Shown: positions 1 through 64,000 of the stretch, in pieces
How the letters are laid out: every line of letters begins with the position of its first letter
Numbering within the stretch: position 1 is the stretch's first letter
NCBI GenBank assembly: GCA_964527195.1
Contig: CAZGOH010000001.1
Coordinates: forward strand, 9,505-73,504
Direction: 5' to 3'
Length of the DNA: 64,000 bases
DNA from: an uncultured Methyloversatilis sp.
GTDB taxonomy: Bacteria; Pseudomonadota; Gammaproteobacteria; Burkholderiales; Rhodocyclaceae
Notes under the pieces: model-generated
Seen by the model: only the letters and a program-made list of their open reading frames with translations
The model's database searches: none
Told to the model about the DNA's origin: nothing
Made by a program: the position numbers and the translations under genes

Positions 1-522
1 GAAGGGAAACGGCATGCCGGCGTAGCCCTGTTCGACCCAGCGCCGCTGCGGCGGCCACCAGGGCGTCAGCCTGTCGGCGTAGAAACCTTCGATGGCCGCG
101 TCGATGCGCGCGTCGCCGCGCAGCAGGGTGTAGGTCCAGGCGGCGAGCAGGCCGCCGGGTTTCAAGACGCGCCGGGCTTCCGTGTAGAACTTGTCGAAGT
201 CGAACCAGTGGATCGCCTGCGCGACGGTGACGAGATCGCAACCGGCGTCCGCCAGGCCGCTCGTGTCGCAGGGCGCAACGCGGTAGGCGACGCGCGGATG
301 CGCGCGCGCTTGTGCGATCTGGGCGGCCGACAGGTCACTGGCGACGACCTGATCGAAGTGGCCGGCGAGCGGCACGGCGGCCTGGCCGTTGCCGCAGCCG
401 ACGTCCCAGGCGAGCGCATGCCCGGGACTGCGGTCGGCCAGCCAGGAAAACAGCGCCTCGGGATAGTTGGGGCGATACCGCGCGTAATCCGGCGCCTGGC
501 GCGAGAAGTGGTCGGCCGCCAC
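1..522 (-). CDS. Class I SAM-dependent methyltransferase (3' end outside window)
   Basis: Hand translation from GTG at 522: VAADHFSRQAPDYARYRPNYP...WDVGCGNGQAA (SAM-binding motif I); start overlaps the stop of the upstream ORF. Confidence 0.85.
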   Translation of the reverse strand, partial: MAADHFSRQAPDYARYRPNYPEALFSWLADRSPGHALAWDVGCGNGQAAVPLAGHFDQVVASDLSAAQIAQARAHPRVAYRVAPCDTSGLADAGCDLVTVAQAIHWFDFDKFYTEARRVLKPGGLLAAWTYTLLRGDARIDAAIEGFYADRLTPWWPPQRRWVEQGYAGMPFPF

Positions 523-746
523 TACGCCCCCTCGCGCTCCGCCAGCCGGCGCAGCACCAGCGGGAAGGCGCCGGTGAGAACGCTCGCGATGGCCGAAACG
601 ATCAGGCCGACGCCCGCCATCGGGTCGGCGAGCAGCGGATGCACCTCGTCGAACAGTCCGACGAAAGCCGCGATGCCGGCGAGGGCGAGCAAGGCGCCGA
701 GCAGCGCGAAGAAAACGAAAGTCCAGGGCCAGTGATGCGGCTTCAT
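522..746 (-). CDS. Small two-TM membrane protein
   Basis: 74-aa ORF with two hydrophobic segments; GAGG RBS; coupled to the methyltransferase. Confidence 0.7.
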   Translation of the reverse strand: MKPHHWPWTFVFFALLGALLALAGIAAFVGLFDEVHPLLADPMAGVGLIVSAIASVLTGAFPLVLRRLAEREGA

Positions 747-902
747 GATTTCCTCGGATTATCCGGGTGCATGCCCGCCTTCCTTCGGCAGCGGCATGTC
801 CTTGCAGCCGAACCAGAACACAAGATAGGTGCGGTGGTCACGGTAGCTTGGGCAGCCCCCGGTGAGGAATGCGCGTGGGCGGTCATGCCTGCGTGCGCGG
901 AT

Positions 903-2000
903 TCAGGTTTCGACGAGCTTGCGGATCACGTTGTTGAACGGCCCGATCCACTCGGCCGCGAACTGGTTGTCGCAGGCGTTGATTTCGGCGATGGCGCGCA
1001 CCAGCGAGCGCGTCTGGCCGCGTTCGCTGTGCTTGAGCGTGACCGCCTCGAAGGCATCGACGATGGCGAGGATCTTTGCGCCGGGGCAGATCGCGTCCGC
1101 TTTCAGGCCCTGCGGGTAGCCGCCGCCGTCGGGCATCTCGTGATGCTGGGCGACCATCTGCGCGGCGGCTTCCCAGCCCCCCATGCGTTCGAGCAGCCCG
1201 GCGGCGTGCAGCGGGTGCTGGCGCAGCGATGCGCGGTCGCTTTCGCCGAGCCGACCGACCTTGAGCCAGACGGACTCCGGCGCGAACATCATGCCGACGT
1301 CGTGCATGTAGATGGCGGCTTCGAGCTGCGTGGCATCGACCGGCGCACCCGCAAGCCGGTTGGTGTCCAGGGCGAGGCGCAGGATGCGGTCGGTGCGGCC
1401 GGCGAACAGCGGGGAACGGGCTTCGTAGCGTAGCGCCAGCTCGCGGAAGAAGCGCAGGTCGTCGCTCGGGTCGGGCTTGTGTGCGACCATCGGGATCGCG
1501 GGGACCAGGCTGGCCGCGCCGGCGGGGCGATATCCGGTCACCGACTCGATGACCGCGACGGCATGGGCCGGGATGTCGGTCGGCACCGCCGTGGCGAGGC
1601 GTTCCAGCCCGCCGACGAGCTGCGGGAGGCGCAGCGTATCGGTGTCGCGGCCGCCGTCGAGCATTTCGACGGCAAGTTCGAGCCGGTCGAGCGCCAGCAG
1701 CAGCACTTCGGCCAGTAGCGGCGTGAAGGCGATTTCGTCGTCGCGGCAACGGGAGATCAGCGTTTCGATGGGGTGGCAGATCGCCATGCCGAGATCGAAA
1801 CGGCAGATCGAGGCGTCGCCCTTCACCGTGTGCAGCGAGCGGAACAGGCGGGCGACCAGGCTGCGGTCGCCAGGGGTATCGCGCAGGGCGGCGATGTCGC
1901 GCTCGATGCCGGGCGCCTGGTCGTCCAGCGCGTCCATGAATTCCCGGAAGCTCTCCGGGTCGGCGATGCGCGGGCGCAGGATGGCGTCGAGGTTTGTCAT
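903..2000 (-). CDS. HPt-domain / HD-GYP-domain fusion protein
   Basis: N-terminal RLFRSLHTVKGDA (HPt/CheA-P1-like); C-terminal YMHDVGM, HHEMPDGGGYPQGL, IVDAFEA. Confidence 0.85.
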   Translation of the reverse strand: MTNLDAILRPRIADPESFREFMDALDDQAPGIERDIAALRDTPGDRSLVARLFRSLHTVKGDASICRFDLGMAICHPIETLISRCRDDEIAFTPLLAEVLLLALDRLELAVEMLDGGRDTDTLRLPQLVGGLERLATAVPTDIPAHAVAVIESVTGYRPAGAASLVPAIPMVAHKPDPSDDLRFFRELALRYEARSPLFAGRTDRILRLALDTNRLAGAPVDATQLEAAIYMHDVGMMFAPESVWLKVGRLGESDRASLRQHPLHAAGLLERMGGWEAAAQMVAQHHEMPDGGGYPQGLKADAICPGAKILAIVDAFEAVTLKHSERGQTRSLVRAIAEINACDNQFAAEWIGPFNNVIRKLVET

Positions 2001-2010
2001 GGCGGCGGAC

Positions 2011-3129
2011 TCAGAGGATGGGAACGTTGAGCTGGTGCTCGCCCTGCTCGTACACCACGTTGGCGCGACCGACGATCAGCGGGTCGAGCGGGCCGATGCG
2101 TTCGGCGTCCTTGTTGGTGTAGGGCAGGCGGTGCAGGATGTAGCGCATCGCATTCAGGCGCGCGCGCTTCTTGCAGTTCGACTTGATCACCGTCCACGGC
2201 GCGTCGGCGGTGTCGGTGTAGAAAAACATCGCTTCCTTGGCCTTGGTGTAGTCGTCCCACCTGTCCAGCGAAGCCAGGTCGATGGGCGAGAGCTTCCATT
2301 GCTTGAGCGGGTGCACGCGGCGTTCCTTGAAGCGGCGGCGCTGTTCCTCGCGCGACACCGAGAACCAGAACTTGACGAGGTGGATGCCGTTCCGGACCAT
2401 CATGCGTTCGAATTCGGGCGCCTGACGCATGAATTCGGAATACTCGGCATCGGTGCAAAAGCCCATGACGCGCTCGACGCCCGCGCGGTTATACCAGGAG
2501 CGGTCGAACAGCACGATCTCGCCCGCGGTCGGCAGGTGTTGCACGTAACGCTGGAAATACCACTGACCGCGCTCGGTCTCGCTGGGTTTCTCCAGGGCGA
2601 CGACGCGCGCGCCCCGTGGGTTCAAGTGTTCCATGAAGCGCTTGATCGTGCCGCCCTTGCCGGCCGCGTCGCGGCCCTCGAAGAGAATCACCACCTTCTG
2701 GCCGGTTTCCTTCACCCAGGCTTGCAGCTTGAGCAGTTCGACCTGCAGGCGATATTTCTGCCGCTCGTAGTTGCCGCGCGTCATCAGGTTCTTGTACGGG
2801 TAGCCGCCCTCGCGCCAGCCGGCTGCCAATTCGAGGTCGGGGTTGGCGCTGCCCTGTTCGGTCGCCAACTGCTGTTCCTTGAGCAGGCTGCGCAACAGCG
2901 AGCGTGCTTCCTCGGTGCTGGCGCCGGAGACGATGTCGCGCAGCGCCGCCTGTCGCGCCTGTTGCGCGGCATCGATGCCCTGTGCGACGACGTTGGCTTC
3001 GATGTGTGCCTGCGAATCGGTCGGGCCGATGTCGCCCGCAGCGGCCTGGCGGACGCGCGTGGTCCGGGAAGAAGAAGTGCGGGGCGTGCGGGGCGTGCGG
3101 GGTGTGGGCGGTTTGGCTGGTGAGCTCAT
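2011..3129 (-). CDS. ppk2: Polyphosphate kinase 2
   Basis: FEGRDAAGKGG, FDRSWYNRAG and WKLSPID motifs; start placed at ATG 3129. Confidence 0.93.
   Translation of the reverse strand: MSSPAKPPTPRTPRTPRTSSSRTTRVRQAAAGDIGPTDSQAHIEANVVAQGIDAAQQARQAALRDIVSGASTEEARSLLRSLLKEQQLATEQGSANPDLELAAGWREGGYPYKNLMTRGNYERQKYRLQVELLKLQAWVKETGQKVVILFEGRDAAGKGGTIKRFMEHLNPRGARVVALEKPSETERGQWYFQRYVQHLPTAGEIVLFDRSWYNRAGVERVMGFCTDAEYSEFMRQAPEFERMMVRNGIHLVKFWFSVSREEQRRRFKERRVHPLKQWKLSPIDLASLDRWDDYTKAKEAMFFYTDTADAPWTVIKSNCKKRARLNAMRYILHRLPYTNKDAERIGPLDPLIVGRANVVYEQGEHQLNVPIL
3077..3103. repeat. 3 x 9-bp tandem repeat encoding PRTPRTPRT in the Ppk2 N-terminus
   Basis: gtgcggggc gtgcggggc gtgcggggt. Confidence 0.85.
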
Positions 3130-3332
3130 GGATGCATTCCTGTCGATGGGGGTTCGTCTGTGGGCGGATTTTCGCGCGCCTGTTTCTCGCGCAGGCGCTT
3201 GTTCTTGTCCTCGTTGGCGAAGACGAAGCGCCCGGCCAATACGCAGCCCTTCATGCCTGGGTCGCAGGGCAGATTGTTGATCTTGGTGCACTTGTCGTCG
3301 ACTTCGTGCGGGCAACCCCAGCCGCCGGCCAT
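3126..3332 (-). CDS. Small Cys-rich hypothetical protein (68 aa)
   Basis: MAGGWGCPHEVDDKCTKINNLPCDPGMKGCVL...; stop overlaps the ppk2 start (ATGA). Confidence 0.75.
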   Translation of the reverse strand: MAGGWGCPHEVDDKCTKINNLPCDPGMKGCVLAGRFVFANEDKNKRLREKQARENPPTDEPPSTGMHP

Positions 3333-3342
3333 GTTCGTCTTT

Positions 3343-4152
3343 TCAACGATAACGGTTGATCGCGGCGCGCGTTTCCTGCGCGACCTGGCGGGCGGCAGCG
3401 GCGAAGTCTTCGCCCTTGCTGGCATAAAGGATGGCGCGCGAGGAATTGATCATCAGGCCAGCGCCGTTTGCCGTCCTGCCGGCCTTGACGGTGGCCTCGA
3501 TGTCGCCGCCTTGCGCGCCGATGCCCGGGACGAGCAGCGGCAGATCACCGACGATCTCGCGCACGCGCGCGATCTCGCCGGGGAAGGTCGCGCCGACGAC
3601 GAGGGCACACTGGCCGGTCGTGTTCCAGTCTTTCGCCACCATGTGTGCGACCAGTTCAAAAATCGCCGTCCCGCCAGCGCCGACTTTTTGAAACTGCAGG
3701 TCGCTGCCGCCGGGATTCGAGGTGCGGCACAGCAGGATCACGCCCTTGTCTTTATAGGCGAGCCAGGGCTCGACCGAATCGCGGCCCATGTAGGGATTCA
3801 CGGTGACGGCATCCGCCTTGTAGCGCTCGAACGCCTCGATGGCGTATTGCTCCGCCGTGCTGCCGATGTCGCCGCGCTTGGCGTCGAGGATGACGGGAAC
3901 GCCCGGATGCTTTTCATGGATGTGGGCGATCAGTGCTTCGAGCTGATCCTCGGCACGATGCGCAGCGAAGTAGGCGATCTGCGGTTTGAAGGCGCAGGCG
4001 AGGTCGGCGGTGGCGTCGGCAATCTCGGCGCAGAAGCGCAGGATGTCGCCATTGAGGTGCGCGGGAAACTTGGCCGGATCGGGGTCGAGGCCGACGCAGA
4101 GCAGCGAATTGTTCTTCGCCCACGCAGTGGCGAGCATCTCGGTGAATTTCAT
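3343..4152 (-). CDS. pyrF: Orotidine-5'-phosphate decarboxylase
   Basis: [18 protein letters not shown] and [10 protein letters not shown] motifs. Confidence 0.96.
3664..3687 (-). repeat. 24-bp dispersed motif copy (in pyrF, KVGAGGTA)
   Basis: aaagtcggcgctggcgggacggcg. Confidence 0.9.
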
Positions 4153-4287
4153 TTCAGCACATCCTCAATCCAGTCCCACCGCATGTCCTTGACCATCACG
4201 AACCGGCACCGGTTCCAGCAGGCGGAACGGCACTTCCCTGTGGTGTTTGACGACGGCTTCCTTGCCGATCCAGTGGAGTGTGGGCAT
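4149..4287 (-). pseudogene. Deletion scar of a type III R-M locus (Mod N-terminus joined to Res C-terminus)
   Basis: ATG 4287 gives MPTLHWIGKEAVVKHHREVPFRLLEPVP; another frame ends [20 protein letters not shown]-stop, overlapping the pyrF ATG; homology recalled, not searched. Confidence 0.7.
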
Positions 4288-4683
4288 TCAGACAGAAAAG
4301 GGGTTGAGCACCGGGATGCCGCAGCCGGCGAAATCCGCCGTATTGCGGGTGACCAGTGTTAGCGCATGCACTTGCGCGGTGGCGGCGATGAACATGTCGG
4401 GTTGGCTGCGGACCATGCCGCGCGCGGCAAAGGCGCCGCGCAATTCGCCCGCGCGACGGGCAATCTCAAGCGTGACCGGCAAAACCGGGTGACGCAGCAG
4501 ATAGGTTTCGAACCATGCGGCAATGCGCGCATTGGGACGCCAGGCGAGGCCGAACATGATTTCATCGACGCTCACCGCGGAAATCGCATGCGTGGCCTCT
4601 TGCGCCGCCCACGCCGCCACCCCCGCATCGGGGTGCAAACGCCCAAGCTCGCTGATGATGTTGGTGTCAAGCAGCACGCGCAT
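4288..4683 (-). CDS. vapC: PIN-domain (VapC-family) toxin
   Basis: MRVLLDTNIISE...DMFIAATA...LVTRNTADF. Confidence 0.92.
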   Translation of the reverse strand: MRVLLDTNIISELGRLHPDAGVAAWAAQEATHAISAVSVDEIMFGLAWRPNARIAAWFETYLLRHPVLPVTLEIARRAGELRGAFAARGMVRSQPDMFIAATAQVHALTLVTRNTADFAGCGIPVLNPFSV

Positions 4684-4987
4684 GCGCTGCCGACTCCTCG
4701 ATTTCTTCCTGCATCGCAATAAAGGCATTCGGGCGGCCGACTGACGAACGCGGCAGTGCGGGCAATTCGTAATTTTCTTCGGCGGCGATCTGTCGCAATT
4801 CGGCAAATTCCTCGCCCAGGGTCTTGCGCGCTGCCAACTTGCGCCATTCGTCGAAGGCCCTGAAGGATTCCGCATCGATCACCGCAGCCACACAACGATC
4901 GCGGTTATAGATCATTTGCGGCTCTTCTGCGGTCAGTCGAACCACCTCGGAAAACTGCTGTTTGGCTTGGGCGATATTCCAGGTCAT
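4667..4987 (-). CDS. Phd/YefM-family antitoxin
   Basis: MTWNIAQAKQQFSEVVR...PQMIYNR; overlaps vapC. Confidence 0.88.
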   Translation of the reverse strand: MTWNIAQAKQQFSEVVRLTAEEPQMIYNRDRCVAAVIDAESFRAFDEWRKLAARKTLGEEFAELRQIAAEENYELPALPRSSVGRPNAFIAMQEEIEESAAHARAA

Positions 4988-5002
4988 GGCATTCCTCCAA
5001 TA

Positions 5003-5030
5003 TGTCTATCTGATGTGTCCATTATAGACA
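5003..5030 (-). promoter_or_regulatory. TA promoter (-10 TATAAT) inside inverted repeat TGTCTAT-N14-ATAGACA (probable operator)
   Basis: Minus-strand TATAAT at 5021-5026 flanked by a 7-bp inverted repeat; GGAGG RBS downstream. Confidence 0.6.
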
Positions 5031-5045
5031 CAAGCAGATGGGCGC

Positions 5046-6719
5046 TTATTTCCACGTGTCTTTCAAGCCGACGGTGCGATTGAACACCGGCTTGCCCGGC
5101 TGCGAATCCACACGGTCGGCGACAAAATAGCCGTGACGCTCGAACTGGAAGCTCTGCTCGGGGGCGGCCGCTTTCAGGGCTGGTTCCAACTGGGCGCTGA
5201 TCGTCTGCACCGAATCCGGATTGATATCGTCCAGAAAATCACGCTCCGCGCCCGGATTGGGCACTTTGAACAGACGGTCGTAGAGGCGGACATCGGCCGG
5301 GTAGGCATGTTTGGCCGACACCCAGTGAATGTTGCCCTTGACCTTATAGGCGTCGGCGCCCGGTGTGCCGGATTTGGAGTCGGCAAAGTAGTTGCAATGG
5401 ACGGCCGTTACATTGCCGGTTGCATCCTTCTCGCAGCCGGTGCATTCGACGACGAAACCGTAACGCAACCGCACCTTGTTGCCGGGGAACAGGCGGAAGT
5501 AGCCTTTCGGCGGGGCTTCGGTGAAATCCTCGCGCTCGATCCACAGATCGCGCGAGAACGGTACGGCGCGTTTGCCCAGTTCCGGCTGCTGCGGATGGTT
5601 GGGCGCAAAGCACTCTTCTTCCTGCCCCTCGGGATAGTTGTCGATGACGAGCTTCAACGGATCGAGCACGGCAATGCGGCGCAGGGCGGTTTCGTTCAAT
5701 ACGTCGCGCTGGCATTCCTCGAACACGCTGTAGTCGATCAGCGAATCCGACTTGGTGACGCCGATCATCTCGGCGAACTTGCGGAAACCTTCCGGTGTGT
5801 AACCGCGCCGCCGCGCCCCGACCAGCGTCGGCAGGCGGGGGTCGTCCCATCCGTCGACATGCTTTTCGTCCACCAACTGGATCAGCTTGCGCTTCGACAG
5901 AACAACGTAAGTCAAGTTGAGGCGGGCGAATTCGATCTGCTGCGGCAACGGACGCGGCAGGCAGCCCAACTCGGCCAGCTGGTCGAGCAGCCAGTCGTAG
6001 AACGGCCGTTGGTCCTCAAACTCCAGCGTACAGATCGAGTGGGTGATGCGCTCGATGGCATCCTCGATCGGATGCGCGTAGGTGTACATCGGATAGACGC
6101 ACCAGGCATTGCCGGTGTTGTGGTGCGCCGCGTGGCGGATGCGGTAGATCGCCGGGTCGCGCAGGTTGATGTTGGGCGCGGCCATGTCGATCTTGGCGCG
6201 CAGCACGTGGGCGCCGTCGGGGAACTCGCCGGCCTTCATGCGGCGGAACAGGTCGAGGTTTTCTTGCGGTGTGCGGCTGCGGTAGGGGGAATCAACCCCC
6301 GGCTGCGTCAGCGTGCCGCGATGGGTGCGCATTTCCTCGGCCGTTTGCGAGTCGACGTAGGCGAGCCCGGCGTTGATGAGCGCCTCGGCGCAGTCGACCA
6401 TGGTCTGGAAATAGTTCGAAGCGAAGAACTGGTTGCTGCCCCAGTCCCAGCCGAGCCAGCGCACGGCGTCGATGATCGAGTCGACGTATTCCTGCTCTTC
6501 CTTCTCCGGGTTGGTGTCGTCGAAGCGCAGGTGGCAGGCGCCGCCGTAGTCTTTCGCCAGCCCGAAGTTGAGGCAGATCGACTTGGCGTGGCCGAAGTGC
6601 AGATAGCCGTTCGGCTCCGGCGGGAAGCGCGTGCGGATGGCCGCGTGCTTGCCGGCGGCGAGGTCGGCGTCGATGAGGTTGCGGATGAAGTTGGAAGCTT
6701 TGTTGTCCGTGTCGGCCAT
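5046..6719 (-). CDS. glnS: Glutamine--tRNA ligase
   Basis: RFPPEPNGYLHFGHAKS, VLSKRKL, FQFERHGYF. Confidence 0.97.
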   Translation of the reverse strand: MADTDNKASNFIRNLIDADLAAGKHAAIRTRFPPEPNGYLHFGHAKSICLNFGLAKDYGGACHLRFDDTNPEKEEQEYVDSIIDAVRWLGWDWGSNQFFASNYFQTMVDCAEALINAGLAYVDSQTAEEMRTHRGTLTQPGVDSPYRSRTPQENLDLFRRMKAGEFPDGAHVLRAKIDMAAPNINLRDPAIYRIRHAAHHNTGNAWCVYPMYTYAHPIEDAIERITHSICTLEFEDQRPFYDWLLDQLAELGCLPRPLPQQIEFARLNLTYVVLSKRKLIQLVDEKHVDGWDDPRLPTLVGARRRGYTPEGFRKFAEMIGVTKSDSLIDYSVFEECQRDVLNETALRRIAVLDPLKLVIDNYPEGQEEECFAPNHPQQPELGKRAVPFSRDLWIEREDFTEAPPKGYFRLFPGNKVRLRYGFVVECTGCEKDATGNVTAVHCNYFADSKSGTPGADAYKVKGNIHWVSAKHAYPADVRLYDRLFKVPNPGAERDFLDDINPDSVQTISAQLEPALKAAAPEQSFQFERHGYFVADRVDSQPGKPVFNRTVGLKDTWK

Positions 6720-6778
6720 GGTGCGGCAAGTGCTTGATGCAAAGCGGCGATTCTAGCGTCGCGCCGTAGAATGCGGCC

Positions 6779-7162
6779 ATGAACTTCGCCGCCTTTCTCG
6801 CCATCGGCATCGGTGCCGTGCTCGGCGCCTGGCTGCGCTACGGCCTCGGCCTGTGGCTCAATCCGCTCTTCGCCACGGTGCCGCTCGGCACGCTGGCGGC
6901 GAATTTGATCGGCGGCTATCTCGTCGGCGTGGCGATTGCGCTGTTTCATTTCAACGCCGAACTTCCGCCAGAACTGAAACTGTTCTTCGTCACCGGCTTC
7001 CTCGGTGCGCTGACGACGTTCTCGACCTTTTCGGCCGAGGTCGTGCATCTGATCCAGAATGCGCGTTACGGCTGGGCGGCGGGCGCGGCGTCCTTGCATC
7101 TGTTCGGTTCGCTGCTGATGACCGGGCTGGGCATCTTCACCATTCACAAGCTGGCGCAGTAG
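6779..7162 (+). CDS. crcB: Fluoride efflux channel Fluc/CrcB
   Basis: GAVLGAWLRY, GTLAANLIG and GFLGALTTFSTF signature. Confidence 0.95.
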   Translation: MNFAAFLAIGIGAVLGAWLRYGLGLWLNPLFATVPLGTLAANLIGGYLVGVAIALFHFNAELPPELKLFFVTGFLGALTTFSTFSAEVVHLIQNARYGWAAGAASLHLFGSLLMTGLGIFTIHKLAQ

Positions 7163-7176
7163 GGGCCGGAACGCGC

Positions 7177-7824
7177 TCAGGGCAGCTTGCCTGCGGCGAG
7201 CATGCGCTGGACGAGAATGGCCGCGGGCAGCCAGACGATGCGGTCGTCCGTCTCGGCGCTCGGGATACGATCGAACAGGGTCGGCGGCGTGGCCTCGGGC
7301 AGTTGCTCGATTGCGCCGTTGCGGCCGCGCGAGAACACCGCCGCCGGGAGATGGGTCGCCACGACAAGCGTGCAGGCGGCGTCGGCACAGACGCGAACGG
7401 TGCCGGGGGTGAGCAGGGCAAAACCGTCGGCGTGCGAAAACGCCGGTGCGACGACGTAGCCGAGCGGACGCTCCCAGGCGTCGCGACGGCCGACGCCGAG
7501 GTCGGCCCAGGGCAGGTCGCCGGCCGGGTTCGCGCAGGCACCGTCGTTGGCGCGATTTTCCACGCCGTCGCCATCGGTATCGGGACAGGGCAGGTGCGGG
7601 CGCGCCGGCCGGCGCGCGGCATGGCCGATCAGGACTTCGCTGGCCTCGCCGAGCAGACGGTCGGTGGCGGCGAGATCGCGCTGCTCGCGCTGGGCGGCCA
7701 GCGGCACCAGGGCGCTGCCAAGGAGCAGGGCGAGGACGAAGAACACCACGGCCATTTCGACGAGCGTGAAGCCGCGCAGGGCGAAAGTCGGCGCTGGCGC
7801 TACGGCGAAAGGGCGGGCTGCCAT
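7177..7824 (-). CDS. Type IV pilin / pseudopilin-like protein
   Basis: Class III signal RG/FTLVEMAVVFFVLALLLG; start placed at ATG 7824. Confidence 0.88.
   Translation of the reverse strand: MAARPFAVAPAPTFALRGFTLVEMAVVFFVLALLLGSALVPLAAQREQRDLAATDRLLGEASEVLIGHAARRPARPHLPCPDTDGDGVENRANDGACANPAGDLPWADLGVGRRDAWERPLGYVVAPAFSHADGFALLTPGTVRVCADAACTLVVATHLPAAVFSRGRNGAIEQLPEATPPTLFDRIPSAETDDRIVWLPAAILVQRMLAAGKLP
7784..7807 (+). repeat. 24-bp motif copy (antisense in pilin, AVAPAPTF)
   Basis: aaagtcggcgctggcgctacggcg. Confidence 0.85.
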
Positions 7825-10037
7825 GTGGCGGCGAAGTCGGTGATGCGCACCGCCTGGTCGGTGGTGCGCTGGGCGTTGGCGAAGCCGGGACGCAGGCTGC
7901 GCAAGGCGTCGGCGGCAGCGAAGTTGGCCGTGTCTTCCAGCAGGGGCGCGAAGTCGGCGGCGAGCTGGGTCATCGGGCGGGTGGTGTTTTGCATCGCGGC
8001 GATGCGGTTCGCCACCGCGGCGCTGTCCGCGAGCATCCAGACGCGCGTACGCAGTCGCGCGCCCGCCACGGTGGCGGGCAGCGGATCGAGTTCGACGCGC
8101 ACGTGGTAGAGGTAGCTGTCGCCGCCTTCCGTCGTCTTGCCGCGCAGGTCGCGAAAGGCCAGACCGGGCGAGGGGTACTGCGGATTGCGCGGCGGGGCGT
8201 CCGCCGCGGGCGAATTGGCGGGGAAGCCATGCACGTTGTCGTCGAAGCCGGGCTGGGTGACGCCGTCGGCGGCGTTTGCCGCCGTGTTCCCCCAGTAAAG
8301 GATCGCGACGTGCGAGTTGTAGCCGAGCCCGGCGCAACCGCTCCCCGTGGTGCCGCAGGGATCGTTGCGGCCGGCGTTCTGCGCGGTTTCGCCGCCACTG
8401 CCGGGAAAGCCGGTGTCGCGCGACTGGTCGAACTCGATGCCGATCTTTGGTGGCAGGATCGGCGGCGTGTGGGGGTTGATGCCGGAATAGCCCAGGTGGC
8501 TGCCGGCCGCGCCGCAGGCATTGGCGGTGTTGCGCTGCGCATCCGCCAGCACGAAAATGAAGCCGTTGGAGCCGACGTTGGTGCCGACCTGCCGAAAGCG
8601 GAAGCGGAAATAGATGCGCAGGCCGTCGCCGAGCGTGCGCGCCTCCGGCAGCCAGACGCAGCCATACAGGGCCGGCGCCAGCGCGTTGCCGAGCGTGCCG
8701 GTGACGACGTTTTCGCGGCCCAGTACCAGCGTCCGCGTCGTCGCGTCGTAGGCGGCGAGTTGTTGCGTTTCGGCAAGTGCGGGCGAGGTCACGGCAACGA
8801 AGGGCGCGCCGGCCGGAATGCAGCGCACGATGTCCTGTTCCGGCGCCTGCGGCGGGGCGCGGTCGAAGCGCGCCGCGCCGGTAAAGGCGGCCGTCGCGGC
8901 GCCGAAGCCGGCACGGTTCGCGCCTTCCAGGAAATGGGTGGCATCGGCGCGTTCTGCGGGCGTGAAGCGGCGCTGATGCGCTGCGCGTTGCCCGGCGAAA
9001 AGAAGCGCGGCGGCACAGTCGTCACGGCCATTGACCGTGAAGCTGCCGGTCGGCCGGGCGAGAAACAACTGATCGCGGACATGGCTGAAATAGCCGCGTG
9101 GCGTCTGGCTGTCGTCGTAACAGGCATCTTCGGGCAGGCGATCCGCGTAACCCGGGGGAATCGTCTGGCCGGCCAGGCAGGCGACGATGCGGTCGAGCAG
9201 GGCGTCGATGTCGGTGCGGAAAGCCGCCGATGCGCGCAGCGCCGCGAAGAGACGATCGGCGCCGAGCGGCTGCGCCCGGTCGTTGGCGCCCGCGTTGCCA
9301 TGTATGTCGCCCGGTCCGGGCAGCGTGAACATCTTCCGCGCGCTCGTGGCGTCGGTCGCGGCGGTGGCGCCATGCGTGCCGCCGAGCCGGTTGGGTGCCT
9401 CCAGATAATTCGCCGCGTCGTAATTGCCGCCGCACAGGTTCGTTGCATCGCCGCCGCGCCGCCCGCGCTCCTGCCCGGGCAGGGGCGGCCCGGCGGAGAA
9501 CACGATGGCGATCGGCTGCGCATGCGGCGTTGCGGGGACGACGCCGGCGATGGCGAAATGTCCGGCGCTGTCCCAGTTCATCGGTGCGAGTCGTTGCTGG
9601 CGCTGGTGGCTGGCGGAAACCGCGTACCACAGACACTCGCCGTGGCCGTCGCGTAGCGGCGGCAGGCCGAGGGTGCGCCAGGGCAGGCGGCCGAGGACGG
9701 AAACGCCGAGGGCGTTGCCGGCGAAGTTGGCGGCGTCGCAGCCTTCGAGAGTGCAGCCCGTGTTGTTGTTGCGCGTGCTGCCGAGGTCGGGCAGCGGCAG
9801 GTAGCCATACACCCGGTCGGGCTGCCCCTGGGCGGCCTGTTCGTCGCGGTAGCGCAGGGCGTGGGCGACGAGCGCGTCGGCGGCCCGGGCGAGCGCGGCC
9901 TGGGTGCGACGTTCGCGCGCGGCGGCGACCGCTTCGGGCGAGAGCGCGGCAAGGGCGGCCGACAACGTCACGGCGACCAGCAGGACGAGCAGGGCCAGCA
10001 GTACCGCGCCACGGGAACGTCGCCGCCGTGTCGTCAT
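7800..10037 (-). CDS. Large pilus-associated protein with PilX-like N-terminus and L-type-lectin-like C-terminal domain
   Basis: RGAVLLALLVLL N-terminus; C-terminal NGFIFVLAD...LGYSG...IGIEFD pattern. Confidence 0.7.
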   Translation of the reverse strand: MTTRRRRSRGAVLLALLVLLVAVTLSAALAALSPEAVAAARERRTQAALARAADALVAHALRYRDEQAAQGQPDRVYGYLPLPDLGSTRNNNTGCTLEGCDAANFAGNALGVSVLGRLPWRTLGLPPLRDGHGECLWYAVSASHQRQQRLAPMNWDSAGHFAIAGVVPATPHAQPIAIVFSAGPPLPGQERGRRGGDATNLCGGNYDAANYLEAPNRLGGTHGATAATDATSARKMFTLPGPGDIHGNAGANDRAQPLGADRLFAALRASAAFRTDIDALLDRIVACLAGQTIPPGYADRLPEDACYDDSQTPRGYFSHVRDQLFLARPTGSFTVNGRDDCAAALLFAGQRAAHQRRFTPAERADATHFLEGANRAGFGAATAAFTGAARFDRAPPQAPEQDIVRCIPAGAPFVAVTSPALAETQQLAAYDATTRTLVLGRENVVTGTLGNALAPALYGCVWLPEARTLGDGLRIYFRFRFRQVGTNVGSNGFIFVLADAQRNTANACGAAGSHLGYSGINPHTPPILPPKIGIEFDQSRDTGFPGSGGETAQNAGRNDPCGTTGSGCAGLGYNSHVAILYWGNTAANAADGVTQPGFDDNVHGFPANSPAADAPPRNPQYPSPGLAFRDLRGKTTEGGDSYLYHVRVELDPLPATVAGARLRTRVWMLADSAAVANRIAAMQNTTRPMTQLAADFAPLLEDTANFAAADALRSLRPGFANAQRTTDQAVRITDFAATWQPALSP

Positions 10038-10047
10038 GGCCGACTTT
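10024..10047 (-). repeat. Degenerate motif copy spanning a start codon
   Basis: aaagtcggccatgacgacacggcg. Confidence 0.65.
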
Positions 10048-10330
10048 CGGGGGGAGCCGGCGCGTCGGCCAGCCGGGGGCGCCCGTCGATCCAGAGCGTC
10101 GCCGGGCCGGCGGAGCGCTTCACATAGCCTTCGAGGCGTCCCGTAGCTTCGGGTTTCGGCGGCGACTGCCGGGGGATGGGCGTGTCGGCACGGCGTGCGC
10201 GCTCGCGTTCGGTGCGCTCTTCCGGCGTCAGGAAAAGCCGGCCGAGCGGCGGCGTCGCGTTGGCGGTCGCAGGGAAGGATGCCTGGGCGAGTCCCAGAGC
10301 GAGGCAGGCGAATCGCAACCGGGGCTTCAT
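10034..10330 (-). CDS. Exported hypothetical protein of the pilus cluster
   Basis: MKPRLRFACLALGLAQA signal peptide; LGRLFLTPEER motif. Confidence 0.7.
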   Translation of the reverse strand: MKPRLRFACLALGLAQASFPATANATPPLGRLFLTPEERTERERARRADTPIPRQSPPKPEATGRLEGYVKRSAGPATLWIDGRPRLADAPAPPESRP

Positions 10331-10896
10331 GGCGATCCTCGCAGGAGAACCCAGTCGATTTCGCAGCGCGCCGCCAGATCGGCCGTCGCGGCGTCGGCCT
10401 GCCGTTCGATGCGGCAGCGGCGCGGAACCGCGAGCGCGCGGGTGCGCGCTTGCAGGTCGGCGAGCAGGCCGAGCAGGTCGTTCTCGTGCAACAGCGGCAG
10501 TTCGAGCGTCATCGGGCTGACGAAGAGGGCGGGGCCAGCGGCGTGACTGTCCGCATCGAGTGGGCGCGGCGCGGCGATGGCGAAGCTCAGGCCGAGCAGG
10601 CGGCGCTCGTCGCGGATGCCTTGAAGCACCTCCGCCCAGTCGCGCCGCTGTTCGTGCGTGGTTTCCGCCATGATTTGCCGGTAGTGCGCCAGCGTCGCCT
10701 CGCGGGCTGCGGCAGCGGTCTCGACTTGTGCCGTGTTTGCGTGCAGCGTTGCCAGTTCGCTGCGCGCCGCGTTCAGCGCCTGCGCGGCATCGCCGCGCCA
10801 GTGCAGAGCGAATGCCAGCAGGGATAGCGCGCCAAGCAGGGCGAATGTGGCGCGCCACAAGGCGGCGCGCGGGATGGGGGAGAAGCGGTCTGTCAT
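10327..10896 (-). CDS. PilO/GspM-like inner-membrane assembly protein
   Basis: One N-terminal TM helix, coiled coil, C-terminal beta domain; operon position. Confidence 0.65.
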   Translation of the reverse strand: MTDRFSPIPRAALWRATFALLGALSLLAFALHWRGDAAQALNAARSELATLHANTAQVETAAAAREATLAHYRQIMAETTHEQRRDWAEVLQGIRDERRLLGLSFAIAAPRPLDADSHAAGPALFVSPMTLELPLLHENDLLGLLADLQARTRALAVPRRCRIERQADAATADLAARCEIDWVLLRGSP

Positions 10897-10903
10897 CGCG
10901 GTT

Positions 10904-12400
10904 TCACGGCGCCTGTTCGAGTTCGAAGGCGAAGCGCGGCGCATCGCTCGCGGCAGGCGCGGCACCGTCGGCCAGAATGGCTTCGGTCAGGTCGCCCTGG
11001 GGGGCGTCGAGCAGGCGGGCGGATAGGTCCGGCGCGGCGGCGAAGTGGGCCATGAACCCGGCAATTGCCGCCCGCTGCGCGTCGGGATCGCCGTAAAGAC
11101 GCGTCGGCAGGCGTGCCGCGACATGCATGCGCGCCGGGCCTCGGGAGGGAGCGGTGGACGGGTGTCGGGCCGGTTCGACGAGTTCCCAGTCGATCGCCTC
11201 CACGGCGATATCGGGAAAGGCGTCGAGCCCGTGGCTCAGGCGGACCAGCAGCGGTGCCGGGCCGACGGCGCGCCGCTGTGCCTCGGTGTGGCGGGCGACG
11301 AGGCGTTCCGCCGCCCCGGCGGGGAGCAAAGGCGCGTGCGGTGACGGCGATCGCTGCAGGAGACGTTCCCGTGCGGCGACGATTTCCGGCTGGATTTGCG
11401 CGAGCGCGGCGCGTTGCGCCGGCACCTCGGCGAGCAGAACACCGGAGGCGGCGAGAGCGAGCAGGAGCACACCCGCGCCGAGCGTATCGAGCGTGCGGCG
11501 CGCACGGTTGCGGCGATGGCGGGCGCGCTCGGCCGGCGACGCGAATTGCTGCGCCGGCGCCTTGAGGGCGAGCAGGCGGCAGAGCAGGGCGTCGGCATGC
11601 GGGTCGTCGCGGCGCGGCGCGAGCCCGAACTGTCGCGCCGCCGCATGGAGGTCGGCGCAGGTAAAGACCAGCGATGCGTCGTCCGGACAGAGGGCGTGCA
11701 GTGCGGGCAGCCAGTCGGGATGGGCGAGCACGCGCACCGCCAGGGGCTGTTCGCGTTCGAGCAGGCGTTGCCCGGCCAGATGCTGGCGCATGCGTACGGT
11801 TTCGGCATGCAGGGTTTCCGCCGGGTGTGCGACAGCGTCGCTTGCGGAGGGTGCCAGGCGGGAGAAGCGCAATTGGCCGCCATGGAAATAGGCCTGGCGC
11901 CAGCCGGCACGCGTCGGCAGGCAAAGCAGCAGGTGTGCGGGGCAGGCCTTGGGCAGCAGATGGTCGAGGAGTTGCGGCACGGCGTAAATCCCGGCGAGGG
12001 CGACATCGGCGGCATGCAGGGTTTCCACCCAGGGCGCGAGGGCTTGCGGGCGGGTCAGCGCCATCAGCAGCAGGCTCTCGTCGTGGCGCACGCCCGGGTG
12101 GCGCCCCCGGGAAAGCGCCAGGGCATACGGCGTGCAGCGAAAGTGCTGGGCGAGTCGGCGCCGCACGATGGCGGTACGCGCGCTGCCCCGGCTGGCGGGA
12201 ATGCTTTCCGCGCGGAAATCCTCGTCGGGGAGGTTGACCAGCAGGTCGTACGTCGCCTCCGGCTCTGTGGCGAGATGATTGGCGAAGGCCGCGAGCCCGC
12301 CGGCGTCGGCGCTGAAAGTCGGCCCCGGCGACACGGCGTCGCAGGGATCCCGGAGGCCGGTTTCGTCGGCAGACAGCAGAAGGATGCGTCGCGTTGCCAC
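10904..12400 (-). CDS. PilM-PilN / GspL-like alignment protein
   Basis: Cytoplasmic N-terminal domain (LRFSRL), central TM helix, periplasmic tail; follows the F-family gene. Confidence 0.65.
   Translation of the reverse strand: MATRRILLLSADETGLRDPCDAVSPGPTFSADAGGLAAFANHLATEPEATYDLLVNLPDEDFRAESIPASRGSARTAIVRRRLAQHFRCTPYALALSRGRHPGVRHDESLLLMALTRPQALAPWVETLHAADVALAGIYAVPQLLDHLLPKACPAHLLLCLPTRAGWRQAYFHGGQLRFSRLAPSASDAVAHPAETLHAETVRMRQHLAGQRLLEREQPLAVRVLAHPDWLPALHALCPDDASLVFTCADLHAAARQFGLAPRRDDPHADALLCRLLALKAPAQQFASPAERARHRRNRARRTLDTLGAGVLLLALAASGVLLAEVPAQRAALAQIQPEIVAARERLLQRSPSPHAPLLPAGAAERLVARHTEAQRRAVGPAPLLVRLSHGLDAFPDIAVEAIDWELVEPARHPSTAPSRGPARMHVAARLPTRLYGDPDAQRAAIAGFMAHFAAAPDLSARLLDAPQGDLTEAILADGAAPAASDAPRFAFELEQAP
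12315..12338 (+). repeat. 24-bp motif copy (antisense, AVSPGPTF)
   Basis: aaagtcggccccggcgacacggcg. Confidence 0.85.
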
Positions 12401-12409
12401 GGCGTGCGT

Positions 12410-13603
12410 TCAGTAGGCCAGACCGGCGATGGTGTCGTAGATCGGGCCGAGCACCGCCAGCATGAGCCAGCCGAGCAGCAGGCCGAGCACCACCGTGGCG
12501 ACCGGCTCGATGGCCGCCTGCATGCGGGCGACGGATTCCCGTACGTCGCGGTCGTAGAAATAGCCGACATGCGCGAGCGCGTCATCGAGCCGACCGGTGT
12601 TTTCGCCGACGCGCAGCATGCGCACGACGAGCGGCGGAAACAGGCCGGCGGCGGCAAAGGCGGCGGCGATGCCCTGCCCCTCGCCGATGGCGCGTTCGAC
12701 CTGCGCCAGCGCCGCCTCGATGGCGCGATTGCCGACGGTGCCCCGGGTGGCCCGCACGGCGTCGAGAACCGCGATCCCGGCGGCGTACATCATGGCGAAC
12801 ACGCCGGCGAAGCGCGCGAGGACGATTTTGCGGTGGATCGGCCCGACCCAGGGCAGGTCGAGGCGGAGCAGATCGAAACGGTCGCGGGCGCGCGAACTGT
12901 GGCGCAGCGTGAGGATAGCGGCGGCGCACAGCAGCAGCGGCAGACCGAAGACGACGTGCGGGTAGTCGGCGAGAAAGCGCGAGATGCCGAGCAGGAAGCG
13001 GGTGTGTGCGGGTAGTTCCTGTCCGAGATTGCCGAGGAAGCCGACCATGCGCGGCACGAGATAGAGCAGCATGAACAGGGCGACGAGCCCGACCGTGCCG
13101 AACAGGAACAGCGGATAAACGAGCAGCCGGCGCGTCTGCGCCGCGAGTTCGTCTTGCCACTTGAGCGTGTCGCCCAGCTTGCGCAGGATCGCCGGCAACG
13201 TGCCGGCGTTTTCCCCGGCGCGCACCAGGCCGACGAAGATGGTGTCGAAGCTGCGCGGGTGGGCGGCCAGCGCAGCGGACAGCGTCGCGCCGCCGCTCAC
13301 GCTATCGAGCACGGCGGCCAGCACGGTACGCAGGCGCGGATTCTCGGCGCTGTCGCGCAAGTCGGCGAGCGCATCGACGATCGGCACGCCGGCCTGCACC
13401 AGTTGTTCGAGGTGAAAGCACAAGGCGATCAGGTCGCGGCGGGTCAGCGCCGTGCCGGTATCCGGGCGGGCCGGTCTGCCGTCGATGAGATCGAGCCCGC
13501 TGCGTTGCAGGCGCGCCTCGAGGTCGAGGAGGTTCTGCGCCTCCATGCGGCCGCGCAGCGTGCGTCCGGCGGTATCCACGGCTTTGTAGGCGTAGTGCGG
13601 CAT
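12410..13603 (-). CDS. Type II secretion F-family platform protein (PilC/GspF/MshG)
   Basis: YAYKAVD, VRAGENAGTL, MLRVGENTGRLD, IEPVAT motifs. Confidence 0.93.
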   Translation of the reverse strand: MPHYAYKAVDTAGRTLRGRMEAQNLLDLEARLQRSGLDLIDGRPARPDTGTALTRRDLIALCFHLEQLVQAGVPIVDALADLRDSAENPRLRTVLAAVLDSVSGGATLSAALAAHPRSFDTIFVGLVRAGENAGTLPAILRKLGDTLKWQDELAAQTRRLLVYPLFLFGTVGLVALFMLLYLVPRMVGFLGNLGQELPAHTRFLLGISRFLADYPHVVFGLPLLLCAAAILTLRHSSRARDRFDLLRLDLPWVGPIHRKIVLARFAGVFAMMYAAGIAVLDAVRATRGTVGNRAIEAALAQVERAIGEGQGIAAAFAAAGLFPPLVVRMLRVGENTGRLDDALAHVGYFYDRDVRESVARMQAAIEPVATVVLGLLLGWLMLAVLGPIYDTIAGLAY

Positions 13604-13610
13604 GTGCGCG

Positions 13611-15320
13611 TCAGGCGGCGGGCAGGACGCGCTTGCCGAGATCGGCCACGCGGGCGACTTCTTCCAGCGTGGTGACGCCGGCGGCGACGCGCCGCAAGCC
13701 GTCTTCGGCCAAAGTGCGAAAACCGCCGCGCCGGGCGGCGGCGCGCAGTTCGCGCAAGGTGGCGCGGCGCGCCACCAGTTCTTCGAGTTCCTCGTTCATG
13801 CGCAGGATTTCCATCAGGGCGAGACGGCCGCGATAGCCGCGCTGCTCGCAGCGCGGGCAGCCGGCGGCACGGTGGAGGGTTTCGGGCACGGCCTGCCCGA
13901 GCGCCGCGAAGCTCTCCCGGGCACGCGCGTCGGGCGGGGCGGGCGCGCGGCAATGGACGCACAGGCGCCGGATCAGGCGCTGAGCGACGATGCCGACGAT
14001 GTTGCCGGCGAGGATGTCCGCCGGCACGCCGATTTCGAGCAGACGAGGGAGGGCGCCCGGCGCGGAGTTGGCGTGCAGCGTCGAGAACACCTGGTGGCCG
14101 GTCATCGCGGCGCGGAAGGCCATCGTTGCCGTGTCGGCGTCGCGGATCTCGCCGACCAGGATCACGTCCGGATCCTGGCGCATCATCGAGCGGATGCCGT
14201 TGGCGAAATCGAGCCGGCCCGCCTCGGCGACGGCGGTCTGGCGGATCAGGGCCAGCGGATATTCGACCGGGTCTTCGAGCGTCATGATGTTGATGCGCTC
14301 GTCGTTGATGTGGTTGAGCAGCGAGTAAAGGGTGGTGGTCTTGCCGCTGCCGGTCGGTCCGGTGACGAGGATGATGCCTTCGGGACGCGTCAGCAGGTGC
14401 AGCAGGATTTCCTTCTGGTCCTCGTCCAGCCCAAGATGGTCGAGCGGCACGATGCCCTTGCCGCGGTCGAGGATGCGCAGCACGATGTTTTCGCCGTGCA
14501 GCGTGGGCTGGATCGCGCAGCGGAAGTCGACCGCGCGGCCGCCGATGTGCATCGAGAAGCGGCCGTCCTGCGGTGCGCGTGTTTCGGCGATGTTCATGCC
14601 GCCCATCACCTTGAGACGCACCGCCATCGCCGTCCAGCAGGATTTGTGCAGTGCGCGGATCTGCCGCAGCAGGCCGTCGATGCGGTAGCGGATGCGCAGG
14701 AAGCCGGCCTCGGGTTCGAAGTGGATGTCCGAGGCTTCGCGCTTGACGGCGTCGGCGAGCAGGGCGTCGACCAGCCGTACCATCGGTTGGCTGTATTCGT
14801 CGGCGCTGCCTGGCGTTGCGGGCTGTTCGGCCTCGCCGGTTTCCAGTTCGTGCAGGATGCCGTCGATGGACAGCGCGTGACCATAGTGCTGGTCGATGCC
14901 GCGTGCGATTTCCGCCTCGCCGGCAAGCAGCGCCTCAACGTGCGTTCCCGGCGCCAGCAGGGAACGCAGCCGGTCGAGGGCGACGATGTCGTCCGGATGG
15001 GCGCATGCCACGCTGAACCGGCGCTCTGTCTCGTCATGCGCCAGGGGCAGCATGTGGTGACGGATGGCGAAGTCGCGCGGCACGCGTCGCAGGGCGGCCG
15101 GATCGATGGCGACGTGCGCCAGGTCGATCGCATTTCGGCCGAGCGCGCACCCGAGGGCGTCGCGCAGGGTCGCCTCGTCGACGAAGCCGAGGCCGACCAG
15201 CAGGCGGCCGAGCGGCTGGCTGTCGCGGGCCTGCTCGCGCAGCGCGATGCGCAACTGGTCGTCGCCGATGATGCCGCGCGCGATCAGCGCCTGGCCGAGG
15301 GGAGGTGCCGCCGCACTCAT
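13611..15320 (-). CDS. GspE/PulE/MshE-family assembly ATPase
   Basis: TGPTGSGKTT Walker A, RQDPDVILVGEIRD, TGHQVFSTLH, CPRC zinc motif. Confidence 0.95.
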   Translation of the reverse strand: MSAAAPPLGQALIARGIIGDDQLRIALREQARDSQPLGRLLVGLGFVDEATLRDALGCALGRNAIDLAHVAIDPAALRRVPRDFAIRHHMLPLAHDETERRFSVACAHPDDIVALDRLRSLLAPGTHVEALLAGEAEIARGIDQHYGHALSIDGILHELETGEAEQPATPGSADEYSQPMVRLVDALLADAVKREASDIHFEPEAGFLRIRYRIDGLLRQIRALHKSCWTAMAVRLKVMGGMNIAETRAPQDGRFSMHIGGRAVDFRCAIQPTLHGENIVLRILDRGKGIVPLDHLGLDEDQKEILLHLLTRPEGIILVTGPTGSGKTTTLYSLLNHINDERINIMTLEDPVEYPLALIRQTAVAEAGRLDFANGIRSMMRQDPDVILVGEIRDADTATMAFRAAMTGHQVFSTLHANSAPGALPRLLEIGVPADILAGNIVGIVAQRLIRRLCVHCRAPAPPDARARESFAALGQAVPETLHRAAGCPRCEQRGYRGRLALMEILRMNEELEELVARRATLRELRAAARRGGFRTLAEDGLRRVAAGVTTLEEVARVADLGKRVLPAA

Positions 15321-17110
15321 TTCTGCCTGAAGAACCCGGTATCCGGCAGCCGGTCGCGATAGGCGGAATAGTCGCCGCGCACACTGGCGCTGGCGATCAC
15401 CGTGGGGCGCAGGAAGATCACCAGTTCGGTCTTGCTGCTGCGGTCGCTGGTGTTTCGGAACAGCCGGCCGATCACCGGCAGGGCGGCGAGGCCGGGCGTC
15501 GTGTCGTCGAGCCTGCGCATTTCTTCCTGCATGAGGCCGCCCATGACGGCGATTTCGCCGCTGGCGATGCGCACGATCGATTCCATTTCGCGCGTCTGGA
15601 TTTTCGGCACGCGATTGATCACGCCGGCGCGGGCGAGTTCCGGGTTGGGGTCGTTGACGTAGCCGGTGACGCGCGTGATGGTCGGCCGGATGTTGATGGT
15701 CACTTCGTTCTCGGCGCTGATCTGCGGTGTCACGTTCATGACGAAACCGACGGTGAGGGAATTCGGCGTCGAGGTGTAGGTGGTGTGCGAGAGGCCGCCG
15801 CCGCTCGTCGTGGTGAGCGATTTCAGCGTGAAATACACCTCGTCCTCGGCCACCTTCAATGTCGCGGTCTGGTTGTTCATCACGCTCAGCTTGGGGCTGG
15901 AAAGCACCTTCACCGTGCCGAAGGATTCGAGCAGGCTGATTTCGACGGCCAGGCTGCCCAGGGCGGTAGCGGGGTTGGCGTAGGCGAGCGTGAAGAAATT
16001 GAGCGGATTGGCGCTCGGCAGCGGCGGCGAGGTGCCGGCCTGCTGGACGATGCGGAAGCCGCGGGCGCCGTTCCGCAGCGCCGACCAGTCGATGCCCTGC
16101 TGGTATTCGTTGCTGAGATTGACCTCGACGACGGTGGCTTCGATCAGAACCTGCCGTTTCGCCGTGTCCATCACCAGATCGAGAAAGCGGCGGATCTTGT
16201 CGTGCTGGCGCCGGGTGGCGCGGACGATCAGCACGCCGGTCTCCTTGTTGGCGAACACCGAGGCGGAAGGCTCGAATTCGCCGATCTTGCGCCGCGCGGC
16301 GGCGCGGGTATCGACCTGCTGGTCGCCGCTGCCGGTGACGCCCGGCCCGGTCGCCTCGGCGGCGCCGTCGGGCTGGCGCACGCGGCCGCCGGCGGACAGC
16401 GCCGCATGGCCCGAGCCTGCCGCGACGACCTGCGCCGCCACTTCCGTTTCGATGCTGGCACGGTAGCGGAGGCGGTCTTCCTCGCGCAACATGTCGGCGA
16501 CGTTGGCGATCAGACTTTCCATCAGGTCGTTGCGCGTGTCGCTGCGCACGGTGGTCGAGGCCGAGTTGCCGTCGGCGCCGTTCGGCGCTTCCCCCACCGC
16601 GTTGGCGATCTGGGTGGCGGTGGCGATTTCGCTTTTCACCACGCGCGTCATGTTGGGGAAATCGATGCGGTAGGTTTCCAGGTAGGGCCTGTCGGGCATG
16701 ATCGCCAGATTTGATCCGTCCAGATCCCAGCGGATGTCGATCTGGCGGGCGATGCGGTCGAGCAGGCGCGGCAGGCTGGCGTCGACGGCGTTGAGGGTTA
16801 CCTGGCCGGTGATGCCCGGGTGCACGTCGATGTTGAGCCGCGCATCGCGCGCGAGCGCGAACAGCAGCTCGCGCGCCGGCACGTTATCGACCACGACGCT
16901 GTAGGTTTCCGCCGGAACGGACAACGGTTGTTCCGGTCGCGCGGGCGCCGTCATGGTGCGGGGCGGTGGCACGGCTTCCGGCGCCGTCCTATCGATGCCG
17001 ACTTTCGCGTCGGATTGGCGCAGATGGCTGCCGACAGGGGCGCCGGGCGGCGCATGGCTGCAAGCCGCGAGTGCCGATACGGCGAGCGCCAGTAGAATGT
17101 GAAATTGCAT
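15317..17110 (-). CDS. Lipoprotein secretin (MshL/GspD-like)
   Basis: Lipobox LAAC; QVLIEATVVEV, LSSPKLSVMNNQ, KTELVIFLRP. Confidence 0.92.
   Translation of the reverse strand: MQFHILLALAVSALAACSHAPPGAPVGSHLRQSDAKVGIDRTAPEAVPPPRTMTAPARPEQPLSVPAETYSVVVDNVPARELLFALARDARLNIDVHPGITGQVTLNAVDASLPRLLDRIARQIDIRWDLDGSNLAIMPDRPYLETYRIDFPNMTRVVKSEIATATQIANAVGEAPNGADGNSASTTVRSDTRNDLMESLIANVADMLREEDRLRYRASIETEVAAQVVAAGSGHAALSAGGRVRQPDGAAEATGPGVTGSGDQQVDTRAAARRKIGEFEPSASVFANKETGVLIVRATRRQHDKIRRFLDLVMDTAKRQVLIEATVVEVNLSNEYQQGIDWSALRNGARGFRIVQQAGTSPPLPSANPLNFFTLAYANPATALGSLAVEISLLESFGTVKVLSSPKLSVMNNQTATLKVAEDEVYFTLKSLTTTSGGGLSHTTYTSTPNSLTVGFVMNVTPQISAENEVTINIRPTITRVTGYVNDPNPELARAGVINRVPKIQTREMESIVRIASGEIAVMGGLMQEEMRRLDDTTPGLAALPVIGRLFRNTSDRSSKTELVIFLRPTVIASASVRGDYSAYRDRLPDTGFFRQK
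16982..17005 (-). repeat. Degenerate motif copy (secretin, KVGIDRTA)
   Basis: aaagtcggcatcgataggacggcg. Confidence 0.65.
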
Positions 17111-17223
17111 ATGGAATTAATCATAACACATAAAAAGATGCCGTCACAATGTCGCCGGCATGAAAAAAAAGCGCGGATATAATCGACGCTCTGTAATCTG
17201 CTCAACGCATCCGAGTTCCGCCC

Positions 17224-18051
17224 GTGCCCGCCGATCCCCTGGTCGAGATTCGCGACCTCAATTTTTCCTACGACAGCCGCCCTGTCCTCACCGGCATCAA
17301 CATGACCATTCCGCGCGGTAAGGTCGTCGCCATCATGGGGCAAAGCGGCTGCGGCAAAACCACCACGCTGCGGCTCATCGGCGGCCAGTTGCGTGCTTCC
17401 GCCGGCACTCTGCGCGTGCTCGGCGAGGACATGACGCGTCTGGACGACGACGGCCTTTACCGTCTGCGCCGGCGCATGGGCATGCTGTTCCAGTTCGGGG
17501 CGCTCTTCACCGACATGTCGGTTTTCGACAACGTCGCGTTCCAGATGCGCGAACACACCGATCTCTCGGAGGCGATGATCAGCGATCTGGTGATGCTGAA
17601 ATTGCATGCGGTCGGCCTGCGTGGCGCGCACCGCCTGATGCCCGCCGAGCTTTCCGGCGGCATGGCGCGCCGCGTCGCCCTGGCGCGAGCGGTGGCGCTC
17701 GATCCGCGCCTGATTCTCTACGATGAGCCCTTCGCCGGCCTCGACCCGATCTCGCTGACGATCATCGGCGACCTGATCCGCACGCTGAACGACGCCTTGG
17801 GCGCGAGTTCCGTGATCGTCACGCACGACGTGCAGGAGTCGTTGAAAATCGTAGACTACGTCTATTTCGTATCCGAAGGAAAAATTGTGGCTGAAGGAAC
17901 CGCGGAGGAAATCAGGAACTCGACACTTCCCTACGTACACCAGTTCGTCTGGGGCGAGGCGGATGGTCCGGTGCCCTTCCAGTATCCGGCGCGCCCCTAT
18001 CGAGAGGAATTGATGGAGCAACCCGCCAAACCCCGGGGGTGGTGGTCATGA
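17224..18051 (+). CDS. mlaF: Mla ABC transporter ATP-binding subunit
   Basis: GQSGCGKTT, LSGGMARRVALARA, DEPFAGLDP; TATAAT at 17178-17183. Confidence 0.94.
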   Translation: MPADPLVEIRDLNFSYDSRPVLTGINMTIPRGKVVAIMGQSGCGKTTTLRLIGGQLRASAGTLRVLGEDMTRLDDDGLYRLRRRMGMLFQFGALFTDMSVFDNVAFQMREHTDLSEAMISDLVMLKLHAVGLRGAHRLMPAELSGGMARRVALARAVALDPRLILYDEPFAGLDPISLTIIGDLIRTLNDALGASSVIVTHDVQESLKIVDYVYFVSEGKIVAEGTAEEIRNSTLPYVHQFVWGEADGPVPFQYPARPYREELMEQPAKPRGWWS

Positions 18052-18836
18052 CGGCGGGTGGCCTGCTGCGTTCGCTCGGCCGTCGCGTGACCGACAGGCT
18101 CTGGCGGCTGGGCTTCGCCAGCCGCTTCCTGCTGATGACGATCCTGTATTCGGGCACGGCCTTTCGCCGGTTGCACCTGACGATCCGCGAGATCTACTTC
18201 ACCGGCGTCCTGTCGCTGATCATCATCCTCGTTTCCGGATTGTTCGTCGGCATGGTGCTCGGCTTGCAAGGCTACGACACGCTGCAACGCTATGGCTCCT
18301 CGGAAGCGCTCGGCATCCTCGTCGCGCTCTCGCTGGTACGCGAGCTCGGGCCCGTGGTCGCTGCCCTGCTGTTCGCCAGCCGCGCCGGTTCGGCGATCAC
18401 GGCCGAGATCGGCCTGATGAAGGCCACCGAGCAGATCTCGGCGATGGAGATGATGGCGGTGAATCCGATTGCCCGCGTGGTGGCGCCGCGCTTCTGGGCC
18501 GGTGTGATTTCCATGCCAATCCTCGCCGCGCTGTTTTCGGCGATGGGCGTGTTCGGCGGCTATCTGGTCGGCGTCCAGCTCATCGGGGTGGATGCCGGCT
18601 CGTTCTGGTCGCAGATGCAATCGGCGGTGGATTTCCGCCAGGACATCATGAACGGCGTGATCAAGAGCTGCGTGTTCGGCGTCCTGGTGTCCTGGATCGC
18701 CGTGTTCGAAGGCTACGACGCCGATCCGACCGCCGAAGGCGTTTCTCGCGCGACGACGCGTACCGTCGTCACTTCATCGCTGGCCATCCTGGCCGCCGAC
18801 TTTGTTTTGACTGCATTCATGTTCAGGGGAATCTGA
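18048..18836 (+). CDS. mlaE: Mla permease
   Basis: RELGPVV, RAGSAITAEIGLM, ATTRTVV. Confidence 0.95.
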   Translation: MTAGGLLRSLGRRVTDRLWRLGFASRFLLMTILYSGTAFRRLHLTIREIYFTGVLSLIIILVSGLFVGMVLGLQGYDTLQRYGSSEALGILVALSLVRELGPVVAALLFASRAGSAITAEIGLMKATEQISAMEMMAVNPIARVVAPRFWAGVISMPILAALFSAMGVFGGYLVGVQLIGVDAGSFWSQMQSAVDFRQDIMNGVIKSCVFGVLVSWIAVFEGYDADPTAEGVSRATTRTVVTSSLAILAADFVLTAFMFRGI

Positions 18837-19300
18837 TGAATCGAGCCGTTATCGATCTCTGGGTGGGTTTTTTCGTCGCGGCGGGCCTGGTCGCACTGTT
18901 GTTTTTGGCGCTCAAGGTGGGCAACCTCGGATCGAGCGACGTCGGCGAAACCTATGCCTTGCAGGCACGCTTTGATAATATCGGCGGCCTGAAGGTGCGG
19001 GCGCCGGTGAAAAGCGCCGGCGTCGTGGTCGGCCGGGTGGGCGAGATCCGCTTCGATCCGGAAAGCTACATGGCGTTGGTGAGCCTGCGGGTGGACAAGC
19101 GTTATGCCTTCCCGCGCGACACCTTCGCGACGATCAACACTTCCGGCTTGCTGGGGGAACAGTACGTCGGCCTCGAGGTGGGCGGCGACATGGAGATGTT
19201 GAAGGAAGGCGACATGCTGGGCAAGACGCAGTCGGCGATCGTGCTGGAGAAGCTGATCGGCCAGTTCATGTTCAACAGGGCGACGGAAGAAGAGAAATAA
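18836..19300 (+). CDS. mlaD: MCE-domain protein
   Basis: FDNIGGLKVRAPVKSAGVVVG, TSGLLGEQY. Confidence 0.95.
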   Translation: MNRAVIDLWVGFFVAAGLVALLFLALKVGNLGSSDVGETYALQARFDNIGGLKVRAPVKSAGVVVGRVGEIRFDPESYMALVSLRVDKRYAFPRDTFATINTSGLLGEQYVGLEVGGDMEMLKEGDMLGKTQSAIVLEKLIGQFMFNRATEEEK

Positions 19301-19335
19301 CAACCGGGGTACTTGAAATGACTGAAGTAAAAACG

Positions 19336-20037
19336 ATGAAAACGCGTCTGCGCTCGGCCGTTCTGGTCGTTGCGGTTGCTAGTCTGCTAGGCGGATGCGC
19401 CACGTCGGGCAACCCGAAGGATCCGATCGAGGGATTCAACCGCGCCATGTTCGGTTTCAACGAGGTGGTCGACAAGGCGGTCATCAAACCCGTCGCCCAA
19501 GGCTATGATGCCGTACTGCCCTCGCCGGTGCGTACCGGCGTGACCAACTTCTTCGGCAACATCGCCGACCTCTTCATCGGCGTGAACAACCTCCTGCAGG
19601 GCAAGCCCGGCGACGCGTTCAACGACTGGGGACGCGTGCTGGTCAATAGCACCATCGGCATCCTCGGCCTGATCGACGTCGCTTCCGAGATGGGCATGGA
19701 AAAGCACGAGGAAGACTTTGGTCAGACCTTCGGCCGCTGGGGTGTGGGCGACGGCGCCTACGTCGTCCTGCCGATTTTCGGACCGCGCACGGCACGCGAT
19801 ACCGTCGGCCTGATCCTCGACGTCAAGGCGGACCCGGTGGGCAACATCGATCATGTGCCGACCCGCAACACCCTGCTGGCCCTGCGCCTGATCGACACCC
19901 GCGCCGACCTGCTGCCGGCCGACAAGGTCATCGAGGAAGCCGCGCTCGACAAGTACGCCTATGTGCGCGACGGCTACCTGCAGCGTCGCCGCAGCCTGAT
20001 TCACGACGGCAACCCGCCGCGCGAGCCTCTTGAATGA
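19336..20037 (+). CDS. mlaA: VacJ/MlaA lipoprotein
   Basis: LGGC lipobox; DPIEGFNRAMF, EDFGQTFGRWG. Confidence 0.94.
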   Translation: MKTRLRSAVLVVAVASLLGGCATSGNPKDPIEGFNRAMFGFNEVVDKAVIKPVAQGYDAVLPSPVRTGVTNFFGNIADLFIGVNNLLQGKPGDAFNDWGRVLVNSTIGILGLIDVASEMGMEKHEEDFGQTFGRWGVGDGAYVVLPIFGPRTARDTVGLILDVKADPVGNIDHVPTRNTLLALRLIDTRADLLPADKVIEEAALDKYAYVRDGYLQRRRSLIHDGNPPREPLE

Positions 20038-20065
20038 TCATTTTCCAGACATCATCCCGAATCCG

Positions 20066-20695
20066 ATGAAGCATCTCAATTCCATCCTCCGTTCCTTTGT
20101 CCTGCTGGCGTCCTTGCTGGTCGCCGGCGTCGCCGTCGCATCCATGCCCGCTCCCGATGCGCTGATCCGCGGCGTGAGCGACGAAGTGCTCGAGATCGTC
20201 CGCAAGGACAAGGACATTCGCGACGGCAATACCCAGAAGACCCTCAGCCTGGTCGAGACCAAGGTGCTGCCGCACTTCAACTTCGTGCGCATGACGAGGC
20301 TCGCGCTCGGTCGCGACGGCCGTCAGGCAACGCCGGAGCAGATCGCGGCGCTGGCCGAGGAGTTCCGCGCGCTGCTGGTGCGCACCTATTCCAAGGCACT
20401 GACCGAGTATCGCGACCAGCAGATCGTGTTCCGGCCGTTCAGCATGCAACCCACCGAGACCGATGTCCGTGTGCGCACCGAGATCCGCCAGTCGGGCGGC
20501 AAGCCGATCCCGATGGATTATTTCCTCGAGAAAACGCCCTCCGGCTGGAAGGTCTATGACGTCGAGGTCGGTGGTGCCAGCCTGATCATCGCCTATCGCG
20601 GCACCTTTGCCGAGGAGATACGGAAGGGCGGCATCGACGGTCTCCTCAAGAATCTGCAAGCCAGAAACCGTACCGGCGACACGGCAGCGAAATGA
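20066..20695 (+). CDS. mlaC: Phospholipid-binding periplasmic protein
   Basis: LPHFNFVRMTRLALG, LVRTYS, WKVYDV. Confidence 0.92.
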   Translation: MKHLNSILRSFVLLASLLVAGVAVASMPAPDALIRGVSDEVLEIVRKDKDIRDGNTQKTLSLVETKVLPHFNFVRMTRLALGRDGRQATPEQIAALAEEFRALLVRTYSKALTEYRDQQIVFRPFSMQPTETDVRVRTEIRQSGGKPIPMDYFLEKTPSGWKVYDVEVGGASLIIAYRGTFAEEIRKGGIDGLLKNLQARNRTGDTAAK

Positions 20696-20964
20696 GTGCG
20701 CAGCCGCTGGCAATTACCGGCAGCATGACGATGGCCACTGCGCGCGGGCTGCTGGCCCATGGCCTTGAGGCGCTTGCCGCCGCGCAGCCGGTGATCGACC
20801 TCTCCGCTGTGGATGAGGCCGATTCCGCCGGCCTGGCCGTGTTGTTCGGCTGGCAACGCGCCGCTGCAGCCCGGGGGAAGTCTCTACGCGTCGTCAATCT
20901 GCCCGCCAGCGTGCGCAGTCTTGCCGAGGTTTATGGCGTTACCGATCTGCTGCCACGGCCCTGA
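20692..20964 (+). CDS. mlaB: STAS-domain protein
   Basis: IDLSAVDEADSAGLA, LAEVYGV. Confidence 0.9.
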   Translation: MSAQPLAITGSMTMATARGLLAHGLEALAAAQPVIDLSAVDEADSAGLAVLFGWQRAAAARGKSLRVVNLPASVRSLAEVYGVTDLLPRP

Positions 20965-21015
20965 ACTTCGGCTGCCCTGCATTGCTTGGCGGCCATTTTC
21001 CCGCAGGAAACCTTC

Positions 21016-22501
<1,486 letters not shown>

Positions 22502-22524
22502 GTTCGGCGGGTAAAATGGTCGCC

Positions 22525-23160
22525 ATGATCACCATCGCCCTCTCCAAAGGCCGCATCTTCGAGGAAACCCTGCCGCTCCTGGCCGCCGCCGGCATCGTGC
22601 CGGACGAAGATCCCGAAAAGTCGCGCAAGCTCATCATCTCCACCAGTCGTGCCGATGTGCGCGTCGTCATTGTGCGTGCCTCCGACGTGCCGACCTATGT
22701 GCAGTACGGCGCCGCCGATCTCGGCATCGCCGGCAAGGACGTGCTGATCGAGCATGGCGGCACGGGGCTCTACCAGCCGCTCGATCTCAGGATTGCCAGG
22801 TGCCGCATGTGCGTGGCCGCCCCTGCCGATTTCGATTACGCAGCCGCCGTGCGGCGCGGGGCGCGTTTGCGCATCGCCACCAAGTACATCGCCACGGCCC
22901 GCACGCACTTCGCCGCCAAGGGGGTGCATGTCGACCTCATCAAGCTGTACGGCTCCATGGAGCTTGCGCCGCTCGCCGGCCTCGCCGACGCCATCGTCGA
23001 CCTCGTTTCCTCGGGCGGCACGCTCAAGGCGAACAACCTCGTCGAGGTCGAAGAAATCATGCCGATCTCCTCGCGCCTGATCGTCAACCAGGCCAGCCTG
23101 AAAATGAAGCGCGGCCTCCTGCAACCCGTGCTCGACGCCATCGAGGGAGCCATCCAATGA
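22525..23160 (+). CDS. hisG: ATP phosphoribosyltransferase, short form (HisZ-dependent)
   Basis: [25 protein letters not shown]; ~211 aa. Confidence 0.95.
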
Positions 23161-24458
23161 CCAGTTTGATTCGGCGCCTGTCTTCGCTCGATCCGGAATT
23201 CCTTGCCACGCTCGACGCGCTGCTGGCGTTCGACAATTCGACCGACATCGCCATCGAGCAGACCGTTGCCGAGATTCTTGCCAATGTGCGCACCCTCGGC
23301 GATGCCGCCGTACTCGACACCACGCGCCGCTTCGACCATCTCGACGTCAAGACGATGACCGAACTGGAACTGCCGCCCGCCGAGTTGAAGGCGGCCTTCG
23401 ACGGCCTGCCCGCCGCGCAGCGCGACGCGCTGGAGCAGGCCGCCGCGCGCGTGAGGCGCTACCACGAGAAGCAGAAGATCGACTCCTGGGAATACACGGA
23501 AGATGACGGTACGCGCCTCGGCCAGAAAGTCACGCCGCTCGACCGCGTCGGTCTCTACGTGCCCGGCGGCAAGGCCGCCTACCCGAGTTCCGTATTGATG
23601 AACGCCCTGCCGGCCAAGGTCGCGGGCGTCCGGGAACTCGTCATGGTGGTGCCGACCCCGCGCGGCGAGAAGAATGCACTGGTGCTGGCCGCCGCGCATC
23701 TCTCCGGTGTCGACCGCGTGTTCTGCATCGGCGGCGCCCAGGCCGTGGCGGCGCTCGCTTACGGCACGCAGACCATCCCGCAGGTGGACAAGATCGTCGG
23801 GCCGGGCAACGCCTACGTGGCGAGCGCCAAGCGCCGCGTCTTTGGCACCGTCGGCATCGACATGGTGGCCGGGCCTTCGGAGGTGCTGATCATTTCGGAC
23901 GGCTCGGGCGACCCGGACTGGACGGTGATCGACCTGTTCGCCCAGGCCGAGCACGACGAACTGGCGCAGTCGATCCTGCTTTGTCCCGATGCCGCTTCCC
24001 TCGACAAGGTGGCGGCGAGCATCGAAAAGCTGCTGCCGACCATGCCGCGCCGCGAAGTCATCGCTGCTTCGCTCAAGGGGCGCGGTGCGTTGATCCATGT
24101 CAGCGATCTCGACGAAGCCTGCGTGATCGCCAACCGCATCGCGCCCGAACATCTGGAACTCTCGGTCGAGAATCCGCGCGCGCTGCTGCCGAAGATCCGC
24201 CATGCCGGCGCGATCTTCATGGGCCACTACTGTTCCGAATCGCTCGGCGACTACTGCGCCGGCCCGAACCACGTGCTGCCCACCTCGCGCAGCGCGCGCT
24301 TCTCCTCGCCGTTGGGTGTTTACGACTTCCAGAAGCGCTCCTCGATCATCGAGGTCTCGGCGGCCGGCGCGCAGACGCTCGGCCCCATCGCCGCGACGCT
24401 CGCGCATGGCGAGGGCCTGACCGCCCATGCCCGCGCCGCCGAACTCAGGCTGAAATAG
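23157..24458 (+). CDS. hisD: Histidinol dehydrogenase
   Basis: [36 protein letters not shown]. Confidence 0.97.
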
Positions 24459-24470
24459 GGTGGCGGCGCA

Positions 24471-25535
24471 TCAAGCGCCGAGAATTTCCCTCAATGCGGC
24501 AATTAACGTCGCGCACTGTTCATCGGTGCCGACGGTGATGCGCAGAAACTGCTCGATGCGCGGCAGCCTGAAATGCCGCACGATGATGCCGCGTCGCCGT
24601 AGCGCCAGCGCCGACTTTGCGGCGTCGTGGCGCGGGTGGCGCGCGAAGACGAAATTGGCGCTCGACGGCAGCACCTCGAAACCGAGGGATTCCAGGTCGC
24701 GCGTCAGCGTTGCCCGGGTAAGCATCACGGCCTGGCGCGTGCGCTCGAACCATTCGCGGTCCTCGATGGCCGCCGTGGCGCCGGCGATGGCGAGGCGGTC
24801 GAGCGGGTAGGAGTTGAAGCTGTTCTTGACGCGATTCAGCGCGTCGATGAGATCGGCGTGGCCAATGGCGAAACCGACGCGCAGCCCGGCGAGCGAACGC
24901 GATTTCGAGAAGGTCTGCACGACGAGCAGGTTCGGGTGCCGATTCACCAACGCCACCGCCGACTCGCCGCCAAAATCGACGTAGGCCTCATCCACCAGAA
25001 CCACCGAATCGGGGTTCGCCTTGACCAGGGCATCGATGTCCGCGAGCGGGAGGGCGCGGCCGGTCGGCGCGTTCGGGTTGGCGATGACGATGCCGCCGTT
25101 GGCCAAAGAGTAATCGGCGATGCGCAGGGAAAAGTTTTCGTCCAGCGGCACGGTGCGGTAGTCGATGCCGTAGAGCCCGCAATAGACCGGATAGAAACTG
25201 TAAGTGATGTCGGGAAACAGGATCGGCCGGTCGTGCTTGAGCAGGGCGAGGAAGGCATGACCCAGCACCTCGTCCGAGCCGTTGCCGACGAAGACCTGGT
25301 TGGGGGCGATGTCGCCGAAATATGCGGCGATGGCTTCGCGCAGGCGCGTGCTTTCGGGGTCGGGATAGAGCCGCAAACCGTCGCCGATTTCGCTGCGCAG
25401 GGCCTCCAGCACGCGCGGGCTCGGGCCGTAGGGGTGTTCGTTGGTGTTGAGCTTGACGAGGTCGGGCAGTTTGGGCTGCTCGCCCGGGACGTAAGGTTGC
25501 AAGGCGCGGACGGTGGCGCTCCAGAATCGGCTCAT
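24471..25535 (-). CDS. hisC: Histidinol-phosphate aminotransferase (opposite strand to flanking his genes)
   Basis: [41 protein letters not shown]. Confidence 0.93.
24595..24618 (-). repeat. 24-bp motif copy (hisC, KSALALRR)
   Basis: aaagtcggcgctggcgctacggcg. Confidence 0.85.
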
Positions 25536-25638
25536 GGCGGCGGGGAGGCTGTGCGAGATGACGTGGATTGACGAAATGGTATTATGCCCCGCTCGAATGA
25601 AGATTTCCTGGCGATTGCCTCACGGGCCGATCATTGCA

Positions 25639-26226
25639 ATGCGCACCGCCGATATTTCTCGCACTACCCTGGAAACGCAAATCCGGGTCAGCCTCGATCT
25701 GGATGGCGCCGGAAAGTCGCAACTGTCGACCGGCGTCGGCTTTTTCGATCACATGCTCGACCAGATCGCCCGCCACGGCATGTTCGATCTCGTCGTGGAC
25801 GCCAAGGGCGATCTGCACATCGATGCGCATCACACCGTCGAGGATGTCGGTATCGCCATCGGCCAGGCAATCGCGCGGGCGCTCGGCGACAAGAAGGGGC
25901 TGACGCGCTACGGGCATGCCTACGTGCCGCTCGACGAAGCCTTGTCGCGCGTCGTCGTCGATCTGTCGGGGCGTCCCGGCCTGATCTTCAACGTCGATTT
26001 CCGGCGTGACCGCATCGGCACCTTCGATGTCGAGCTGGTGCGCGAATTCTTCCAGGCACTCGTCAATCACGCCGCGATCACCGTGCATATCGATTGCCTG
26101 CGCGGCGAAAACGCCCACCACCAGGCCGAATCGGTCTTCAAGGCGTTCGCCCGCGCGCTGCGCATGGCGACGACTGCCGATGCGCGGGCCGGTGGAGCCG
26201 TTCCGTCGACCAAGGGCAGCCTGTAA
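25639..26226 (+). CDS. hisB: Imidazoleglycerol-phosphate dehydratase
   Basis: [22 protein letters not shown]. Confidence 0.96.
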
Positions 26227-26237
26227 CTCTTTCCAGC

Positions 26238-26876
26238 ATGAATACCGTCGCGATCGTCGATTACGGCATGGGCAACCTGCGTTCGGTGGCCAAGGCCATC
26301 GAGCATGTCGCCCCCGGCCATCGGGTATTGGTCACCGCCGATCCCGCCGTGGTGGCGGCGGCGGAACGCGTCGTCGTCCCCGGCCAGGGCGCGATGCCCG
26401 ACTGCATGCGCGAACTGAAGGCGCGCGGCCTCGATGCGGCGGTGGTCCGCGCGGCGAACGCAAAACCTTTCCTGGGCATCTGCATCGGCTTGCAGATGCT
26501 CTTCGCGCACAGCGAGGAAGGCGATGTCGCCGGCCTCGGCCTGTTTCCCGGCCGGGTGCGCCGTTTTCCCGCCGAGGCGATGCTCGATGCCGCCGGCGCC
26601 CGGCTCAAAGTGCCGCACATGGGCTGGAACGCGGTGCGCCAGGCCGAGCCTCACCCCCTCTGGCAGGGTATCGCCGACGGCGCACGCTTCTATTTCGTGC
26701 ACAGCTACTACGTCGAGCCGGCAACGCCGGACGCCATTGCCGGCTCGACGGAATACGGCATCGCCTTTACCAGCGCGGTGGCACGTGACAACCTCTTTGC
26801 CGTGCAGTTCCATCCGGAAAAAAGCGCGCAGGCCGGTCTTGCGCTGCTCGGCAATTTCATGACCTGGAATCCCTGA
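26238..26876 (+). CDS. hisH: IGP synthase glutaminase subunit
   Basis: DYGMGNL, LGICIG, QFHPEKS. Confidence 0.96.
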
Positions 26877-26905
26877 ACCCACTGAACCCGAGCGAGCCTT
26901 CAACC

Positions 26906-27649
26906 ATGCTGCTGATACCCGCGATCGACCTCAAGGACGGCCAGTGCGTGCGCCTCAAGCAGGGCGTCATGGACGGCGCGACCGTGTTTTCCGAGAACCC
27001 CGCCGCGATGGCCCGCCACTGGATCGACCAGGGCGCGCGTCGCCTGCATCTCGTTGACCTCAACGGCGCCTTCGCCGGCAAGCCGAAAAACGAACCCGCC
27101 ATCAGGGCCATCCTGGAGGAGGTGGGCGAAGAGATTCCCGTCCAGCTCGGCGGCGGCATCCGCGACCTCGATACCATCGAGCGTTGCATCGACGACGGCA
27201 TCACCTACGTCATCATCGGCACCGCCGCGGTCAAGAACCCCGGTTTCCTGCATGACGCCTGCACGGCGTTCCCCGGCCACATCATCGTCGGCCTCGACGC
27301 CAAGGATGGCAAGGTCGCCGTCGATGGCTGGTCGAAGTTGACTGGCCACGACGTCATCGACCTCGCCAGGAAATTCGAGGACTACGGCGTCGAAGGCATC
27401 ATCTATACCGACATCGGCCGCGACGGCATGCTTTCGGGCGTCAACGTCGAGGCGACCGTCAAGCTCGCGCAGGCCTTGCGCATTCCCGTCATCGCCAGCG
27501 GTGGCATCGCCAGCATCGACGACGTGAAGGCGCTTTGCAAGGTCGCGGACGAGGGCGTCATGGGCGCGATCACCGGCCGTGCGATCTACGAAGGCAGGCT
27601 CGACTTTCGCGCGGCGCAGGCCGAGGCGGACAAGCACGCCGCACAATAA
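26906..27649 (+). CDS. hisA: ProFAR isomerase
   Basis: [24 protein letters not shown]. Confidence 0.96.
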
Positions 27650-27651
27650 CT

Positions 27652-27675
27652 CGCCGTCCCGCCAGAGCCGACTTT
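27652..27675 (-). repeat. 24-bp motif copy filling the hisA-hisF spacer
   Basis: aaagtcggctctggcgggacggcg. Confidence 0.9.
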
Positions 27676-27680
27676 CGCCC

Positions 27681-28439
27681 ATGCTCGCCAAACGCATCAT
27701 TCCCTGCCTCGACGTCAATGCCGGCCGCGTGGTCAAGGGCGTCAATTTCGTCTCGCTGCGCGACGCCGGCGATCCGGTGGAAATCGCGCGCCGCTACGAC
27801 GAGCAGGGCGCCGACGAAATCACCTTCCTCGACATCACGGCGAGCTCCGACGCGCGCGACATCATCCTGCACATCGTCGAGGCCTGCGCCGAGCAGGTGT
27901 TCATTCCACTCACCGTCGGCGGCGGCGTGCGCAAGGTCGAGGACGTGCGGCGGTTGCTCAACGCCGGCGCCGACAAGGTCAGCATGAACACCGCCGCCGT
28001 GCAGAACCCGCAACTGGTCGCCGACGCCTCCGCCAAGGTCGGCAGCCAGTGCATCGTCGTCGCCATCGACGCCAAGCAGACGAGCCCCGGCAAGTGGGAG
28101 GTGTTCACCCACGGCGGGCGCAACAACACGCAGATCGACGCCATCGACTGGGCGCAGCAGGTCGCAGCGCTGGGCGCCGGCGAAATCCTGCTCACCAGCA
28201 TGGATCGCGACGGCACCAAGAACGGCTTCGATTTGGGACTCACGCGCGCGGTGGCCGATGCCGTGCCGATTCCGGTGATCGCCAGCGGCGGGGTCGGCAA
28301 TCTCCAACATCTCGCCGACGGCGTCACGCAGGGGCGTGCCGACGCGGTGCTGGCGGCGAGTATCTTCCACTACGGCGAATACACGGTGCGTCAGGCCAAG
28401 GAATTCATGCGCGCACAAGGGATAGAGGTGAGACTGTGA
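27681..28439 (+). CDS. hisF: IGP synthase cyclase subunit
   Basis: [26 protein letters not shown]. Confidence 0.96.
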
Positions 28440-28828
28440 CCTGTAAATGGCTCAACGAGATCAAGTGGGACGAGCAGGGCCTGGTGCCGGCCATCGCCCA
28501 GGATGCCCAGACCGGCGAGGTGCTGATGTTCGCCTGGATGAACCGCGAGGCGCTGGAGAAGACGGCCACGCTCGGACAGGCGGTTTATTGGTCGCGTTCG
28601 CGCCGCAAGCTCTGGCACAAGGGCGAAGAGTCCGGCCACTTCCAGAAGGTGCTGGAAATCCGCACCGATTGCGACAATGACGTCGTGCTGCTGAAGATCG
28701 AACAGGTTGGCGGCATCGCCTGCCACACCGGGCGCACGAGCTGTTTCTTCCAGCGCCTCGACGACGGCTGCTGGGTGGCGACCGACCCGGTGATCAAGGA
28801 TCCGGCCACGATCTACGCCAAGAAGTAA
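28436..28828 (+). CDS. hisI: Phosphoribosyl-AMP cyclohydrolase
   Basis: [31 protein letters not shown]. Confidence 0.95.
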
Positions 28829-28844
28829 GGCGCCGCCGCCGGCG

Positions 28845-30575
28845 CTAGCTTTCCAGCACGTAGGTTCCTGGCGCGTCGCCAAGCTCCGGAAATGCCTTGC
28901 TGGCGAGCGCGGGCGGTTTGCCGAGCGGGCCGGACTGGGGCTTGAGCCAGGCCATCCAGTCTTCCCACCAACTGCCGGCGCGATGCTCGGCGCGCTCCTG
29001 CCAGTCTTCGGCCGCGTCGTGCCGTTCCGCGTCACCCACCCAGTACTCGCGTTTGGGCGGATGCACGACCGGATTGACGATGCCGAGGATGTGGCCGGAG
29101 CTCGACAGCACGAAACGCTTCGGTCCGGAGGCGAAGTGGTTGAGACGGAAGGTTTGCTTCCACGGCGCGATGTGGTCATCGGCCGCCGCCACGGCGTAGG
29201 TCGGCTGGACGATGCGCGAGAGGTCGATCAGCTGACCGGCGATTTCCAGGGCATCCTTCCTGATCAGCTTGTTGTCGAGGTAGAGGTTGCGCAGATACCA
29301 GCTGTGCATCTTCGCCGGCATGCGCGTGGTGTCCATGTTCCAGTAGAGCACGTCGAACGGGGGTGGCGCCTCGCCGTAGAGATAGCCATGCACGACATAA
29401 TGCCAGATCAGGCTGTTCGAACGCAGCAGGCGGAAGGCGGTGGCCATCTCCTTGCCGTCGAGGTAGCCTTTTTGCGCCATCGTGCGATTCAGGTAGTGGA
29501 AGCTGCCCTCGTCGAGGAAGACCTCGATGTCGCCGGGCTTGTGATAGTCGACCAGGGTGGTGAAGAAGGTGGCGCTCGCCACGGGCACCTCCCTGGGCGC
29601 GTAGCGCCGGTTTGCCCAGGCCATCCAGGTGGCCAGCGCTGCGCCGCCGATGCAGTAGCCGGCCATGTGCAGCTTGTCGCTTTTCGAGACGCCGCGCACC
29701 GCCTCGACAGCGGCGCCGATGCCCTGCGTCAGGTAATCGTCGAAACCGACCTCCGCCATCGATTCGTCCGGGTTCTTCCAGCTCGTGATGTAAACGTCGA
29801 AACCCTGTTCCAGCAGAAAGCGAATCATGCTCTTCTTTGGCACCAGGTCGAGAATATAGAACTTGTTGATCCAGGGCGTGACGATGAGGATTGGCGTGCG
29901 GTAGGTTTCCGTCGCGGTGGGCGCGTAGTGAATCACCTCGAGGAGGCGGTTCCTGAGGATCACCTTGCCCGGCGTCGCGGCGAGATTCACCCCGACCTTG
30001 AAGTCGTCGGGGCGTGTCATGCGGATATTGCCGGCCTGCATGTCGTCGATGAAATTGCGCCAGCCGCGCAGCAGGCTTTCGCCATTGGTTTCCGCCGCCT
30101 TGCGCATCGCCACCGGGTTGGTGAGCAGGAAGTTGGTCGGCGCCATCGCGTTGAGCCACTTGCGCCACCAGAATGCGGCGCGCCGCCGGTCGCGGTTGGA
30201 CATCCCCGGTGTTTCGTAGAGCATGTCCTGGATATGGTGGGTGGTCAGCAGGTACCACTCCTTGGTGATGTCCCAGGTCGCGGATTCATTCCACACAGGG
30301 TCGGCGAAGCGCGTGTCGTCGGGATTCGGCACCTCGACATCCTTGCTTGGCAGACCGAGCATGCGTTGCCAGGAATGCCATTGCAGGGCGAGCATGCGCG
30401 TCGAGAGTTCCGACACCGCCTCGGCCAACTCCTGAGGATGCATTGCCCAGGCCAGTTGCGCATGCGCCAGGGGCATGGCCACGCCGAGCGGGTCGAGGTT
30501 GGCCTCGATCGTCTCGTGCATTTGCTTGAAGGCGCGGTGCGGGGTAATCTGGCTCGGCGAGCGTCGGGCGACCAT
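28845..30575 (-). CDS. phaC: Polyhydroxyalkanoate synthase (class I-like)
   Basis: TPWINKFYILDL, GYCIGG lipase-like box, DDHIAPW, SSGHI. Confidence 0.92.
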   Translation of the reverse strand: MVARRSPSQITPHRAFKQMHETIEANLDPLGVAMPLAHAQLAWAMHPQELAEAVSELSTRMLALQWHSWQRMLGLPSKDVEVPNPDDTRFADPVWNESATWDITKEWYLLTTHHIQDMLYETPGMSNRDRRRAAFWWRKWLNAMAPTNFLLTNPVAMRKAAETNGESLLRGWRNFIDDMQAGNIRMTRPDDFKVGVNLAATPGKVILRNRLLEVIHYAPTATETYRTPILIVTPWINKFYILDLVPKKSMIRFLLEQGFDVYITSWKNPDESMAEVGFDDYLTQGIGAAVEAVRGVSKSDKLHMAGYCIGGAALATWMAWANRRYAPREVPVASATFFTTLVDYHKPGDIEVFLDEGSFHYLNRTMAQKGYLDGKEMATAFRLLRSNSLIWHYVVHGYLYGEAPPPFDVLYWNMDTTRMPAKMHSWYLRNLYLDNKLIRKDALEIAGQLIDLSRIVQPTYAVAAADDHIAPWKQTFRLNHFASGPKRFVLSSSGHILGIVNPVVHPPKREYWVGDAERHDAAEDWQERAEHRAGSWWEDWMAWLKPQSGPLGKPPALASKAFPELGDAPGTYVLES

Positions 30576-30629
30576 GATGGTTCCTCCGTGAATGCGCTAT
30601 GATTCTGACAAGCCGGCGCGGACGTGGTG

Positions 30630-30643
30630 TTGATCTGCATCAA
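30630..30643. promoter_or_regulatory. FNR-family binding site between divergent phaC and usp
   Basis: Perfect TTGAT-CTGC-ATCAA. Confidence 0.85.
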
Positions 30644-30681
30644 CCCCGCTTCCGCCGATCATCGCGAAAGGTGGCATCGTC

Positions 30682-31125
30682 ATGTTCAAGCATATCCTCG
30701 TTCCCACGGACGGTTCCGCGCTGTCCTCCGACGCCGTGGCGCGGGCGGTCAGTTTCGCCCGCGAGTCGGGCGCGCGCATCACTTTCTTCTACGCCAAGCC
30801 CGAGTACCCGGTGGCCTTCTATGGCGAGGGGGCGCTGATCGATCCGACCACGCCGGAGAAGTTCGCGGAAATGGCGGAACAGCAGGCCCGCCAGATTCTC
30901 GACGCGTGCGAACGCCAGGCCCGGGAATCCGGCGTGACGGCAGGTTCGCTGGCGACGGTCAGCGATGTCCCCTGGGAGGCCATCATCGACGGCGCGACGC
31001 AGGCGGGTTGCGACCTGATTTTCATGGCCTCGCACGGCCGGCGCGGGCTTGGCGGCTTGCTGCTCGGATCGGAAACGCAGAAGGTGCTGACCCACTCGAA
31101 GATCCCCGTCCTGGTCTATCGTTGA
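30682..31125 (+). CDS. Universal stress protein
   Basis: FKHILVPTDGS, MASHGRRG, LLGSETQKVL. Confidence 0.95.
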   Translation: MFKHILVPTDGSALSSDAVARAVSFARESGARITFFYAKPEYPVAFYGEGALIDPTTPEKFAEMAEQQARQILDACERQARESGVTAGSLATVSDVPWEAIIDGATQAGCDLIFMASHGRRGLGGLLLGSETQKVLTHSKIPVLVYR

Positions 31126-31132
31126 GGGCGGC

Positions 31133-31272
31133 GATGCTGGGCCGCGCGCCGTCCATCATCCAGGACGAGCGTCGTAGCCTGGCTGCCCTGTTGCAGGGTT
31201 TGCGTTACCGAGTGCGGGACATGCAGGAAAAGGGCGCCGTGGCGCCCGTGGAAATGCGTCGAACGATGCGGC
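31133..31272 (+). pseudogene. Probable truncated hemerythrin-like (HHE) gene fragment
   Basis: SIIQDERRSLAALLQGLRYRVRDM resembles recalled IIxDEHRSLAAVLHGL N-termini, then loses similarity. Confidence 0.45.
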
Positions 31273-31416
31273 TTATTTCCCGTCGTTCTTCGCGTCTTCG
31301 TCCATTTTCTTCGTCACGAAGTGATACATGTAGACGATGAAGATCGTCGCGAAGACGATGGTGAACACGCTCAAGAGACCGATGTCGGAACCGAACAGCA
31401 GTTTCAGTGCATCCAT
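31273..31416 (-). CDS. DUF3149-like small membrane protein (47 aa; below ORF-track cutoff)
   Basis: Hand translation MDALKLLFGSDIGLLSVFTIVFATIFIVYMYHFVTKKMDEDAKNDGK; GGAGA RBS. Confidence 0.8.
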   Translation of the reverse strand: MDALKLLFGSDIGLLSVFTIVFATIFIVYMYHFVTKKMDEDAKNDGK

Positions 31417-31467
31417 GCTTCTTCTCCCCAGGTAAAAAAATCAGCGACAGCAAATCACGGCGGACGA

Positions 31468-32025
31468 TCAGCTGCCAATCATCATTTCGTTGCCTGCGGG
31501 CAGCATGATGCTGCCCACCAGTCGCCAGGTTTTCTCCGCGTCTTCGATCAGCACCAGCCAGTGACCGGGGGCAGGTGACTTGATTTCCCCACCATAGCCA
31601 TCGCCATCGCGCCACAAGCGGACATGCTGGTCAAGACCAATGCGGGCACGTGTCGGGTGCGACAGCGAAAACAACAGCTCGGCCGGCATGGCGATATCAC
31701 TTGCACTCTCCAGCCGCACGCGCACGCTGCCGGCCTGGCCGAAGCTGACCATGGCGCGCAGGCCGGCCGCTTCCGCATGACGGCTGCGGGCGAGTGTTTC
31801 GCCGACCATCTGCCCCTGTTTGTAGTAGTCGTCGGTGACCAGTCCATCGCTGGTGACGACCGCAATCCATGCCGTCACGAGGGCGGCAACGACGACGATG
31901 AACGGCCCTGCCATGAGAAGCCAGGGCCAGGGTTCGCGATACCAGGGCCGGGGAGCGCGTTGCAATGGCGTTGTACCTGCACTCGTATTCATCATCGTCA
32001 TCTCTCTTTTCTCTCTCGGGGTCAT
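31468..32025 (-). CDS. ccoH: FixH/CcoH family protein
   Basis: PWYREPWPWLL, DGLVTDDYYKQG. Confidence 0.9.
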   Translation of the reverse strand: MTPREKREMTMMNTSAGTTPLQRAPRPWYREPWPWLLMAGPFIVVVAALVTAWIAVVTSDGLVTDDYYKQGQMVGETLARSRHAEAAGLRAMVSFGQAGSVRVRLESASDIAMPAELLFSLSHPTRARIGLDQHVRLWRDGDGYGGEIKSPAPGHWLVLIEDAEKTWRLVGSIMLPAGNEMMIGS

Positions 32026-33440
32026 GGCATCAGAAAACTGGCTTTCTCATGGACCGCCATCTTCGCGTTTTGTTCTGCACGCACATCGAAATAGATGGCA
32101 TGCGAGCCCTTCGGCGCCGCGTCGGGTGGAACGCGCACGCCCAGGTTGAAGCTCTTCGTGGTCGCGGGCGGCACCTCGAGCATCGTCTCTCCCTCGATGC
32201 GGATGCCGTCCAGGCCGGTCACCTCGACCGTGTAGCGGTGCGCGTGCTCGGTCACGTTCATCACTTGCAGGCGATAAACGTTCTCGACCTGCCCGGCGAC
32301 TTCGCGGGCCAGCACTGCGCGATCACGGATCACATTCACGCGCAAGTCGGGCTTGTTGGCGATACCCCAGATCAACGCGGCGGTAATGCCGATGAGGATC
32401 AGGGCATAGACGATGATACGTGGCCGCATGACGTGGCCGAGAATTTCCTTGCGCCCCCAATGATGGGCCAGAGCATTTTCGGTCGTGTAACGGATCAGGC
32501 CGCGCGGGTAGTTCATCTTGTCCATCACGGTGTCGCAGGCGTCGATGCAGGCTGCGCAGCCGATGCACTCGTACTGCAAGCCATCGCGGATGTCGATCCC
32601 CGTCGGACACACCTGCACGCAGATACCGCAGTCGACGCAATCGCCCTTGCCCGCGCCGCGCGGATCGACGCCCTTCTTGCGCTGTCCGCGCGGCTCGCCG
32701 CGTTCGGGATCGTAGGTGATCACCAGCGTGTCGGGGTCGAACATGGCGCCCTGAAAGCGGGCGTAAGGGCACATGTAGATGCATACCTGCTCGCGCAGAT
32801 GGCCGGCGAAGGCGTAGGTGAAGGTGCCGTAACAGAAAATCCAGAAGGTTTCCCACGGGCCGAGGTTCCAGCTCCAGAAGGAATCCCAGAGCTCGTGAAT
32901 CGGCGTGAAATAACCAACCAGCGTGAAACCGGTCCACAACGAGAACAGGGCCCACGCGCCATACTTGAGGCTACGCAGACGAATCCTGCGCGCATCGAGC
33001 GGCGCCTTGTCGAGCTTGATGCGCGCGCCGTGATCGCCCTCGATCTTTTCCTCGATCCAGAGGAAGATTTCCGTGTAGACGGTCTGCGGGCAGGCATATC
33101 CGCACCACAGACGTCCGGCGACGGCGGTGAAGAGAAACAGCGCATAGGCGGAAATGATCAGGATGACTGCAAGGAAGAAAACATCCTGAGGCCATAGCAC
33201 CAGGCCGAAGATGTAGAACTTGCGTTCGACCAGGTGAAACAGGACCGCCTGACGGTCATTCCAGGGAATCCAGGGTAGCCCGTAGTAGAGAAGCTGGGTG
33301 GCCCAGACCAGGATCCAGCGCCAGGTGGCGAACACCCCGGTGACCGAGCGCGGGTGAATCTTCTTGCGGGACTTGTAAAGCGAAACGCCTGCCTCTGCTG
33401 TAGCGGGGGCGGCGCCAGGGGTTTGCTCAGGGCTGTTCAT
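32022..33440 (-). CDS. ccoG: Cytochrome c oxidase accessory protein (4Fe-4S)
   Basis: WCGYACPQT, CIYMCPY, CVDCGICVQVCP, CIGCAACIDAC. Confidence 0.96.
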   Translation of the reverse strand: MNSPEQTPGAAPATAEAGVSLYKSRKKIHPRSVTGVFATWRWILVWATQLLYYGLPWIPWNDRQAVLFHLVERKFYIFGLVLWPQDVFFLAVILIISAYALFLFTAVAGRLWCGYACPQTVYTEIFLWIEEKIEGDHGARIKLDKAPLDARRIRLRSLKYGAWALFSLWTGFTLVGYFTPIHELWDSFWSWNLGPWETFWIFCYGTFTYAFAGHLREQVCIYMCPYARFQGAMFDPDTLVITYDPERGEPRGQRKKGVDPRGAGKGDCVDCGICVQVCPTGIDIRDGLQYECIGCAACIDACDTVMDKMNYPRGLIRYTTENALAHHWGRKEILGHVMRPRIIVYALILIGITAALIWGIANKPDLRVNVIRDRAVLAREVAGQVENVYRLQVMNVTEHAHRYTVEVTGLDGIRIEGETMLEVPPATTKSFNLGVRVPPDAAPKGSHAIYFDVRAEQNAKMAVHEKASFLMP

Positions 33441-33569
33441 TTCGGGCGGGTGACGAGGTCAACGAGGGTTGCGATGGCGGTTCCGGATTCTAAATCCCGC
33501 GTACAGTCCCCCGATGCTGCCGCATGCCTGCCTTTTCATCGCGACGCGATGGCCCCCGGCAGGCTTTTG

Positions 33570-33601
33570 AAAACACCGCCCGGGGTTTTCTCCGGGCGGT
33601 G
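33570..33601 (-). terminator. Rho-independent terminator after ccoP
   Basis: 10-bp stem caccgcccgg/ccgggcggtg followed by TTTT on the minus strand. Confidence 0.65.
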
Positions 33602-33612
33602 GTCCTTCTCGA

Positions 33613-34614
33613 TCAGTTTTTCTTTTCTTCGGCGCTTGCTTCAGCGGGCGCTTCGGCTGCCGGAGCGGCCGCCACGGCAGCCGCGGGCGCTTCGGGCTTC
33701 ACGCCGCCGCCCAAGCCCCAGACGTAGGCTGTGAGCAGGTGAACCTTGGCTTCGCCGAGGAAAACGTCGAACGCCGGCATCTGGTTCTGGATGCCGTTGG
33801 TGACGATCTCGATCATCTTGGCCTCGGAGGAGCCATGCAGCCAGTCAGCGTCGGTCAGGTCGGGATAGCCGGCAGCCTGCATACCCTTGCCCGCGGGACC
33901 GTGACAGGCCAGACAGGCGGCCGGATACAACTCGGCGCCGCGCTGGGCGCGGATCGAGTCATGGGTCAGACCCGACAGCGAACGAACGTAATGCACCACG
34001 TCGCGTACCTGTTCGGCATCCATGTCAGGCTTGGTGCCCTTGGGCGTCATCACCCCCATGCGGCCGGCGGCGATGCTCTGCTTGATCTGGTCGGGCGTGC
34101 CGCCCCACAACCAGTTGCCGTCCTTGAGGTTCGGGAAACTGATCGCACCGCCGGCGTCACCGCCGTGGCACTGCGAGCAGTAGGTCTGGAACAGACGGCC
34201 GCCCATGTCGCGCGCTTCCTGGTTGGCCGCGACAGTCATCACGTCCTGCTGCAGGTAGCGGTTGAAGATGGGACCGTACTTCTGCTCGGCCGCCGCCATT
34301 TCGGCGTCGTACTGGCTGCGCGCGGTCCAGTTGAAGCTGCCCGCCATGTTACCCAGGCCCGGATAGAGCGCCAGGTAAATCAGAGCGAACGCCACGGTGA
34401 TGTAGAACATCCAGCGCCACCAGTTTGGCAACGGATTGCTGTACTCCTGCAGATCCTCGTCCCAGACGTGGCCGGTGACCTCGCCGGCCTTGACTTTCGC
34501 GGCGCCCTGTATCCACAGGAACACCGCACAGCCGATGATGCTGACGAGGGAAATCACGATGACGTAGAGGTTCCAGAAACCGCTGACGAAATCGCTCGTA
34601 TTGTTGAAATCCAT
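33613..34614 (-). CDS. ccoP: cbb3 oxidase subunit III
   Basis: NPLPNWW; CSQCH and CLACH heme c motifs. Confidence 0.96.
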   Translation of the reverse strand: MDFNNTSDFVSGFWNLYVIVISLVSIIGCAVFLWIQGAAKVKAGEVTGHVWDEDLQEYSNPLPNWWRWMFYITVAFALIYLALYPGLGNMAGSFNWTARSQYDAEMAAAEQKYGPIFNRYLQQDVMTVAANQEARDMGGRLFQTYCSQCHGGDAGGAISFPNLKDGNWLWGGTPDQIKQSIAAGRMGVMTPKGTKPDMDAEQVRDVVHYVRSLSGLTHDSIRAQRGAELYPAACLACHGPAGKGMQAAGYPDLTDADWLHGSSEAKMIEIVTNGIQNQMPAFDVFLGEAKVHLLTAYVWGLGGGVKPEAPAAAVAAAPAAEAPAEASAEEKKN

Positions 34615-34637
34615 GACGAATTCCTTTCAGTTAAGCA

Positions 34638-34808
34638 CTATTGGCCGGCGCGCCCGCCCCGACCCGCTGCATCGTCTTCGTCGAACACCGAGTTGGCGGC
34701 GTCGTCGAAGGAACGCTTGCGTTTCGAGGAGTAGGCCCACCACACGATGCCGATGAACGCGAGGAACAGCAGGACCGTAAAGAGGGCGCGCAGGTCGTTG
34801 ATATCCAT
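34638..34808 (-). CDS. ccoQ: cbb3 oxidase subunit IV (56 aa; not in ORF track)
   Basis: Hand translation MDINDLRALFTVLLFLAFIGIVWWAYSSKRKRSFDDAA. Confidence 0.92.
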   Translation of the reverse strand: MDINDLRALFTVLLFLAFIGIVWWAYSSKRKRSFDDAANSVFDEDDAAGRGGRAGQ

Positions 34809-34814
34809 GCGGGC

Positions 34815-35429
34815 TCAGCGGTTCTGCTTGAGTGCCTGGCCGAGGCCCTGCAGATAGGCGACCACGGCATCCAGTTCGGTCTTGTCCTTGAGCATTGCAG
34901 GCGCGGCGGCGATCTCCTCGTCCGAATACTTGTGCAAACCGACCTTGTTCAGGGCAGCCATCTTCCCGCTGATGTGCGGCTCCTTGAGCGGACGGTCCAG
35001 CCACGGATAGGCCGGCATGTTCGACTCGGGAACCACGTCGCGCGGATTCAGCAGGTGAATCTTGTGCCACTGATCGGAGTAGCGGCCGCCGACGCGGTGG
35101 AGATCCGGACCGGTACGCTTGGAGCCCCACTGGAAGGGGTGGTCATAGACGAACTCGCCCGCCACCGAGTAGTGGCCATAGCGCTCGGTCTCGGCGCGGA
35201 AGGGACGGATCATCTGCGAGTGGCAGCTGTAGCAGCCTTCGCGGATGTAGATGTCCCGACCGGCGAGTTGCAGCGCGTTGTAGGGCTTCACCAGCTCATT
35301 GACCGGCGTGGTGGTGGATTTCTGGAAGAACAGCGGCACGATTTCCACCAGGCCGCCCCAGAGCAGCACCAGCGTCGTCATGACGATCAGCAGGGTGTTG
35401 CTGGTTTCGATTTTCTCATGCTTCAACAT
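34815..35429 (-). CDS. ccoO: cbb3 oxidase subunit II
   Basis: [24 protein letters not shown]. Confidence 0.97.
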
Positions 35430-35450
35430 GATGTCTTGTCTCCCTTGCGA

Positions 35451-36890
35451 TCAGTGCGCGTGAGCGGGTTCAAGGACCTTGGCATCATCGACCGCGCGAC
35501 CGGCAGAGATGGTCTTGAACATGTTGTAGGCCATGATCAGCATGCCGACGAGGAACAGCAGGCCGCCGACCACGCGGATCGTCCAGTACGGATACGAAGC
35601 CTTGACCGATTCGACGAAGGCGTAGGTGAGCGTGCCGTCGGCGTTGGTGGCGCGCCACATCAGGCCCTGCATCACGCCGGAAATCCACAGCGCGGCGATG
35701 TACAGCACGGTGCCGAGCGTGGCCAGCCAGAAATGCACGTTGATCAGCTTGACCGAGTACATCTCGGGCTTGCCGAACAGGCGCGGCAGCAGGTAGTAGA
35801 TCGAGCCGATCGAGATCATCGCCACCCAGCCGAGCGCGCCGGAGTGCACATGGCCGACCGTCCAGTCGGTGTAGTGCGACAACGCATTCACGGTCTTGAT
35901 CGACATCATCGGGCCTTCGAAGGTCGACATGCCGTAGAAGGAAAGCGAGACGATCATGAACTTCAGGATCGGGTCGTCGCGCAGTTTGTGCCAGGCGCCC
36001 TGCAGGGTCATGATGCCGTTGATCATGCCGCCCCAGGAGGGTGCCAGCAGAAGCAGCGAGAACAGCATGCCGAGCGACTGGGTCCAGTCGGGCAGCGCGG
36101 TGTAGTGCAGGTGGTGCGGGCCGGCCCACATATAGGTGAAGATCAGCGCCCAGAAGTGCACCACCGACAGGCGGTAGGAATACACCGGGCGACCGGCCTG
36201 CTTGGGCACGAAGTAGTACATCATGCCGAGGAAGGCGGCGGTGAGGAAGAAGCCGACGGCGTTGTGGCCGTACCACCACTGGATCATCGCGTCCTGCACG
36301 CCGGCGTAGGCGGAGTAGGACTTCGGCGTCAGGATGCCGGCTTCGAAGACCGGGATCGCGGCGCTGTTGAAGATGTGCAGCAGGGCGACGGCGATGATGA
36401 AGGCGCCGAAGAACCAGTTGGCCACGTAGATGTGCGGGGTCTTGCGGATGCCGACGGTGCCGAAGAACACCACGGCGTACGCGACCCAGATCACGGTGAT
36501 CAGGAGATCGACCGGCCACTCGAGTTCGGCGTACTCCTTGCCGCTGGTGATACCGAGCGGCAGCGAGAGGGCGGCCAGCACGATGACGAGTTGCCAGGCC
36601 CAGAAAATGAAGGTGGCCAGGCCGGGCATGAACAGCGGCGTGTGGCAGGTTCGCTGCACGATGTAGAACGAGGTGGCGAACAGCGCGCAGCCGCCGAACG
36701 CGAAGATCACCGCGTTGGTGTGCAGCGGACGCAGCCGCCCGTAGCTCAGGAACTCATGTACGTTCAGTTCTGGCCAGACCAGCTGGGCGGCAATGATGAC
36801 GCCGACCAGCATGCCGACGATGCCCCAGATAACGGTCATCACGGCGAACTGGCGCACGACTTTGTAGTTGTAAGTCGCTTGCGATTGCAT
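35451..36890 (-). CDS. ccoN: cbb3 oxidase subunit I
   Basis: [34 protein letters not shown]; alternative GTG start at 36902. Confidence 0.97.
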
Positions 36891-36967
36891 GATGGTTTTC
36901 ACCCCTCTTGATTAAGAAACACGAACCAGATCCCTCTCTCCCGAGAACACGGAGAGACCGACGAATC

Positions 36968-37008
36968 AGGATACCGAACCCCAGGGCCGGTATTTTGACC
37001 CAGGTCAA
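36968..37008 (-). promoter_or_regulatory. FNR-dependent ccoNOQP promoter
   Basis: TTGAC-N4-GTCAA at 36995-37008, 21 nt upstream of a -10-like TATCCT. Confidence 0.75.
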
Positions 37009-37110
37009 CTCTGGTGCACTGCGTAAGAATTTATCGATGCATCAGTTAAATTGATTAACGCCGCATCCTTTCTCTCCTTGCGCCTGCGGCGTATCGCGCA
37101 CGCAGGCACG

Positions 37111-37139
37111 AAAAAAAGGGTGCGCCTCGCGACGCACCC
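37111..37139 (-). terminator. Rho-independent terminator between ccoS and ccoN
   Basis: GGGTGCG-N8-CGCACCC followed by T7 on the minus strand. Confidence 0.75.
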
Positions 37140-37203
37140 CCAACCCCAACAGAGAGACTTCCGACGATGCCCGCACCCCAAGCGCGGGATGCGGGCATCC
37201 ATG
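37111..37203 (-). ncRNA. Candidate FNR-activated small RNA (~90 nt)
   Basis: FNR box plus -10 upstream, 10-bp 5' hairpin, single-stranded middle, intrinsic terminator. Confidence 0.5.
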
Positions 37204-37209
37204 GGCGGC

Positions 37210-37251
37210 AGAATAGAAGCTTCCGTGGGGCATGGCTTTGATCTGAGTCAA
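37210..37251 (-). promoter_or_regulatory. FNR-type promoter overlapping the ccoS stop codon
   Basis: TTGAC-TCAG-ATCAA at 37238-37251, 22 nt upstream of TATTCT. Confidence 0.7.
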
Positions 37252-37451
37252 ATATCGTCTCGCCCCGTGCCGGGGCCGGGCGTCTCATCCCGCTCTTTTT
37301 TCTCGGTGGCGCGGTCGTCATCCATCAGGATGCGATAGCCCGGGCCTTCCAGGTCGTCCATCTGGCCGCTCCTGAGGGCACGCCAAAATACGATGCCAAT
37401 GGCAAGCACCAGCAGCACCGAGATGGGAATCAGCAGGTAAAGGCTCTCCAT
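37248..37451 (-). CDS. ccoS: cbb3 oxidase maturation protein
   Basis: MESLYLLIPIS...SGQMDDLEGPGYRILMDD. Confidence 0.95.
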   Translation of the reverse strand: MESLYLLIPISVLLVLAIGIVFWRALRSGQMDDLEGPGYRILMDDDRATEKKERDETPGPGTGRDDI

Positions 37452-37454
37452 GGC

Positions 37455-39893
37455 TCAGTTCGACCGTTGCAGACGCAGGGCGTTCAGTACCACCAGCAGC
37501 GAACTGCCCGCCATGCCGATGCCCGCCATCCAGGGGGTCACCCAGCCGATCATGGCCAGGGGGATCGCCGTCACGTTGTAGGTGAATGCCCACAGAAGAT
37601 TCTGGCGCATGATGCGCAGGGTCTGGCGCGCGATGCGCGCGCCGTCGGCGAGGTGCTGGAGATCGTCCGACAACAGCACGACGTCGGCCTGGCTGCGGGC
37701 GAGGTCGGTGCCGCCGCCCATTGCCACCGAGACATGGGCCTGGGCGAGCACGGGCGCGTCGTTCACGCCGTCGCCGACCATTGCGACGGTGGCGCCGCGC
37801 GATTGCATCTCATGCAGCCAGGCGTGTTTTTCCTCGGGCGCCATGCCGCCGCGGTGTTCGGCGATGCCAAGCTCCGTCGCCACGGCTGCCACGGTACGCG
37901 GCGCGTCGCCCGACAGGATCGCCAGGCGCACGCCGCGCGCGCGCAGGGCGGCCAGCGCCGTTTTCGCCTCGGGGCGCAGGGCATCGGCGATGCGAAACCA
38001 CGCCAGCCAGCCGGTCGCGTCGCCCAGGGCCACCACCGTGTCGCCGGCGTCGAGCCAGTCGGCCATGGCATCGGGTACCGGTTGACCATGCAGCGCGGCG
38101 ACGAAGGCGGGCACGCCGATGCGCAGCGTGCCGCGCGTGGCGGAGAGCGCCTCGATACCCTGGCCGGTCACGGCGCGCAATCCGGAGAGCGTCGCCGTCT
38201 CGCCGGGGCCGACTTTGCGTAGCAGGGCTTGTCCGACAGGATGTTCCGAGGCCTGTTCGAGCGCGCGCACCAGCGCAGCGACATCGGCGGCGGCGCGGTC
38301 GGCGACCACGCGTTCATCGACGATCGTCGGCCGGCCGACGGTCAAGGTGCCCGTCTTGTCGAACACCCAGGTGTCCGCGCGCGCCAGCGTCTCGATGGCA
38401 TGGCCGCGCGTTACCAGCACGCCGGTCCTCGCGAGCGAACCGGTCGCCACGGTCAGTGCCGTCGGTGCCGCCAGCGACAACGCGCAGGGGCAACTCACCA
38501 CCAGCACCGCCACGGTGATCCACAAGGCCTGTGCCGGATCGACGTTGATCCAGTAAATCGCCGTCGATGTCGCCAGCGCCAGCAGCACCCAGATGAAGCG
38601 CACGGCGATGCGATCAGCCATCTGCACGATATTGGGACGTTCGGCCGAAGCCTGCTCCATCAGCCGGCGGATCGAGGCCAGCCGCGTCGATTCGCCGACC
38701 TTCGTCAGCCGGAGCACCAGCGGGCTGGCGACATTGACGCTGCCGCCGGTCACCGTGTCGCCAGCGGCCTTGGGGACGGGGCGGCTTTCGCCGGTCAGGA
38801 GCGATTCGTCGCAACTGCTCGCGCCGTCGAGAACCTCGCCGTCGCCGGGAATCGTTTCTCCCGGCTTGACGCGCACCACGTCGTCGATTGTCAGGTCGAC
38901 CACGGCGACCCGCTCGCCCGTGGTATCCGGCCAGGCCGGCAGACGCTCGGCGAAGGCCGGCATGGCGCGCGCCAGCGCCTCGACGCCGCGCGCCGCCTTC
39001 TGGCGTGCCATCATTTCCAGATAGCGGCCGGAGAGCAGGAAGAAGACGAACATCGTCACCGAGTCGAAATACACCTCGCCCGAGGCGATCAGCGTCGCCC
39101 ACACGCTGGCGAGAAAGGCGCTGCCCATGCCGAGCGCCACCGGCACGTCCATGCCGACGCGGCGCATCTTCAGGTCGCGCCAGGCGTTCGTGAAGAACGG
39201 CGCCGAGGAATAGAACATCACGGGGACCGTCAGCACCAGGCTGGCCCAGCGCATCAGTTGCTCGATGTCCGGCGTCATGTCGCCTTCGGCCATGTACACG
39301 GGGATGGCGTACATCATCACCTGCATCATGCCGAAGCCGGCGACGAACAGCCGCCACTGCGCGGTGCGCCGCTCTTTCTTCGCCAGATCCTCGGAGCGCG
39401 CCGCATCGTAGGGGTGGGCGCGGTAGCCGATGGACTGGATCGCGTCGAGCAGGGCCGACAGCCGGGTCACGTTCTCGTCCCAGCGCACGCGCGCGCGGCG
39501 GGTGGAGTAATTGATATCCACGGCCGTCACGCCGGGCTGCTTCGCCAGATGTGCCTCGTTGAGCCAGACGCAGGCCGCGCAGGTGATCCCCTCGAGAATC
39601 AGCGCCGCCTCGCGCTCATGCTCGCCGACCGGGCGGACGAAGTTCTTCTGCACCTCGGGGTGGTCGAACAGCCCGAGTTCCTGAAGTTCGACGGGCATCG
39701 CGGCGCGCGGCGATTCCGGCATGGCGTCGCGGTGCTTGTAGTAATCCGTCAGGCCGTTGGCGATGATCGCCTCGGCCACCGCCTCGCAGCCAGCGCAGCA
39801 CAGGGTGCGCGCCTCGCCCTCGATCGCGACGTGGAAATCGGCGTCGTGCGGAACCGGCAGGCCGCAGTGGTAACAGGTCTCGGCAGCGCTCAA
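37455..39893 (-). CDS. ccoI: Cu-translocating P1B ATPase (FixI/CcoI)
   Basis: CYHC/CCAGC N-terminus, CAAC, CPCALSL, DKTGT, GDGVND. Confidence 0.93.
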   Translation of the reverse strand: MSAAETCYHCGLPVPHDADFHVAIEGEARTLCCAGCEAVAEAIIANGLTDYYKHRDAMPESPRAAMPVELQELGLFDHPEVQKNFVRPVGEHEREAALILEGITCAACVWLNEAHLAKQPGVTAVDINYSTRRARVRWDENVTRLSALLDAIQSIGYRAHPYDAARSEDLAKKERRTAQWRLFVAGFGMMQVMMYAIPVYMAEGDMTPDIEQLMRWASLVLTVPVMFYSSAPFFTNAWRDLKMRRVGMDVPVALGMGSAFLASVWATLIASGEVYFDSVTMFVFFLLSGRYLEMMARQKAARGVEALARAMPAFAERLPAWPDTTGERVAVVDLTIDDVVRVKPGETIPGDGEVLDGASSCDESLLTGESRPVPKAAGDTVTGGSVNVASPLVLRLTKVGESTRLASIRRLMEQASAERPNIVQMADRIAVRFIWVLLALATSTAIYWINVDPAQALWITVAVLVVSCPCALSLAAPTALTVATGSLARTGVLVTRGHAIETLARADTWVFDKTGTLTVGRPTIVDERVVADRAAADVAALVRALEQASEHPVGQALLRKVGPGETATLSGLRAVTGQGIEALSATRGTLRIGVPAFVAALHGQPVPDAMADWLDAGDTVVALGDATGWLAWFRIADALRPEAKTALAALRARGVRLAILSGDAPRTVAAVATELGIAEHRGGMAPEEKHAWLHEMQSRGATVAMVGDGVNDAPVLAQAHVSVAMGGGTDLARSQADVVLLSDDLQHLADGARIARQTLRIMRQNLLWAFTYNVTAIPLAMIGWVTPWMAGIGMAGSSLLVVLNALRLQRSN
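38193..38216 (-). repeat. 24-bp motif copy (ccoI, KVGPGETA)
   Basis: aaagtcggccccggcgagacggcg. Confidence 0.85.
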
Positions 39894-39962
39894 GTCAATA
39901 CGTGCAATGGGTGAATGGGCTGCGAATTCTACCTGCCGGCCGAAAGTCGCCGACCTGAGCGC

Positions 39963-40889
39963 TCACTTCGCCTGAGTGGGCGTCGTCGCCTTTGCGCGCG
40001 GATGTGCCGCGTCATAGACGCGCGCCAGATGCTGGAAATCCAGATGGGTGTAGATCTGCGTGGTGGCGATGCTGGCGTGGCCGAGCATCTCCTGCACGGC
40101 GCGCAGGTCGCCGGAAGATTGCAGCACATGGCTGGCGAAGCTGTGGCGCAACATGTGCGGGTGCACATGCACGCCGAGGCCGCTTTTCCTCGCCCAGCGG
40201 GCCAGGCGCAGTTCGATCGCACGCGCGCCCAGGCGCCGGCCACGACGACCGACGAATACGGCTGCCTCGTCCGCGGCGGCGAGGGTGGCGCGTCGCTCGA
40301 TCCATTCGCGCAGCGCCTGCGCGGCTTTCGCGCCGAGCGGGACGATGCGCGTTTTGCCGCGCTTGCCGGTGACGGTGACTTCCCCGGCCGTCAGGTCCAG
40401 CCCACCGGTCACGTCGAGCGACGCCAGTTCGGCCAGGCGCAGCCCGGAGGAGTAGAGCAGTTCGAACATGGCGTGATCACGCACTTCCAGCGCATCTTCC
40501 GCCGGCCGGTCGAGCAGGGTGACTGTCTGGTCGATGGCGAGCGCCTTCGGCAGCACGCGCGGCCGTTTGGGCGCTTTCAGCCCGATGCAAGGGTCGGCGG
40601 ACAGCACCCCGCGTCGCGCCAGCCAGCGGTAATAGGCGCGCCAGGCGGAGAGCGCGCGCGCCACCGAACGCGGCGACAGGCCCCGGCCATGCAGGCGCAT
40701 CGCCTGGCGGCGCAACTCGTGCGATTGCAAGGTGGCCAGGGGGCGCCCCGGCAGGCCGGCGGCAAGCAGGCCGAGATCGCGCCGGTAGGCGGTCAACGTA
40801 TGCGGGCTGGCGCGCCGCTGGTGGGCAAGTTCGGCCAGGAAGCGCTCCACCGAGGTTTCGGCGCCGGCCTCCGGGGCGTCTTGCGGCAT
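39963..40889 (-). CDS. xerC: Tyrosine recombinase XerC
   Basis: LYSSGLRLAEL, GKRGKTR, HPHMLRHSFA, LGHASIATTQIY; dapF-DUF484-xerC synteny. Confidence 0.92.
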   Translation of the reverse strand: MPQDAPEAGAETSVERFLAELAHQRRASPHTLTAYRRDLGLLAAGLPGRPLATLQSHELRRQAMRLHGRGLSPRSVARALSAWRAYYRWLARRGVLSADPCIGLKAPKRPRVLPKALAIDQTVTLLDRPAEDALEVRDHAMFELLYSSGLRLAELASLDVTGGLDLTAGEVTVTGKRGKTRIVPLGAKAAQALREWIERRATLAAADEAAVFVGRRGRRLGARAIELRLARWARKSGLGVHVHPHMLRHSFASHVLQSSGDLRAVQEMLGHASIATTQIYTHLDFQHLARVYDAAHPRAKATTPTQAK

Positions 40890-41554
40890 CAGTCGAGGGT
40901 GCGTGCCAAGGCTGCGGCCACCACTTCGCCGATGCGTTCGAGGTAAAGCGTGCCCATTTCCGGATAGAAGCGTTGCGGATCTTCGCTGCCCATGGCCAGC
41001 AGCCCGAAGGCGCGTTCATCTTGGCGCAAGGCGACGAGAGCGAGCGAACGCACCTGGGTGCCGCGCTCGCCGAACCAGTCGAGCAGGTCGGGCCCGCTGC
41101 CGCCGCCGCAGTAGGGACGTTGCAGCGTGGCGACGAACTCGTGGGCGGCGACGCTCATCGGGGCGAATTCCGGAGCATTCGGGATGTTGCCGGGATGCGC
41201 CGAGTCCCACAGACGCACGGCCACGTGCGGCACCGCGAAGTCGCTGCCAAGATGCGAGTAGAGAGCGCCGAGGGCCGCCGCCGCATCGGCCGCACCGGCC
41301 AGCGCGACGTTGAGGCGGTGCGCCTTCGCCAGCAGGGCGTCGTTTTCCTCGCCGAAGCGGATCAGTTCGGCGAGCTTGCTTTCCAGCCGCTTCGCCTGAT
41401 CGCGCAAGGTGCCGATCTGCCGTTCGGTGATCGACACGGCGCGTCCGCCGTGCGGATCGGGAATGGCGATCTGCGCGAGCGCCTCGGCGTACTGGTTGAA
41501 GAAGTCGGGATGATCCTTCAGGTACTGGGCCACATCCTTGGCGGCAAGTGTCAT
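40889..41554 (-). CDS. DUF484 (YigA-like) protein
   Basis: [19 protein letters not shown]; position between dapF and xerC. Confidence 0.9.
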
Positions 41555-42414
41555 GATTGTTCCTCGGGCAGGGCGGGGATGGCGATTTCGCCGGTGAATG
41601 CGGTGACGGCCGGGCCGGTCATGCGCACAGGGCGCCCCGGGCCTTCCCAGGCGATCATGAGTTCGCCGCCGCGCGTCGCGACGCGCACGGGCGAATCGAG
41701 CAGGTCGCGGCGAATGCCGGCGACGGCGGCGGCGCAGGCGCCGGTGCCGCAGGCGAGCGTTTCGCCCGCGCCGCGTTCATAGACGCGCAGGCGAATGGCG
41801 TGGCGATCGACGACCTCCATGAAGCCAGCGTTGACGCGCTTTGGGAAGCGCGGATGTCCCTCGATCAGCGGGCCGTCGCGCGCGACCGGGGCGCTATCGA
41901 CGTTGCCGACCAGTTGCACAGCGTGGGGGTTGCCCATCGAGACGGCGACGATTTCCGCGCGGCGGCCAGCGAACTCGATGGTCTGCAGCAGCGCGTCGTC
42001 CTCGGTCAGGAAAGGGATGTCCGCCGGCGCGAAGCGCGGCACGCCCATGTCGACCGTGACCAGGCCGTTGTCCTCGAGGCGCGGGGCGATGATGCCGGCC
42101 AGGGTCTCGACGCGGATCTCGCGCTTGTCGGTGAGCCCCTGCGCGTGCACGAAGCGCACGAAGCAGCGCGCGCCGTTGCCGCACTGCTCGACTTCGCCGC
42201 CGTCGGCGTTGAAGATGCGGTAGCGGAAATCGGCATCCGCCCGGGTCGGCCGCTCGACGACGAGGATCTGGTCGCAGCCGATGCCGAAATGACGGTCGGC
42301 CAGCCAGCGCGCCTGTGCGGCCGTGGGCACGAAATCCTGGCCACGCGCGCCGGTGGCGTCGAGCACGACGAAGTCGTTGCCGAGGCCGTGCATCTTGGTA
42401 AAGCGAATCTTCAT
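41551..42414 (-). CDS. dapF: Diaminopimelate epimerase
   Basis: [30 protein letters not shown]. Confidence 0.97.
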
Positions 42415-42426
42415 CCCGCGAGGATA

Positions 42427-42450
42427 CGCCGTGTCGCCAGGACCGACTTT
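42427..42450 (-). repeat. 24-bp motif copy (intergenic, upstream of dapF)
   Basis: aaagtcggtcctggcgacacggcg. Confidence 0.85.
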
Positions 42451-42463
42451 CCGCAATAGCAGG

Positions 42464-43318
42464 TCAATACGGCTTTTTTTCTCCCGGCGGGCGGGTCTTG
42501 AAGCGCTTGTGCAGCCACAGGTACTGCTCGGGCATCTTGAGGATTTCCTCTTCGATGTAGGCGTTCATGCGGCGCGTGTCGGCCTCGATGCTTGCGCCGG
42601 GATAGTCCGTCCAGGCGTCGCGGATTTCGATGAGGTAGTGGTCCGGCGCCATGCGCGCGATGACCGGCACCACCGCCGCGCCGGTCATGCGTGCCAGTCG
42701 CGAGAGCCCGGTGATGGTCGCCGCCGGCACCCCGAAAAACGGCACGAAGATCGTGTCGCGGCTGCCGTAATCCATGTCCGGCAGATAGTAAAAGGGCTTG
42801 CCGGCCTTCATCGCCCGGATGGCGCGGCGCGTGCCTTCCTGGCGCGACAGCAGTTCCGAATCGCCGAAACGCCGGCGGCCGCGATACAGCGCCGCGTTGA
42901 ACAGCAGGTTCTTCTGATTGGCGTAAATGCTCACCATGTCGCGCTCGAGCGTGAGCCGCGTCCAGCCCATGTCGAGGCCGACGAAATGCGGCACCAGCAG
43001 GATGACCGGCCGGCCGGGCGGAATGCGCTCCAGCCCGGTAACCTGCACGAGCCGACGGATGCGCGCCGGGGAGGCCCACCACAACAGGCCGCGCTCGAGA
43101 AAACTGCGCCCAAACATCTCGAAGTGGCGTATCGCCAGGGCCGACTTTCGTTCGTCCGTCATCTGCGGAAAGCACAGGCCGAGGTTGGTGAGCGTCACAT
43201 GGCGCCGTTCGTGGCCGAAACGGAAGAGCAGGCGGCCCAGCAGGCGGCCGAGCACGGTCAGCGCCGGCAGGGGCAGCCAGTGCAGCAGCCACATCAGGGC
43301 GAGAACGAGACGCGTCAT
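42464..43318 (-). CDS. Lipid A late acyltransferase (LpxL/HtrB family)
   Basis: [29 protein letters not shown]. Confidence 0.92.
43125..43148 (-). repeat. Degenerate motif copy (acyltransferase, KSALAIRH)
   Basis: aaagtcggccctggcgatacgcca. Confidence 0.65.
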
Positions 43319-44118
43319 GCGGGCGGGCTTCCCTTGTAGCGGTTGTAACCCCAGAGATACTGCTCCGGGCACATCAGAACGAGGCGCTCGATTTCGCGGT
43401 TCACATCCGCGGGCGTGGCGACCGGTTGCGCCGGGGCGAACAGTCGCAGGTGATAGCCGGTACCGTAGTGCAGGCGCTCGGCGCAAGCGAGGATGACGCT
43501 TGCGCCGGTTTGCGCCAGCCGTGCCGCCAGCGTCATCGTGTAGGCCGGCCGGCCGAAGAAGGGCGCCCACACGCCTTCGCCGGTGCGCGGCGCCTGGTCG
43601 GGCAGCATGCCCACGGCTGCGCCGGCCTTCAGCGTCTTGAGCAGCTTTTTCACGCCGCCGACGTCGGCGGGCGCGAGTTCGAGGTTCGCGCCGCGTCCCT
43701 GCTCGACGATCCGACCCAGCCAGGCCTGCTTCGGCCGGCGGTAGAGCACGGCGATGGGGCGATGCTTCGCGTAGTACTGGGCGGTGATCTCGAAGCAGCC
43801 CAGATGCGGCGTCAGGAACAGGATGCCCCGGCCCTCGCGCCAGGCCGCCTCGACCAGATCCCAGCCGCTGACCCGGATGACGCGCGCCACGACCTCCTCC
43901 TGCGGACGCATCCAGACCCAGGGCAGTTCCAGGATGGTCTTGCCGGCTTCGGCGATCGCCGCGCCGCGGATCGCCGCCACGCCGGCCTGGCCGGTGTTTT
44001 CGCGCAGATGACGCCGGTAGGTCGGCGAAGCGAGCCAGACGAGCCAGCCGGCGACGGCGCCGAGGTTGTGCAGAACGGTCAACGGCAGGCGTGCGAGGAG
44101 GCGGAAGATCGATTTCAT
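43315..44118 (-). CDS. Lipid A late acyltransferase paralog
   Basis: LTPHLGCFE, MLPDQAP, EQYLWGYNRYK. Confidence 0.9.
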   Translation of the reverse strand: MKSIFRLLARLPLTVLHNLGAVAGWLVWLASPTYRRHLRENTGQAGVAAIRGAAIAEAGKTILELPWVWMRPQEEVVARVIRVSGWDLVEAAWREGRGILFLTPHLGCFEITAQYYAKHRPIAVLYRRPKQAWLGRIVEQGRGANLELAPADVGGVKKLLKTLKAGAAVGMLPDQAPRTGEGVWAPFFGRPAYTMTLAARLAQTGASVILACAERLHYGTGYHLRLFAPAQPVATPADVNREIERLVLMCPEQYLWGYNRYKGSPPA

Positions 44119-44158
44119 GGCAGGTAGAATTATCGCCCACTTCCTTACCCTGCCCATC

Positions 44159-45106
44159 ATGACCACCAAGCTCCGTGCGGCCGTCGTTGGTACCGGTTAC
44201 CTCGGCCGCTTCCATGCCCAGAAATATGCCGCGCTGCCCGACGTCGAACTGGTCGGCGTCGTCGACAGCCATCCCGCCGCCGCCGCTGCGGTCGCCGCCG
44301 AGCTCGGCGTCCCCGCCTTTTCCAGCCATCACGCTCTGGCGGGACACGTCGACCTGGTGTCCATCGCCAGTGTGACCGAAAGCCACCATGCCGTGGCGCG
44401 CGACTGTCTCGCCGCCGGTCTGCACGTGCTGGTGGAAAAACCGGTTACCGTCACGGTCGCGCAGGCCGACGAACTGATCGCGCTGGCCGCCGAACAAAAT
44501 CGCATCCTGCAGGTCGGCCATCTGGAGCGCTTCAATCCCGCCTGGCTGGCCGTGCGCGAACGCGTTGGCGCGCCGGTATTCATCGAAGCCCATCGCCTGG
44601 CGCCGTTCAAGCCGCGCGGCATCGACGTGTCCGTGATTCTCGACCTGATGATCCACGATCTCGACCTGATCCTGCCCCTAGTCGCCAGTCCGCTCAAGGA
44701 AGTGCACGCCTCGGGCGTCTCGGTGCTCACCGACGGTGTCGACATCGCCAATGCCCGGCTGGAGTTCGCCAACGGCTGCGTGGCCAACATCACCGCCAGC
44801 CGCACGTCGACTGCGGCGATGCGCCGCATGCGCATCTTCCAGCGTCACGAATACCTCTCGGTCGACTTTGGCGAGCGCAAGGTCGGCTTCACGCGCCGGC
44901 GCGAGGCCCTGCTCGAAGGCGATGCGCCGCTCGAGACGGAAAGCCGCCAGTTGCCGCCGGGCGACGCGCTGAAGACCGAAATCCGTGCCTTCGTCGATTC
45001 CGTGCGTGCCGGCCGGCCGGTCGCCGGCGCCTGCACGGGTGCCCATGGCCGCGACGCACTCGCCGTCGCCCTCGCTATCGAACAACTCATCCGGGAAAGA
45101 AAATGA
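44159..45106 (+). CDS. Gfo/Idh/MocA oxidoreductase (GnnA-like)
   Basis: GTGYLG, VEKPV, GHLERFNP, DLMIHDLD. Confidence 0.88.
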   Translation: MTTKLRAAVVGTGYLGRFHAQKYAALPDVELVGVVDSHPAAAAAVAAELGVPAFSSHHALAGHVDLVSIASVTESHHAVARDCLAAGLHVLVEKPVTVTVAQADELIALAAEQNRILQVGHLERFNPAWLAVRERVGAPVFIEAHRLAPFKPRGIDVSVILDLMIHDLDLILPLVASPLKEVHASGVSVLTDGVDIANARLEFANGCVANITASRTSTAAMRRMRIFQRHEYLSVDFGERKVGFTRRREALLEGDAPLETESRQLPPGDALKTEIRAFVDSVRAGRPVAGACTGAHGRDALAVALAIEQLIRERK

Positions 45107-46194
45107 ACATCCCCATGCTGGATCTCAAGGCCGAATACGCCTTGCTCAAGGACGAAATCGAACCGGCGGTTTGCGCCGCGCTGGCCGCCTGCCAGTACAT
45201 CGGCGGGCCGAACGTCAAGGCCTTCGAGGCCGAGGCGGCCGCCTACGCGGGCGTGAAGCACGCCATTTCCTGCGCTTCGGGGACCGATGCGCTGCTGCTG
45301 GCCCTGCGCGCCGCCGGCGTCGGTCTCGGCGACGAAGTGGTCACGACGCCCTTCACCTTCGTCGCCACCGCGTCGACCATTCTCATGTGCGGTGCGACGC
45401 CGGTCTTCGTCGATATCGACCCGCGCAGCTTCAACATCGACATCGCCCAGGCGATGGCGGCCGTCACGCCGCGCACCCGGGCCATCGTGCCGGTGCATCT
45501 CTTCGGCCAGCCGGTCGACCTGGCGCCGCTGAAAACCCTGTGCGCCGAGCGTCGCATCGCGCTGATCGAGGATGCCGCGCAGTCCTTCGGCGCCGACTAC
45601 GGCGGCCGCAAGTCGGGCGCCTACGGCGACATCGGCTGCACGTCGTTTTATCCGTCGAAGAACCTTTCCGCCTTCGGCGACGGCGGGCTGGTCGTCACCG
45701 ACGACGACGCGCTCGCCGCCGAATTGCGCGTGCTCGCCTCGCATGGCTCGCGGGTGCGCTACCACCATCACGTGCTCGGCTACAACTCGCGGCTCGACGA
45801 AATCCAGGCCGCGATCCTGCGCATCAAGTTGAAGCGGCTCGACCAGTTCAACGCGCGCCGTATCGCCATCGCCGACTTTTACAATCAACTGCTCAGCGGG
45901 ATCGTTGAAACGCCTTGCGCCGACGGCAGGGGCCGTCACGTCTATCACCAATACACGTTCCTTTCGGATCGGCGCGACGTGATCCAGCAGGCGCTGACCG
46001 CCGCCGGCATCGCCTGCGCCGTCTATTATCCGGTGCCGCTGCACCAGCAGGAGATGTTCGCCGCCACGCACGGCAAGCTCAGCCTGCCGGTGGCCGAGCG
46101 CACGGCACAGCGCTGCCTCTCGCTGCCGATCTCGCCCATGCTGCAGGACGCGCAGATCGAGCGTATCGCTGCCGTGGTCAAGAGCGCCGCCTGA
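45103..46194 (+). CDS. DegT/DnrJ/EryC1/StrS aminotransferase (GnnB-like)
   Basis: SGTDAL, EDAAQSFG, SFYPSKNL, NSRLDEIQA. Confidence 0.9.
   Translation: MNIPMLDLKAEYALLKDEIEPAVCAALAACQYIGGPNVKAFEAEAAAYAGVKHAISCASGTDALLLALRAAGVGLGDEVVTTPFTFVATASTILMCGATPVFVDIDPRSFNIDIAQAMAAVTPRTRAIVPVHLFGQPVDLAPLKTLCAERRIALIEDAAQSFGADYGGRKSGAYGDIGCTSFYPSKNLSAFGDGGLVVTDDDALAAELRVLASHGSRVRYHHHVLGYNSRLDEIQAAILRIKLKRLDQFNARRIAIADFYNQLLSGIVETPCADGRGRHVYHQYTFLSDRRDVIQQALTAAGIACAVYYPVPLHQQEMFAATHGKLSLPVAERTAQRCLSLPISPMLQDAQIERIAAVVKSAA
45856..45879 (-). repeat. 24-bp motif copy (antisense in aminotransferase, RRIAIADF)
   Basis: aaagtcggcgatggcgatacggcg. Confidence 0.8.
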
Positions 46195-46196
46195 GC

Positions 46197-46922
46197 ATGG
46201 CGACCCGCATCCACCCGACGGCCATCATCGAGGACGACGTCGTCATCGGCGAAGACTGCGAAATTGCGGCCCATGCCGTCATCAAGCGCCATACGCGCAT
46301 GGGTGCGCGCAATCGCGTGCATGAGCATGCGGTGATCGGCGGCGATCCGCAGGATTTCAAGTTCAAGCCGGACACACTGTCCCACACCGAGATCGGCGAC
46401 GACAACGTCTTTCGCGAGGGCGTCACCGTGCATCGCGGCTCGCGGCCGGATTCGGTCACGCGCATCGGCAACGGCTGCTTTCTCATGGCCTACGCGCATG
46501 TCGCCCACGACTGCCAGGTCGGCAACCATGTGTTGATGGCCAACACGGCGGGCATCGCCGGCGAAGTGGTCGTCGGCGATCGCGCCTTCATTTCGGCCGC
46601 CGTTACCGTCCATCAGTTCTGCCGCATCGGCCGCAACGCGATGATCGGCCTGTCGGCCAAGGTAGTGCAGGATGCGCTGCCCTTCTGCATCACCGACGGC
46701 AACCCCGGTCGGGCGCGCGGCCTGAACCTGGTCGGTCTGCGCCGCAACGGCTTCGCCGCCGCCGACGTCGCCGCCCTCAAGGACGCGTACCGCCTGCTCT
46801 ACCGGCGCACGTCCCTCGACGAGGCGCTGGCCGCCATGCGCGCCACGGGCAACCCCGTCGTGGCCGAACTGGCCGACTTCATCGCCGGCTCGCGGCGCGG
46901 CTTCGCCCATCCGACGCGATGA
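46197..46922 (+). CDS. lpxA: UDP-N-acetylglucosamine acyltransferase (LpxA family)
   Basis: IHPTAII hexapeptides, IGGDPQD, HVAHDC, VHQFCRIG. Confidence 0.88.
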   Translation: MATRIHPTAIIEDDVVIGEDCEIAAHAVIKRHTRMGARNRVHEHAVIGGDPQDFKFKPDTLSHTEIGDDNVFREGVTVHRGSRPDSVTRIGNGCFLMAYAHVAHDCQVGNHVLMANTAGIAGEVVVGDRAFISAAVTVHQFCRIGRNAMIGLSAKVVQDALPFCITDGNPGRARGLNLVGLRRNGFAAADVAALKDAYRLLYRRTSLDEALAAMRATGNPVVAELADFIAGSRRGFAHPTR

Positions 46923-47111
46923 TCTATAATCCGCCGCCATCGCCGAGTTAATGCGCTACGCACGTAGCCGGGACAACTTGCAGGGCGATTCCCGCGCCGA
47001 ACGTCCTTCGTGAGGCGAGCGTGGAAACAAATTCTGCTAAAGCGTCGCCTGCTCCGTTTCCCCCGAGCCGGTCCGACGACCGAACAGTGGGGAGCAACAA
47101 AGGAGCGCATC

Positions 47112-48287
47112 ATGTCCAACCAATCCAACCAGTATTTCTTCACTTCGGAATCCGTTTCGGAAGGCCATCCGGACAAGGTGGCCGACCAGATCTCCGACGC
47201 GATCCTCGACGCGATCCTGTCCCAGGACCCGGCGTCGCGCGTCGCCGCCGAGACGCTGTGCAACACCGGCCTCGTCGTGCTCGCCGGCGAGATCACCACC
47301 AACGCCAACGTCGATTACATCGGCGTCGCGCGCAACACCATCAAGCGCATCGGTTACGACAACACCGAATACGGCATCGACTACAAGGGCTGCGCCGTGC
47401 TGGTCGCCTACGACAAGCAGTCGCCTGACATCGCCCAGGGCGTGAACAAGGCCTACGACAACAACCTCGACCAGGGCGCCGGCGACCAGGGCCTGATGTT
47501 CGGCTACGCCTGCGACGAGACGCATTCCCTGATGCCGCTGCCGATTTACCTGTCGCACCGTCTGATGGAGCGCCAGGCCATGCTGCGCAAAGATGGCCGC
47601 CTGCCCTGGCTGCGCCCGGACGCCAAGTCGCAGGTCACCGTGCGTTATGCCGACGGCAAACCCGACGCCATCGACACCGTCGTCATCTCGACCCAGCATG
47701 CGCCGGAGATGTCGCTGGACGTCATCCGCGAAGCCGTGATCGAGGAAATCATCAAGCCGATCCTGCCGAAGGAACTCGTCAAGGGCGAGATCAAGTATCT
47801 CGTCAATCCCACCGGCCGCTTCGTCGTGGGGGGGCCCCAGGGGGATTGCGGCCTCACCGGCCGCAAGATCATCGTCGACACCTACGGCGGCGCCTGCCCG
47901 CACGGCGGTGGCGCGTTCTCGGGCAAGGATCCGTCCAAGGTCGACCGCTCGGCGGCTTATGCGGGAAGATACGTGGCGAAGAACATCGTCGCCGCCGGGC
48001 TCGCCACGCGCTGCCAGGTGCAGGTGTCCTACGCCATTGGCGTCGCCCAGCCGACCTCGGTGTGGGTCACCACCTTCGGTACCGGCAAGGTCTCCGACGT
48101 GACCATCGCCGAACTGGTGAAGAAGCACTTCGACCTGCGTCCGAAGGGCATCGTCCAGATGCTGAACCTGCTGCGCCCGATCTACGAGAAGACCGCCGCC
48201 TACGGCCACTTCGGCCGCGACGAACCGGAATTCACCTGGGAAGCGACCGACAAGGCGCTGGCGCTGAAGGCCGACGCCGGACTGTAA
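47112..48287 (+). CDS. metK: S-adenosylmethionine synthetase
   Basis: [26 protein letters not shown]. Confidence 0.98.
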
Positions 48288-48296
48288 TTCTCGTGG

Positions 48297-48320
48297 AAAG
48301 TCGGCGCCGGCGGCACGGCG
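48297..48320 (+). repeat. 24-bp motif copy (intergenic, after metK)
   Basis: aaagtcggcgccggcggcacggcg. Confidence 0.88.
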
Positions 48321-48335
48321 CCGATGGATGCGGTC

Positions 48336-48770
48336 TCATCCCGCCTGCTTGGCGATGATAAACGCGCCCAGCTTCTTGTCGGTGTTGAGTATGTGGTTGA
48401 CCAGCCACTGGTTGAGAAAGTCGAGCAGTTCGGCGGCGGAGATTTTCACGCCGGACTTGAGTCCTTCGCGCACGTCGATCACCTTGGCCGAAAAGGCGCG
48501 GTGCTGGGCCAGGTGCTGGTCCGCCGCGCCGTCGCCGTTGTCGGCGTAGCCGAAGCGCTGCATGAGTTCTTCCTCGGTCTCGAAGTGGTAGAGGGCGTAG
48601 CTCAGCAGATCCTGGGTGATCCGTTCGAGCGTTTCCTGGCTGGTATCGCGCGACAGCTTTTCGGCCGCCTCGTTGAGCGTATGCACGAGGATCATGTGTT
48701 GTTCGTCGATCTCCGCGACCCCGGTGGCGAAATCGTCGCTCCACACGAGCGCCCTGGTTTGCTTGTCCAT
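48336..48770 (-). CDS. Bacteriohemerythrin
   Basis: IDEQH, HFETEEELM, HLAQH, WLVNHILNTD. Confidence 0.93.
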   Translation of the reverse strand: MDKQTRALVWSDDFATGVAEIDEQHMILVHTLNEAAEKLSRDTSQETLERITQDLLSYALYHFETEEELMQRFGYADNGDGAADQHLAQHRAFSAKVIDVREGLKSGVKISAAELLDFLNQWLVNHILNTDKKLGAFIIAKQAG

Positions 48771-48795
48771 TTTCGTTTCCTTGTCGTGTTGCGCA

Positions 48796-50889
48796 TCATC
48801 CGTTCATGCCGCCGGCCAGCCCAATACGGAAGGCGTGCAGCCGGCGCAGCAGATCTTCGTTGGCCTGTTCCAGAGACTGCCGGATCTCCTCGGCGCCGGC
48901 CACGTCATCCGTCATTGCGCAGGCAGCCAACGCCACCGCGTGCTGATGCACGCGGCGATGAATCATGTCGATTCCATGGAACTCCGTCAAGCCGCCATAA
49001 CGGCGAATGCCAACCTCGGCATACCACTGTGTGAAGCGACAACTCGCGTAGTCGGGCAGCGGCAGATCGGCGCCGCGCTGCAGGGCGACGCGGGTCTTCT
49101 CCAGCCAGTGCCGGTGGGAAACTTCCATCAGCAGCAATTCGAAATCACTGCGCATCGGGTACTTGCCGCGCGCCAGTTGCCAGCGCGGGTCGGCCTGGAA
49201 GTTTTCCACCCAGTCGGCGACCCGGTCCGCCGGCAGCGGCCGGGCGATACCGTAGCCCTGCATGACGTCGCAGCCGAGGTCGAGCAGCAGCAGAATCTGC
49301 TCGATGTTTTCCACCCCCTCGGCGACCACTTTCTGCCCGAAAGCCGATGCCAGACCGATCACGCCCTGCACAATCGCCAGATCGCCCGGATCATCGAGCA
49401 TGTCGCGCACAAAGGTCTGGTCGATCTTCAGTACATCCACCGCCAGCCGCTTGAGATGCACCAGCGAGGAATAGCCGGTGCCGAAATCGTCGAGCGCGAA
49501 ACGCATCCCGCGTTTCTGGTAAATCTCCATGATCCGCCGGACGGCGGCGACGTCCTCGAGTGCCGTCGTTTCGACCAACTCGAGTTCCAGCCGGCGCTCC
49601 AGGCCAGGCTGGTGGCGCCCGAGCATGTCCGCCAGTCCGGCATCGAAGCCGCCGTGCAGGAACTGGCGCGCCGCGACATTCACGCTGACGCCGAGATGAA
49701 TGCCTTCTTCACGCCAGACCGCCATCTGGCGAAGGGCTTCGCCGATCACCCACTCGCCGAGTCGTACGATCACGTTTTCATGCTCGATCAGCGGCAGGAA
49801 TTCTCCTGGCGAGCGCAGGCCGAGCACGGGGTGTTGCCAGCGGATGAGCGCCTCCATGCCGACGACGCGGCCGTTGCGGCAATCGACCTTCGGCTGGTAG
49901 TGCAGGACGAACTGGCCCTTGTCGAGCGCATCCTCGATGCGCTTGAGCAGCCCCTGGTTGGCACGGATGCGCGACTCGACCGCCGGGTTGAAGATGTGGT
50001 AGCGGCTTTTTCCCGCCTCCTTGGCCTTATACATGGCCTGGTCGGCGTGGCGCAGCAACTGGTCGGCGTCACCGCCGTCGCCCGGGAAAACCGTCACGCC
50101 GATGCTGCCCGTGACCCGGACCGGGTTGCCGTCGAGCACGCACGGTGCGGCGACCGCGTCGAGCAGGCGCTGCAAGGCATGCTCGGCCTGCTGCGCGGAT
50201 TTGAGACCGCCGAGCAGCACCACGAATTCGTCGCCCCCCAGGCGGGCGGCCGTATCGTCGGCGCGGATCGCGTCGATCAGGCGGGACGAGATTTCCTGGA
50301 GCAGGCGGTCGCCGATCTTGTGGCCGAGATGGTCATTGACCAGCTTGAAGCCGTCAAGATCCATCAGGCAGACGGCCAGCATGTCGCCGGTACGCCGTGC
50401 GTGCGCGGTCGCCTGCTTCATGCGGTCCGCCAGCAGCAGTCGGTTGGGCAGGCCGGTCAGCGCATCGTAGTGGGCCTGACGCTGCAAGGTGTGGGCCTGC
50501 TCGATGAGCCCGCTGACGTCGACCGTGGTGCTCAGCACGCGCCCGGGCAGATCGCCTTCGGCATCCCCGACGCGTTGGGCACGGACGCGCAACCAGCGCG
50601 GAGGTGTCGTGGCAAGACGCACCAATCGCTCGTCGCTGGCGCAGTCGCCCGCCAGAACGCGCGCGACGGGGAGGCTCGCCGGATCGAGCGGCAGCCCTTC
50701 CGCATCGAGGCAGTGCGTCGCCAGCGCTTCGTGGCCGGCAAGCTCTCCGGCAGGGATGCCAAACTGGGCTTCCGTCGCCGGATTGCAGTACAGCCGCCGC
50801 CCCGCGCCGTCCCAGAACTGGATGCCGACGTCGATGGCGTCGGCCGAAGGTGCCGGGCAATCCGGGTTGGTTTCTATAACTTCCGTCAT
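48796..50889 (-). CDS. PAS-like/GGDEF/EAL/CZB c-di-GMP enzyme
   Basis: RADD I-site with GGDEF; EALIRW; DDFGTGYSSL; C-terminal HRHW...CRFTQW...HRRVH. Confidence 0.9.
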   Translation of the reverse strand: MTEVIETNPDCPAPSADAIDVGIQFWDGAGRRLYCNPATEAQFGIPAGELAGHEALATHCLDAEGLPLDPASLPVARVLAGDCASDERLVRLATTPPRWLRVRAQRVGDAEGDLPGRVLSTTVDVSGLIEQAHTLQRQAHYDALTGLPNRLLLADRMKQATAHARRTGDMLAVCLMDLDGFKLVNDHLGHKIGDRLLQEISSRLIDAIRADDTAARLGGDEFVVLLGGLKSAQQAEHALQRLLDAVAAPCVLDGNPVRVTGSIGVTVFPGDGGDADQLLRHADQAMYKAKEAGKSRYHIFNPAVESRIRANQGLLKRIEDALDKGQFVLHYQPKVDCRNGRVVGMEALIRWQHPVLGLRSPGEFLPLIEHENVIVRLGEWVIGEALRQMAVWREEGIHLGVSVNVAARQFLHGGFDAGLADMLGRHQPGLERRLELELVETTALEDVAAVRRIMEIYQKRGMRFALDDFGTGYSSLVHLKRLAVDVLKIDQTFVRDMLDDPGDLAIVQGVIGLASAFGQKVVAEGVENIEQILLLLDLGCDVMQGYGIARPLPADRVADWVENFQADPRWQLARGKYPMRSDFELLLMEVSHRHWLEKTRVALQRGADLPLPDYASCRFTQWYAEVGIRRYGGLTEFHGIDMIHRRVHQHAVALAACAMTDDVAGAEEIRQSLEQANEDLLRRLHAFRIGLAGGMNG

Positions 50890-50959
50890 ACGCGCATTAT
50901 ATGCCGGAGCAATCGATGTTGTTTCGGTCGTGCCGTTTCGGGCCGCGTATAATGCCGGC

Positions 50960-51027
50960 AACCGAGGAGCGCTGCGAGGTTCCATGTTTTGTGGCCCCAG
51001 GCTCGGTTTGTGTCAACGGCGCTCACC
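50960..51027 (+). ncRNA. SAH riboswitch upstream of ahcY
   Basis: CCGAGGAGCGCTGC...CCAGGCTCGG...AACGGCGCTC consensus; TATAAT at 50948-50953. Confidence 0.9.
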
Positions 51028-51100
51028 CAGCCCGCACCGGGCAGGGTGAGCCTGTCAGAAAGGCGCCTCCTCCCGGTCACACGTTCAAGGAGCCTGAACC

Positions 51101-52501
<1,401 letters not shown>

Positions 52502-52518
52502 CACTTCATCCTCCATGG

Positions 52519-52553
52519 CTCCATAATGAATCCATTACGGATTCATTGTGGAG
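52519..52553. promoter_or_regulatory. 15-bp inverted repeat covering the TA -10 and RBS (operator/hairpin)
   Basis: ctccataatgaatcc-attac-ggattcattgtggag, one mismatch. Confidence 0.7.
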
Positions 52554-52559
52554 GCAATC

Positions 52560-52907
52560 ATGCCCAATCTCTCGATCAAGGATGTGCCTGAAACGCTGGC
52601 CGAGGCCCTGCGCCAGCGTGCCGCGCGCAACCATCGCTCCTTGCAGGGCGAGTTGATGGCGCTGCTGGAGGCAGCGGTGCAAACGCCGATGGCGGCGCCT
52701 GGCGTGCGCGAGCCGGCCGTTCCCCCTTACATCGCCGCTCCCTTGCCCGCCGCCGCCGGCCAGGACGATCTGCTCGCCAGGCTGGATGCCATCGTCGCCG
52801 GCAGCCAATGGGGCAGCGCGCCCCTGCTGTCGCGCGAACAGATCCATGATCGCCGGCTGCTGCGCGAGCTGGAACATGACGTACGCCAGACAGAGAGCAC
52901 GCATTGA
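52560..52907 (+). CDS. Arc/FitA-like ribbon-helix-helix antitoxin
   Basis: MPNLSIKDVP...RAARNHRSLQGEL. Confidence 0.85.
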   Translation: MPNLSIKDVPETLAEALRQRAARNHRSLQGELMALLEAAVQTPMAAPGVREPAVPPYIAAPLPAAAGQDDLLARLDAIVAGSQWGSAPLLSREQIHDRRLLRELEHDVRQTESTH

Positions 52908-53332
52908 GCCTTCCCGCGTACTTTCTCGACAGCAACGTGCTGATCTACGCGACCTCGCTGGCGGCCGATCATGCGCAGAAGAAGCCGCGCGCCCGGGCGT
53001 GGGTGGCGCGCACCGACTGGGGAATCTCCACCCAGGTGCTGATGGAGTTTTACGCCCAGGCGCGCCAGCCCAGGCATGGCCTGCTCCCCACGGCGGCGGA
53101 AGACTTTGTGCGTGAGTTGGTCGCCACCCGTCCGGTACAGCCGGTGGATGCCGCGCTCGTGCTCGAAGCCCTGCGCCTGCGTAACCGCTACTACCTGTCG
53201 CACTGGGATGCTGCCATCCTCGTCGCGGCGCGCCTGCTCGGCGCCCGTTACGTCATCAGCGAAGACATGGCCCACGGCGAAAGCTACGACGGCGTGACGG
53301 TCATCAACCCCTTTCTGGAGCTACCCGCATGA
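52904..53332 (+). CDS. PIN-domain toxin
   Basis: FLDSNVLIYA, STQVLMEF, SHWDAAI, SEDM. Confidence 0.9.
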   Translation: MSLPAYFLDSNVLIYATSLAADHAQKKPRARAWVARTDWGISTQVLMEFYAQARQPRHGLLPTAAEDFVRELVATRPVQPVDAALVLEALRLRNRYYLSHWDAAILVAARLLGARYVISEDMAHGESYDGVTVINPFLELPA

Positions 53333-56300
53333 GCGCCCGCGACAAATTTCTCGCCCTGTTGAGAGATGAAATCCTCCAGATGGACTTGTCCGAACTGGAC
53401 TTCGGCCTCTACCGCATTCTCAACTACAAGCGCGAGGAAGTCGCCCGTTTTCTCGATAACGAACTGCCCGCCGAAATCGCCCGCCGGCTGGCCGCTCTGC
53501 CCGGCGCTCCCGGCGAAGACGAAGAAGCGCGCATCTACAACGCCCTCACCGTTTTTTTCTCGCGCTATTTCGTCGAGGCCGACTTCATGCCGCGCGCACG
53601 GCGCGGCAAACACGCCGCCTACAGCGTGCCCTACCGCGGCGAGGACACCCATTTCCACTGGGCCAGCAAAGGCAGCCACTACATCAAGAGCGGCGAACGC
53701 TTCGCCGCCTACGCCTATGTCGAGCCGGCCGGCCGGCGCGTGCGCTTCGTTGTCGCCGCTGCCGATGTGCAAAAAGACAACGCCAAGGGCGACAAGCGGC
53801 TGTACGTTCCCGCCGACGGCAGCGAAGTCGATGGCGAATGGCGCATCGCCTTTGCCTGGCGTCCCCTCGACAAGGACGAAAACAAGCGTTACGGCGGCAA
53901 GTCCAAAGACGGCGCGGCGGAGGGCGACGAAGCCGACGCCGGGGGCGACGCCAACGATGCCGGCACGGGCGCCCCGGCGGCCGCCGGCCGCGACACGCAA
54001 ACGCGCCTGCTCAACGCCTGGCTGGCCGGCGACGACTTCAAGGCCGCGCGCCTGCCCAAGGACATCGACCGCGACCTGCTCGCCAAACACGCGCATCGCT
54101 ACGTCAAGGGCCAAAGTAGCGACTTCTTCGTGCACCCGAGGCTGGCCGAGTTTCTGGAGGGCGAACTCGACTACTACCTCAAGAACGAATTCGTCAATCT
54201 CTGGGACCTGCCCGACGGCGCGGCGCTCTTGCGCGAACGCGAGAAATGCAAAGTCGTCGGCCATCTCGCCCGCGCCATCATCCGCCTGCTCGCCGCCGTC
54301 GAAGACGTGCAGGCCATCCTCTTCGAAAAGCGCAAATTCGTCCTCGCCGCCCACTACCTGGCCCAGGCCTCCTGGCTGTTGCGCGAAGGCGGCGCAGCGG
54401 GCCGGGCGTTGGTGGGCGAAGCGGCGCAAAACACGGCCCAAGTCGCCGAATGGCGGCGCTGGGTCGGCGACGACAAAGCCTCTGGCGATAACCTGCTCGA
54501 ACGCCACCCCCACCTGCCGATCAACACCGCGCACTTCGACGATGACTTTCAATGGCGCCTGCTCGCCTGCTTCCCCGACCTCACCGCCGCCCTCGGCGGC
54601 ACGCTGATCCACGGCGACAACTACGCCGCCCTGCGGACGCTGGAACCGGCTTACAAGCAGGGGGTGAAGTGCATCCATATTGATCCGCCCTACAACACGG
54701 CGACGAGCGGCTTTTTCTACAAGAACGATCTCCCGCATGCCTCATGGTTAAGCATGATGTTTGGCCGTTTAGGGTGCTCGAAGATGCTGCTCTCAGCTCA
54801 GGGAAATTTTCTTTGCCATATTGACGAGCACGAATACGAGCGGCTGCATGTTCTGTGTGCAGAGATGGATTTGGCAGACGCAGGTACGATCATCTGGGAC
54901 AAGAGAAACCCGATGACGGGAGGTGCAGGAGTCGCGACTCAACACGAGTACATCCTTTGGCGGACAACGGAAGAATGCAAGCTTTATCAAAGCAACCAGA
55001 ATATCCAGGCAATATTGGACAAGGCGGCTGAAGTGCTTGCCAAGCATGGTGGCGATAGCAATGCGGCACAGAGTGAGTTTTCTGCGTGGATAGACGCTGG
55101 TGAAAGCTTGAGCGGCGGCGAAAAAGCCTACCGATACCTTGACGCGAAGGGCCGGGTGTATCAATCCGTCAGCCTGCGTGCACCGGAATATCGGCACGAG
55201 GAAAAATTCCGTCAGCCCTTGATCCATCCAGTCACGGGCAAACCGTGTCCCGTGCCGCCCAACGGTTTTTCCAGGACACCGGAAAATCTTGCCGAAATGA
55301 TGTCGCCCCGACGTGACGAAATTCTTTTCGGCCCCGACGAGACAACGCAGCCAAGGCAAAAACTCATCTTGAAACCGTCCACACGGCGGCCCGTTACTTC
55401 CGTGCTGCAAGACGCCAAGAAAGGCAAGGCCAATCTGGACGCATTGGGTTTGACATTTCCTTACTGCCACCCTGTTTCCTTGTACGAGAACCTGACGGGA
55501 TCGGCGATGGAGTCGAATGACTACTGCCTCGACTTCTTCGCCGGTTCCGGCACCACCGGCCATGCCGTCATCAACCTGAACCGCGAGGATGGCGGGCAGC
55601 GGAAATTCATCCTCGTCGAACAGGGCGAGTATTTCGACACCGTGACCCTGCCGCGCATCGCCAAGGTGATGACCTGCCCGGACTGGAAGGATGGCCGGCC
55701 CAAAGTCGGCGCTGGCGGGACGGCGGCAGACGAGGCGCCCGATCACTGGTCGCGCCGCACTCTGCCGCTGGTGCAGGTGTTGCGCCTGGAACGCTACGAG
55801 GACAGCCTGGACGCGCTCGAACTGCCCGCCGACCGCACCGCCCGGCTGGCGGGACAAAGCGGTTTCGCCGCGCTCGACACGGTGCTGCATTACCTGAGCG
55901 ACGCCGTGGCCGAGGACACCACCTTGCGCCTGTCCACCGCGAAACTGACTCGCCCCTTCGACTACCGCCTGCCGGTCACCCACGAAGGCCGCTACGGCGA
56001 AGCGACGGTCGATCTGGTGCACACCGGCTTTTTGCTCGCCGGCCTGCATCCGCTGCGCCTGCGCCGGGTAGAACGCGACGGCCGCCCGACGGTGCTGGCG
56101 GAAGTGCGCCCGCACGGCGCGCCGGAGCGCATCGAACTGGTGTTCTGGCGCGACGTGGATGAAAGTCTGGCGCCGGAGGCCTTGAGCGCAGCGGCGCAAG
56201 CCGAATATGACTGGCTGGCGGCAACGGTGCGCGAAGTTTTCGACCGCCCGTTGGCCGACTATGCCTGCATCTGGCACAACCGCGATTTGCTGCTGCTGGG

Positions 56301-56361
56301 CGGCGAAGCCGGCCGCCCGCTCGATCTCGTGCTGGCCGAACGGATGTGGGAACGCGCCTGA
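53329..56361 (+). CDS. Type III-like R-M DNA methyltransferase (Mod)
   Basis: IHGDN, HIDPPY (motif IV), DFFAGSGTT (motif I), beta-class motif order; ATGA-coupled to the PIN gene. Confidence 0.9.
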   Translation: MSARDKFLALLRDEILQMDLSELDFGLYRILNYKREEVARFLDNELPAEIARRLAALPGAPGEDEEARIYNALTVFFSRYFVEADFMPRARRGKHAAYSVPYRGEDTHFHWASKGSHYIKSGERFAAYAYVEPAGRRVRFVVAAADVQKDNAKGDKRLYVPADGSEVDGEWRIAFAWRPLDKDENKRYGGKSKDGAAEGDEADAGGDANDAGTGAPAAAGRDTQTRLLNAWLAGDDFKAARLPKDIDRDLLAKHAHRYVKGQSSDFFVHPRLAEFLEGELDYYLKNEFVNLWDLPDGAALLREREKCKVVGHLARAIIRLLAAVEDVQAILFEKRKFVLAAHYLAQASWLLREGGAAGRALVGEAAQNTAQVAEWRRWVGDDKASGDNLLERHPHLPINTAHFDDDFQWRLLACFPDLTAALGGTLIHGDNYAALRTLEPAYKQGVKCIHIDPPYNTATSGFFYKNDLPHASWLSMMFGRLGCSKMLLSAQGNFLCHIDEHEYERLHVLCAEMDLADAGTIIWDKRNPMTGGAGVATQHEYILWRTTEECKLYQSNQNIQAILDKAAEVLAKHGGDSNAAQSEFSAWIDAGESLSGGEKAYRYLDAKGRVYQSVSLRAPEYRHEEKFRQPLIHPVTGKPCPVPPNGFSRTPENLAEMMSPRRDEILFGPDETTQPRQKLILKPSTRRPVTSVLQDAKKGKANLDALGLTFPYCHPVSLYENLTGSAMESNDYCLDFFAGSGTTGHAVINLNREDGGQRKFILVEQGEYFDTVTLPRIAKVMTCPDWKDGRPKVGAGGTAADEAPDHWSRRTLPLVQVLRLERYEDSLDALELPADRTARLAGQSGFAALDTVLHYLSDAVAEDTTLRLSTAKLTRPFDYRLPVTHEGRYGEATVDLVHTGFLLAGLHPLRLRRVERDGRPTVLAEVRPHGAPERIELVFWRDVDESLAPEALSAAAQAEYDWLAATVREVFDRPLADYACIWHNRDLLLLGGEAGRPLDLVLAERMWERA
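55702..55725 (+). repeat. 24-bp motif copy (mod, KVGAGGTA)
   Basis: aaagtcggcgctggcgggacggcg. Confidence 0.9.
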
Positions 56362-59300
56362 TGCCCCCCCGCCCCGACCGTCCTTTCGTCAAAAGCCTGC
56401 TGCTGGCGCAGGTGTTCGCTCGCGCGCTGGGCGGGCGGCAGGACGAGATCATGGCCGTGCTGGCGGATTGCCAGACCGGGCGCGACGGCGCCGGCCTGAG
56501 CTATTTCGCCCAGGCGCTGGCGGCGCGGCCGCGGCCGCTGCCCGCCGCCGATCTGGCCGCCTGGGATGCCGCCATCGGCCGCCACGAGGCGGCCATCGCC
56601 GCGTGCCGTCCGGGCTTTCGCCTCACCCACTTTCAATGGCTGGCCTGCCTGGCGGTCGAATGGCATCTGGCCGGCCTCGCCCGCGCTGCGGCGGCCCACG
56701 TCGCGGCCATCGAGGCGTATCGCACCGAAGCCCTGCCGCATCTGCCGCCCTATACGGCGGCAGATGCCGGCAAGCTCGCCTGCTTCATGGCCACCGGCGC
56801 CGGCAAGACGCTGGTGCTGCATGTCAATCTGCTGCAATTCCTGGATCACGGCTTGTTCGCGCCGCAGAACATTCTGCTGCTGACGCCCAATGCCGCCTTG
56901 TCCGATCAGCATCGCCGCGAACTCGACCTGTCCGGCCTGGGCCATCTGCCGGTCACGGTGACGGAGATCACCAAGTTCTTTGTCGATGAACCCGGTGTGC
57001 GCCGGCCGAAAAAGGGCGTGTCCGAAGGCACTTCGCGCTACGAAGGGCCGAATCTGCTGCTGGTGGACGAGGGCCACAAGGGCGGGAGCGCCGAGGCCGG
57101 CACCGAACGCCAATGGCGCGCCATCCGCGAGGCGCTGGCGCAAGGCGGCACGGCGGACAAGACCGGCTTCGCCTTCGAGTATTCGGCCACCTTCGCGCAA
57201 ATCGCCGACAAGGATGCCGACCTCTACCGCGAATACGCGAAGTGCACAGCGGTGGATTTTGGCTACGCGCGCTTTTACCGCGAGGGCTACGGCAAGGAGC
57301 CGCGCGTACTCAACGCCCGCGATGCCGAGGGCGCAGATCAAACCCTGGCGGCGGGACTGATTCACTTCTACCAGCAACGTCGGGCTTACGCCGATCATCG
57401 CTTGCTGGCGGTCGAGGCGCAGGTCGAGGCGCCCTTGCTGGCCTGCGTCGGCAAGGAAGTGACGACCGGGCGCCAGGCCGACGTGGTGGAACTGGTGCGC
57501 TTTCTGGTGCGCGCCGCCATTGACACCGACTGGCTGGCCAAACACCTGGCCGCCGTGGCGCACTGGACGCGCCCGGCCCAGTCGGAACTGGCAGGCGATC
57601 CGCTCGACTTCGGCTATCTGGCCGGGCTGAATCTCTCGCCCGACGCGCTGGCGCGCGACATGCAGGAACGGATTTTCGGCGGCACGGGACAGATCGAGGC
57701 GCGACTGCTGTCCGACAAGGAAATCGGCCTGCGCTGCCGGGGCGCGGCGGACGATGCCTATTTCGGCGTGATTCGCGTTGGTGAAGCGAAAAAGCTGCTC
57801 GCCCTGCTCGACCAGACCGGGGTGGCGCGCGGCGAACCGGATCGTTTGAGCGGTTCGCTGTTCGCGCGCATCGACGATGACGCCCGTTTGAGCATTTTGA
57901 TCGGCGCCAAGATGTTCGTCGAAGGCTGGTCGTCCTGGCGCGTCTCCGCTCTTGCGCTGATGAACGTGGGCCGCTCGCCCGGCGCCGAGATCATCCAGTT
58001 GTTCGGTCGCGGGGTGCGCCTCAAGGGCAGGAACTGGTCGTTGAAGCGCGAAGCGCATCCAGGTGCGGCGGTCGGCTTGCTGCAGACGCTGATGGTCTTC
58101 GGCGTGCGCGCCGACTACATGCAGAAGTATCTGGAAACGCTGGCCGTGGAAGGCGCGCGGCCGAACTTGCTGTATGTCGAGGTCGCGCCGCCGGCGCCCC
58201 CGCTGGCCGACCTGGGCCTCTTCACGCTGCAGCCGGACGCAGCGATTTTCCGCGCGCCGGTGGTGTTCGACCCGACGCGGGCGCGGCCGATCATCGAGCG
58301 CATCGCGCCGCTGGCTTCGCTCTCGCAGGGGCTGGCGGGCGCGCAAACGCTGGGCGGGCGCCTGACGCGCACCGACAACCTGCGCGGCTGGCTGGCCGAC
58401 GAAGCCGCCTACCGGCTGGCGCTGGGCCTCAAGCGGCGTTATCGCTGGGCCGGCCTGTTCGTCGCGCCGGAGGCGCTGGCCGCCTATCTCGCACGCTGCG
58501 CGGTCGAAGCGCCGGCGGATTATTTCGATGACCCGGCCTTCTGCGCCGCGCGCCGCGCCCAGGTCGCCGCGGTCTGCATCGAAAAGGGCTTGGTGGCCTG
58601 CCTGCGCGCCGCCGAACAACGCTGGCGCATGGCCCGGCTGGCGCCGACCCCGCTCGACGACGACAACGCCGGCCTGCCCTGGGCCTACGAGGGCACGACC
58701 CGCCGCTTGCGCTACCGGCTGGAAGTGGATGTGGAAAACGCCGCCGTCGCTGACATGATCGATCTGGCCGAACGTCATGTGCGCGAGGAGATTTTTCCGC
58801 CCGCCTATCTGGCCGAATTGCAGGCGCTGGTGTTGCGTCATGCCGGCATGAGCGCACTGGCCGGCCGACTGGAAAAGATGCTGCAAACCGCCCTGCCGCC
58901 GGGCGACGACCTGGCGCCCCCGCTGCCGCGGCTGGTGTTCGACCGCCATCTCTACCAGCCGCTGCTGCTGGCGCAACCGATGGTCGTCGAAGCCTCCGGC
59001 CAACTCGCGCTGTTCGGCCCTGACGACAAGCCGCCGCGCGGCTTGCGCATCTCCCCGCCGGCGCTCAACGCAGGCGAGGCGCGTTTCGCCTGGGATTTGC
59101 GCGCCTTCTGGGAGCGTCATCACGACACGCCCGGCTGGCGCGACATTTCCCTCTATCTGCTGCGCAATCCGGCGGCGGGGGGCGTGAGCTTGTTCCGCGC
59201 CGCCGGCTTTGCGCCCGACTTTCTGCTCTGGCTCAAGCGCGCCGATGCGCAGGTGCTGGCCTTCGTCGACCCCAAGGGGCTGGGCCGCGTCTGGCCGGAC

Positions 59301-59519
59301 GACAAGATCGAGATGCTCAAGGCGCTGGATTCGCTGGCCTTGTCGCTGCCGGTGCGCGGCTATCTGGTCACGCCCTCCGATCGCGCATCGCTGGCTCTGC
59401 CGCCCGGCATCGCGTCCGACGACGCCAGCCTGGCGTTCGAGCATGTTTATGTTCAGGAAAACGACTATATCGACCGCCTGCTGCATGCCATCGTTGCGGC
59501 TTTGGAGACGCCGCGATGA
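56361..59519 (+). CDS. Type III-like restriction subunit (SF2 helicase plus PD-(D/E)xK nuclease)
   Basis: MATGAGKT, DEGH, QLFGRGVR, C-terminal PDF...DPKG. Confidence 0.88.
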   Translation: MPPRPDRPFVKSLLLAQVFARALGGRQDEIMAVLADCQTGRDGAGLSYFAQALAARPRPLPAADLAAWDAAIGRHEAAIAACRPGFRLTHFQWLACLAVEWHLAGLARAAAAHVAAIEAYRTEALPHLPPYTAADAGKLACFMATGAGKTLVLHVNLLQFLDHGLFAPQNILLLTPNAALSDQHRRELDLSGLGHLPVTVTEITKFFVDEPGVRRPKKGVSEGTSRYEGPNLLLVDEGHKGGSAEAGTERQWRAIREALAQGGTADKTGFAFEYSATFAQIADKDADLYREYAKCTAVDFGYARFYREGYGKEPRVLNARDAEGADQTLAAGLIHFYQQRRAYADHRLLAVEAQVEAPLLACVGKEVTTGRQADVVELVRFLVRAAIDTDWLAKHLAAVAHWTRPAQSELAGDPLDFGYLAGLNLSPDALARDMQERIFGGTGQIEARLLSDKEIGLRCRGAADDAYFGVIRVGEAKKLLALLDQTGVARGEPDRLSGSLFARIDDDARLSILIGAKMFVEGWSSWRVSALALMNVGRSPGAEIIQLFGRGVRLKGRNWSLKREAHPGAAVGLLQTLMVFGVRADYMQKYLETLAVEGARPNLLYVEVAPPAPPLADLGLFTLQPDAAIFRAPVVFDPTRARPIIERIAPLASLSQGLAGAQTLGGRLTRTDNLRGWLADEAAYRLALGLKRRYRWAGLFVAPEALAAYLARCAVEAPADYFDDPAFCAARRAQVAAVCIEKGLVACLRAAEQRWRMARLAPTPLDDDNAGLPWAYEGTTRRLRYRLEVDVENAAVADMIDLAERHVREEIFPPAYLAELQALVLRHAGMSALAGRLEKMLQTALPPGDDLAPPLPRLVFDRHLYQPLLLAQPMVVEASGQLALFGPDDKPPRGLRISPPALNAGEARFAWDLRAFWERHHDTPGWRDISLYLLRNPAAGGVSLFRAAGFAPDFLLWLKRADAQVLAFVDPKGLGRVWPDDKIEMLKALDSLALSLPVRGYLVTPSDRASLALPPGIASDDASLAFEHVYVQENDYIDRLLHAIVAALETPR

Positions 59520-60343
59520 GCATGAACGCGTTTCATGCGCGCACCGCACGGCCGCGGCCGAAGGCGCATCCGCTGCGGCAGGCCGCCGCCGCACCCTTGG
59601 GCGTTCGTGCCGATGCCCTGCTCGTCCAGCAGGGGCGCGCGCCCTCGCGCACGGCGGCGCAGCGGCTCATCGAGGCCGGCCGCGTGAAAGTCGGTCCTGG
59701 CGGGACGGCGGTGACGAAGCCGTCGCTGCTCTTGGCCGAAGATGCCGAACTAATCGTCGCGCCCGCGCCCGACCTCGACTACGTTTCGCGCGGCGGCCTC
59801 AAGCTGGCCGGGGCCTTGCGGCACACGGGCATCGACGTGCAGGGTTGTGACTGCCTCGACATCGGCCAATCGACCGGCGGCTTCACCGACTGCCTGCTGA
59901 AAAACGGCGCCGCCAAGGTCGTTGGCATCGATGTCGGCCACGGCCAGCTGCACCCGACGCTCGCGGCCGATCCGCGCGTCGAGTCGCACGAACAGGTCAA
60001 TGCCCGGCACCTCGAAAAGTCGGCGCTGGCGGGACGGCAATTTGATTTCATCACGGCCGATGTGAGCTTCATCTCCCTCACGCTGATCCTGCCGCAACTG
60101 CCACCGCTGCTGACCAAGCTTGGCGACCTGCTTTTGCTGGTCAAGCCGCAATTCGAAGTCGGCCCCGAGCACATCGGCAAGGGCGGCATCGTGACTGACC
60201 ATTGCTTGTATCCCATGGTGCACGACAAGCTCACGGCCTGCTGCACCGAACACCACTTCGTCGTCGCCGACTGGTTCGAAAGTCCCATTACCGGCAGCGA
60301 CGGCAACCATGAATTCTTTCTTCACGCCCGCCATGACCACTGA
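59516..60343 (+). CDS. tlyA: TlyA-family RNA methyltransferase
   Basis: S4-like RADALLV, YVSRGGLKL, DIGQSTGGFTD, KPQFE. Confidence 0.92.
   Translation: MSMNAFHARTARPRPKAHPLRQAAAAPLGVRADALLVQQGRAPSRTAAQRLIEAGRVKVGPGGTAVTKPSLLLAEDAELIVAPAPDLDYVSRGGLKLAGALRHTGIDVQGCDCLDIGQSTGGFTDCLLKNGAAKVVGIDVGHGQLHPTLAADPRVESHEQVNARHLEKSALAGRQFDFITADVSFISLTLILPQLPPLLTKLGDLLLLVKPQFEVGPEHIGKGGIVTDHCLYPMVHDKLTACCTEHHFVVADWFESPITGSDGNHEFFLHARHDH
59687..59710 (+). repeat. 24-bp motif copy (tlyA, KVGPGGTA)
   Basis: aaagtcggtcctggcgggacggcg. Confidence 0.9.
60016..60039 (+). repeat. 24-bp motif copy (tlyA, KSALAGRQ)
   Basis: aaagtcggcgctggcgggacggca. Confidence 0.9.
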
Positions 60344-61163
60344 AATCTCTTTCGAATTTTTTCCCCCGCAATCGACCGACGGCCTCGACAAACTGCGTGC
60401 CGTGCGCGGCCGCCTCGCCGAGGCGCAGCCGACTTTCTTCTCCGTGACCTACGGCGCCGGCGGCTCGACGCGTGAGCGCACCTTTGACGTGGTGATGGAA
60501 ATCGCCGCCGAAGGCCATGCCGCCGCGCCGCACTTGTCGTGCATCGGTTCGACGCGGGAAGGCATTCGCCGAATCCTCCACGACTATCGCGACCACGGCA
60601 TCCGCCGTCTCGTCGCCTTGCGCGGCGACCTGCCTTCCGGCATGGCCGATGCCGGCGAGTTTCGCTACGCCAACGAACTAGTCGAATTTATCCGCCAGGA
60701 AACCGGCGACACCTTCCGCATCGAAGTCGCCGCCTACCCGGAATGGCACCCACAGGCGAAAAGCCCGCGCGACGATCTGCGCGCGTTCAAACGCAAGGTC
60801 GATGCCGGCGCCGATTCGGCGATCACGCAGTTCTTCTACAACGCCGATGCCTACGCCCACTTTGTCGCCGAAGCACGTGCGCTCGGCGTCACCATCCCGA
60901 TCGTGCCGGGCATCATGCCAATTGGCAGTTTCTCGAAGCTCGCCCGTTTTGCGGACTCCAGCGGTGCCGAAATTCCGCGCTGGATGCGCAAGAAGTTCGA
61001 GAGCTTTGGCGACGATGCCGATTCGATCCGCGCCTTCGGCCTCGATGTCGTCACCGAGCTGTGCGAGCGCCTGATCGCGCTCGGCGCGCCCGGGCTGCAC
61101 TTCTACACGCTCAACCAGTCGACGCTGTCGCTGGAGATCGTGCGCCGCCTTCGTCTCGTCTGA
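60333..61163 (+). CDS. metF: 5,10-methylenetetrahydrofolate reductase
   Basis: SFEFFPP, SVTYGAGG, LRGDLP, ITQFF, HFYTLN. Confidence 0.97.
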   Translation: MTTEISFEFFPPQSTDGLDKLRAVRGRLAEAQPTFFSVTYGAGGSTRERTFDVVMEIAAEGHAAAPHLSCIGSTREGIRRILHDYRDHGIRRLVALRGDLPSGMADAGEFRYANELVEFIRQETGDTFRIEVAAYPEWHPQAKSPRDDLRAFKRKVDAGADSAITQFFYNADAYAHFVAEARALGVTIPIVPGIMPIGSFSKLARFADSSGAEIPRWMRKKFESFGDDADSIRAFGLDVVTELCERLIALGAPGLHFYTLNQSTLSLEIVRRLRLV

Positions 61164-61180
61164 GACGCGCGACGCCGTCC

Positions 61181-61204
61181 AAAGTCGGCCCCGGCGGGAC
61201 GGCG
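61181..61204 (+). repeat. 24-bp motif copy (intergenic, after metF)
   Basis: aaagtcggccccggcgggacggcg. Confidence 0.9.
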
Positions 61205-61206
61205 AC

Positions 61207-63174
61207 TCAGAACTTGTAGCGGAGTTCCGCCCAGGCGTGGCGGCGCGGCAGGGGCAGGTAGTCGGGGATGTCGGTCGTGGAGTACTCCCGTGCATCCTGG
61301 TCGAACAGGTTGCGCACCCCGGCGGCGAGTTCCCATTCGCTCCCGTGGAAATAGCGCAAGGTCGTGTCGACGATCCACTGGCTCCCGAGTCCGGTGCGTG
61401 TGTCCGTGCTGGCTCGTTGCCGGCGCTCGCCTGTCCAGTTGGCCTGCAGGTTCCAGTTCCATTTCGGCCGAAAGGCCCAGTCGGCACGCAGGTAGGCGTC
61501 GTGATCGGGAATGGCGAAGTGATCGACGACCTTCAGGTGCTGGAAGTGCTCGCGGTCGGTCTTGCGCAGGGTCAGGTTGCCATTCAGACGCAGGTGCGGC
61601 GTGGCTTGCCAGTAGGCTTCAAGTTCGATGCCGCGAATCACATGAGGGTCGACATTGACGAACTTTTGCGGAAAGGGATCGATGGCGACGATGGGGTTTT
61701 TCTGGTGATGCCGGAACAGGCTGACGTCGAACTTGAGCCCCGGCGTTGCCCTCCAGGAGAAAGCCAATTCGGCGGTGGTCGATTTTTCGGGCTCAAGGTC
61801 GGGGTTCGGTGTGGTTGCGCCGGTATTGGCATAAAGTTCGAAGAACGAGGGCACCCGGTAGGCCCGCCCCAGCATTACCCGGGTTGTCAGCCGCTCGGTC
61901 GATTTCCAGACGGCGGCGAGGCGCGGACTGAGCGCCCCGGCGAACTCGCTGTAGCGGTCATAGCGCGCACCGAGGGTGATTTCCCGGCGCGGATCGATCT
62001 CCCATACGTCCTGGGCGAACAGGTAGATGTTGCGGCGGCTTTTTTGCGGGACGAAAACGCTCGTCACGCCGTTTTCGACCTTGCTGTCGCGGTAGATGTC
62101 CTGCCAGACGTAGCCGCCCCCCACCCGCACGGTGTGATTGCGCCAGCCACGGTAGATGCCGCCGATTTCGGCGTTGATGCGCTGTTCGGCGGAGCGCTGC
62201 TGGTTGAGCAGGGTCGGGGTTTCCCAAAAACCGTTGCCGGAAGAGTAGGCGGCGGCACGGTAGCGTACTTCGGCATCCAGGCCCCAGGCGTCCGAATAGG
62301 TTGCGTTGTTGTAGAGCCAGGCCAGGCTGCTTTCGCTTTCTCTGGCACGTGTCCGGTCGTCGAAATAGCGCCCGCCCGTCAGGCCAATGCGCAGATTGTC
62401 CCGGGTGCGGTGATCCGCCAGGATGCGCCAGTGATCGCGGCTGGCCGACAGGCGCAGGTCGAGGTTGTCATGGCCATAATCGGCGCGCTCCGTGCGGACG
62501 TAGGGCACCGATGGCTTGTTCACCCGAATTTCCGGATGGTGGCCATCCGTCGTCATGACGTCGAGCGTCATGCCGATGGCGAGGTCGTTCCATTGCGTTC
62601 CGTACTGTAGCCAGGCATTGCGAGTGTCGAAACCGCCCACGCGGACGCCGGCTTCGGCGGTATCGATTTTGCCGGCCGTCTTGGTGACGATATTGATGAC
62701 GCCAGAGACTGCATCCGATCCATACAGCGCCGAACCCGGGCCGCGAATGATCTCGATGCGTTCGACCATGCTGACCGGCAGGCCGCGCCAGAAGATGCCG
62801 GTTCCCCAGACCAGTTCGCGCACCGGCGCACCGTTGAGCATCATCAGCGTGTACTTTGGCGCGGCACCACGTATCGACACAAGCGGCTTGTGCGCAAAGT
62901 GGTTCAGGCGCAGATAAATGCCCGGCACCGCCTGCAAGGCATCGAGCACATTGCCGGCGCCGGTGGCGTGCATATCCGCCGCCGTGATCACCGAAACCAC
63001 GGCGGGCGCCTTCGAGAGGGCTTGCGGCGTACTGGTGGCGATGTTCACCGTCATCGACATCAGCGCATCGAGGTCGGCGGCCAGCAGCATTTCCGTGTCG
63101 TCGGCGCCGGCCGTGGCGCAGGGCAGGGCACACCAGAGCAGCGCAAGCAGGAATCGTCGCCACGCGTCCTTCAT
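61207..63174 (-). CDS. TonB-dependent receptor (plug plus barrel)
   Basis: Signal peptide, IERIEIIRGPGSALYG-like plug motif (VERIEIIRGPGSALYG), NPDLEPE, RNLFD, C-terminal Phe. Confidence 0.92.
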   Translation of the reverse strand: MKDAWRRFLLALLWCALPCATAGADDTEMLLAADLDALMSMTVNIATSTPQALSKAPAVVSVITAADMHATGAGNVLDALQAVPGIYLRLNHFAHKPLVSIRGAAPKYTLMMLNGAPVRELVWGTGIFWRGLPVSMVERIEIIRGPGSALYGSDAVSGVINIVTKTAGKIDTAEAGVRVGGFDTRNAWLQYGTQWNDLAIGMTLDVMTTDGHHPEIRVNKPSVPYVRTERADYGHDNLDLRLSASRDHWRILADHRTRDNLRIGLTGGRYFDDRTRARESESSLAWLYNNATYSDAWGLDAEVRYRAAAYSSGNGFWETPTLLNQQRSAEQRINAEIGGIYRGWRNHTVRVGGGYVWQDIYRDSKVENGVTSVFVPQKSRRNIYLFAQDVWEIDPRREITLGARYDRYSEFAGALSPRLAAVWKSTERLTTRVMLGRAYRVPSFFELYANTGATTPNPDLEPEKSTTAELAFSWRATPGLKFDVSLFRHHQKNPIVAIDPFPQKFVNVDPHVIRGIELEAYWQATPHLRLNGNLTLRKTDREHFQHLKVVDHFAIPDHDAYLRADWAFRPKWNWNLQANWTGERRQRASTDTRTGLGSQWIVDTTLRYFHGSEWELAAGVRNLFDQDAREYSTTDIPDYLPLPRRHAWAELRYKF

Positions 63175-63185
63175 CTCCGGAGCCC

Positions 63186-64000
63186 TTATGCGGTCACCTC
63201 GACACGGTTTCTTCCATTCTGTTTCGCGCGGTAAAGCGCCTGATCCGCTGCGCACAGCAGGGCGTCGACCGAGTTTCGTTGCGCTGAATACGTGGTGACG
63301 CCGAAGCTGGCAGTGTAGCCGAAAGTTATATCCGCATGGCGGCTTGGCGCGGCGGCGATGGCCAGGCGCATGCGCTCGGCGGCGCGTACCGCCTCGTCCA
63401 GTTGCGTGCCGGGCATCAGCACCACGAACTCCTCGCCGCCCCAGCGGCCGACCAGGTCGATCTCGCGCACCGCCTTTTCGAGCGTGCGGGCGAAATGCTT
63501 CAGCACCTCGTCGCCGACATGGTGGCCATGCGTGTCGTTGATCGACTTGAAATGGTCGATGTCGGTGAGGATCAGCGCGACGGGTTCTTCATAGCGCTGG
63601 GTGCGACGTATTTCGCGATCCGCCGTTTCGTCGAAGGCGCGCCGGTTGGCCAGGCCGGTCAGCGCGTCGGTGCGCGCCAGGGTCAGGGCGTGGGCGCGTT
63701 GGCGCTCCAGTTCCCGCCGGGACGCATCCAGCCGGTCGAGCACTTCATGGGCGATGTGGGCGGAAAGCCAGCCCGAAATCGCCAGACCGCAGAAGGCGAG
63801 CACCAACGCGATGCGCAGCACTTCCCGGTGGCGCTGCTCGATCGATTCGCGCGAAATCTCCACCAGCACATAGCCGAGCAGTTCATGCCCGTTCGCGGCG
63901 CTCGCCCACGGGTCGTCTTCGAGCGCCGCGGACATCCGGTAAATCGGACCTTGTACGAGCAGTCGCCGGTCGTCGGTGAGAACCTGCACGCGTTCCTCTA
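63186..64000 (-). CDS. Membrane-anchored diguanylate cyclase (5' end outside window)
   Basis: TM helix, DALTGLANRR, REID I-site, GGEEF; frame open to the window edge. Confidence 0.9.
   Translation of the reverse strand, partial: EERVQVLTDDRRLLVQGPIYRMSAALEDDPWASAANGHELLGYVLVEISRESIEQRHREVLRIALVLAFCGLAISGWLSAHIAHEVLDRLDASRRELERQRAHALTLARTDALTGLANRRAFDETADREIRRTQRYEEPVALILTDIDHFKSINDTHGHHVGDEVLKHFARTLEKAVREIDLVGRWGGEEFVVLMPGTQLDEAVRAAERMRLAIAAAPSRHADITFGYTASFGVTTYSAQRNSVDALLCAADQALYRAKQNGRNRVEVTA

Follow-up and report, generated by a model that had tools for sequence, protein, structure and literature searches.

Two families of DNA-uptake sequence are among the closest described counterparts of the repeated word studied here. 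The USS of the Pasteurellaceae has a 9-bp core, AAGTGCGGT or ACAAGCGGT, with phased flanks, and covers about 29-32 bp in total. The DUS of the Neisseriaceae is AT-GCCGTCTGAA, of which dialects exist, and its receptor is the minor pilin ComP. We analyzed a stretch of DNA of 64,000 nt from a Sulfuritalea-like betaproteobacterium (hereafter, the window), in which a first-pass annotation had pointed to a dispersed motif behaving like an uptake sequence, together with loci from other genomes.

Results

The motif, AAAGTCGG-YSCY-GGCG-NN-ACGGCG, is 24 bp long, tripartite, and asymmetric, with AAAGTC followed by three GGCG units, and its information content is about 36 bits. The first-pass annotation had listed at least 18 copies with a fixed spacing of their blocks. 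A PWM scan recovered all 18, 16 as strong copies of 33–38 bits and two as degenerate copies of 11.8 and 21.7 bits, and a single ungapped register fits every copy in the window. Conservation drops sharply at both ends of the motif, no conserved flanks were found around the copies, and folding gave no significant self-structure (z -0.2 to -0.8). With up to two mismatches allowed, the 24-mer matched the window 16 times and every shuffle zero times. The exact core AAAGTCGG, which had been put at about 20 occurrences with about one expected by chance, was counted 20 times as compared to 1.72 ± 1.21 (maximum 5) in dinucleotide-preserving shuffles. The codon-shuffled null proposed as a check likewise left the enrichment standing: in the coding DNA of the window the core occurs 15 times, versus 3.0 ± 1.6 when synonymous codons were shuffled with the proteins kept and 1.4 ± 1.2 when codon order was shuffled. 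Solitary cores lacking the rest of the motif lie at 18796, 59215, and 60429, a number close to the chance prediction. The motif recurs in the window about once per 4 kb (approximately 0.25-0.28 per kb), at distances slightly more regular than random (CV 0.67, P = 0.046). No match to the motif was found in published papers in the literature searched.

The copy nearest the start of the window (AAAGTCGGCGCTGGCGGGACGGCG, 3664..3687, minus strand, 38.4 bits) is in sense and frame 0 in an OMP decarboxylase (pyrF-like) gene (3343-4152, minus), where it encodes KVGAGGTA. The copy at 7784..7807 (plus, 36.5 bits) is antisense in a prepilin-like gene (7177-7824, minus), codes for the leader-peptide segment AVAPAPTF, and overlaps the 3' end of a 745-aa gene (7800-10037, minus). 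The start of this latter gene is itself occupied by a copy with two mismatches (10024..10047, minus, 33.3 bits), which contains its ATG and the TGA of a small upstream ORF in an ATGA overlap. Within the MSHA-type pilus operon, the copy at 12315..12338 (plus, 35.3 bits) is antisense near the 5' end of a 498-aa gene (10904-12400, minus). A degenerate copy, AAAGTCGGCATCGATAGGACGGCG (16982..17005, minus, 11.8 bits), lies in sense and frame 0 in an MshL-type secretin gene (15317-17110, minus); its middle block has decayed, and both outer blocks are intact.

In murA (21245-22501, plus), the copy at 21440..21463 (plus, 34.5 bits; sense, frame 0) falls in a length-variable surface loop, and locus L121 has the motif at the same site. 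The copy at 24595..24618 (minus, 36.5 bits), in sense and frame 2 (KSALALRR) in a class I/II aminotransferase (hisC-like) gene (24471-25535, minus), is collinear with the motif-free orthologues of L119, L120, L122, L192, and L196. An intergenic copy (27652..27675, minus, 36.5 bits) is placed 3 nt past the stop codon of the gene at 26906-27649 (plus) and 5 nt ahead of the start of the gene at 27681-28439 (plus), which are, judging from their translations, probably hisA and hisF. Compared to L119 and L120, which lack the motif, this spacer has approximately 28 additional nucleotides. A heavy-metal P-type ATPase gene (37455-39893, minus) carries a copy in sense and frame 0 at 38193..38216 (minus, 36.3 bits).

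Another intergenic copy (42427..42450, minus, 36.7 bits) is located 13 nt past the stop of a lipid A acyltransferase gene (42464-43318, minus) and upstream of dapF (41551-42414, minus), in a spacer where L326 and L325 also have the motif. Within the acyltransferase gene is a copy with two mismatches (43125..43148, minus, 33.4 bits; sense, frame 2), at a site that is also filled in L323 (Sulfuricystis multivorans) and L326 and that has a dialect form in L325. Antisense copies are found in a DegT/DnrJ-type aminotransferase gene (45103-46194, plus) at 45856..45879 (minus, 37.1 bits) and in the S-adenosylhomocysteine hydrolase gene (51101-52501, plus), where the copy, GAAGTCGGCGCTGACAGGACGGCA (51550..51573, minus, 21.7 bits), is degenerate and without the exact core. 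Between them, the intergenic copy at 48297..48320 (plus, 35.0 bits) lies 10 nt past the stop of metK (47010-48287, plus) in a convergent spacer, and its variable bases form a 9-bp hairpin with three flanking nucleotides, without a T tract. A perfect consensus copy (55702..55725, plus, 38.4 bits) is in sense and frame 0 in a type III restriction-modification (R-M) methyltransferase gene (53329-56361, plus), part of an island missing from syntenic relatives.

Two sense copies are present in the gene of an S4+FtsJ (TlyA-type) methyltransferase (59516-60343, plus). The one at 59687..59710 (plus, 37.1 bits; frame 0, KVGPGGTA) has its counterpart filled in L326 and in dialect form in L325. The other, ending in ACGGCA, at 60016..60039 (plus, 36.6 bits; frame 2, KSALAGRQ), occupies a site also filled in L319/L320, L323, and L326; the alleles without the motif in L321 and L324 are 4 aa longer here. 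The final copy (61181..61204, plus, 35.8 bits) is intergenic, 18 nt past the stop of metF (60309-61163, plus) in a convergent spacer. This position is also filled in L321/L322 and L325, and upstream of the copy is GACGCCGTCC, which pairs with the 3' block of the motif.

The comparison of related genomes that the first-pass annotation had suggested revealed a motif restricted to one clade. Exact matches were found in no fewer than 118 stretches of at least 55 assemblies, whose names are mostly Sulfuritalea, Rhodocyclaceae, and Sterolibacteriaceae, and the isolates bearing it include Sulfurisoma sediminicola and Sulfuricystis multivorans. The motif-matched loci have 123 copies besides the anchoring ones in 820 kb. 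In syntenic loci found via MetF, the number of copies in 20.8 kb ranges from 2 to 8; L324, a locus found in the same way in a Sterolibacteriaceae MAG, has none. The murA loci of other betaproteobacteria, about 1 Mb in all, have no copy outside L121; L119, L120, and L122, which are syntenic with the window, are among those without the motif.

Motif copies are placed at tolerant sites, as DUS and USS are (preprint 10.1101/2025.10.24.684340). Non-coding DNA makes up 15% of the sequence but holds 37% of the copies, a spacer enrichment of about 2.4-fold, and genes hold approximately 60%. Convergent spacers have the highest density, and spacer copies usually lie no more than 60 nt past a stop codon. 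Coding copies are sense in 69 cases and antisense in 59, and they use all reading frames but two, the skipped pair being Arg/Trp-rich; four different frames on both gene strands are occupied. The commonest coding frame gives the unremarkable peptide KVGAGxTA.

In the window, 8 copies are on the plus strand and 10 on the minus strand, as first described, in the order -+-+-+------+-++++, and neighboring copies share orientation in 55 cases and are opposed in 43. When polarity was examined as the annotation had advised, a strong polarity of 85% was rejected (P = 6e-5 for the loci and P = 0.003 for the window); for 75% polarity, P was 0.12 for the loci and 0.057 for the window. A single inverted motif pair, in L065, was seen in a set of about 240 copies. 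The scan for terminator-like sites covered 42,000-61,900; no such site overlapped any of the three intergenic copies of that region, and two intergenic copies of the window are in weak hairpins without a T tract. The motif is without the DUS/USS habit of frequent inverted pairs acting as transcription terminators. The DUS/USS-like distribution originally ascribed to it holds for genes, spacers, and lack of strong polarity, but not for terminators and inverted repeats.

The depletion from mobile DNA that had been proposed as a check was seen only in part. Motif-positive viral contigs have 0.051 extra copies per kb as compared to 0.150 per kb in host loci, but the phage-like contig L277 has a density like that of the host, and copies are also present in integron cassettes and the island methyltransferase gene. 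The cassettes of L035, L234, L207, and L218 have no ORF. Each contains a single copy or two, in every case antisense to the cassette direction; those of L207 and L218 have it immediately between attC core and ribosome-binding site. An attC-like core is abutted by 7 of 386 copies. The possibility that the motif is itself an integron attC was rejected, as it lacks the RYYYAAC … GTTRRRY cores and, in arrays, is found within cassettes beside the real attC. A REP or transposase association, also raised at the outset, was not found: neither a transposase nor a RAYT gene is near the window copies.

Coding copies arose by substitution, as motif-free orthologous DNA is collinear with them in hisC and in three pairs of loci. 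The spacer copy at 27652, with its extra DNA, is an exception, and at the MurA copies the loop has 2-6 extra amino acids. At sites shared between genomes, identity reaches 95% at constrained positions, as compared to 79% in flanking DNA and 70% at the variable positions inside the motif; sites in the lpxL-like and TlyA-type genes and after metF are common to several genera. In L325, whose assembly has many frameshifts, a dialect AAAGTCAG…ACGGCA is used, with AAAGTCAG in 7 of 8 copies and the final A in 6 of 8. Its forms are present at sites orthologous to canonical copies of other genomes, and no depletion of GTCGG was seen in L325 outside the motif. At motif positions 9 and -1, the genome of the window departs from the others. 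The dialect change is concerted across dispersed sites.

Discussion

The spread over frames and strands, spacer enrichment, sites conserved across genera, origin by substitution, and dialect together point to a candidate sequence-specific reader that would act on all copies, and they rule out REP, MITE, and strongly polar Chi/KOPS elements. Because the distribution in genes and spacers is like that of DUS and USS, the motif may belong to a third family of uptake signals. We consider it somewhat probable (roughly 55%), and more so than any alternative, that it is a DNA-uptake-enhancing sequence of a Rhodocyclales clade including Sulfuritalea, Sulfurisoma, and Sulfuricystis. The transformation machinery would include a surface receptor for DNA, by analogy a minor pilin of type IV, that preferentially binds double-stranded DNA bearing the motif, with (A)AAAGTCGG-YGCY-GGCG-NN-ACGGCR as the preferred word. 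Fragments with the word would be imported and recombined more often, so that point mutations creating or improving it would spread in the population over time (molecular drive), while purifying selection would limit it to tolerant places. This model presumes an uptake receptor as the reader, natural competence of the hosts, and maintenance of the copies by drive instead of selection.

Against the uptake reading stand the 28 or so extra nucleotides at 27652, the phage-like, cassette, and island copies, and the scarcity of inverted pairs, and a word of about 36 bits is much for drive alone to build. The literature searched held no report of natural competence in the clade. The sole pilus system within the window is of the MSHA type; it includes the prepilin-like protein, which has no sequence similarity to solved pilin receptors, and no ComP-like protein was identified. 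The choice originally offered, between an uptake signal and a genome-wide protein-binding mark, is the one to which the field has narrowed, but uptake, competence, and receptor are unsupported.

The protein-binding alternative, which we regard as possible but doubtful, holds that the copies are genome-wide recognition sites of a clade-specific non-uptake protein and are kept by selection rather than uptake bias. The protein might be a nucleoid-organizing protein, a recombination or repair cofactor, or the reader of a self-DNA mark in a defense or nuclease system. Enrichment, clade restriction, conserved sites, and dialect need only a sequence-specific trans-acting reader, and the tripartite asymmetric layout resembles a protein footprint of more than two helical turns. 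Mobile DNA would gain by copying a self mark, which fits the phage-like contigs and the R-M gene, but viral contigs are less dense in the motif than host DNA. Organizing sites such as parS, matS, and those of SlmA and Noc come in tens of copies per genome, are mostly palindromic, and are regionally confined, unlike the motif. Selection on every site is hard to sustain for an estimated 1,000 or so sites of 36 bits, many of them in conserved proteins at an amino-acid cost, and a dialect concerted over dispersed orthologous sites is a prediction of drive that an essential binding network could follow only at a cost.

The longer spacer at 27652 relative to L119 and L120, the longer MurA loops, and the antisense copies of ORF-less cassettes, including those beside attC in L207 and L218, would suit a minimal mobile or recombination-propagated element, spread by copy-and-paste or gene conversion and possibly linked to integrons or phages. 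Such an element is nonetheless improbable: coding copies replace collinear bases without insertion; terminal repeats, hairpin, conserved flanks, and target duplication are all absent; few copies adjoin an attC-like core; transposase and RAYT genes are missing near the window copies; and the internal variable positions drift as the flanks do, which is unexpected for a copied element. We think it very improbable that RecBCD/AddAB or FtsK reads the motif directionally, as a polar guide of the Chi or KOPS kind. The motif's density of about one per 4 kb is similar to that of Chi in E. coli, and a weak polarity of 75% is compatible with the data, but known Chi and KOPS have 5-8 nt rather than 24 bp with fixed internal spacers, and the window orientations are interleaved, with 85% polarity rejected. 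The idea that the pattern simply falls out of composition, codon usage, or a recurrent peptide and has no DNA-level function is refuted by the shuffles, which the core exceeds under both synonymous and codon-order schemes, and by the non-coding copies; KVGAGxTA is an unremarkable peptide, as this origin would allow, but four frames on both gene strands are used, and about 1 Mb from relatives of similar GC content is without the motif.

REP/BIME, MITE, and NTS/SRM repeats are, like the motif, dispersed, lineage-specific, and present in hundreds of copies. NTS/SRM repeats are hairpins cut by Ssn nucleases, and NTS, 2% of which are in genes, modulate transformation (PMC11893778). The repeats of these classes form hairpins, are nearly all extragenic, and are tied to a dedicated nuclease or transposase gene, whereas the motif, with no hairpin, is largely intragenic and swaps orthologous bases 1:1 in coding copies; membership in these classes was rejected on folding, location in genes, and the lack of indels. 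HIP1 (GCGATCGC) of cyanobacteria, which is reported to improve transformation (2024 preprint 10.1101/2024.09.10.611283), is similarly highly iterated, in and between genes, and lineage-specific, but it is a palindrome of 8 bp associated with a methyltransferase site, in contrast to an asymmetric 24-bp word. Chi and KOPS share over-representation, a non-palindromic form, intragenic placement, and kilobase-scale density with the motif, but differ in their shortness and their co-orientation with replication.

The USS and the motif are both long, asymmetric, multi-block sequences with fixed spacing on both strands, mostly intragenic with biased frames in poorly conserved protein segments, and enriched in spacers. 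Point substitutions give rise to both, each is specific to its lineage and has subtypes, and their densities are of the same order. Their sequences are unrelated: the resemblance to AAAGTGCGG that the first-pass annotation pointed out is a chance likeness (AAAGT.CGG) between strings and no evidence of relatedness. The motif is G+C-rich throughout, whereas USS flanks are A/T-rich; its copies hardly ever form inverted pairs and are not associated with terminators, and it occurs in free-living Rhodocyclales of the environment, whereas the USS belongs to host-associated Gammaproteobacteria.

With the DUS, the motif shares an occurrence in Betaproteobacteria, clade-wide presence with genome-specific dialects, dispersed copies that change together, many sites kept between species, placement in genes and spacers without polarity, and, as far as viral contigs go, a lower density in mobile DNA. 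It is twice as long as the DUS and has two variable gaps, and its single inverted pair contrasts with the inverted-repeat terminators that DUS often form. The GCCGTC common to both, also pointed out in the first-pass annotation, is likewise no evidence of relatedness: it requires G at variable position 17, which is found in 8 of the 16 strong window copies. If the uptake reading is true, the motif may represent a third, unreported family beside the uptake sequences of Neisseria and Haemophilus.

Enrichment of the 24-bp motif in the window

Within the 64-kb window, 20 occurrences of the exact core AAAGTCGG were counted, compared with 1.72 ± 1.21 in dinucleotide-preserving shuffles, and the 24-mer AAAGTCGGYSCYGGCGNNACGGCG was matched 16 times with two or fewer mismatches, but never in any shuffle. 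These counts establish that the dispersed motif described in the first-pass annotation is real. A position weight matrix derived from the window's own copies recovered all 18 coordinates listed there, 16 as strong copies scoring 33–38 bits and two, at 16982 and 51550, as decayed ones; 17 bits was almost never exceeded when the mononucleotide-shuffled window was scanned. The enrichment also held over codon-shuffled nulls, the core being present 15 times in coding DNA versus 3.0 ± 1.6 times when synonymous codons were shuffled with the proteins kept, and 1.4 ± 1.2 times when codon order was shuffled. Chance and codon bias are excluded by these shuffled and codon-aware nulls.

All window copies share a single ungapped register, and information content falls to background immediately outside the 24 bp; a larger element or conserved flanks were therefore rejected. 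As had been claimed, the word is non-palindromic and found on both strands (8 plus and 10 minus), with the orientations interleaved. It is asymmetric and has no fold (z of -0.2 to -0.8), by which a hairpin or REP-like structure was rejected. Copies are spaced slightly more evenly than would be expected at random (CV 0.67, P = 0.046).

Window genes were called with a codon-usage model, and most were annotated using Pfam, NCBIfam, and PADLOC. Genes or gene edges hold 14 of the copies (10 sense and 4 antisense, in several frames). The hosts are ordinary genes, including pyrF-like, murA, hisC-like aminotransferase, P-type ATPase, lipid A acyltransferase, DegT aminotransferase, and ahcY genes, as well as a TlyA-type methyltransferase gene with two copies, a type III mod gene, and four genes of an MSHA-type pilus operon. 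The four intergenic copies each lie 3–18 nt past a stop codon. Scanning of window positions 42,000–61,900 revealed no terminator-like site overlapping three of these, the fourth, at 27652, lying outside the scanned region; the copies at 48297 and 61181 join modest hairpins without a T tract.

The MSHA-type pilus or secretion operon (7177-17110, minus strand) encodes a secretin of the MshL type that scores above the equivalog cut-off of NCBIfam, an MshE-type ATPase whose N-terminus is c-di-GMP-binding, and a platform protein of the GspF/PilC type. After them come four proteins without a family match (498 aa, 189 aa, a secreted protein of ~98 aa, and one of 745 aa that has a membrane helix at its N-terminus) and a prepilin-like protein of 215 aa. 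Sequence comparison of this last protein and the 745-aa one with solved structures was uninformative. Three of the operon's four motif copies are at gene starts.

Distribution in related genomes

Scanning one genome per GTDB species for exact matches to the pattern gave at least 118 stretches from at least 55 assemblies. Among the matches listed, nearly all were metagenome-assembled genomes named Sulfuritalea, Rhodocyclaceae, Rhodocyclales, or Sterolibacteriaceae, and the isolate Sulfurisoma sediminicola BSN1 was also present. The 820 kb retrieved around matches contained 241 copies above 20 bits, 123 of them beyond the anchoring copies, and the comparison with related genomes proposed in the first-pass annotation thus bore the motif out.

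As a negative control, 80 metagenome loci anchored on MurA relatives (62–83% identity, ~1 Mb) were scanned, and these contained no copy except one. This copy (L121:1665-1688) occupies the same murA loop as that of the window and lies in a contig of 51% GC, and the motif is therefore not confined to high-GC genomes. The MurA of L121 is 82% identical to that of the window, and its motif-bearing loop is 4–6 residues longer than in other homologues. Three loci, L119, L120, and L122, are syntenic with the window at 17–28 kb, with MurA 78–82% identical and other shared proteins 56–87% identical; their 52 kb contain no copy, where the window's density predicts ~15. L122 has a secretin homologue (46% identity) in the same position as that of the MSHA-type operon, without the motif.

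A second syntenic set was found through MetF homologues, and in it motif density is graded from 0 to 8 copies per 20.8 kb. The counts were 0 in Sterolibacteriaceae MAG5 (L324), 2 in Sulfuricystis multivorans (L323, AP018718.1), 4 each in L319 (GCA_030824115.1) and L321 (GCA_054685575.1), 6 in L326 (GCA_036848595.1), and 8, in a dialect form, in L325 (ERZ25039527 contig_8219). A different word was sought in L119, L120, L122, and L324 by k-mer and repeat methods, which missed even the positive control. A different 36-nt element (TCACGGTCAACCGTAAAATTTGCC…) is present in three copies in inverted orientations in motif-free L122 (8187-8225, 13741-13777, and 15832-15867), and may be an operator or another repeat family.

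Placement, origin, and turnover of copies

Placement was analyzed for 219 copies in related genomes, excluding the integron array L035. Of these, 37% are intergenic, compared with ~15% of the DNA being non-coding. In coding DNA, 69 copies are sense and 59 antisense, with four dominant frames (KVGAGxTA, KSALAxRR, and antisense RRxASADF and AVxPAPTF) and two Arg/Trp-rich frames almost unused. Convergent spacers are the most densely occupied (21 copies in 14.9 kb). Densities are lower in divergent spacers (12 copies in 23.5 kb) and in tandem ones (31 copies in 49.8 kb), where the majority of copies are found no more than 60 nt from the upstream stop codon. A single inverted pair was found, with copies 5 nt apart (L065:1360-1412), forming a perfect long hairpin (-38.5 kcal/mol, z -12) like the terminator pairs of DUS and USS. 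Neighboring copies have the same orientation in 55 cases and the opposite in 43, which fits no polarity and rejects 85% polarity (P = 6e-5). Strong replichore polarity was rejected on this basis.

Wherever DNA with and without the motif could be aligned, coding copies proved to be collinear replacements, as seen for the window hisC copy against five relatives and for L016 versus L116, L116 versus L004 and L016, and L046 versus L068. There were two kinds of exception: the MurA copies occupy a loop of variable length that has 2–6 additional residues, and the spacer copy at 27652 constitutes ~28 nt of DNA absent from L119 and L120.

Many motif sites are common to different species and genera. The lipid A acyltransferase site (43125) is also found in L323, L326, and L325, the first TlyA site (59687) in L326 and L325, and the second (60016) in L319, L323, and L326. 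L326 and L325 also have a copy in the acyltransferase–dapF spacer (42427), as do L321 and L325 at the site following metF (61181). Identity in five ungapped shared sites is 95% across the 20 constrained positions, compared with 70% for the four internal variable positions and 79% for the flanks, indicating constraint on the word itself rather than on the region. Approximately half of the alignable sites are unshared, and copies therefore also turn over. In L079 (689-733) a 21-bp insertion splits a copy between GGGA and CGGCG, while the orthologues in L023, L052, and L106 are intact. A SNF2/ResIII helicase gene (~1,120 aa) is inserted between metK and a hemerythrin gene in L319 (1613-4960) and L321 (1556-4945), and it has a motif copy in the same place in each; the window is without this gene.

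The motif in mobile DNA

The canonical pattern was found in at least 120 IMG/VR contigs. Beyond the anchoring copy, density in these motif-bearing contigs was 0.051 per kb, versus 0.150 per kb in host loci. One phage-like contig, L277, encodes an ejection protein, endolysin, and methyltransferase, and has three copies. L035 and several loci filed as viral are integron cassette arrays, and both L035 and L234 contain ORF-less cassettes with one or two copies apiece. L035 (1-6122), a chromosomal array of a Sulfuritalea MAG (JALHPU010000019.1), has attC-like sites every 450-600 bp and nine copies in 6 kb, including ORF-less paralogous cassettes with two copies ~265-270 bp apart. L234, an IMG/VR contig filed as viral, looks like an integron: an ORF-less 316-bp cassette with an attC and one copy is repeated 4.7 times at 91% identity (629-4269), adjoining a frameshifted integron-type tyrosine recombinase gene split over two frames. 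In L207 (7634-7681 and 8470-8517) and L218 (7773-7830), two further arrays, the motif lies directly between the attC core (GTTAGGC-type) and the ribosome binding site and start codon of the next cassette ORF, and is thus the first cassette sequence after the recombination point. In all four arrays, including each of the nine copies of L035, the motif runs antisense to the cassettes. Of 386 copies overall, only 7 adjoin an attC-like core, and attC linkage was therefore rejected as a general explanation.

The window itself contains an island between ahcY and the TlyA-type gene (52548-59519) that encodes a PIN toxin with a FitA-like antitoxin and, as a type III restriction-modification pair, Mod (1010 aa) and Res (1057 aa), with a perfect motif copy inside mod. 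The whole island is missing from the syntenic relatives L319, L321, L324, and L326, and S. multivorans has the toxin-antitoxin pair only. A second PIN-domain toxin gene in the window (4288-4683, minus strand, within 4288-4987) is overlapped by an upstream small ORF (4667-4987, minus strand) that could encode its antitoxin.

Dialects

Copies in the retrieved 820 kb have the consensus (A)AAAGTCGGCGCTGGCG-RN-ACGGCG. Of these, 96% have G at position 9, where the window has C or G in roughly equal measure, and 64% have A at position -1, which is rare in the window; at these positions the window genome has a mild dialect of its own. A stronger change is seen in L325, where AAAGTCAG occurs in 7 of 8 copies and the final A in 6 of 8, also at sites orthologous to canonical copies of other genomes. 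Outside of L325, this A6 form (G to A at position 6) occurred as scattered single variants, and in three viral contigs versus at least 120 with the canonical form. Outside the motif, L325 shows no depletion of GTCGG, and a methylation or general basecalling artefact was therefore judged an unlikely source of the dialect, although frameshifted genes are numerous in this assembly. Such concerted change of dispersed copies would imply a trans-acting reader with shifted specificity.

Discussion

The first-pass annotation proposed that the motif is a lineage-specific uptake signal or a genome-wide protein-binding mark. REP/BIME, MITE, and NTS/SRM hairpin repeats are excluded, since the motif forms no hairpin, ~60% of copies are in genes, and coding copies arose by one-for-one base replacement; NTS repeats are 2% intragenic (PMC11893778). 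The inserted spacer copy at 27652 and the association with cassettes leave some room for a self-copying or gene-conversion repeat, but we regard it as improbable. A Chi- or KOPS-like role is unlikely for a motif 24 bp in length with mixed orientations. What remains is a sequence-specific reader that would act on the whole genome. We favor the motif being an uptake-enhancing sequence, with a probability of roughly 0.55, because molecular drive would explain how ~1,000 sites are both maintained and shifted in concert without selection on each. The main rival, that the motif marks binding sites of a protein with no role in uptake, appears distinctly less probable; such a protein would have about a thousand 36-bit sites per genome, as extrapolated from window density, changing in concert.

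In the literature searched, among it a 2025 survey covering 177 genomes, uptake sequences are known from two bacterial families only, and recent surveys still regard them as limited to Neisseriaceae and Pasteurellaceae. No paper in the searchable literature contains the motif string, and none linking uptake sequences or competence to Rhodocyclaceae or Sulfuritalea was found. We give even odds to the motif representing a third, independently evolved family and the first outside those host-associated groups: a long tripartite word in free-living environmental Rhodocyclales (Sulfuritalea, Sulfurisoma, and Sulfuricystis), with its own dialects and presumably its own receptor, by which integron cassettes and resident phages would also be marked as "self" for transformation. 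If so, self-preferring uptake would be a general evolutionary outcome rather than a peculiarity of mucosal commensals, and the motif would offer a fresh receptor-DNA pair with natural dialects for studying the co-evolution of specificity and genome, a means of genetically manipulating bacteria of the Sulfuritalea group, and a sequence tag by which their DNA could be binned in metagenomes. An uptake function would extend an already known kind of signal; otherwise, the motif would point to a new genome-wide DNA-reading system, still of interest.

The resemblance of the motif to the USS and DUS strings, raised in the first-pass annotation, is best taken as coincidence, no test supporting homology. 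The likeness to these systems is instead one of behavior. Published work on DUS and USS (10.1101/2025.10.24.684340; PMC2817400; PMC3630211) describes accumulation in permissive places, frame bias, and origin by substitution, together with site conservation, dialects, a reduced density in mobile DNA, and no polarity. The motif is likewise found in permissive places, is frame-biased, substitution-born, and conserved by site, has dialects, and lacks strong polarity; DUS dialects show the same pattern of concerted change in dispersed copies as seen in L325. Its density is lower in motif-bearing viral contigs than in host loci, but copies also lie in a phage-like contig, in integron cassettes, and in the mod gene of the island. 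The motif differs from DUS in being twice as long, and from known uptake sequences in being a G+C-rich tripartite word with almost no inverted pairs or terminators.

Follow-up and report, generated by a model that had tools for sequence, protein, structure and literature searches.

We report that positions 4149-4287 of the window, the whole 64,000-nucleotide stretch of DNA analysed here, very probably represent a type III restriction-modification (R-M) operon reduced to a deletion scar without function, a reading to which we assign a probability of roughly 0.93. In the history that we propose, a phd-vapC-mod-res cassette would have sat between the genes glnS and pyrF, and recombination or replication slippage at the two copies of a 10-11-bp direct repeat would then have removed about 4.26 kb, leaving 28 codons of mod joined in a different frame to the final 20 codons of res. 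The scar is a case of ordinary gene decay.

All genes at the locus lie on the minus strand, in the order glnS (6719-5046), a 58-nt spacer, phd (4987-4667), vapC (4683-4288), 135 nt, and pyrF (4152-3343). The stop codon of vapC is followed without a gap by an ATG (TGAATG at 4290-4285), which in the list of open reading frames opens a chimeric ORF of 40 amino acids (4287-4165). This ORF consists of MPTLHWIGKEAVVKHHREVPFRLLEPVP, that is, codons 1-28 of a type III methyltransferase gene (4203-4287), followed by 12 out-of-frame codons encoding VRDGQGHAVGLD and a stop located 12 nt 5' of the pyrF ATG. Read in the +1 frame, the downstream part of the same segment gives the last 20 codons and the TGA of a res gene (4149-4212), the TGA (4151-4149) overlapping the ATG of pyrF (4152-4150). 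The two frames meet at CCGGTGCCGG (4212-4203), which encodes PVP when read with mod and RCR when read with res and sits within the palindrome AACCGG-TG-CCGGTT (4214-4201). The original prediction, made from the letters alone, had described this sequence, both of its frames and the string ccggtgccgg at 4203-4212 within an inverted repeat, and the description is exact. The scar lacks the DPPY catalytic motif of Mod (codon 77 in an intact relative, contig L172, introduced below), the nuclease motif PD..EYK of Res (codons 834-856) and the helicase motifs. Since 4149-4287 retains nothing of Mod beyond codons 1-28 and nothing of Res but codons 881-900, and thus lacks the catalytic and recognition parts of both enzymes, the segment is a remnant rather than a type III R-M system, and because no catalytic motif of either enzyme survives, the R-M system is dead.

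The two peptides had been taken for the start of a Mod protein and the end of a Res protein, and database searches bear this out. The 40-aa ORF matches 41 database proteins, with E-values down to 3e-10, and the canonical continuation of these matches is ...EPVPELSCGDADSGNLIVQGDNLHALKALLPRYAGQVKCIYIDPPYNTG, a DNA methyltransferase N-terminus running into the DPPY motif (IYIDPPYNTG); 24 of its 28 Mod residues are those of the Mod protein of L172. The consensus of the Mod N-terminus was used to fetch 80 genomic loci, in which the C-terminal peptide was then sought by tblastn. In about 30 genomes the 20-aa res tail proved to be the extreme C-terminus of a ~900-aa gene that follows Mod (E-values down to 1e-9), and in these loci a peptide such as RCRFVMVKDKRWDWIEEVLK is found on the same strand as Mod and 4.2-5.4 kb past the Mod ATG. 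The res-frame peptide, submitted as a 46-mer, had no match in the protein database search because that search demands three shared 5-mers. The search with the Mod N-terminus returned only proteins of 36-70 aa. Systematic truncation of the Mod family was considered in this connection and rejected, as many of the matches are cut off where their contigs stop, and a short query is biased towards short proteins; full-length genes of the family are abundant among the fetched loci.

These full-length genes identify the family. Mod contains the Pfam domain N6_N4_Mtase (PF01555) and matches the PADLOC model MTase_III PDLC03644 over its full length (E 3e-219 for a Comamonas genome, L006, and 1e-185 for L172). 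Compared with the PDB, full-length Mod matches the Mod subunit of EcoP15I (4zcf_A, 5e-45) and 6k0w_B (7e-64). The Res family is recognized by Pfam ResIII (E 3e-13) and by PADLOC REase_III PDLC03650 (E 2e-119, and 4.5e-120 for L172). The link from Res to the Res subunit of EcoP15I is weak, with an E-value of 6e-6 for a profile of 21 homologues, and a single Res sequence had no match in the PDB. The Res motifs PTGGGKT 66, DEAH 219, PDF 834 and EYK 854 are invariant in the 21 homologues. In L172, L006, L003 and L013, mod is directly followed by res on the same strand; in some relatives a zeta-toxin-like gene lies between the two. The ancestral cassette would accordingly be classified as a type III R-M system, with a beta-class Mod, a Res combining SF2 helicase motifs with a C-terminal PD-(D/E)xK nuclease, and the order mod then res.

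The genomic contexts of PyrF homologues (89-93% identity) provide an allelic series at the glnS-pyrF locus. In seven contigs with four distinct sequences (L163, L164 and L167-L171) the site is empty and the glnS stop overlaps the pyrF start (..TGGAAATGAAATTCACC). This empty site, with glnS and pyrF overlapping stop-on-start, is the ancestral state. An intact allele occurs in the metagenome contig L172, in the order glnS, phd (106 aa), PIN gene (131 aa), Mod (563 aa; 5607-7298), Res (900 aa; 7302-10004) and pyrF, which is the glnS-phd-vapC-mod-res-pyrF arrangement that the original prediction had proposed to seek among relatives. Its motifs are complete (DPPY77 and FAGTG356 in Mod; PTGGGKT66, DEAH219 and PDF834..EYK854 in Res), and its flanks are 85-88% identical to the window. 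The overlap of the Res stop with the pyrF start is also present in this intact allele, as expected from the earlier proposal that coupling to pyrF was kept when mod-res was excised. At the same locus, L165 and L166 carry a 1.1-kb mosaic of Mod 1-~115, a zeta-toxin-like fragment, a small ORF, and Res 1-28, 393-435 and 837-900. This remnant, which requires at least three deletions, is an independent decay product at the locus.

Alignment of the window with L172 locates the junction to the base. Two blastn alignments, 6796-4203 at 87.6% identity and 4212-3353 at 84.9%, overlap by exactly the 10 bases 4203-4212, where the window holds its sole copy of the repeat. At both corresponding breakpoints of L172 (5681, in Mod codons 26-29, and 9940, in Res codons 880-883) there is a copy of GCCGGTGCCGG, an 11-bp direct repeat that contains the 10-mer; the two copies are 4,259 bp apart. 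The long allele thus has two copies and the window a single CCGGTGCCGG, and loss of one copy together with the interval from L172 gives the sequence of the window. Excision of a mod-res pair several kb long at a 10-bp microhomology, as originally proposed, is therefore supported by the breakpoints, and its size would be 4,259 bp provided that an allele like that of L172 lost the segment all at once. The deletion junction created the palindrome AACCGG-TG-CCGGTT as a by-product. In more distant relatives the two sites perfectly share only TGCCGG, with 9/10 bases identical overall, so that the length of the repeat in the true ancestor may have been anything from 6 to 11 bp. Repeats of such length are common: eight independent pairs of 11 bp or more occur within the 4.4 kb of the cassette; consequently, the repeat accounts for the position of the break and not for why a deletion occurred.

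From the repeats observed at the breakpoints we infer a single-step deletion and its mechanism. The operon could instead have decayed stepwise by earlier internal deletions or frameshifts, in which case the present junction would mark only the last event, possibly a ~1-kb deletion in an already degraded remnant. The multiple deletions in L165/L166 at the very same locus and another internal mod::res fusion in L018 (Accumulibacter) both speak for this course of events, whereas the perfect repeat at both breakpoints of the intact allele means that one step suffices, and the toxin-antitoxin (TA) pair of the window is far closer to that of L172 (92.6% nucleotide identity) than to that of L165 (73%). 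We consider stepwise decay unlikely. In view of the multi-step decay in L165, a single deletion is the simplest reading rather than a proven one.

The window apparently derives from a metagenome-derived contig, which raises the question of a mis-assembly across the repeat, or else of a merely coincidental similarity of the two peptides. We found nothing in support of either, and several results contradict them. A repeat of 10 bp is too short for an assembly at k=31 to collapse on it. The identical short allele is present in two independent Logan assemblies, which argues against an assembly artefact, and two metagenome contigs contain the same VapC protein and the same scar. The DNA alignment to L172 extends over 2.6 kb on one side of the junction and 0.9 kb on the other, and the tblastn matches of the res tail are at the expected position and on the expected strand. 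An explanation by artefact or chance is effectively refuted. The long allele and its joints are absent from the assembled Logan contigs of the runs that hold the short allele, SRR11582152 and ERR11489095 among them. A low-depth branch at 4238 in one of the runs was examined as a candidate and rejected, as it represents the upstream sequence of an HTH_17-mod element of the L174 type (described below) and not vapC.

In contrast to the R-M genes, the TA pair is intact. The gene glnS (5046-6719, minus strand), a glutaminyl-tRNA synthetase gene according to its ORF translation and to orthologues with Pfam tRNA-synt_1c, ends here in a new TAA (TGGAAATAA), as opposed to the stop overlapping the pyrF start in the empty-site relatives. 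The 58-nt spacer (4988-5045, minus strand) came with the TA pair, being conserved in L172, in L165 and in an unlinked phd-vapC copy, L083. It contains a TATAAT hexamer within the inverted repeat GTGTCTAT...ATAGACAT, and GGAGG precedes the phd ATG. The hexamer and inverted repeat likely form the TA promoter/operator; a strict sigma-70 scan of the region found no full promoter match, so that we infer a promoter role for the spacer from these elements. The phd gene encodes an intact Phd/YefM-family antitoxin of 106 aa (Pfam PF02604, E 2.8e-7; its score with the NCBIfam model phd_fam is just under the cut-off), and vapC an intact PIN-domain toxin of 131 aa (Pfam PF01850, E 1.6e-13). The two genes overlap by 17 nt, in the layout of a Phd/YefM-VapC type II TA module. 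In a comparison with tRNA(fMet)-cleaving VapC, the NCBIfam VapC models give 43.7 and 27.3 bits, where their cut-offs are 140 and 143.

The pyrF gene (OMP decarboxylase; Pfam PF00215, E 7e-30) begins at the end of the scar. The sequence GAGGA within the codons for WIED of the res remnant is located 8-12 nt before the pyrF ATG, and by its position it can serve as a putative Shine-Dalgarno sequence of pyrF. A promoter/terminator scan detected no terminator-like site between glnS and pyrF, and pyrF therefore probably remains the distal gene of a transcript that also covers glnS and the TA pair. This arrangement allows for the possibility that the scar has been exapted and is maintained because the 40-aa ORF, or its translation, works as a leader or coupling element through which expression of pyrF from the TA operon is set. 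The ORF begins on the vapC stop and ends just upstream of the pyrF ATG, the res-derived GAGGA is at Shine-Dalgarno distance, and no terminator intervenes; however, the scar has no match to an Rfam family and no unusual RNA fold, its predicted structure being no better than that of shuffled sequence (z +1.46), and the junction of the res end with pyrF is the same in the intact allele and is thus inherited rather than newly evolved. Exaptation appears to us very improbable. All copies of the scar and of the 40-aa ORF that were found are 100% identical and hence contain no variation for a conservation comparison. The palindrome AACCGG-TG-CCGGTT was also evaluated as a terminator or regulatory hairpin and rejected, since no T run follows and the fold is no better than shuffled.

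Regarding the origin of the cassette, the Res protein of L172 is 93-94% identical to the Res proteins of the Comamonas genome L006 and of a metagenomic mobile element, L174; the Mod protein is only about 61% identical to the Mod proteins of the same two, as expected for a variable recognition domain. L174 and L175 represent a mobile element in which an HTH_17 gene and mod accompany genes for a recombinase, a primase and AlpA; in L174 mod is followed by res and a McrBC-like pair, and the contig L175 stops inside mod. These contigs show the native setting of the R-M family of the scar, a mobile element with the HTH_17 gene as leader. The native sequence 5' of the Mod ATG is ...GGCCTGAATG; vapC natively ends in ...GTCTGA, as in L083, where no mod gene follows; the native res end reads CTGAAATGA and the empty site TGGAAATGAAAT. 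Both ends of the mod-res segment fall on short microhomologies, with CTGA where it borders vapC and GAAATGA where it borders pyrF, which explains why the res stop overlaps the pyrF start. As regards the TA pair, the copy in the window is 92.6% identical to the copy in L172 and 73% identical to the copy in L165; beside these values stand identities of 84-88% among all lineages for the flanking genes, which suggests that the cassette has been exchanged between lineages rather than simply inherited vertically.

A second locus in the window is relevant to the question whether a TA-led R-M operon is a recurrent module, as the original prediction had suggested from the order TA, mod, res, housekeeping gene at 52.5-59.5 kb. 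The layout there is confirmed. On the plus strand, a FitA-like RHH antitoxin gene (52548-52907; Pfam PF22513) and a PIN toxin gene (52904-53332; PF01850) are followed by an intact type III R-M system of another subfamily, with a Mod of 1010 aa (53329-56361; PADLOC MTase_III PDLC03646, E 4e-173; Pfam N6_N4_Mtase) and a Res of 1057 aa (56346-59519; REase_III PDLC03654, E 1e-75; Pfam ResIII), and then by a tlyA-like gene; ahcY borders the locus on the antitoxin side. Stop/start overlaps join the R-M genes to the PIN gene upstream and to the tlyA-like gene downstream. For the Mod family of the scar, the nearest upstream ORF on the same strand was classified at 64 loci: it encodes HTH_17 at six, PIN at five and PIN_10 at one, and PemK, HepT, ParE and GNAT at one each, the others being unrelated. 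A TA toxin is directly upstream at about 10 of the 64 loci (about 1 in 6, as a raw count), and a TA pair is not a constant upstream neighbour of this family. A metagenome scan with VapC did not find the long allele; in L083, the closest relative of the phd-vapC pair, the genes sit in a nadA neighbourhood with no mod-res genes following. The idea of a recurrent TA-led module is thus only partly supported, in view of the raw count, the native HTH_17 leader and the context of L083; on the basis of gene order, the TA-led arrangement is recurrent, the second locus included, and not defining.

A more far-reaching interpretation would be that phd-vapC-mod-res is a discrete composite cassette that enters housekeeping operons at stop/start overlaps by microhomology (GAAATGA at glnS/pyrF), in which the TA operon replaces the HTH_17 controller as the leader of the R-M genes, and that spreads from one lineage to another by flank homology, the addictive TA pair outliving the R-M genes. 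The stop/start overlaps at the PIN-mod and res-tlyA-like junctions of the second locus count in its favour, as does the 92.6% identity of the TA pairs of the window and L172 against 86% for the flanks. We offer it as a speculative and rather unlikely interpretation.

In itself, the scar is of little importance. Its interest lies in the clean natural series that it completes in uncultured Rhodocyclaceae, where empty site, intact operon, one-junction scar and multi-deletion remnant occur at one locus with junctions resolved to the base. The series indicates that R-M cargo of mobile elements can enter a housekeeping operon by way of microhomology with translational coupling undisturbed, and that the R-M genes may then be quickly lost and the neighbouring TA pair stay. 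It also holds a warning for annotation: some pipelines give the 40-aa ORF the label 'adenine-specific DNA-methyltransferase', although it is only a fragment of a pseudogene. As a separate observation on the same lineage, the 23-nt motif AAAGTCGGCGCTGGCGGGACGGC is strongly over-represented in it.

In comparison with known systems, the intact loci of L172, L006, L003 and L174 resemble the type III systems EcoP15I and EcoP1I in having mod then res on one strand, and like EcoP15I they encode a Mod with DPPY followed by FAGTG and a Res with PTGGGKT, DEAH and a C-terminal PD..EYK; unlike any such system, the window keeps only the beginning of mod and the end of res, mutually out of frame. The TA genes resemble Phd/YefM-VapC modules in that the antitoxin gene overlaps the PIN toxin gene, has its own palindromic operator region and adjoins R-M genes, and TA modules are reportedly common beside R-M genes in defence islands. 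They differ from the usual modules in that the vapC stop abuts the mod ATG, so that a reading of the TA operon would have included the R-M genes, a position that an HTH_17 gene usually holds in this R-M family. Deletions between short repeats are routine, and a long allele with two repeats beside a short allele with one is what replication slippage or RecA-independent microhomology-mediated deletion would leave behind. The closest parallel is Xanthomonas axonopodis pv. citri 306, where a type III R-M allele is replaced by a 125-bp short ORF via deletion (Furuta, Abe & Kobayashi 2010, PMC2853133); the same work describes insertions of R-M genes at the starts and stops of genes and within operon-like clusters. 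As in that case, the type III R-M system of one genome corresponds to a short ORF at the same locus in a relative. In contrast to that case, the breakpoints here can be placed in a 10-11-bp direct repeat, the series contains the empty, the intact and two decayed alleles, and a TA pair that arrived with the R-M genes or before them survives. The scar is a new and very well resolved case of a known event, in which an R-M system is lost and a short ORF stays behind (cf. PMC2853133).

The neighbourhood of glnS and pyrF is a hot spot at which the resident toxin-antitoxin (TA) pairs differ by lineage. Across lineages we find TacA/GNAT pairs, an unnamed small gene with a PIN gene shortly before glnS, and CcdAB on the downstream side; such pairs lie at 6228-7019 in locus L163, 7622-8331 in L164, 5772-6475 and 13105-13673 in L165, and 13714-14258 in L168. 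The same locus carries a 1.1-kb mosaic remnant in L165 (8877-10004) and L166 (376-1503), composed of Mod residues 1 to ~115, the C-terminal end of a zeta-toxin-like gene, a small ORF, and Res residues 1-28, 393-435 and 837-900. The phd-vapC genes of this mosaic locus are only 73% identical to those of the window. In contrast to L172, the metagenome contig with the intact glnS-phd-vapC-mod-res-pyrF allele, the ancestor of the remnant apparently had its mod and res separated by the zeta-like gene. A gene for a 174-aa zeta-toxin/AAA_33-like kinase is inserted between mod and res in L004 (11596-12120) and L005 (11609-12133), where it is a toxin-like gene within the R-M operon. In L008, mod and res are separated by the same ~750 nt.

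Another independent decay of the R-M family behind the window scar is found in Accumulibacter sp. SCELSE-10 (L018, 1807-12034 of NZ_JAMTDX010000080.1), where mod is fused in frame to res (mod::res, 737 aa). Behind the fusion lie a complete Wadjet system, JetABCD (PADLOC, E down to 0), and, after it, a pyrF homologue (69% identity); the DNA preceding pyrF is thus a site of defence genes in a second genus as well.

In its native setting the mod-res cassette is carried by a mobile element, seen in L174 (1-16132) and L175 (1-8223), whose genes include a serine recombinase, a DUF3987 primase, AlpA and HTH_17-mod. The element in L174 additionally carries res, a gene for a McrB-like AAA_5 protein and McrC, and its mod is broken into ORFs of 43 and 489 aa, owing to either a frameshift or an error in sequencing. 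The L175 contig stops within mod, and it also has the TA genes ParE, AbiEii and TacA/GNAT a short way upstream.

The window also contains an over-represented 23-nt motif, AAAGTCGGCGCTGGCGGGACGGC (consensus AAAGTCGGnnCnGGCGnnACGGCG), with 13 copies at up to 3 mismatches and 16 at up to 4 (expected 0). The copies are split 8:8 between the strands, at 3665-3687, 24596, 27653, 38194, 42428, 43126, 45857 and 51551 (-) and at 7784, 12315, 21440, 48297, 55702, 59687, 60016 and 61181 (+). Their edges are sharp, their flanking sequences are unrelated, and the reading frame differs between genic copies for at least two of them. The copy inside pyrF occupies the same position in seven lineages. The acquired mod gene of L172 holds the motif twice, at 5706-5722 and 7038-7054, as a 17-bp direct repeat, and one of these copies sits within the N-terminal variable region, in a 13-aa insert that is missing from canonical Mods; consequently, insertion in frame is a way in which the motif can arrive, either as the insert itself or as part of it.

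Motif density is ~1 per 4.4 kb in loci of related lineages (35 copies in 155 kb); other genomes hold only 4 copies in 1.13 Mb, and 595 kb of unrelated metagenome loci hold none. The ORFs at window 7177-10037 (-) include a putative prepilin-type N-terminus, GFTLVEMAVVFFVLALLLG, as read from translation alone, and pilus or competence-type genes could be relevant to the motif. The motif sequence had no match in the literature searched; it looks similar to a DNA-uptake-signal-like repeat or to another kind of short repeat spread across the genome.

Follow-up and report, generated by a model that had tools for sequence, protein, structure and literature searches.

Organization of the locus

The window (the whole 64,000-nucleotide stretch of DNA that was analyzed) carries on its forward strand, in this order, an SAH riboswitch, ahcY, genes for an RHH antitoxin and a PIN toxin, Mod, Res, tlyA, and metF. 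The riboswitch aptamer (50958–51031; Rfam RF01057, 57.6 bits compared to a gathering score of 37) ends 70 nt upstream of the ATG of ahcY. The latter encodes S-adenosylhomocysteine hydrolase (51101–52501; Pfam AdoHcyase, 1.6e-146) and is 86–96% identical to its counterparts in relatives. Four cassette genes follow: an RHH (FitA-like) antitoxin of 115 aa (52560–52907; Pfam PF22513 FitA-like_RHH, 1.4e-12), a PIN-domain toxin of 142 aa (52904–53332; Pfam PF01850, 1.5e-11), a type III-like N6-adenine DNA methyltransferase of 1010 aa (Mod, 53329–56361; PADLOC MTase_III PDLC03646, 4.3e-173), and an SF2 helicase with a C-terminal nuclease motif of 1052 aa (Res, 56361–59519; PADLOC REase_III PDLC03654, 1.2e-75). 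Downstream of these lie the gene for a tlyA-like rRNA 2'-O-methyltransferase (59516–60343; Pfam FtsJ, 2.5e-42, and S4; TIGR00478, 7.5e-56) and metF, encoding methylenetetrahydrofolate reductase (60333–61163; Pfam MTHFR, 4.2e-89; TIGR00676, 5.2e-97).

From the antitoxin gene to metF, every gene overlaps the next. The RHH and PIN frames share 4 bp (TTGA), the PIN start codon being TTG and not ATG. The PIN/Mod and Res/tlyA junctions are both ATGA. The Mod/Res junction is TGATG, an overlap of 1 bp if Res is started at the ATG at 56361; an alternative GTG at 56346 would yield a protein of 1057 aa. With the metF ATG placed at 60333, where the homologue alignments also begin, tlyA and metF overlap by 11 bp. 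The gene positions and all of the overlapping junctions proposed in an earlier, sequence-only reading of this DNA were confirmed when the sequence was read directly.

The same reading had noted that no integrase or transposase was present, which was borne out when the larger ORFs from 44.8 to 64 kb of the window were tested. No long flanking repeats were found around the cassette. A 6-bp sequence, ATGAGC, is present at both ends of Mod-Res and was considered as a mark of deletion or insertion by microhomology; it is at most “consistent with” such an event, because four of its six bases are dictated by the ATGA overlaps. The neighbors of the region are metK, a GGDEF-EAL gene, a gene for a TonB-dependent receptor, and a GGDEF gene. 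The metK (SAM synthetase) gene, given here for context, was recognized by the N, M, and C domains of Pfam S-AdoMet_synt (47010–48287, +; these coordinates are those of the longest ORF, and the real start probably lies further downstream). The DegT-metK-ahcY synteny is also present in the related locus L082.

Toxin-antitoxin pair

At least 120 of the 122 relatives in an alignment retain the acidic residues of the PIN protein (D9, E48, D102, E120, and D121). Residues 1–37 of the RHH protein are identical to those of L082, and its C-terminal half is of the type found in L019; one block, comprising the antitoxin's toxin-binding half and the greater part of the PIN protein, has been swapped between lineages. 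PADLOC, which had been suggested as a check on the cassette, filed Mod and Res as type III; for neither RHH nor PIN did it return a family at E ≤ 0.01, and NCBIfam gave no meaningful match for them. When an HMM of the window's PIN subfamily was run against all ORFs of distant Mod-Res loci, only already-known loci were recovered. The PIN protein of L146, a locus outside of the operon, belongs to another subfamily.

The pair resembles FitAB/VapBC in having the RHH gene upstream, in a 4-bp overlap with the PIN gene, in its conserved acidic catalytic residues, and in a palindrome over the promoter-like site. It differs from those systems in being the first pair of a four-gene module, in that the toxin stop overlaps the Mod start, and in the exchange of the antitoxin half and most of PIN as a block.

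Mod and Res

Mod was matched by Pfam N6_N4_Mtase (2e-27, with the match split over residues 446–768). Its motifs occur in the beta-class order, i.e., IHIDPPYNT (DPPY), a variable region, and DFFAGSGTTG (FAGSGTT). The EcoP15I Mod was its best match both by sequence (4zcf_A; phmmer, 2.4e-37) and by fold (4zcf_B; Foldseek, 5e-21, 623 columns), with the Mods of H. pylori and Mbo45V coming next in the fold search. The variable target-recognition region (54748–55524, +) is low in G+C and cannot be aligned to L082, whereas the flanking parts of Mod are 91–94% identical to that locus; its GC3 is 0.65 compared to 0.83 in the remainder of Mod. This region has been swapped between the near-identical L148 and L149 as well as between the window and L082, and such swaps are typical of R-M systems under diversifying selection.

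In Res, the motifs ATGAGKT, DEGH, and QLFGRGVR were found along with PD (952–953) and DPK (970–972), a C-terminal PD-(D/E)xK motif. The helicase and PD-DxK columns were invariant or nearly so in two alignments, and the motifs were invariant across 47 homologues. Pfam gave weak DEAD and ResIII matches, that to ResIII (22.4 bits) being just below the cut-off of 22.5. Against PDB sequences, the single protein had no match, and a 19-sequence profile found only weak helicase matches. A model of Res was predicted from an alignment of database homologues (mean pLDDT 80, pTM 0.58); EcoP15I Res was not in the Foldseek top 50 for this model, and generic SF2 proteins (RIG-I, EcoR124I HsdR, ZorD, RadD) were returned. 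With no specific link from Res to the one solved type III Res by sequence or fold, the type III label rests on Mod and the PADLOC profiles. The Mod-Res pairing is retained in every relative with a long enough contig. Judged by their conserved motifs and, for Mod, also by its EcoP15I Mod fold, Mod, Res, and PIN look intact and active.

Type III R-M systems (EcoP15I, EcoP1I, Mbo45V, H. pylori Mod) likewise have mod directly upstream of and overlapping res, a beta-class Mod with DPPY, a target-recognition region, and FxGxG, and a Res that is an SF2 ATPase with a C-terminal PD-(D/E)xK. The module in the window differs in being headed by an RHH-PIN pair and placed within a riboswitch operon. Whereas the EcoP15I Mod has 644 aa, that of the window has 1010 aa, with conserved extra regions at the N-terminus (ca. 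420 aa) and the C-terminus (ca. 240 aa), and neither sequence nor fold searches detected a specific resemblance of its Res to that of EcoP15I.

Transcription signals

An SAH riboswitch was found upstream of ahcY in all seven related loci tested. No U-tract terminator was seen in its expression platform in the window, and the minimum-free-energy fold of the leader (z = -1.6) revealed no clear platform. A riboswitch acting only on the translation of ahcY may hardly affect the genes downstream.

In a consensus scan of the + strand from 50700 to 61500, the only promoter-like site was TTGACA-N18-CATAAT at 52498–52527, directly before the toxin-antitoxin (TA) genes. It matched the consensus at 11 of 12 positions, and its -35 hexamer overlaps the ahcY stop codon. 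An inverted repeat found by a repeat search (52516–52556; 18-nt arms, 89% complementary, 5 nt apart) overlaps the -10 hexamer and is a putative RHH operator. The columns of the repeat are conserved, and promoter and operator are both conserved across a 10-locus alignment that includes L146, outside of the operon. Most of the embedded loci have a TA promoter-like site of their own, and no such site was found before tlyA or metF in the consensus scans. The scan for terminators over the same region of the window yielded five weak hairpins (9.0 ± 3.3 in shuffled sequences), none of them convincing. With the hairpins not above the shuffle background, the earlier statement that no obvious terminator intervenes up to metF held.

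In L085, where the TA promoter has been lost, 10 kb of sequence contain a single + strand promoter-like site, immediately before the riboswitch; this pattern, together with the lack of terminators, fits co-transcription. In the window, ahcY and metF are on the same strand, 7.8 kb apart, with overlapping junctions from the cassette to metF and an internal promoter-like site between them. The proposal that a defense methyltransferase is co-transcribed with methyl-cycle genes is favored in part: the missing terminators and the pattern in L085 speak for it. Between ahcY and the cassette, however, lie a promoter-like site and a putative operator that belong to the TA genes and are conserved. Because of that separate site, control of the cassette is probably dual (riboswitch promoter plus TA promoter) and not purely by the riboswitch.

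The operon in relatives

The distance between ahcY and metF is 2.5 kb or less in 56 of 80 related species. As the synteny comparison suggested by the sequence-only reading revealed, the cassette breaks up an operon whose genes adjoin in relatives: 13 of the 80 species have an uninterrupted ahcY-tlyA-metF, and 42 more have ahcY-metF without tlyA. The R-M genes were absent from all 80 of these closest species representatives. The alignment of two loci, L141 and L143, with the window covers 50945–53334 and resumes at 59510, the gap being exactly Mod-Res; L141, which has the TA genes only, matches the window apart from this exact 6.2-kb gap. In both, Mod-Res is absent in register, and PIN overlaps tlyA by ATGA. 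Overlaps of this kind also occur without the cassette, e.g., between holin and tlyA in L001, L003, and L004.

An ahcY-metF operon with an SAH riboswitch has been described in Beta- and Gammaproteobacteria, with a PF04020 membrane protein and a COG1189 (TlyA-like) methyltransferase as taxon-specific members (Leyn et al. 2014, PMC4239095). The locus in the window is alike in having the riboswitch before ahcY and metF in the same operon, and both taxon-specific members are present in relatives of the window. However, that regulon description contains no TA or R-M genes, whereas the window has 7 kb of defense genes between ahcY and tlyA-metF.

The cassette in other lineages

Mod-Res was found between ahcY and tlyA or metF in seven other lineages (L081, L082, L083/84, L085–87, L138, L139/140, and L148–152), whose hosts are Rhodocyclales-like organisms and Rubrivivax-type Burkholderiales. 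Among the embedded lineages, Res identity is 56–88%, and Mod identities fall to about 50%. In all six lineages in which the 3' end of Res could be checked (the window, L083, L085, L138, L139, and L149), the Res stop overlaps the next start (ATGA), whether the next gene is tlyA or metF. On the Res tree, the embedded proteins form one clade (200/200 bootstraps); their sister, again with 200/200, is L146, in which RHH-PIN-Mod-Res lies between unrelated genes. Distant Mod-Res pairs were linked to ahcY or metF in none of 50 metagenome loci, nor in L153 (Thermomonas) or L155 (plasmid), and the broader Mod family was found on plasmids and in viral contigs. A cultured species, Thermomonas haemolytica, carries one of the non-embedded relatives, and no cultured host of an embedded cassette came to light. 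The TA and R-M genes co-occur elsewhere, as the sequence-only reading required, both within the operon (L082, L083/84, L138, L139, and L148–152) and outside of it (L146).

The TA genes alone are found in L019, L141, and L143. An R-M-only form is represented by L085, in which some 60 nt from the 3' end of PIN survive before Mod and a hairpin insert of about 200 bp separates Mod from Res. Mod is frameshifted in L148 and L152, and in some strains a frameshifted Mod stands beside an intact Res. The GC3 of the cassette genes (0.77–0.84) is host-like, except in the Mod variable region.

Since at least seven other lineages share the site, these loci argue that the arrangement is old and inherited rather than an isolated insertion; because gene order and the overlap of the Res stop with the next start recur in independent assemblies, the arrangement is beyond chance. 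Judged by the related loci, the cassette has long resided in the operon in two betaproteobacterial orders, is monophyletic there, and is not peculiar to the window. The comparison further indicates that a module of the RHH-PIN-Mod-Res kind exists outside of the operon, that one lineage of it entered the ahcY-metF operon once, and that the embedded module has since diversified, been patchily retained, and decayed to TA-only or R-M-only forms. The existence of these derivatives indicates that the TA and R-M parts are separable. Because R-M is absent from the 80 closest representatives, vertical descent would have to be accompanied by many losses. An equally possible route is recombination in the conserved flanks, by which relatives would have passed the genes to one another; the mosaic TA genes point that way.

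Interpretation

The best explanation, which we hold with a probability of roughly 0.7, is that an old four-gene defense/addiction cassette resides in an SAH-riboswitch operon, is transcribed from two sources, and has tlyA-metF dependent on it. One source would be read-through from the riboswitch-gated ahcY promoter. The other would be the cassette's own sigma-70-type promoter, repressed by RHH-PIN through the palindrome over the -10 hexamer. Because there is no terminator and each stop overlaps the next start, transcription and translation would continue into tlyA and metF, both of which are without a promoter-like site of their own. From family knowledge, Mod would methylate an asymmetric site using SAM, Res would cut incoming unmethylated DNA, and the TA pair would supply a regulated promoter and addiction; it may also stabilize the R-M system or add abortive infection, as the sequence-only reading proposed. 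We infer co-transcription, repression by RHH-PIN, and the dependence of tlyA-metF from the consensus scans and gene overlaps, and a defense function and the role of the TA pair from what is known of the families. Most likely, the position persists because transcription there is constant and the genes on either side are indispensable and highly conserved, which makes the site a safe one; it is less probable that the enzyme needs the riboswitch.

Such a need is the core of an alternative that we consider unlikely, namely that SAH-responsive transcription benefits a SAM-using, SAH-inhibited R-M enzyme and so keeps the cassette in the operon. As SAH rises, the riboswitch would raise both AhcY, which removes the inhibitor, and Mod; host DNA would stay methylated, and Res would spare the chromosome. 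That methyltransferases are inhibited by their product SAH is established biochemistry, and the link has been kept across two orders despite the divergence of Mod, with the riboswitch retained in all tested loci and the R-M genes of L085 seemingly served by the riboswitch promoter alone. However, L146, the Thermomonas and plasmid loci, and the 50 metagenomic relatives work without an ahcY context, most embedded loci have their own TA promoter, Res would rise together with Mod, and the riboswitch leader fold gave no clear expression platform, transcriptional or translational. Slightly less unlikely is embedding in the operon as a form of addiction. Imprecise deletion or polar inactivation would cut off metF and cause a methionine shortage, such that only exact excisions survive. 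The overlap of the Res stop with the downstream start in the six checkable lineages, the lack of an internal promoter-like site before tlyA or metF, and the exact, in-register removal of R-M in L141 and L143 (leaving a PIN/tlyA ATGA) agree with this idea. Against it, ATGA overlaps are the normal junction style of the operon without the cassette, L085 tolerates its hairpin insert between Mod and Res, Mod is frameshifted in L148 and L152, and a second copy of metF or another promoter is possible, given that one window was viewed. That the placement is functional in both respects, with the riboswitch/ahcY-metF context making R-M and TA respond to methylation potential and the promoter-less metF guarding against loss, is a doubtful proposition.

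Domestication of the methylation system, with Mod-Res having given up defense for a role in host epigenetics or repair linked to the methyl cycle and Res inactive or repurposed, appears quite improbable. The long residence in a housekeeping operon, the lack of specific similarity of Res to a solved type III Res, and the frameshifted Mod beside an intact Res in some strains would suit it, but the Res helicase and PD-DxK motifs are invariant across the 47 homologues, and the target-recognition swaps (L148/L149 and window/L082) are what diversifying selection typically produces in R-M systems. Very improbable, and already contradicted by the related loci, is the insertion of a mobile TA/R-M island into the operon of the window as a recent, isolated event: the same site and junctions recur in the seven other lineages with a monophyletic and diverged Res, GC3 is host-like, and the region has neither integrase, transposase, nor long flanking repeats, only the 6-bp ATGAGC at both ends of Mod-Res. 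The absence of the cassette from the 80 closest species representatives and the occurrence of the broader Mod family on plasmids and in viral contigs are the observations in its favor.

Defense systems are usually described as the cargo of mobile islands with their own regulation. The preferred reading of an old resident cassette places a TA plus R-M module in a riboswitch-controlled core metabolic operon for a long time and in two orders, its frames joined to those of housekeeping genes. Full-text searches of a literature library found no publication joining the SAH-riboswitch/ahcY-metF operon with TA or R-M genes. Three testable questions arise: whether a metabolite riboswitch that senses SAH, the product and inhibitor of methylation, can set the level of a restriction system; whether embedding within an essential operon works as an anti-loss device; and whether an R-M system can be controlled by a toxin-antitoxin pair. 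Loci with TA only, R-M only, both, or neither provide natural comparators. If the placement were functional, a defense system would be wired into a metabolite-sensing housekeeping operon.

Relation to other toxin- and regulator-linked systems

PrrC-EcoprrI is alike in that the gene for an RNA-targeting toxin is physically joined to an R-M operon; by analogy, this suggests back-up killing if restriction fails. The PIN protein of the window is unrelated to the PrrC anticodon nuclease, is without a PADLOC match, and has its own antitoxin, and its toxin and R-M parts differ from PrrC-EcoprrI in being separable, per the TA-only and R-M-only derivatives. C protein-regulated R-M systems are alike in having a small DNA-binding protein, with its own putative self-regulated promoter, encoded directly upstream and in the same orientation; however, in the window an RHH antitoxin with a nuclease toxin as its partner takes the place of the HTH C protein. 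The small ORFs preceding Mod in the Thermomonas and Rubrivivax-type loci showed no homology to each other. In other members of the Mod-Res family, an XRE-type HTH (L104 and L109) or an HTH_17 plus PIN pair (L105) lies directly before Mod.

Gene order and junctions

In the window, an SAH riboswitch aptamer (RF01057, 57.6 bits; 50958-51031, + strand) precedes ahcY (51101-52501). It is followed on the same strand by genes for a FitA-like RHH protein (52560-52907), a PIN-domain protein (52904-53332; start codon TTG), the N6_N4 DNA methyltransferase Mod (1010 aa; 53329-56361), the helicase-like protein Res (1052 aa; 56361-59519), a TlyA-family rRNA methyltransferase (tlyA, 59516-60343) and metF (60333-61163). 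A TonB-dependent receptor gene is convergent with metF. The sequence-only reading had described overlapping junctions from the antitoxin to metF without an integrase or transposase. The overlaps were all present (in order TTGA, ATGA, TGATG, ATGA and 11 bp, read from the sequence), and neither enzyme was found among the ORFs tested around the cassette (i.e. the RHH-PIN toxin-antitoxin pair, TA, plus the Mod-Res restriction-modification pair, R-M).

Upstream of the riboswitch, metK (47010-48287) is separated from it by an opposite-strand PAS-GGDEF-EAL-CZB gene (48796-50985, - strand). Because metK directly adjoins riboswitch-ahcY in the related loci L082 and L141, this gene looks like another insertion near the methyl-cycle genes, separate from that of the cassette.

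Encoded proteins

Mod matched PADLOC MTase_III (PDLC03646; 4.3e-173) and, by sequence, EcoP15I Mod (2.4e-37). Its predicted structure (mean pLDDT 74) matched EcoP15I Mod across the whole target (5e-21), and the next fold matches were two further type III Mods. DPPY precedes FAGSGTT, and the N- and C-terminal extensions are large and well conserved. Res matched PADLOC REase_III (1.2e-75); its motifs ATGxGKT, DEGH, SATF and QxFGRGxR are invariant, with PD...DPK at the C-terminus. The fold matches of its model were generic SF2 helicases. Since no specific match of Res to EcoP15I Res was found by sequence or fold, “type III-like” is the right label, firmly so for Mod and provisionally for Res. Of 122 relatives, at least 120 retain the acidic active-site residues of PIN; neither RHH nor PIN matched a PADLOC family.

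Transcription signals and proposed working

A consensus scan of 50700-61500 returned a single + strand promoter-like site, TTGACA-N18-CATAAT (52498-52527; 11/12 positions); the ahcY stop codon lies within its -35 hexamer. None was detected before tlyA or metF. An inverted repeat with 18-nt arms (52516-52533 and 52539-52556) spans the -10 hexamer and ends just 5' of the RHH start, as would be expected for an autorepressed type II TA promoter. TATAAT was read from the sequence 5' of the riboswitch (50948-50953). The expression platform had no U-tract terminator, and its MFE fold was uninformative; the riboswitch may act on transcription of all genes that follow or chiefly on ahcY translation. 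Five weak terminator-like hairpins were detected in the scanned interval, compared to 9.0 ± 3.3 in shuffled sequence, which agrees with the earlier statement that no obvious terminator is present.

Sequence comparison documents the anatomy, conservation, monophyly and decay forms of the cassette. Transcription would enter it from two sources, a riboswitch-gated promoter and the TA promoter, the latter presumably repressed by the RHH-PIN complex via the palindrome (a putative operator). Because terminators are lacking, the frames overlap, and tlyA and metF are without promoter-like sites, expression would run on into both genes. Mod and Res would constitute a SAM-dependent type III-like restriction system, to which the TA may contribute a regulated promoter, addiction and possibly abortive infection. 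We assign a probability of roughly 70% to this overall picture of a dual-promoter TA plus type III-like R-M with read-through to tlyA-metF.

Two further proposals are compatible with that picture. One, that coupling to metF guards the cassette against loss, is a tentative idea. The other, that control by SAH has adaptive value of its own for a methyltransferase which SAH inhibits, is somewhat less likely still. In L085, an R-M-only form in which the TA promoter is gone, the sole + strand promoter-like site in 10 kb precedes the riboswitch; the R-M there would thus be riboswitch-driven. The natural genotypes (both, TA-only, R-M-only and neither) allow direct tests.

Recurrence and origin

Homologues of Mod, Res and PIN were looked up in public assemblies. 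Besides the window, seven further lineages carry Mod-Res between ahcY and tlyA/metF: L081 (a short contig of 87.6% nucleotide identity, with Mod-Res, the PIN 3' end and the tlyA 5' end), L082 (metK-ahcY-RHH-PIN-Mod, continuing past the contig end), L083/84 (holin-RHH-PIN-Mod-Res-tlyA-metF), L085-87 (ahcY-Mod-Res-tlyA-metF, without TA), L138 from Rubrivivax sp. (ahcY-RHH-PIN-104 aa ORF-Mod-Res-metF), L139/140 (ahcY-RHH-PIN-Mod-Res-metF) and L148-152 (ahcY-RHH-PIN-114 aa ORF-Mod-Res-metF). The proposed association of TA and R-M therefore recurs, RHH-PIN accompanying Mod in L082, L083/84, L138, L139/140, L148-152 and, outside the operon, L146. TA-only operons (ahcY-RHH-PIN-tlyA-metF) were found in L141/142 and L143-145. 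The riboswitch lies 5' of ahcY in all seven loci tested. Wherever the Res 3' end is present, its stop overlaps the next start as ATGA, whether tlyA (Rhodocyclales type) or metF (Rubrivivax type) follows.

All embedded systems group in a single clade of the Res tree (200/200 bootstraps), with tlyA-linked (199/200) and Rubrivivax-type (200/200) subclades; L146 is sister to this clade (200/200). L146 has RHH-PIN-Mod-Res between cation ATPase and MerR genes, with the same promoter/operator layout as the embedded loci. No more distant Mod-Res pair adjoined ahcY/metF in 50 metagenome loci (best-segment identity 32-55%), Thermomonas haemolytica, an IncF plasmid or viral contigs; in some of these pairs an XRE-type HTH, an HTH_17 + PIN pair or an SNF2 helicase lies upstream of Mod. 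Because the embedded Res proteins are monophyletic, their sister is off-operon and the distant pairs are never ahcY/metF-linked, the phylogeny indicates that the module colonised the operon once and then diversified there. The GC3 of the cassette genes (0.77-0.84) is like that of host genes, which further argues for long residence; a recent one-off insertion into this genome is effectively excluded.

Each component is of a known kind. In the literature searched, no description was found of a conserved RHH-PIN + type III-like R-M module that resides in the SAH-riboswitch ahcY-metF operon across two orders, frame-to-frame with housekeeping genes.

Between PIN and Mod, Rubrivivax-type cassettes have an additional conserved ORF (104-114 aa; L138:9690-10004; L149:8443-8787; 55% mutual identity, no Pfam match), which is missing in the window and L139. 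After the Mod stop of the close relative L082, a Bro-N-domain ORF (13051-13542) stands where the Res N-terminus usually lies, and the contig stops there; either fusion of Bro-N to Res or replacement of Res would fit. The same Mod-Res family (Mod ca. 31% identical over alignable parts) includes L155 (E. coli plasmid pEC316_2, NZ_CP018955.1), L101-L103 and L111, a branch found on IncF plasmids of Escherichia, Klebsiella and Citrobacter, with an HTH regulator and a 945-990-aa SNF2-related helicase upstream. A related pair (Res 46% identical) lies directly 3' of recN in Thermomonas haemolytica (L153, GCA_006352395.1; 6556-13201), where a 135-aa ORF without known family overlaps Mod; this cultured isolate could serve as a laboratory model for the enzyme family.

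Turnover and recombination

Identity between the window and L141 is 84% across riboswitch-ahcY-RHH-PIN and 82% across tlyA-metF, and L141 lacks exactly window positions 53335-59509, a segment with ATGAGC at either end. In L085, ca. 60 nt from the 3' end of PIN remain 5' of Mod; its TA was therefore deleted. The closely related L083 and L001 (MetF 89%) differ in that only L083 has the cassette. The window TA is a mosaic, being identical to L082 in the DNA-binding half of RHH and the final 15 residues of PIN, whereas the C-terminal half of the antitoxin and the bulk of PIN belong to the L019/L141 type (75-87% identity, versus 49% to L082). Two allele pairs, the window with L082 and the near-identical L148 with L149 (ca. 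10160-10990), show a swap of the Mod target-recognition region, the remaining allele sequence being 91-98% identical; the variable region in the window (54748-55524) has low G+C (GC3 0.65 versus 0.83). Together, the gap, remnant, presence/absence difference, mosaic and swaps demonstrate, at the sequence level, recombination among relatives, aided by highly conserved flanks. TA and R-M evidently can each persist alone.

A GCCCCCG tract in the Mod linker has lost 1 bp in L148 (position 9441) and, at the same position, in L152. The resulting frameshift occurs in assemblies from different samples (called product 805 aa, Res intact) and could reflect decay, a split Mod or phase variation. In L085, ca. 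170 bp containing a REP-like hairpin (GGTGGGCTTCAACCCACC) are inserted between Mod and Res (8410-8576), at the site of the TGATG overlap in other lineages.

Ordinary state of the operon

For comparison, we took the 80 species representatives whose AhcY is most similar (86-95% identity); most of them are Rhodocyclaceae, Thiobacillus, Zoogloea, Azonexus and Dechloromonas. metF lies on the ahcY strand 31-2500 bp away in 56 of the 80 (7.8 kb in the window), with tlyA between them in 13 of those 56, and many have a 115-aa PF04020 membrane protein in the interval. These contents agree with the published SAH-riboswitch regulon, in which ahcY and metF form the core and PF04020 and COG1189 are taxon-specific members (PMC4239095). 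Mod-Res occurred in none of the 80, and RHH-PIN alone in one (Zoogloea, L019). The interval accepts other cargo: labels read from translations are a 219-aa GNAT-like and a 290-aa nitrilase-like ORF in Azoarcus taiwanensis (L028:11464-12992) and a 184-aa GNAT-like ORF in Chitinimonas (L064:11502-12056). In two Rhodocyclaceae (L010:11422-11715 and L018:11501-11803), the sole interval ORF (97-100 aa) matches TlyA residues 1-84, which hold the S4 region, and looks like a tlyA relic.
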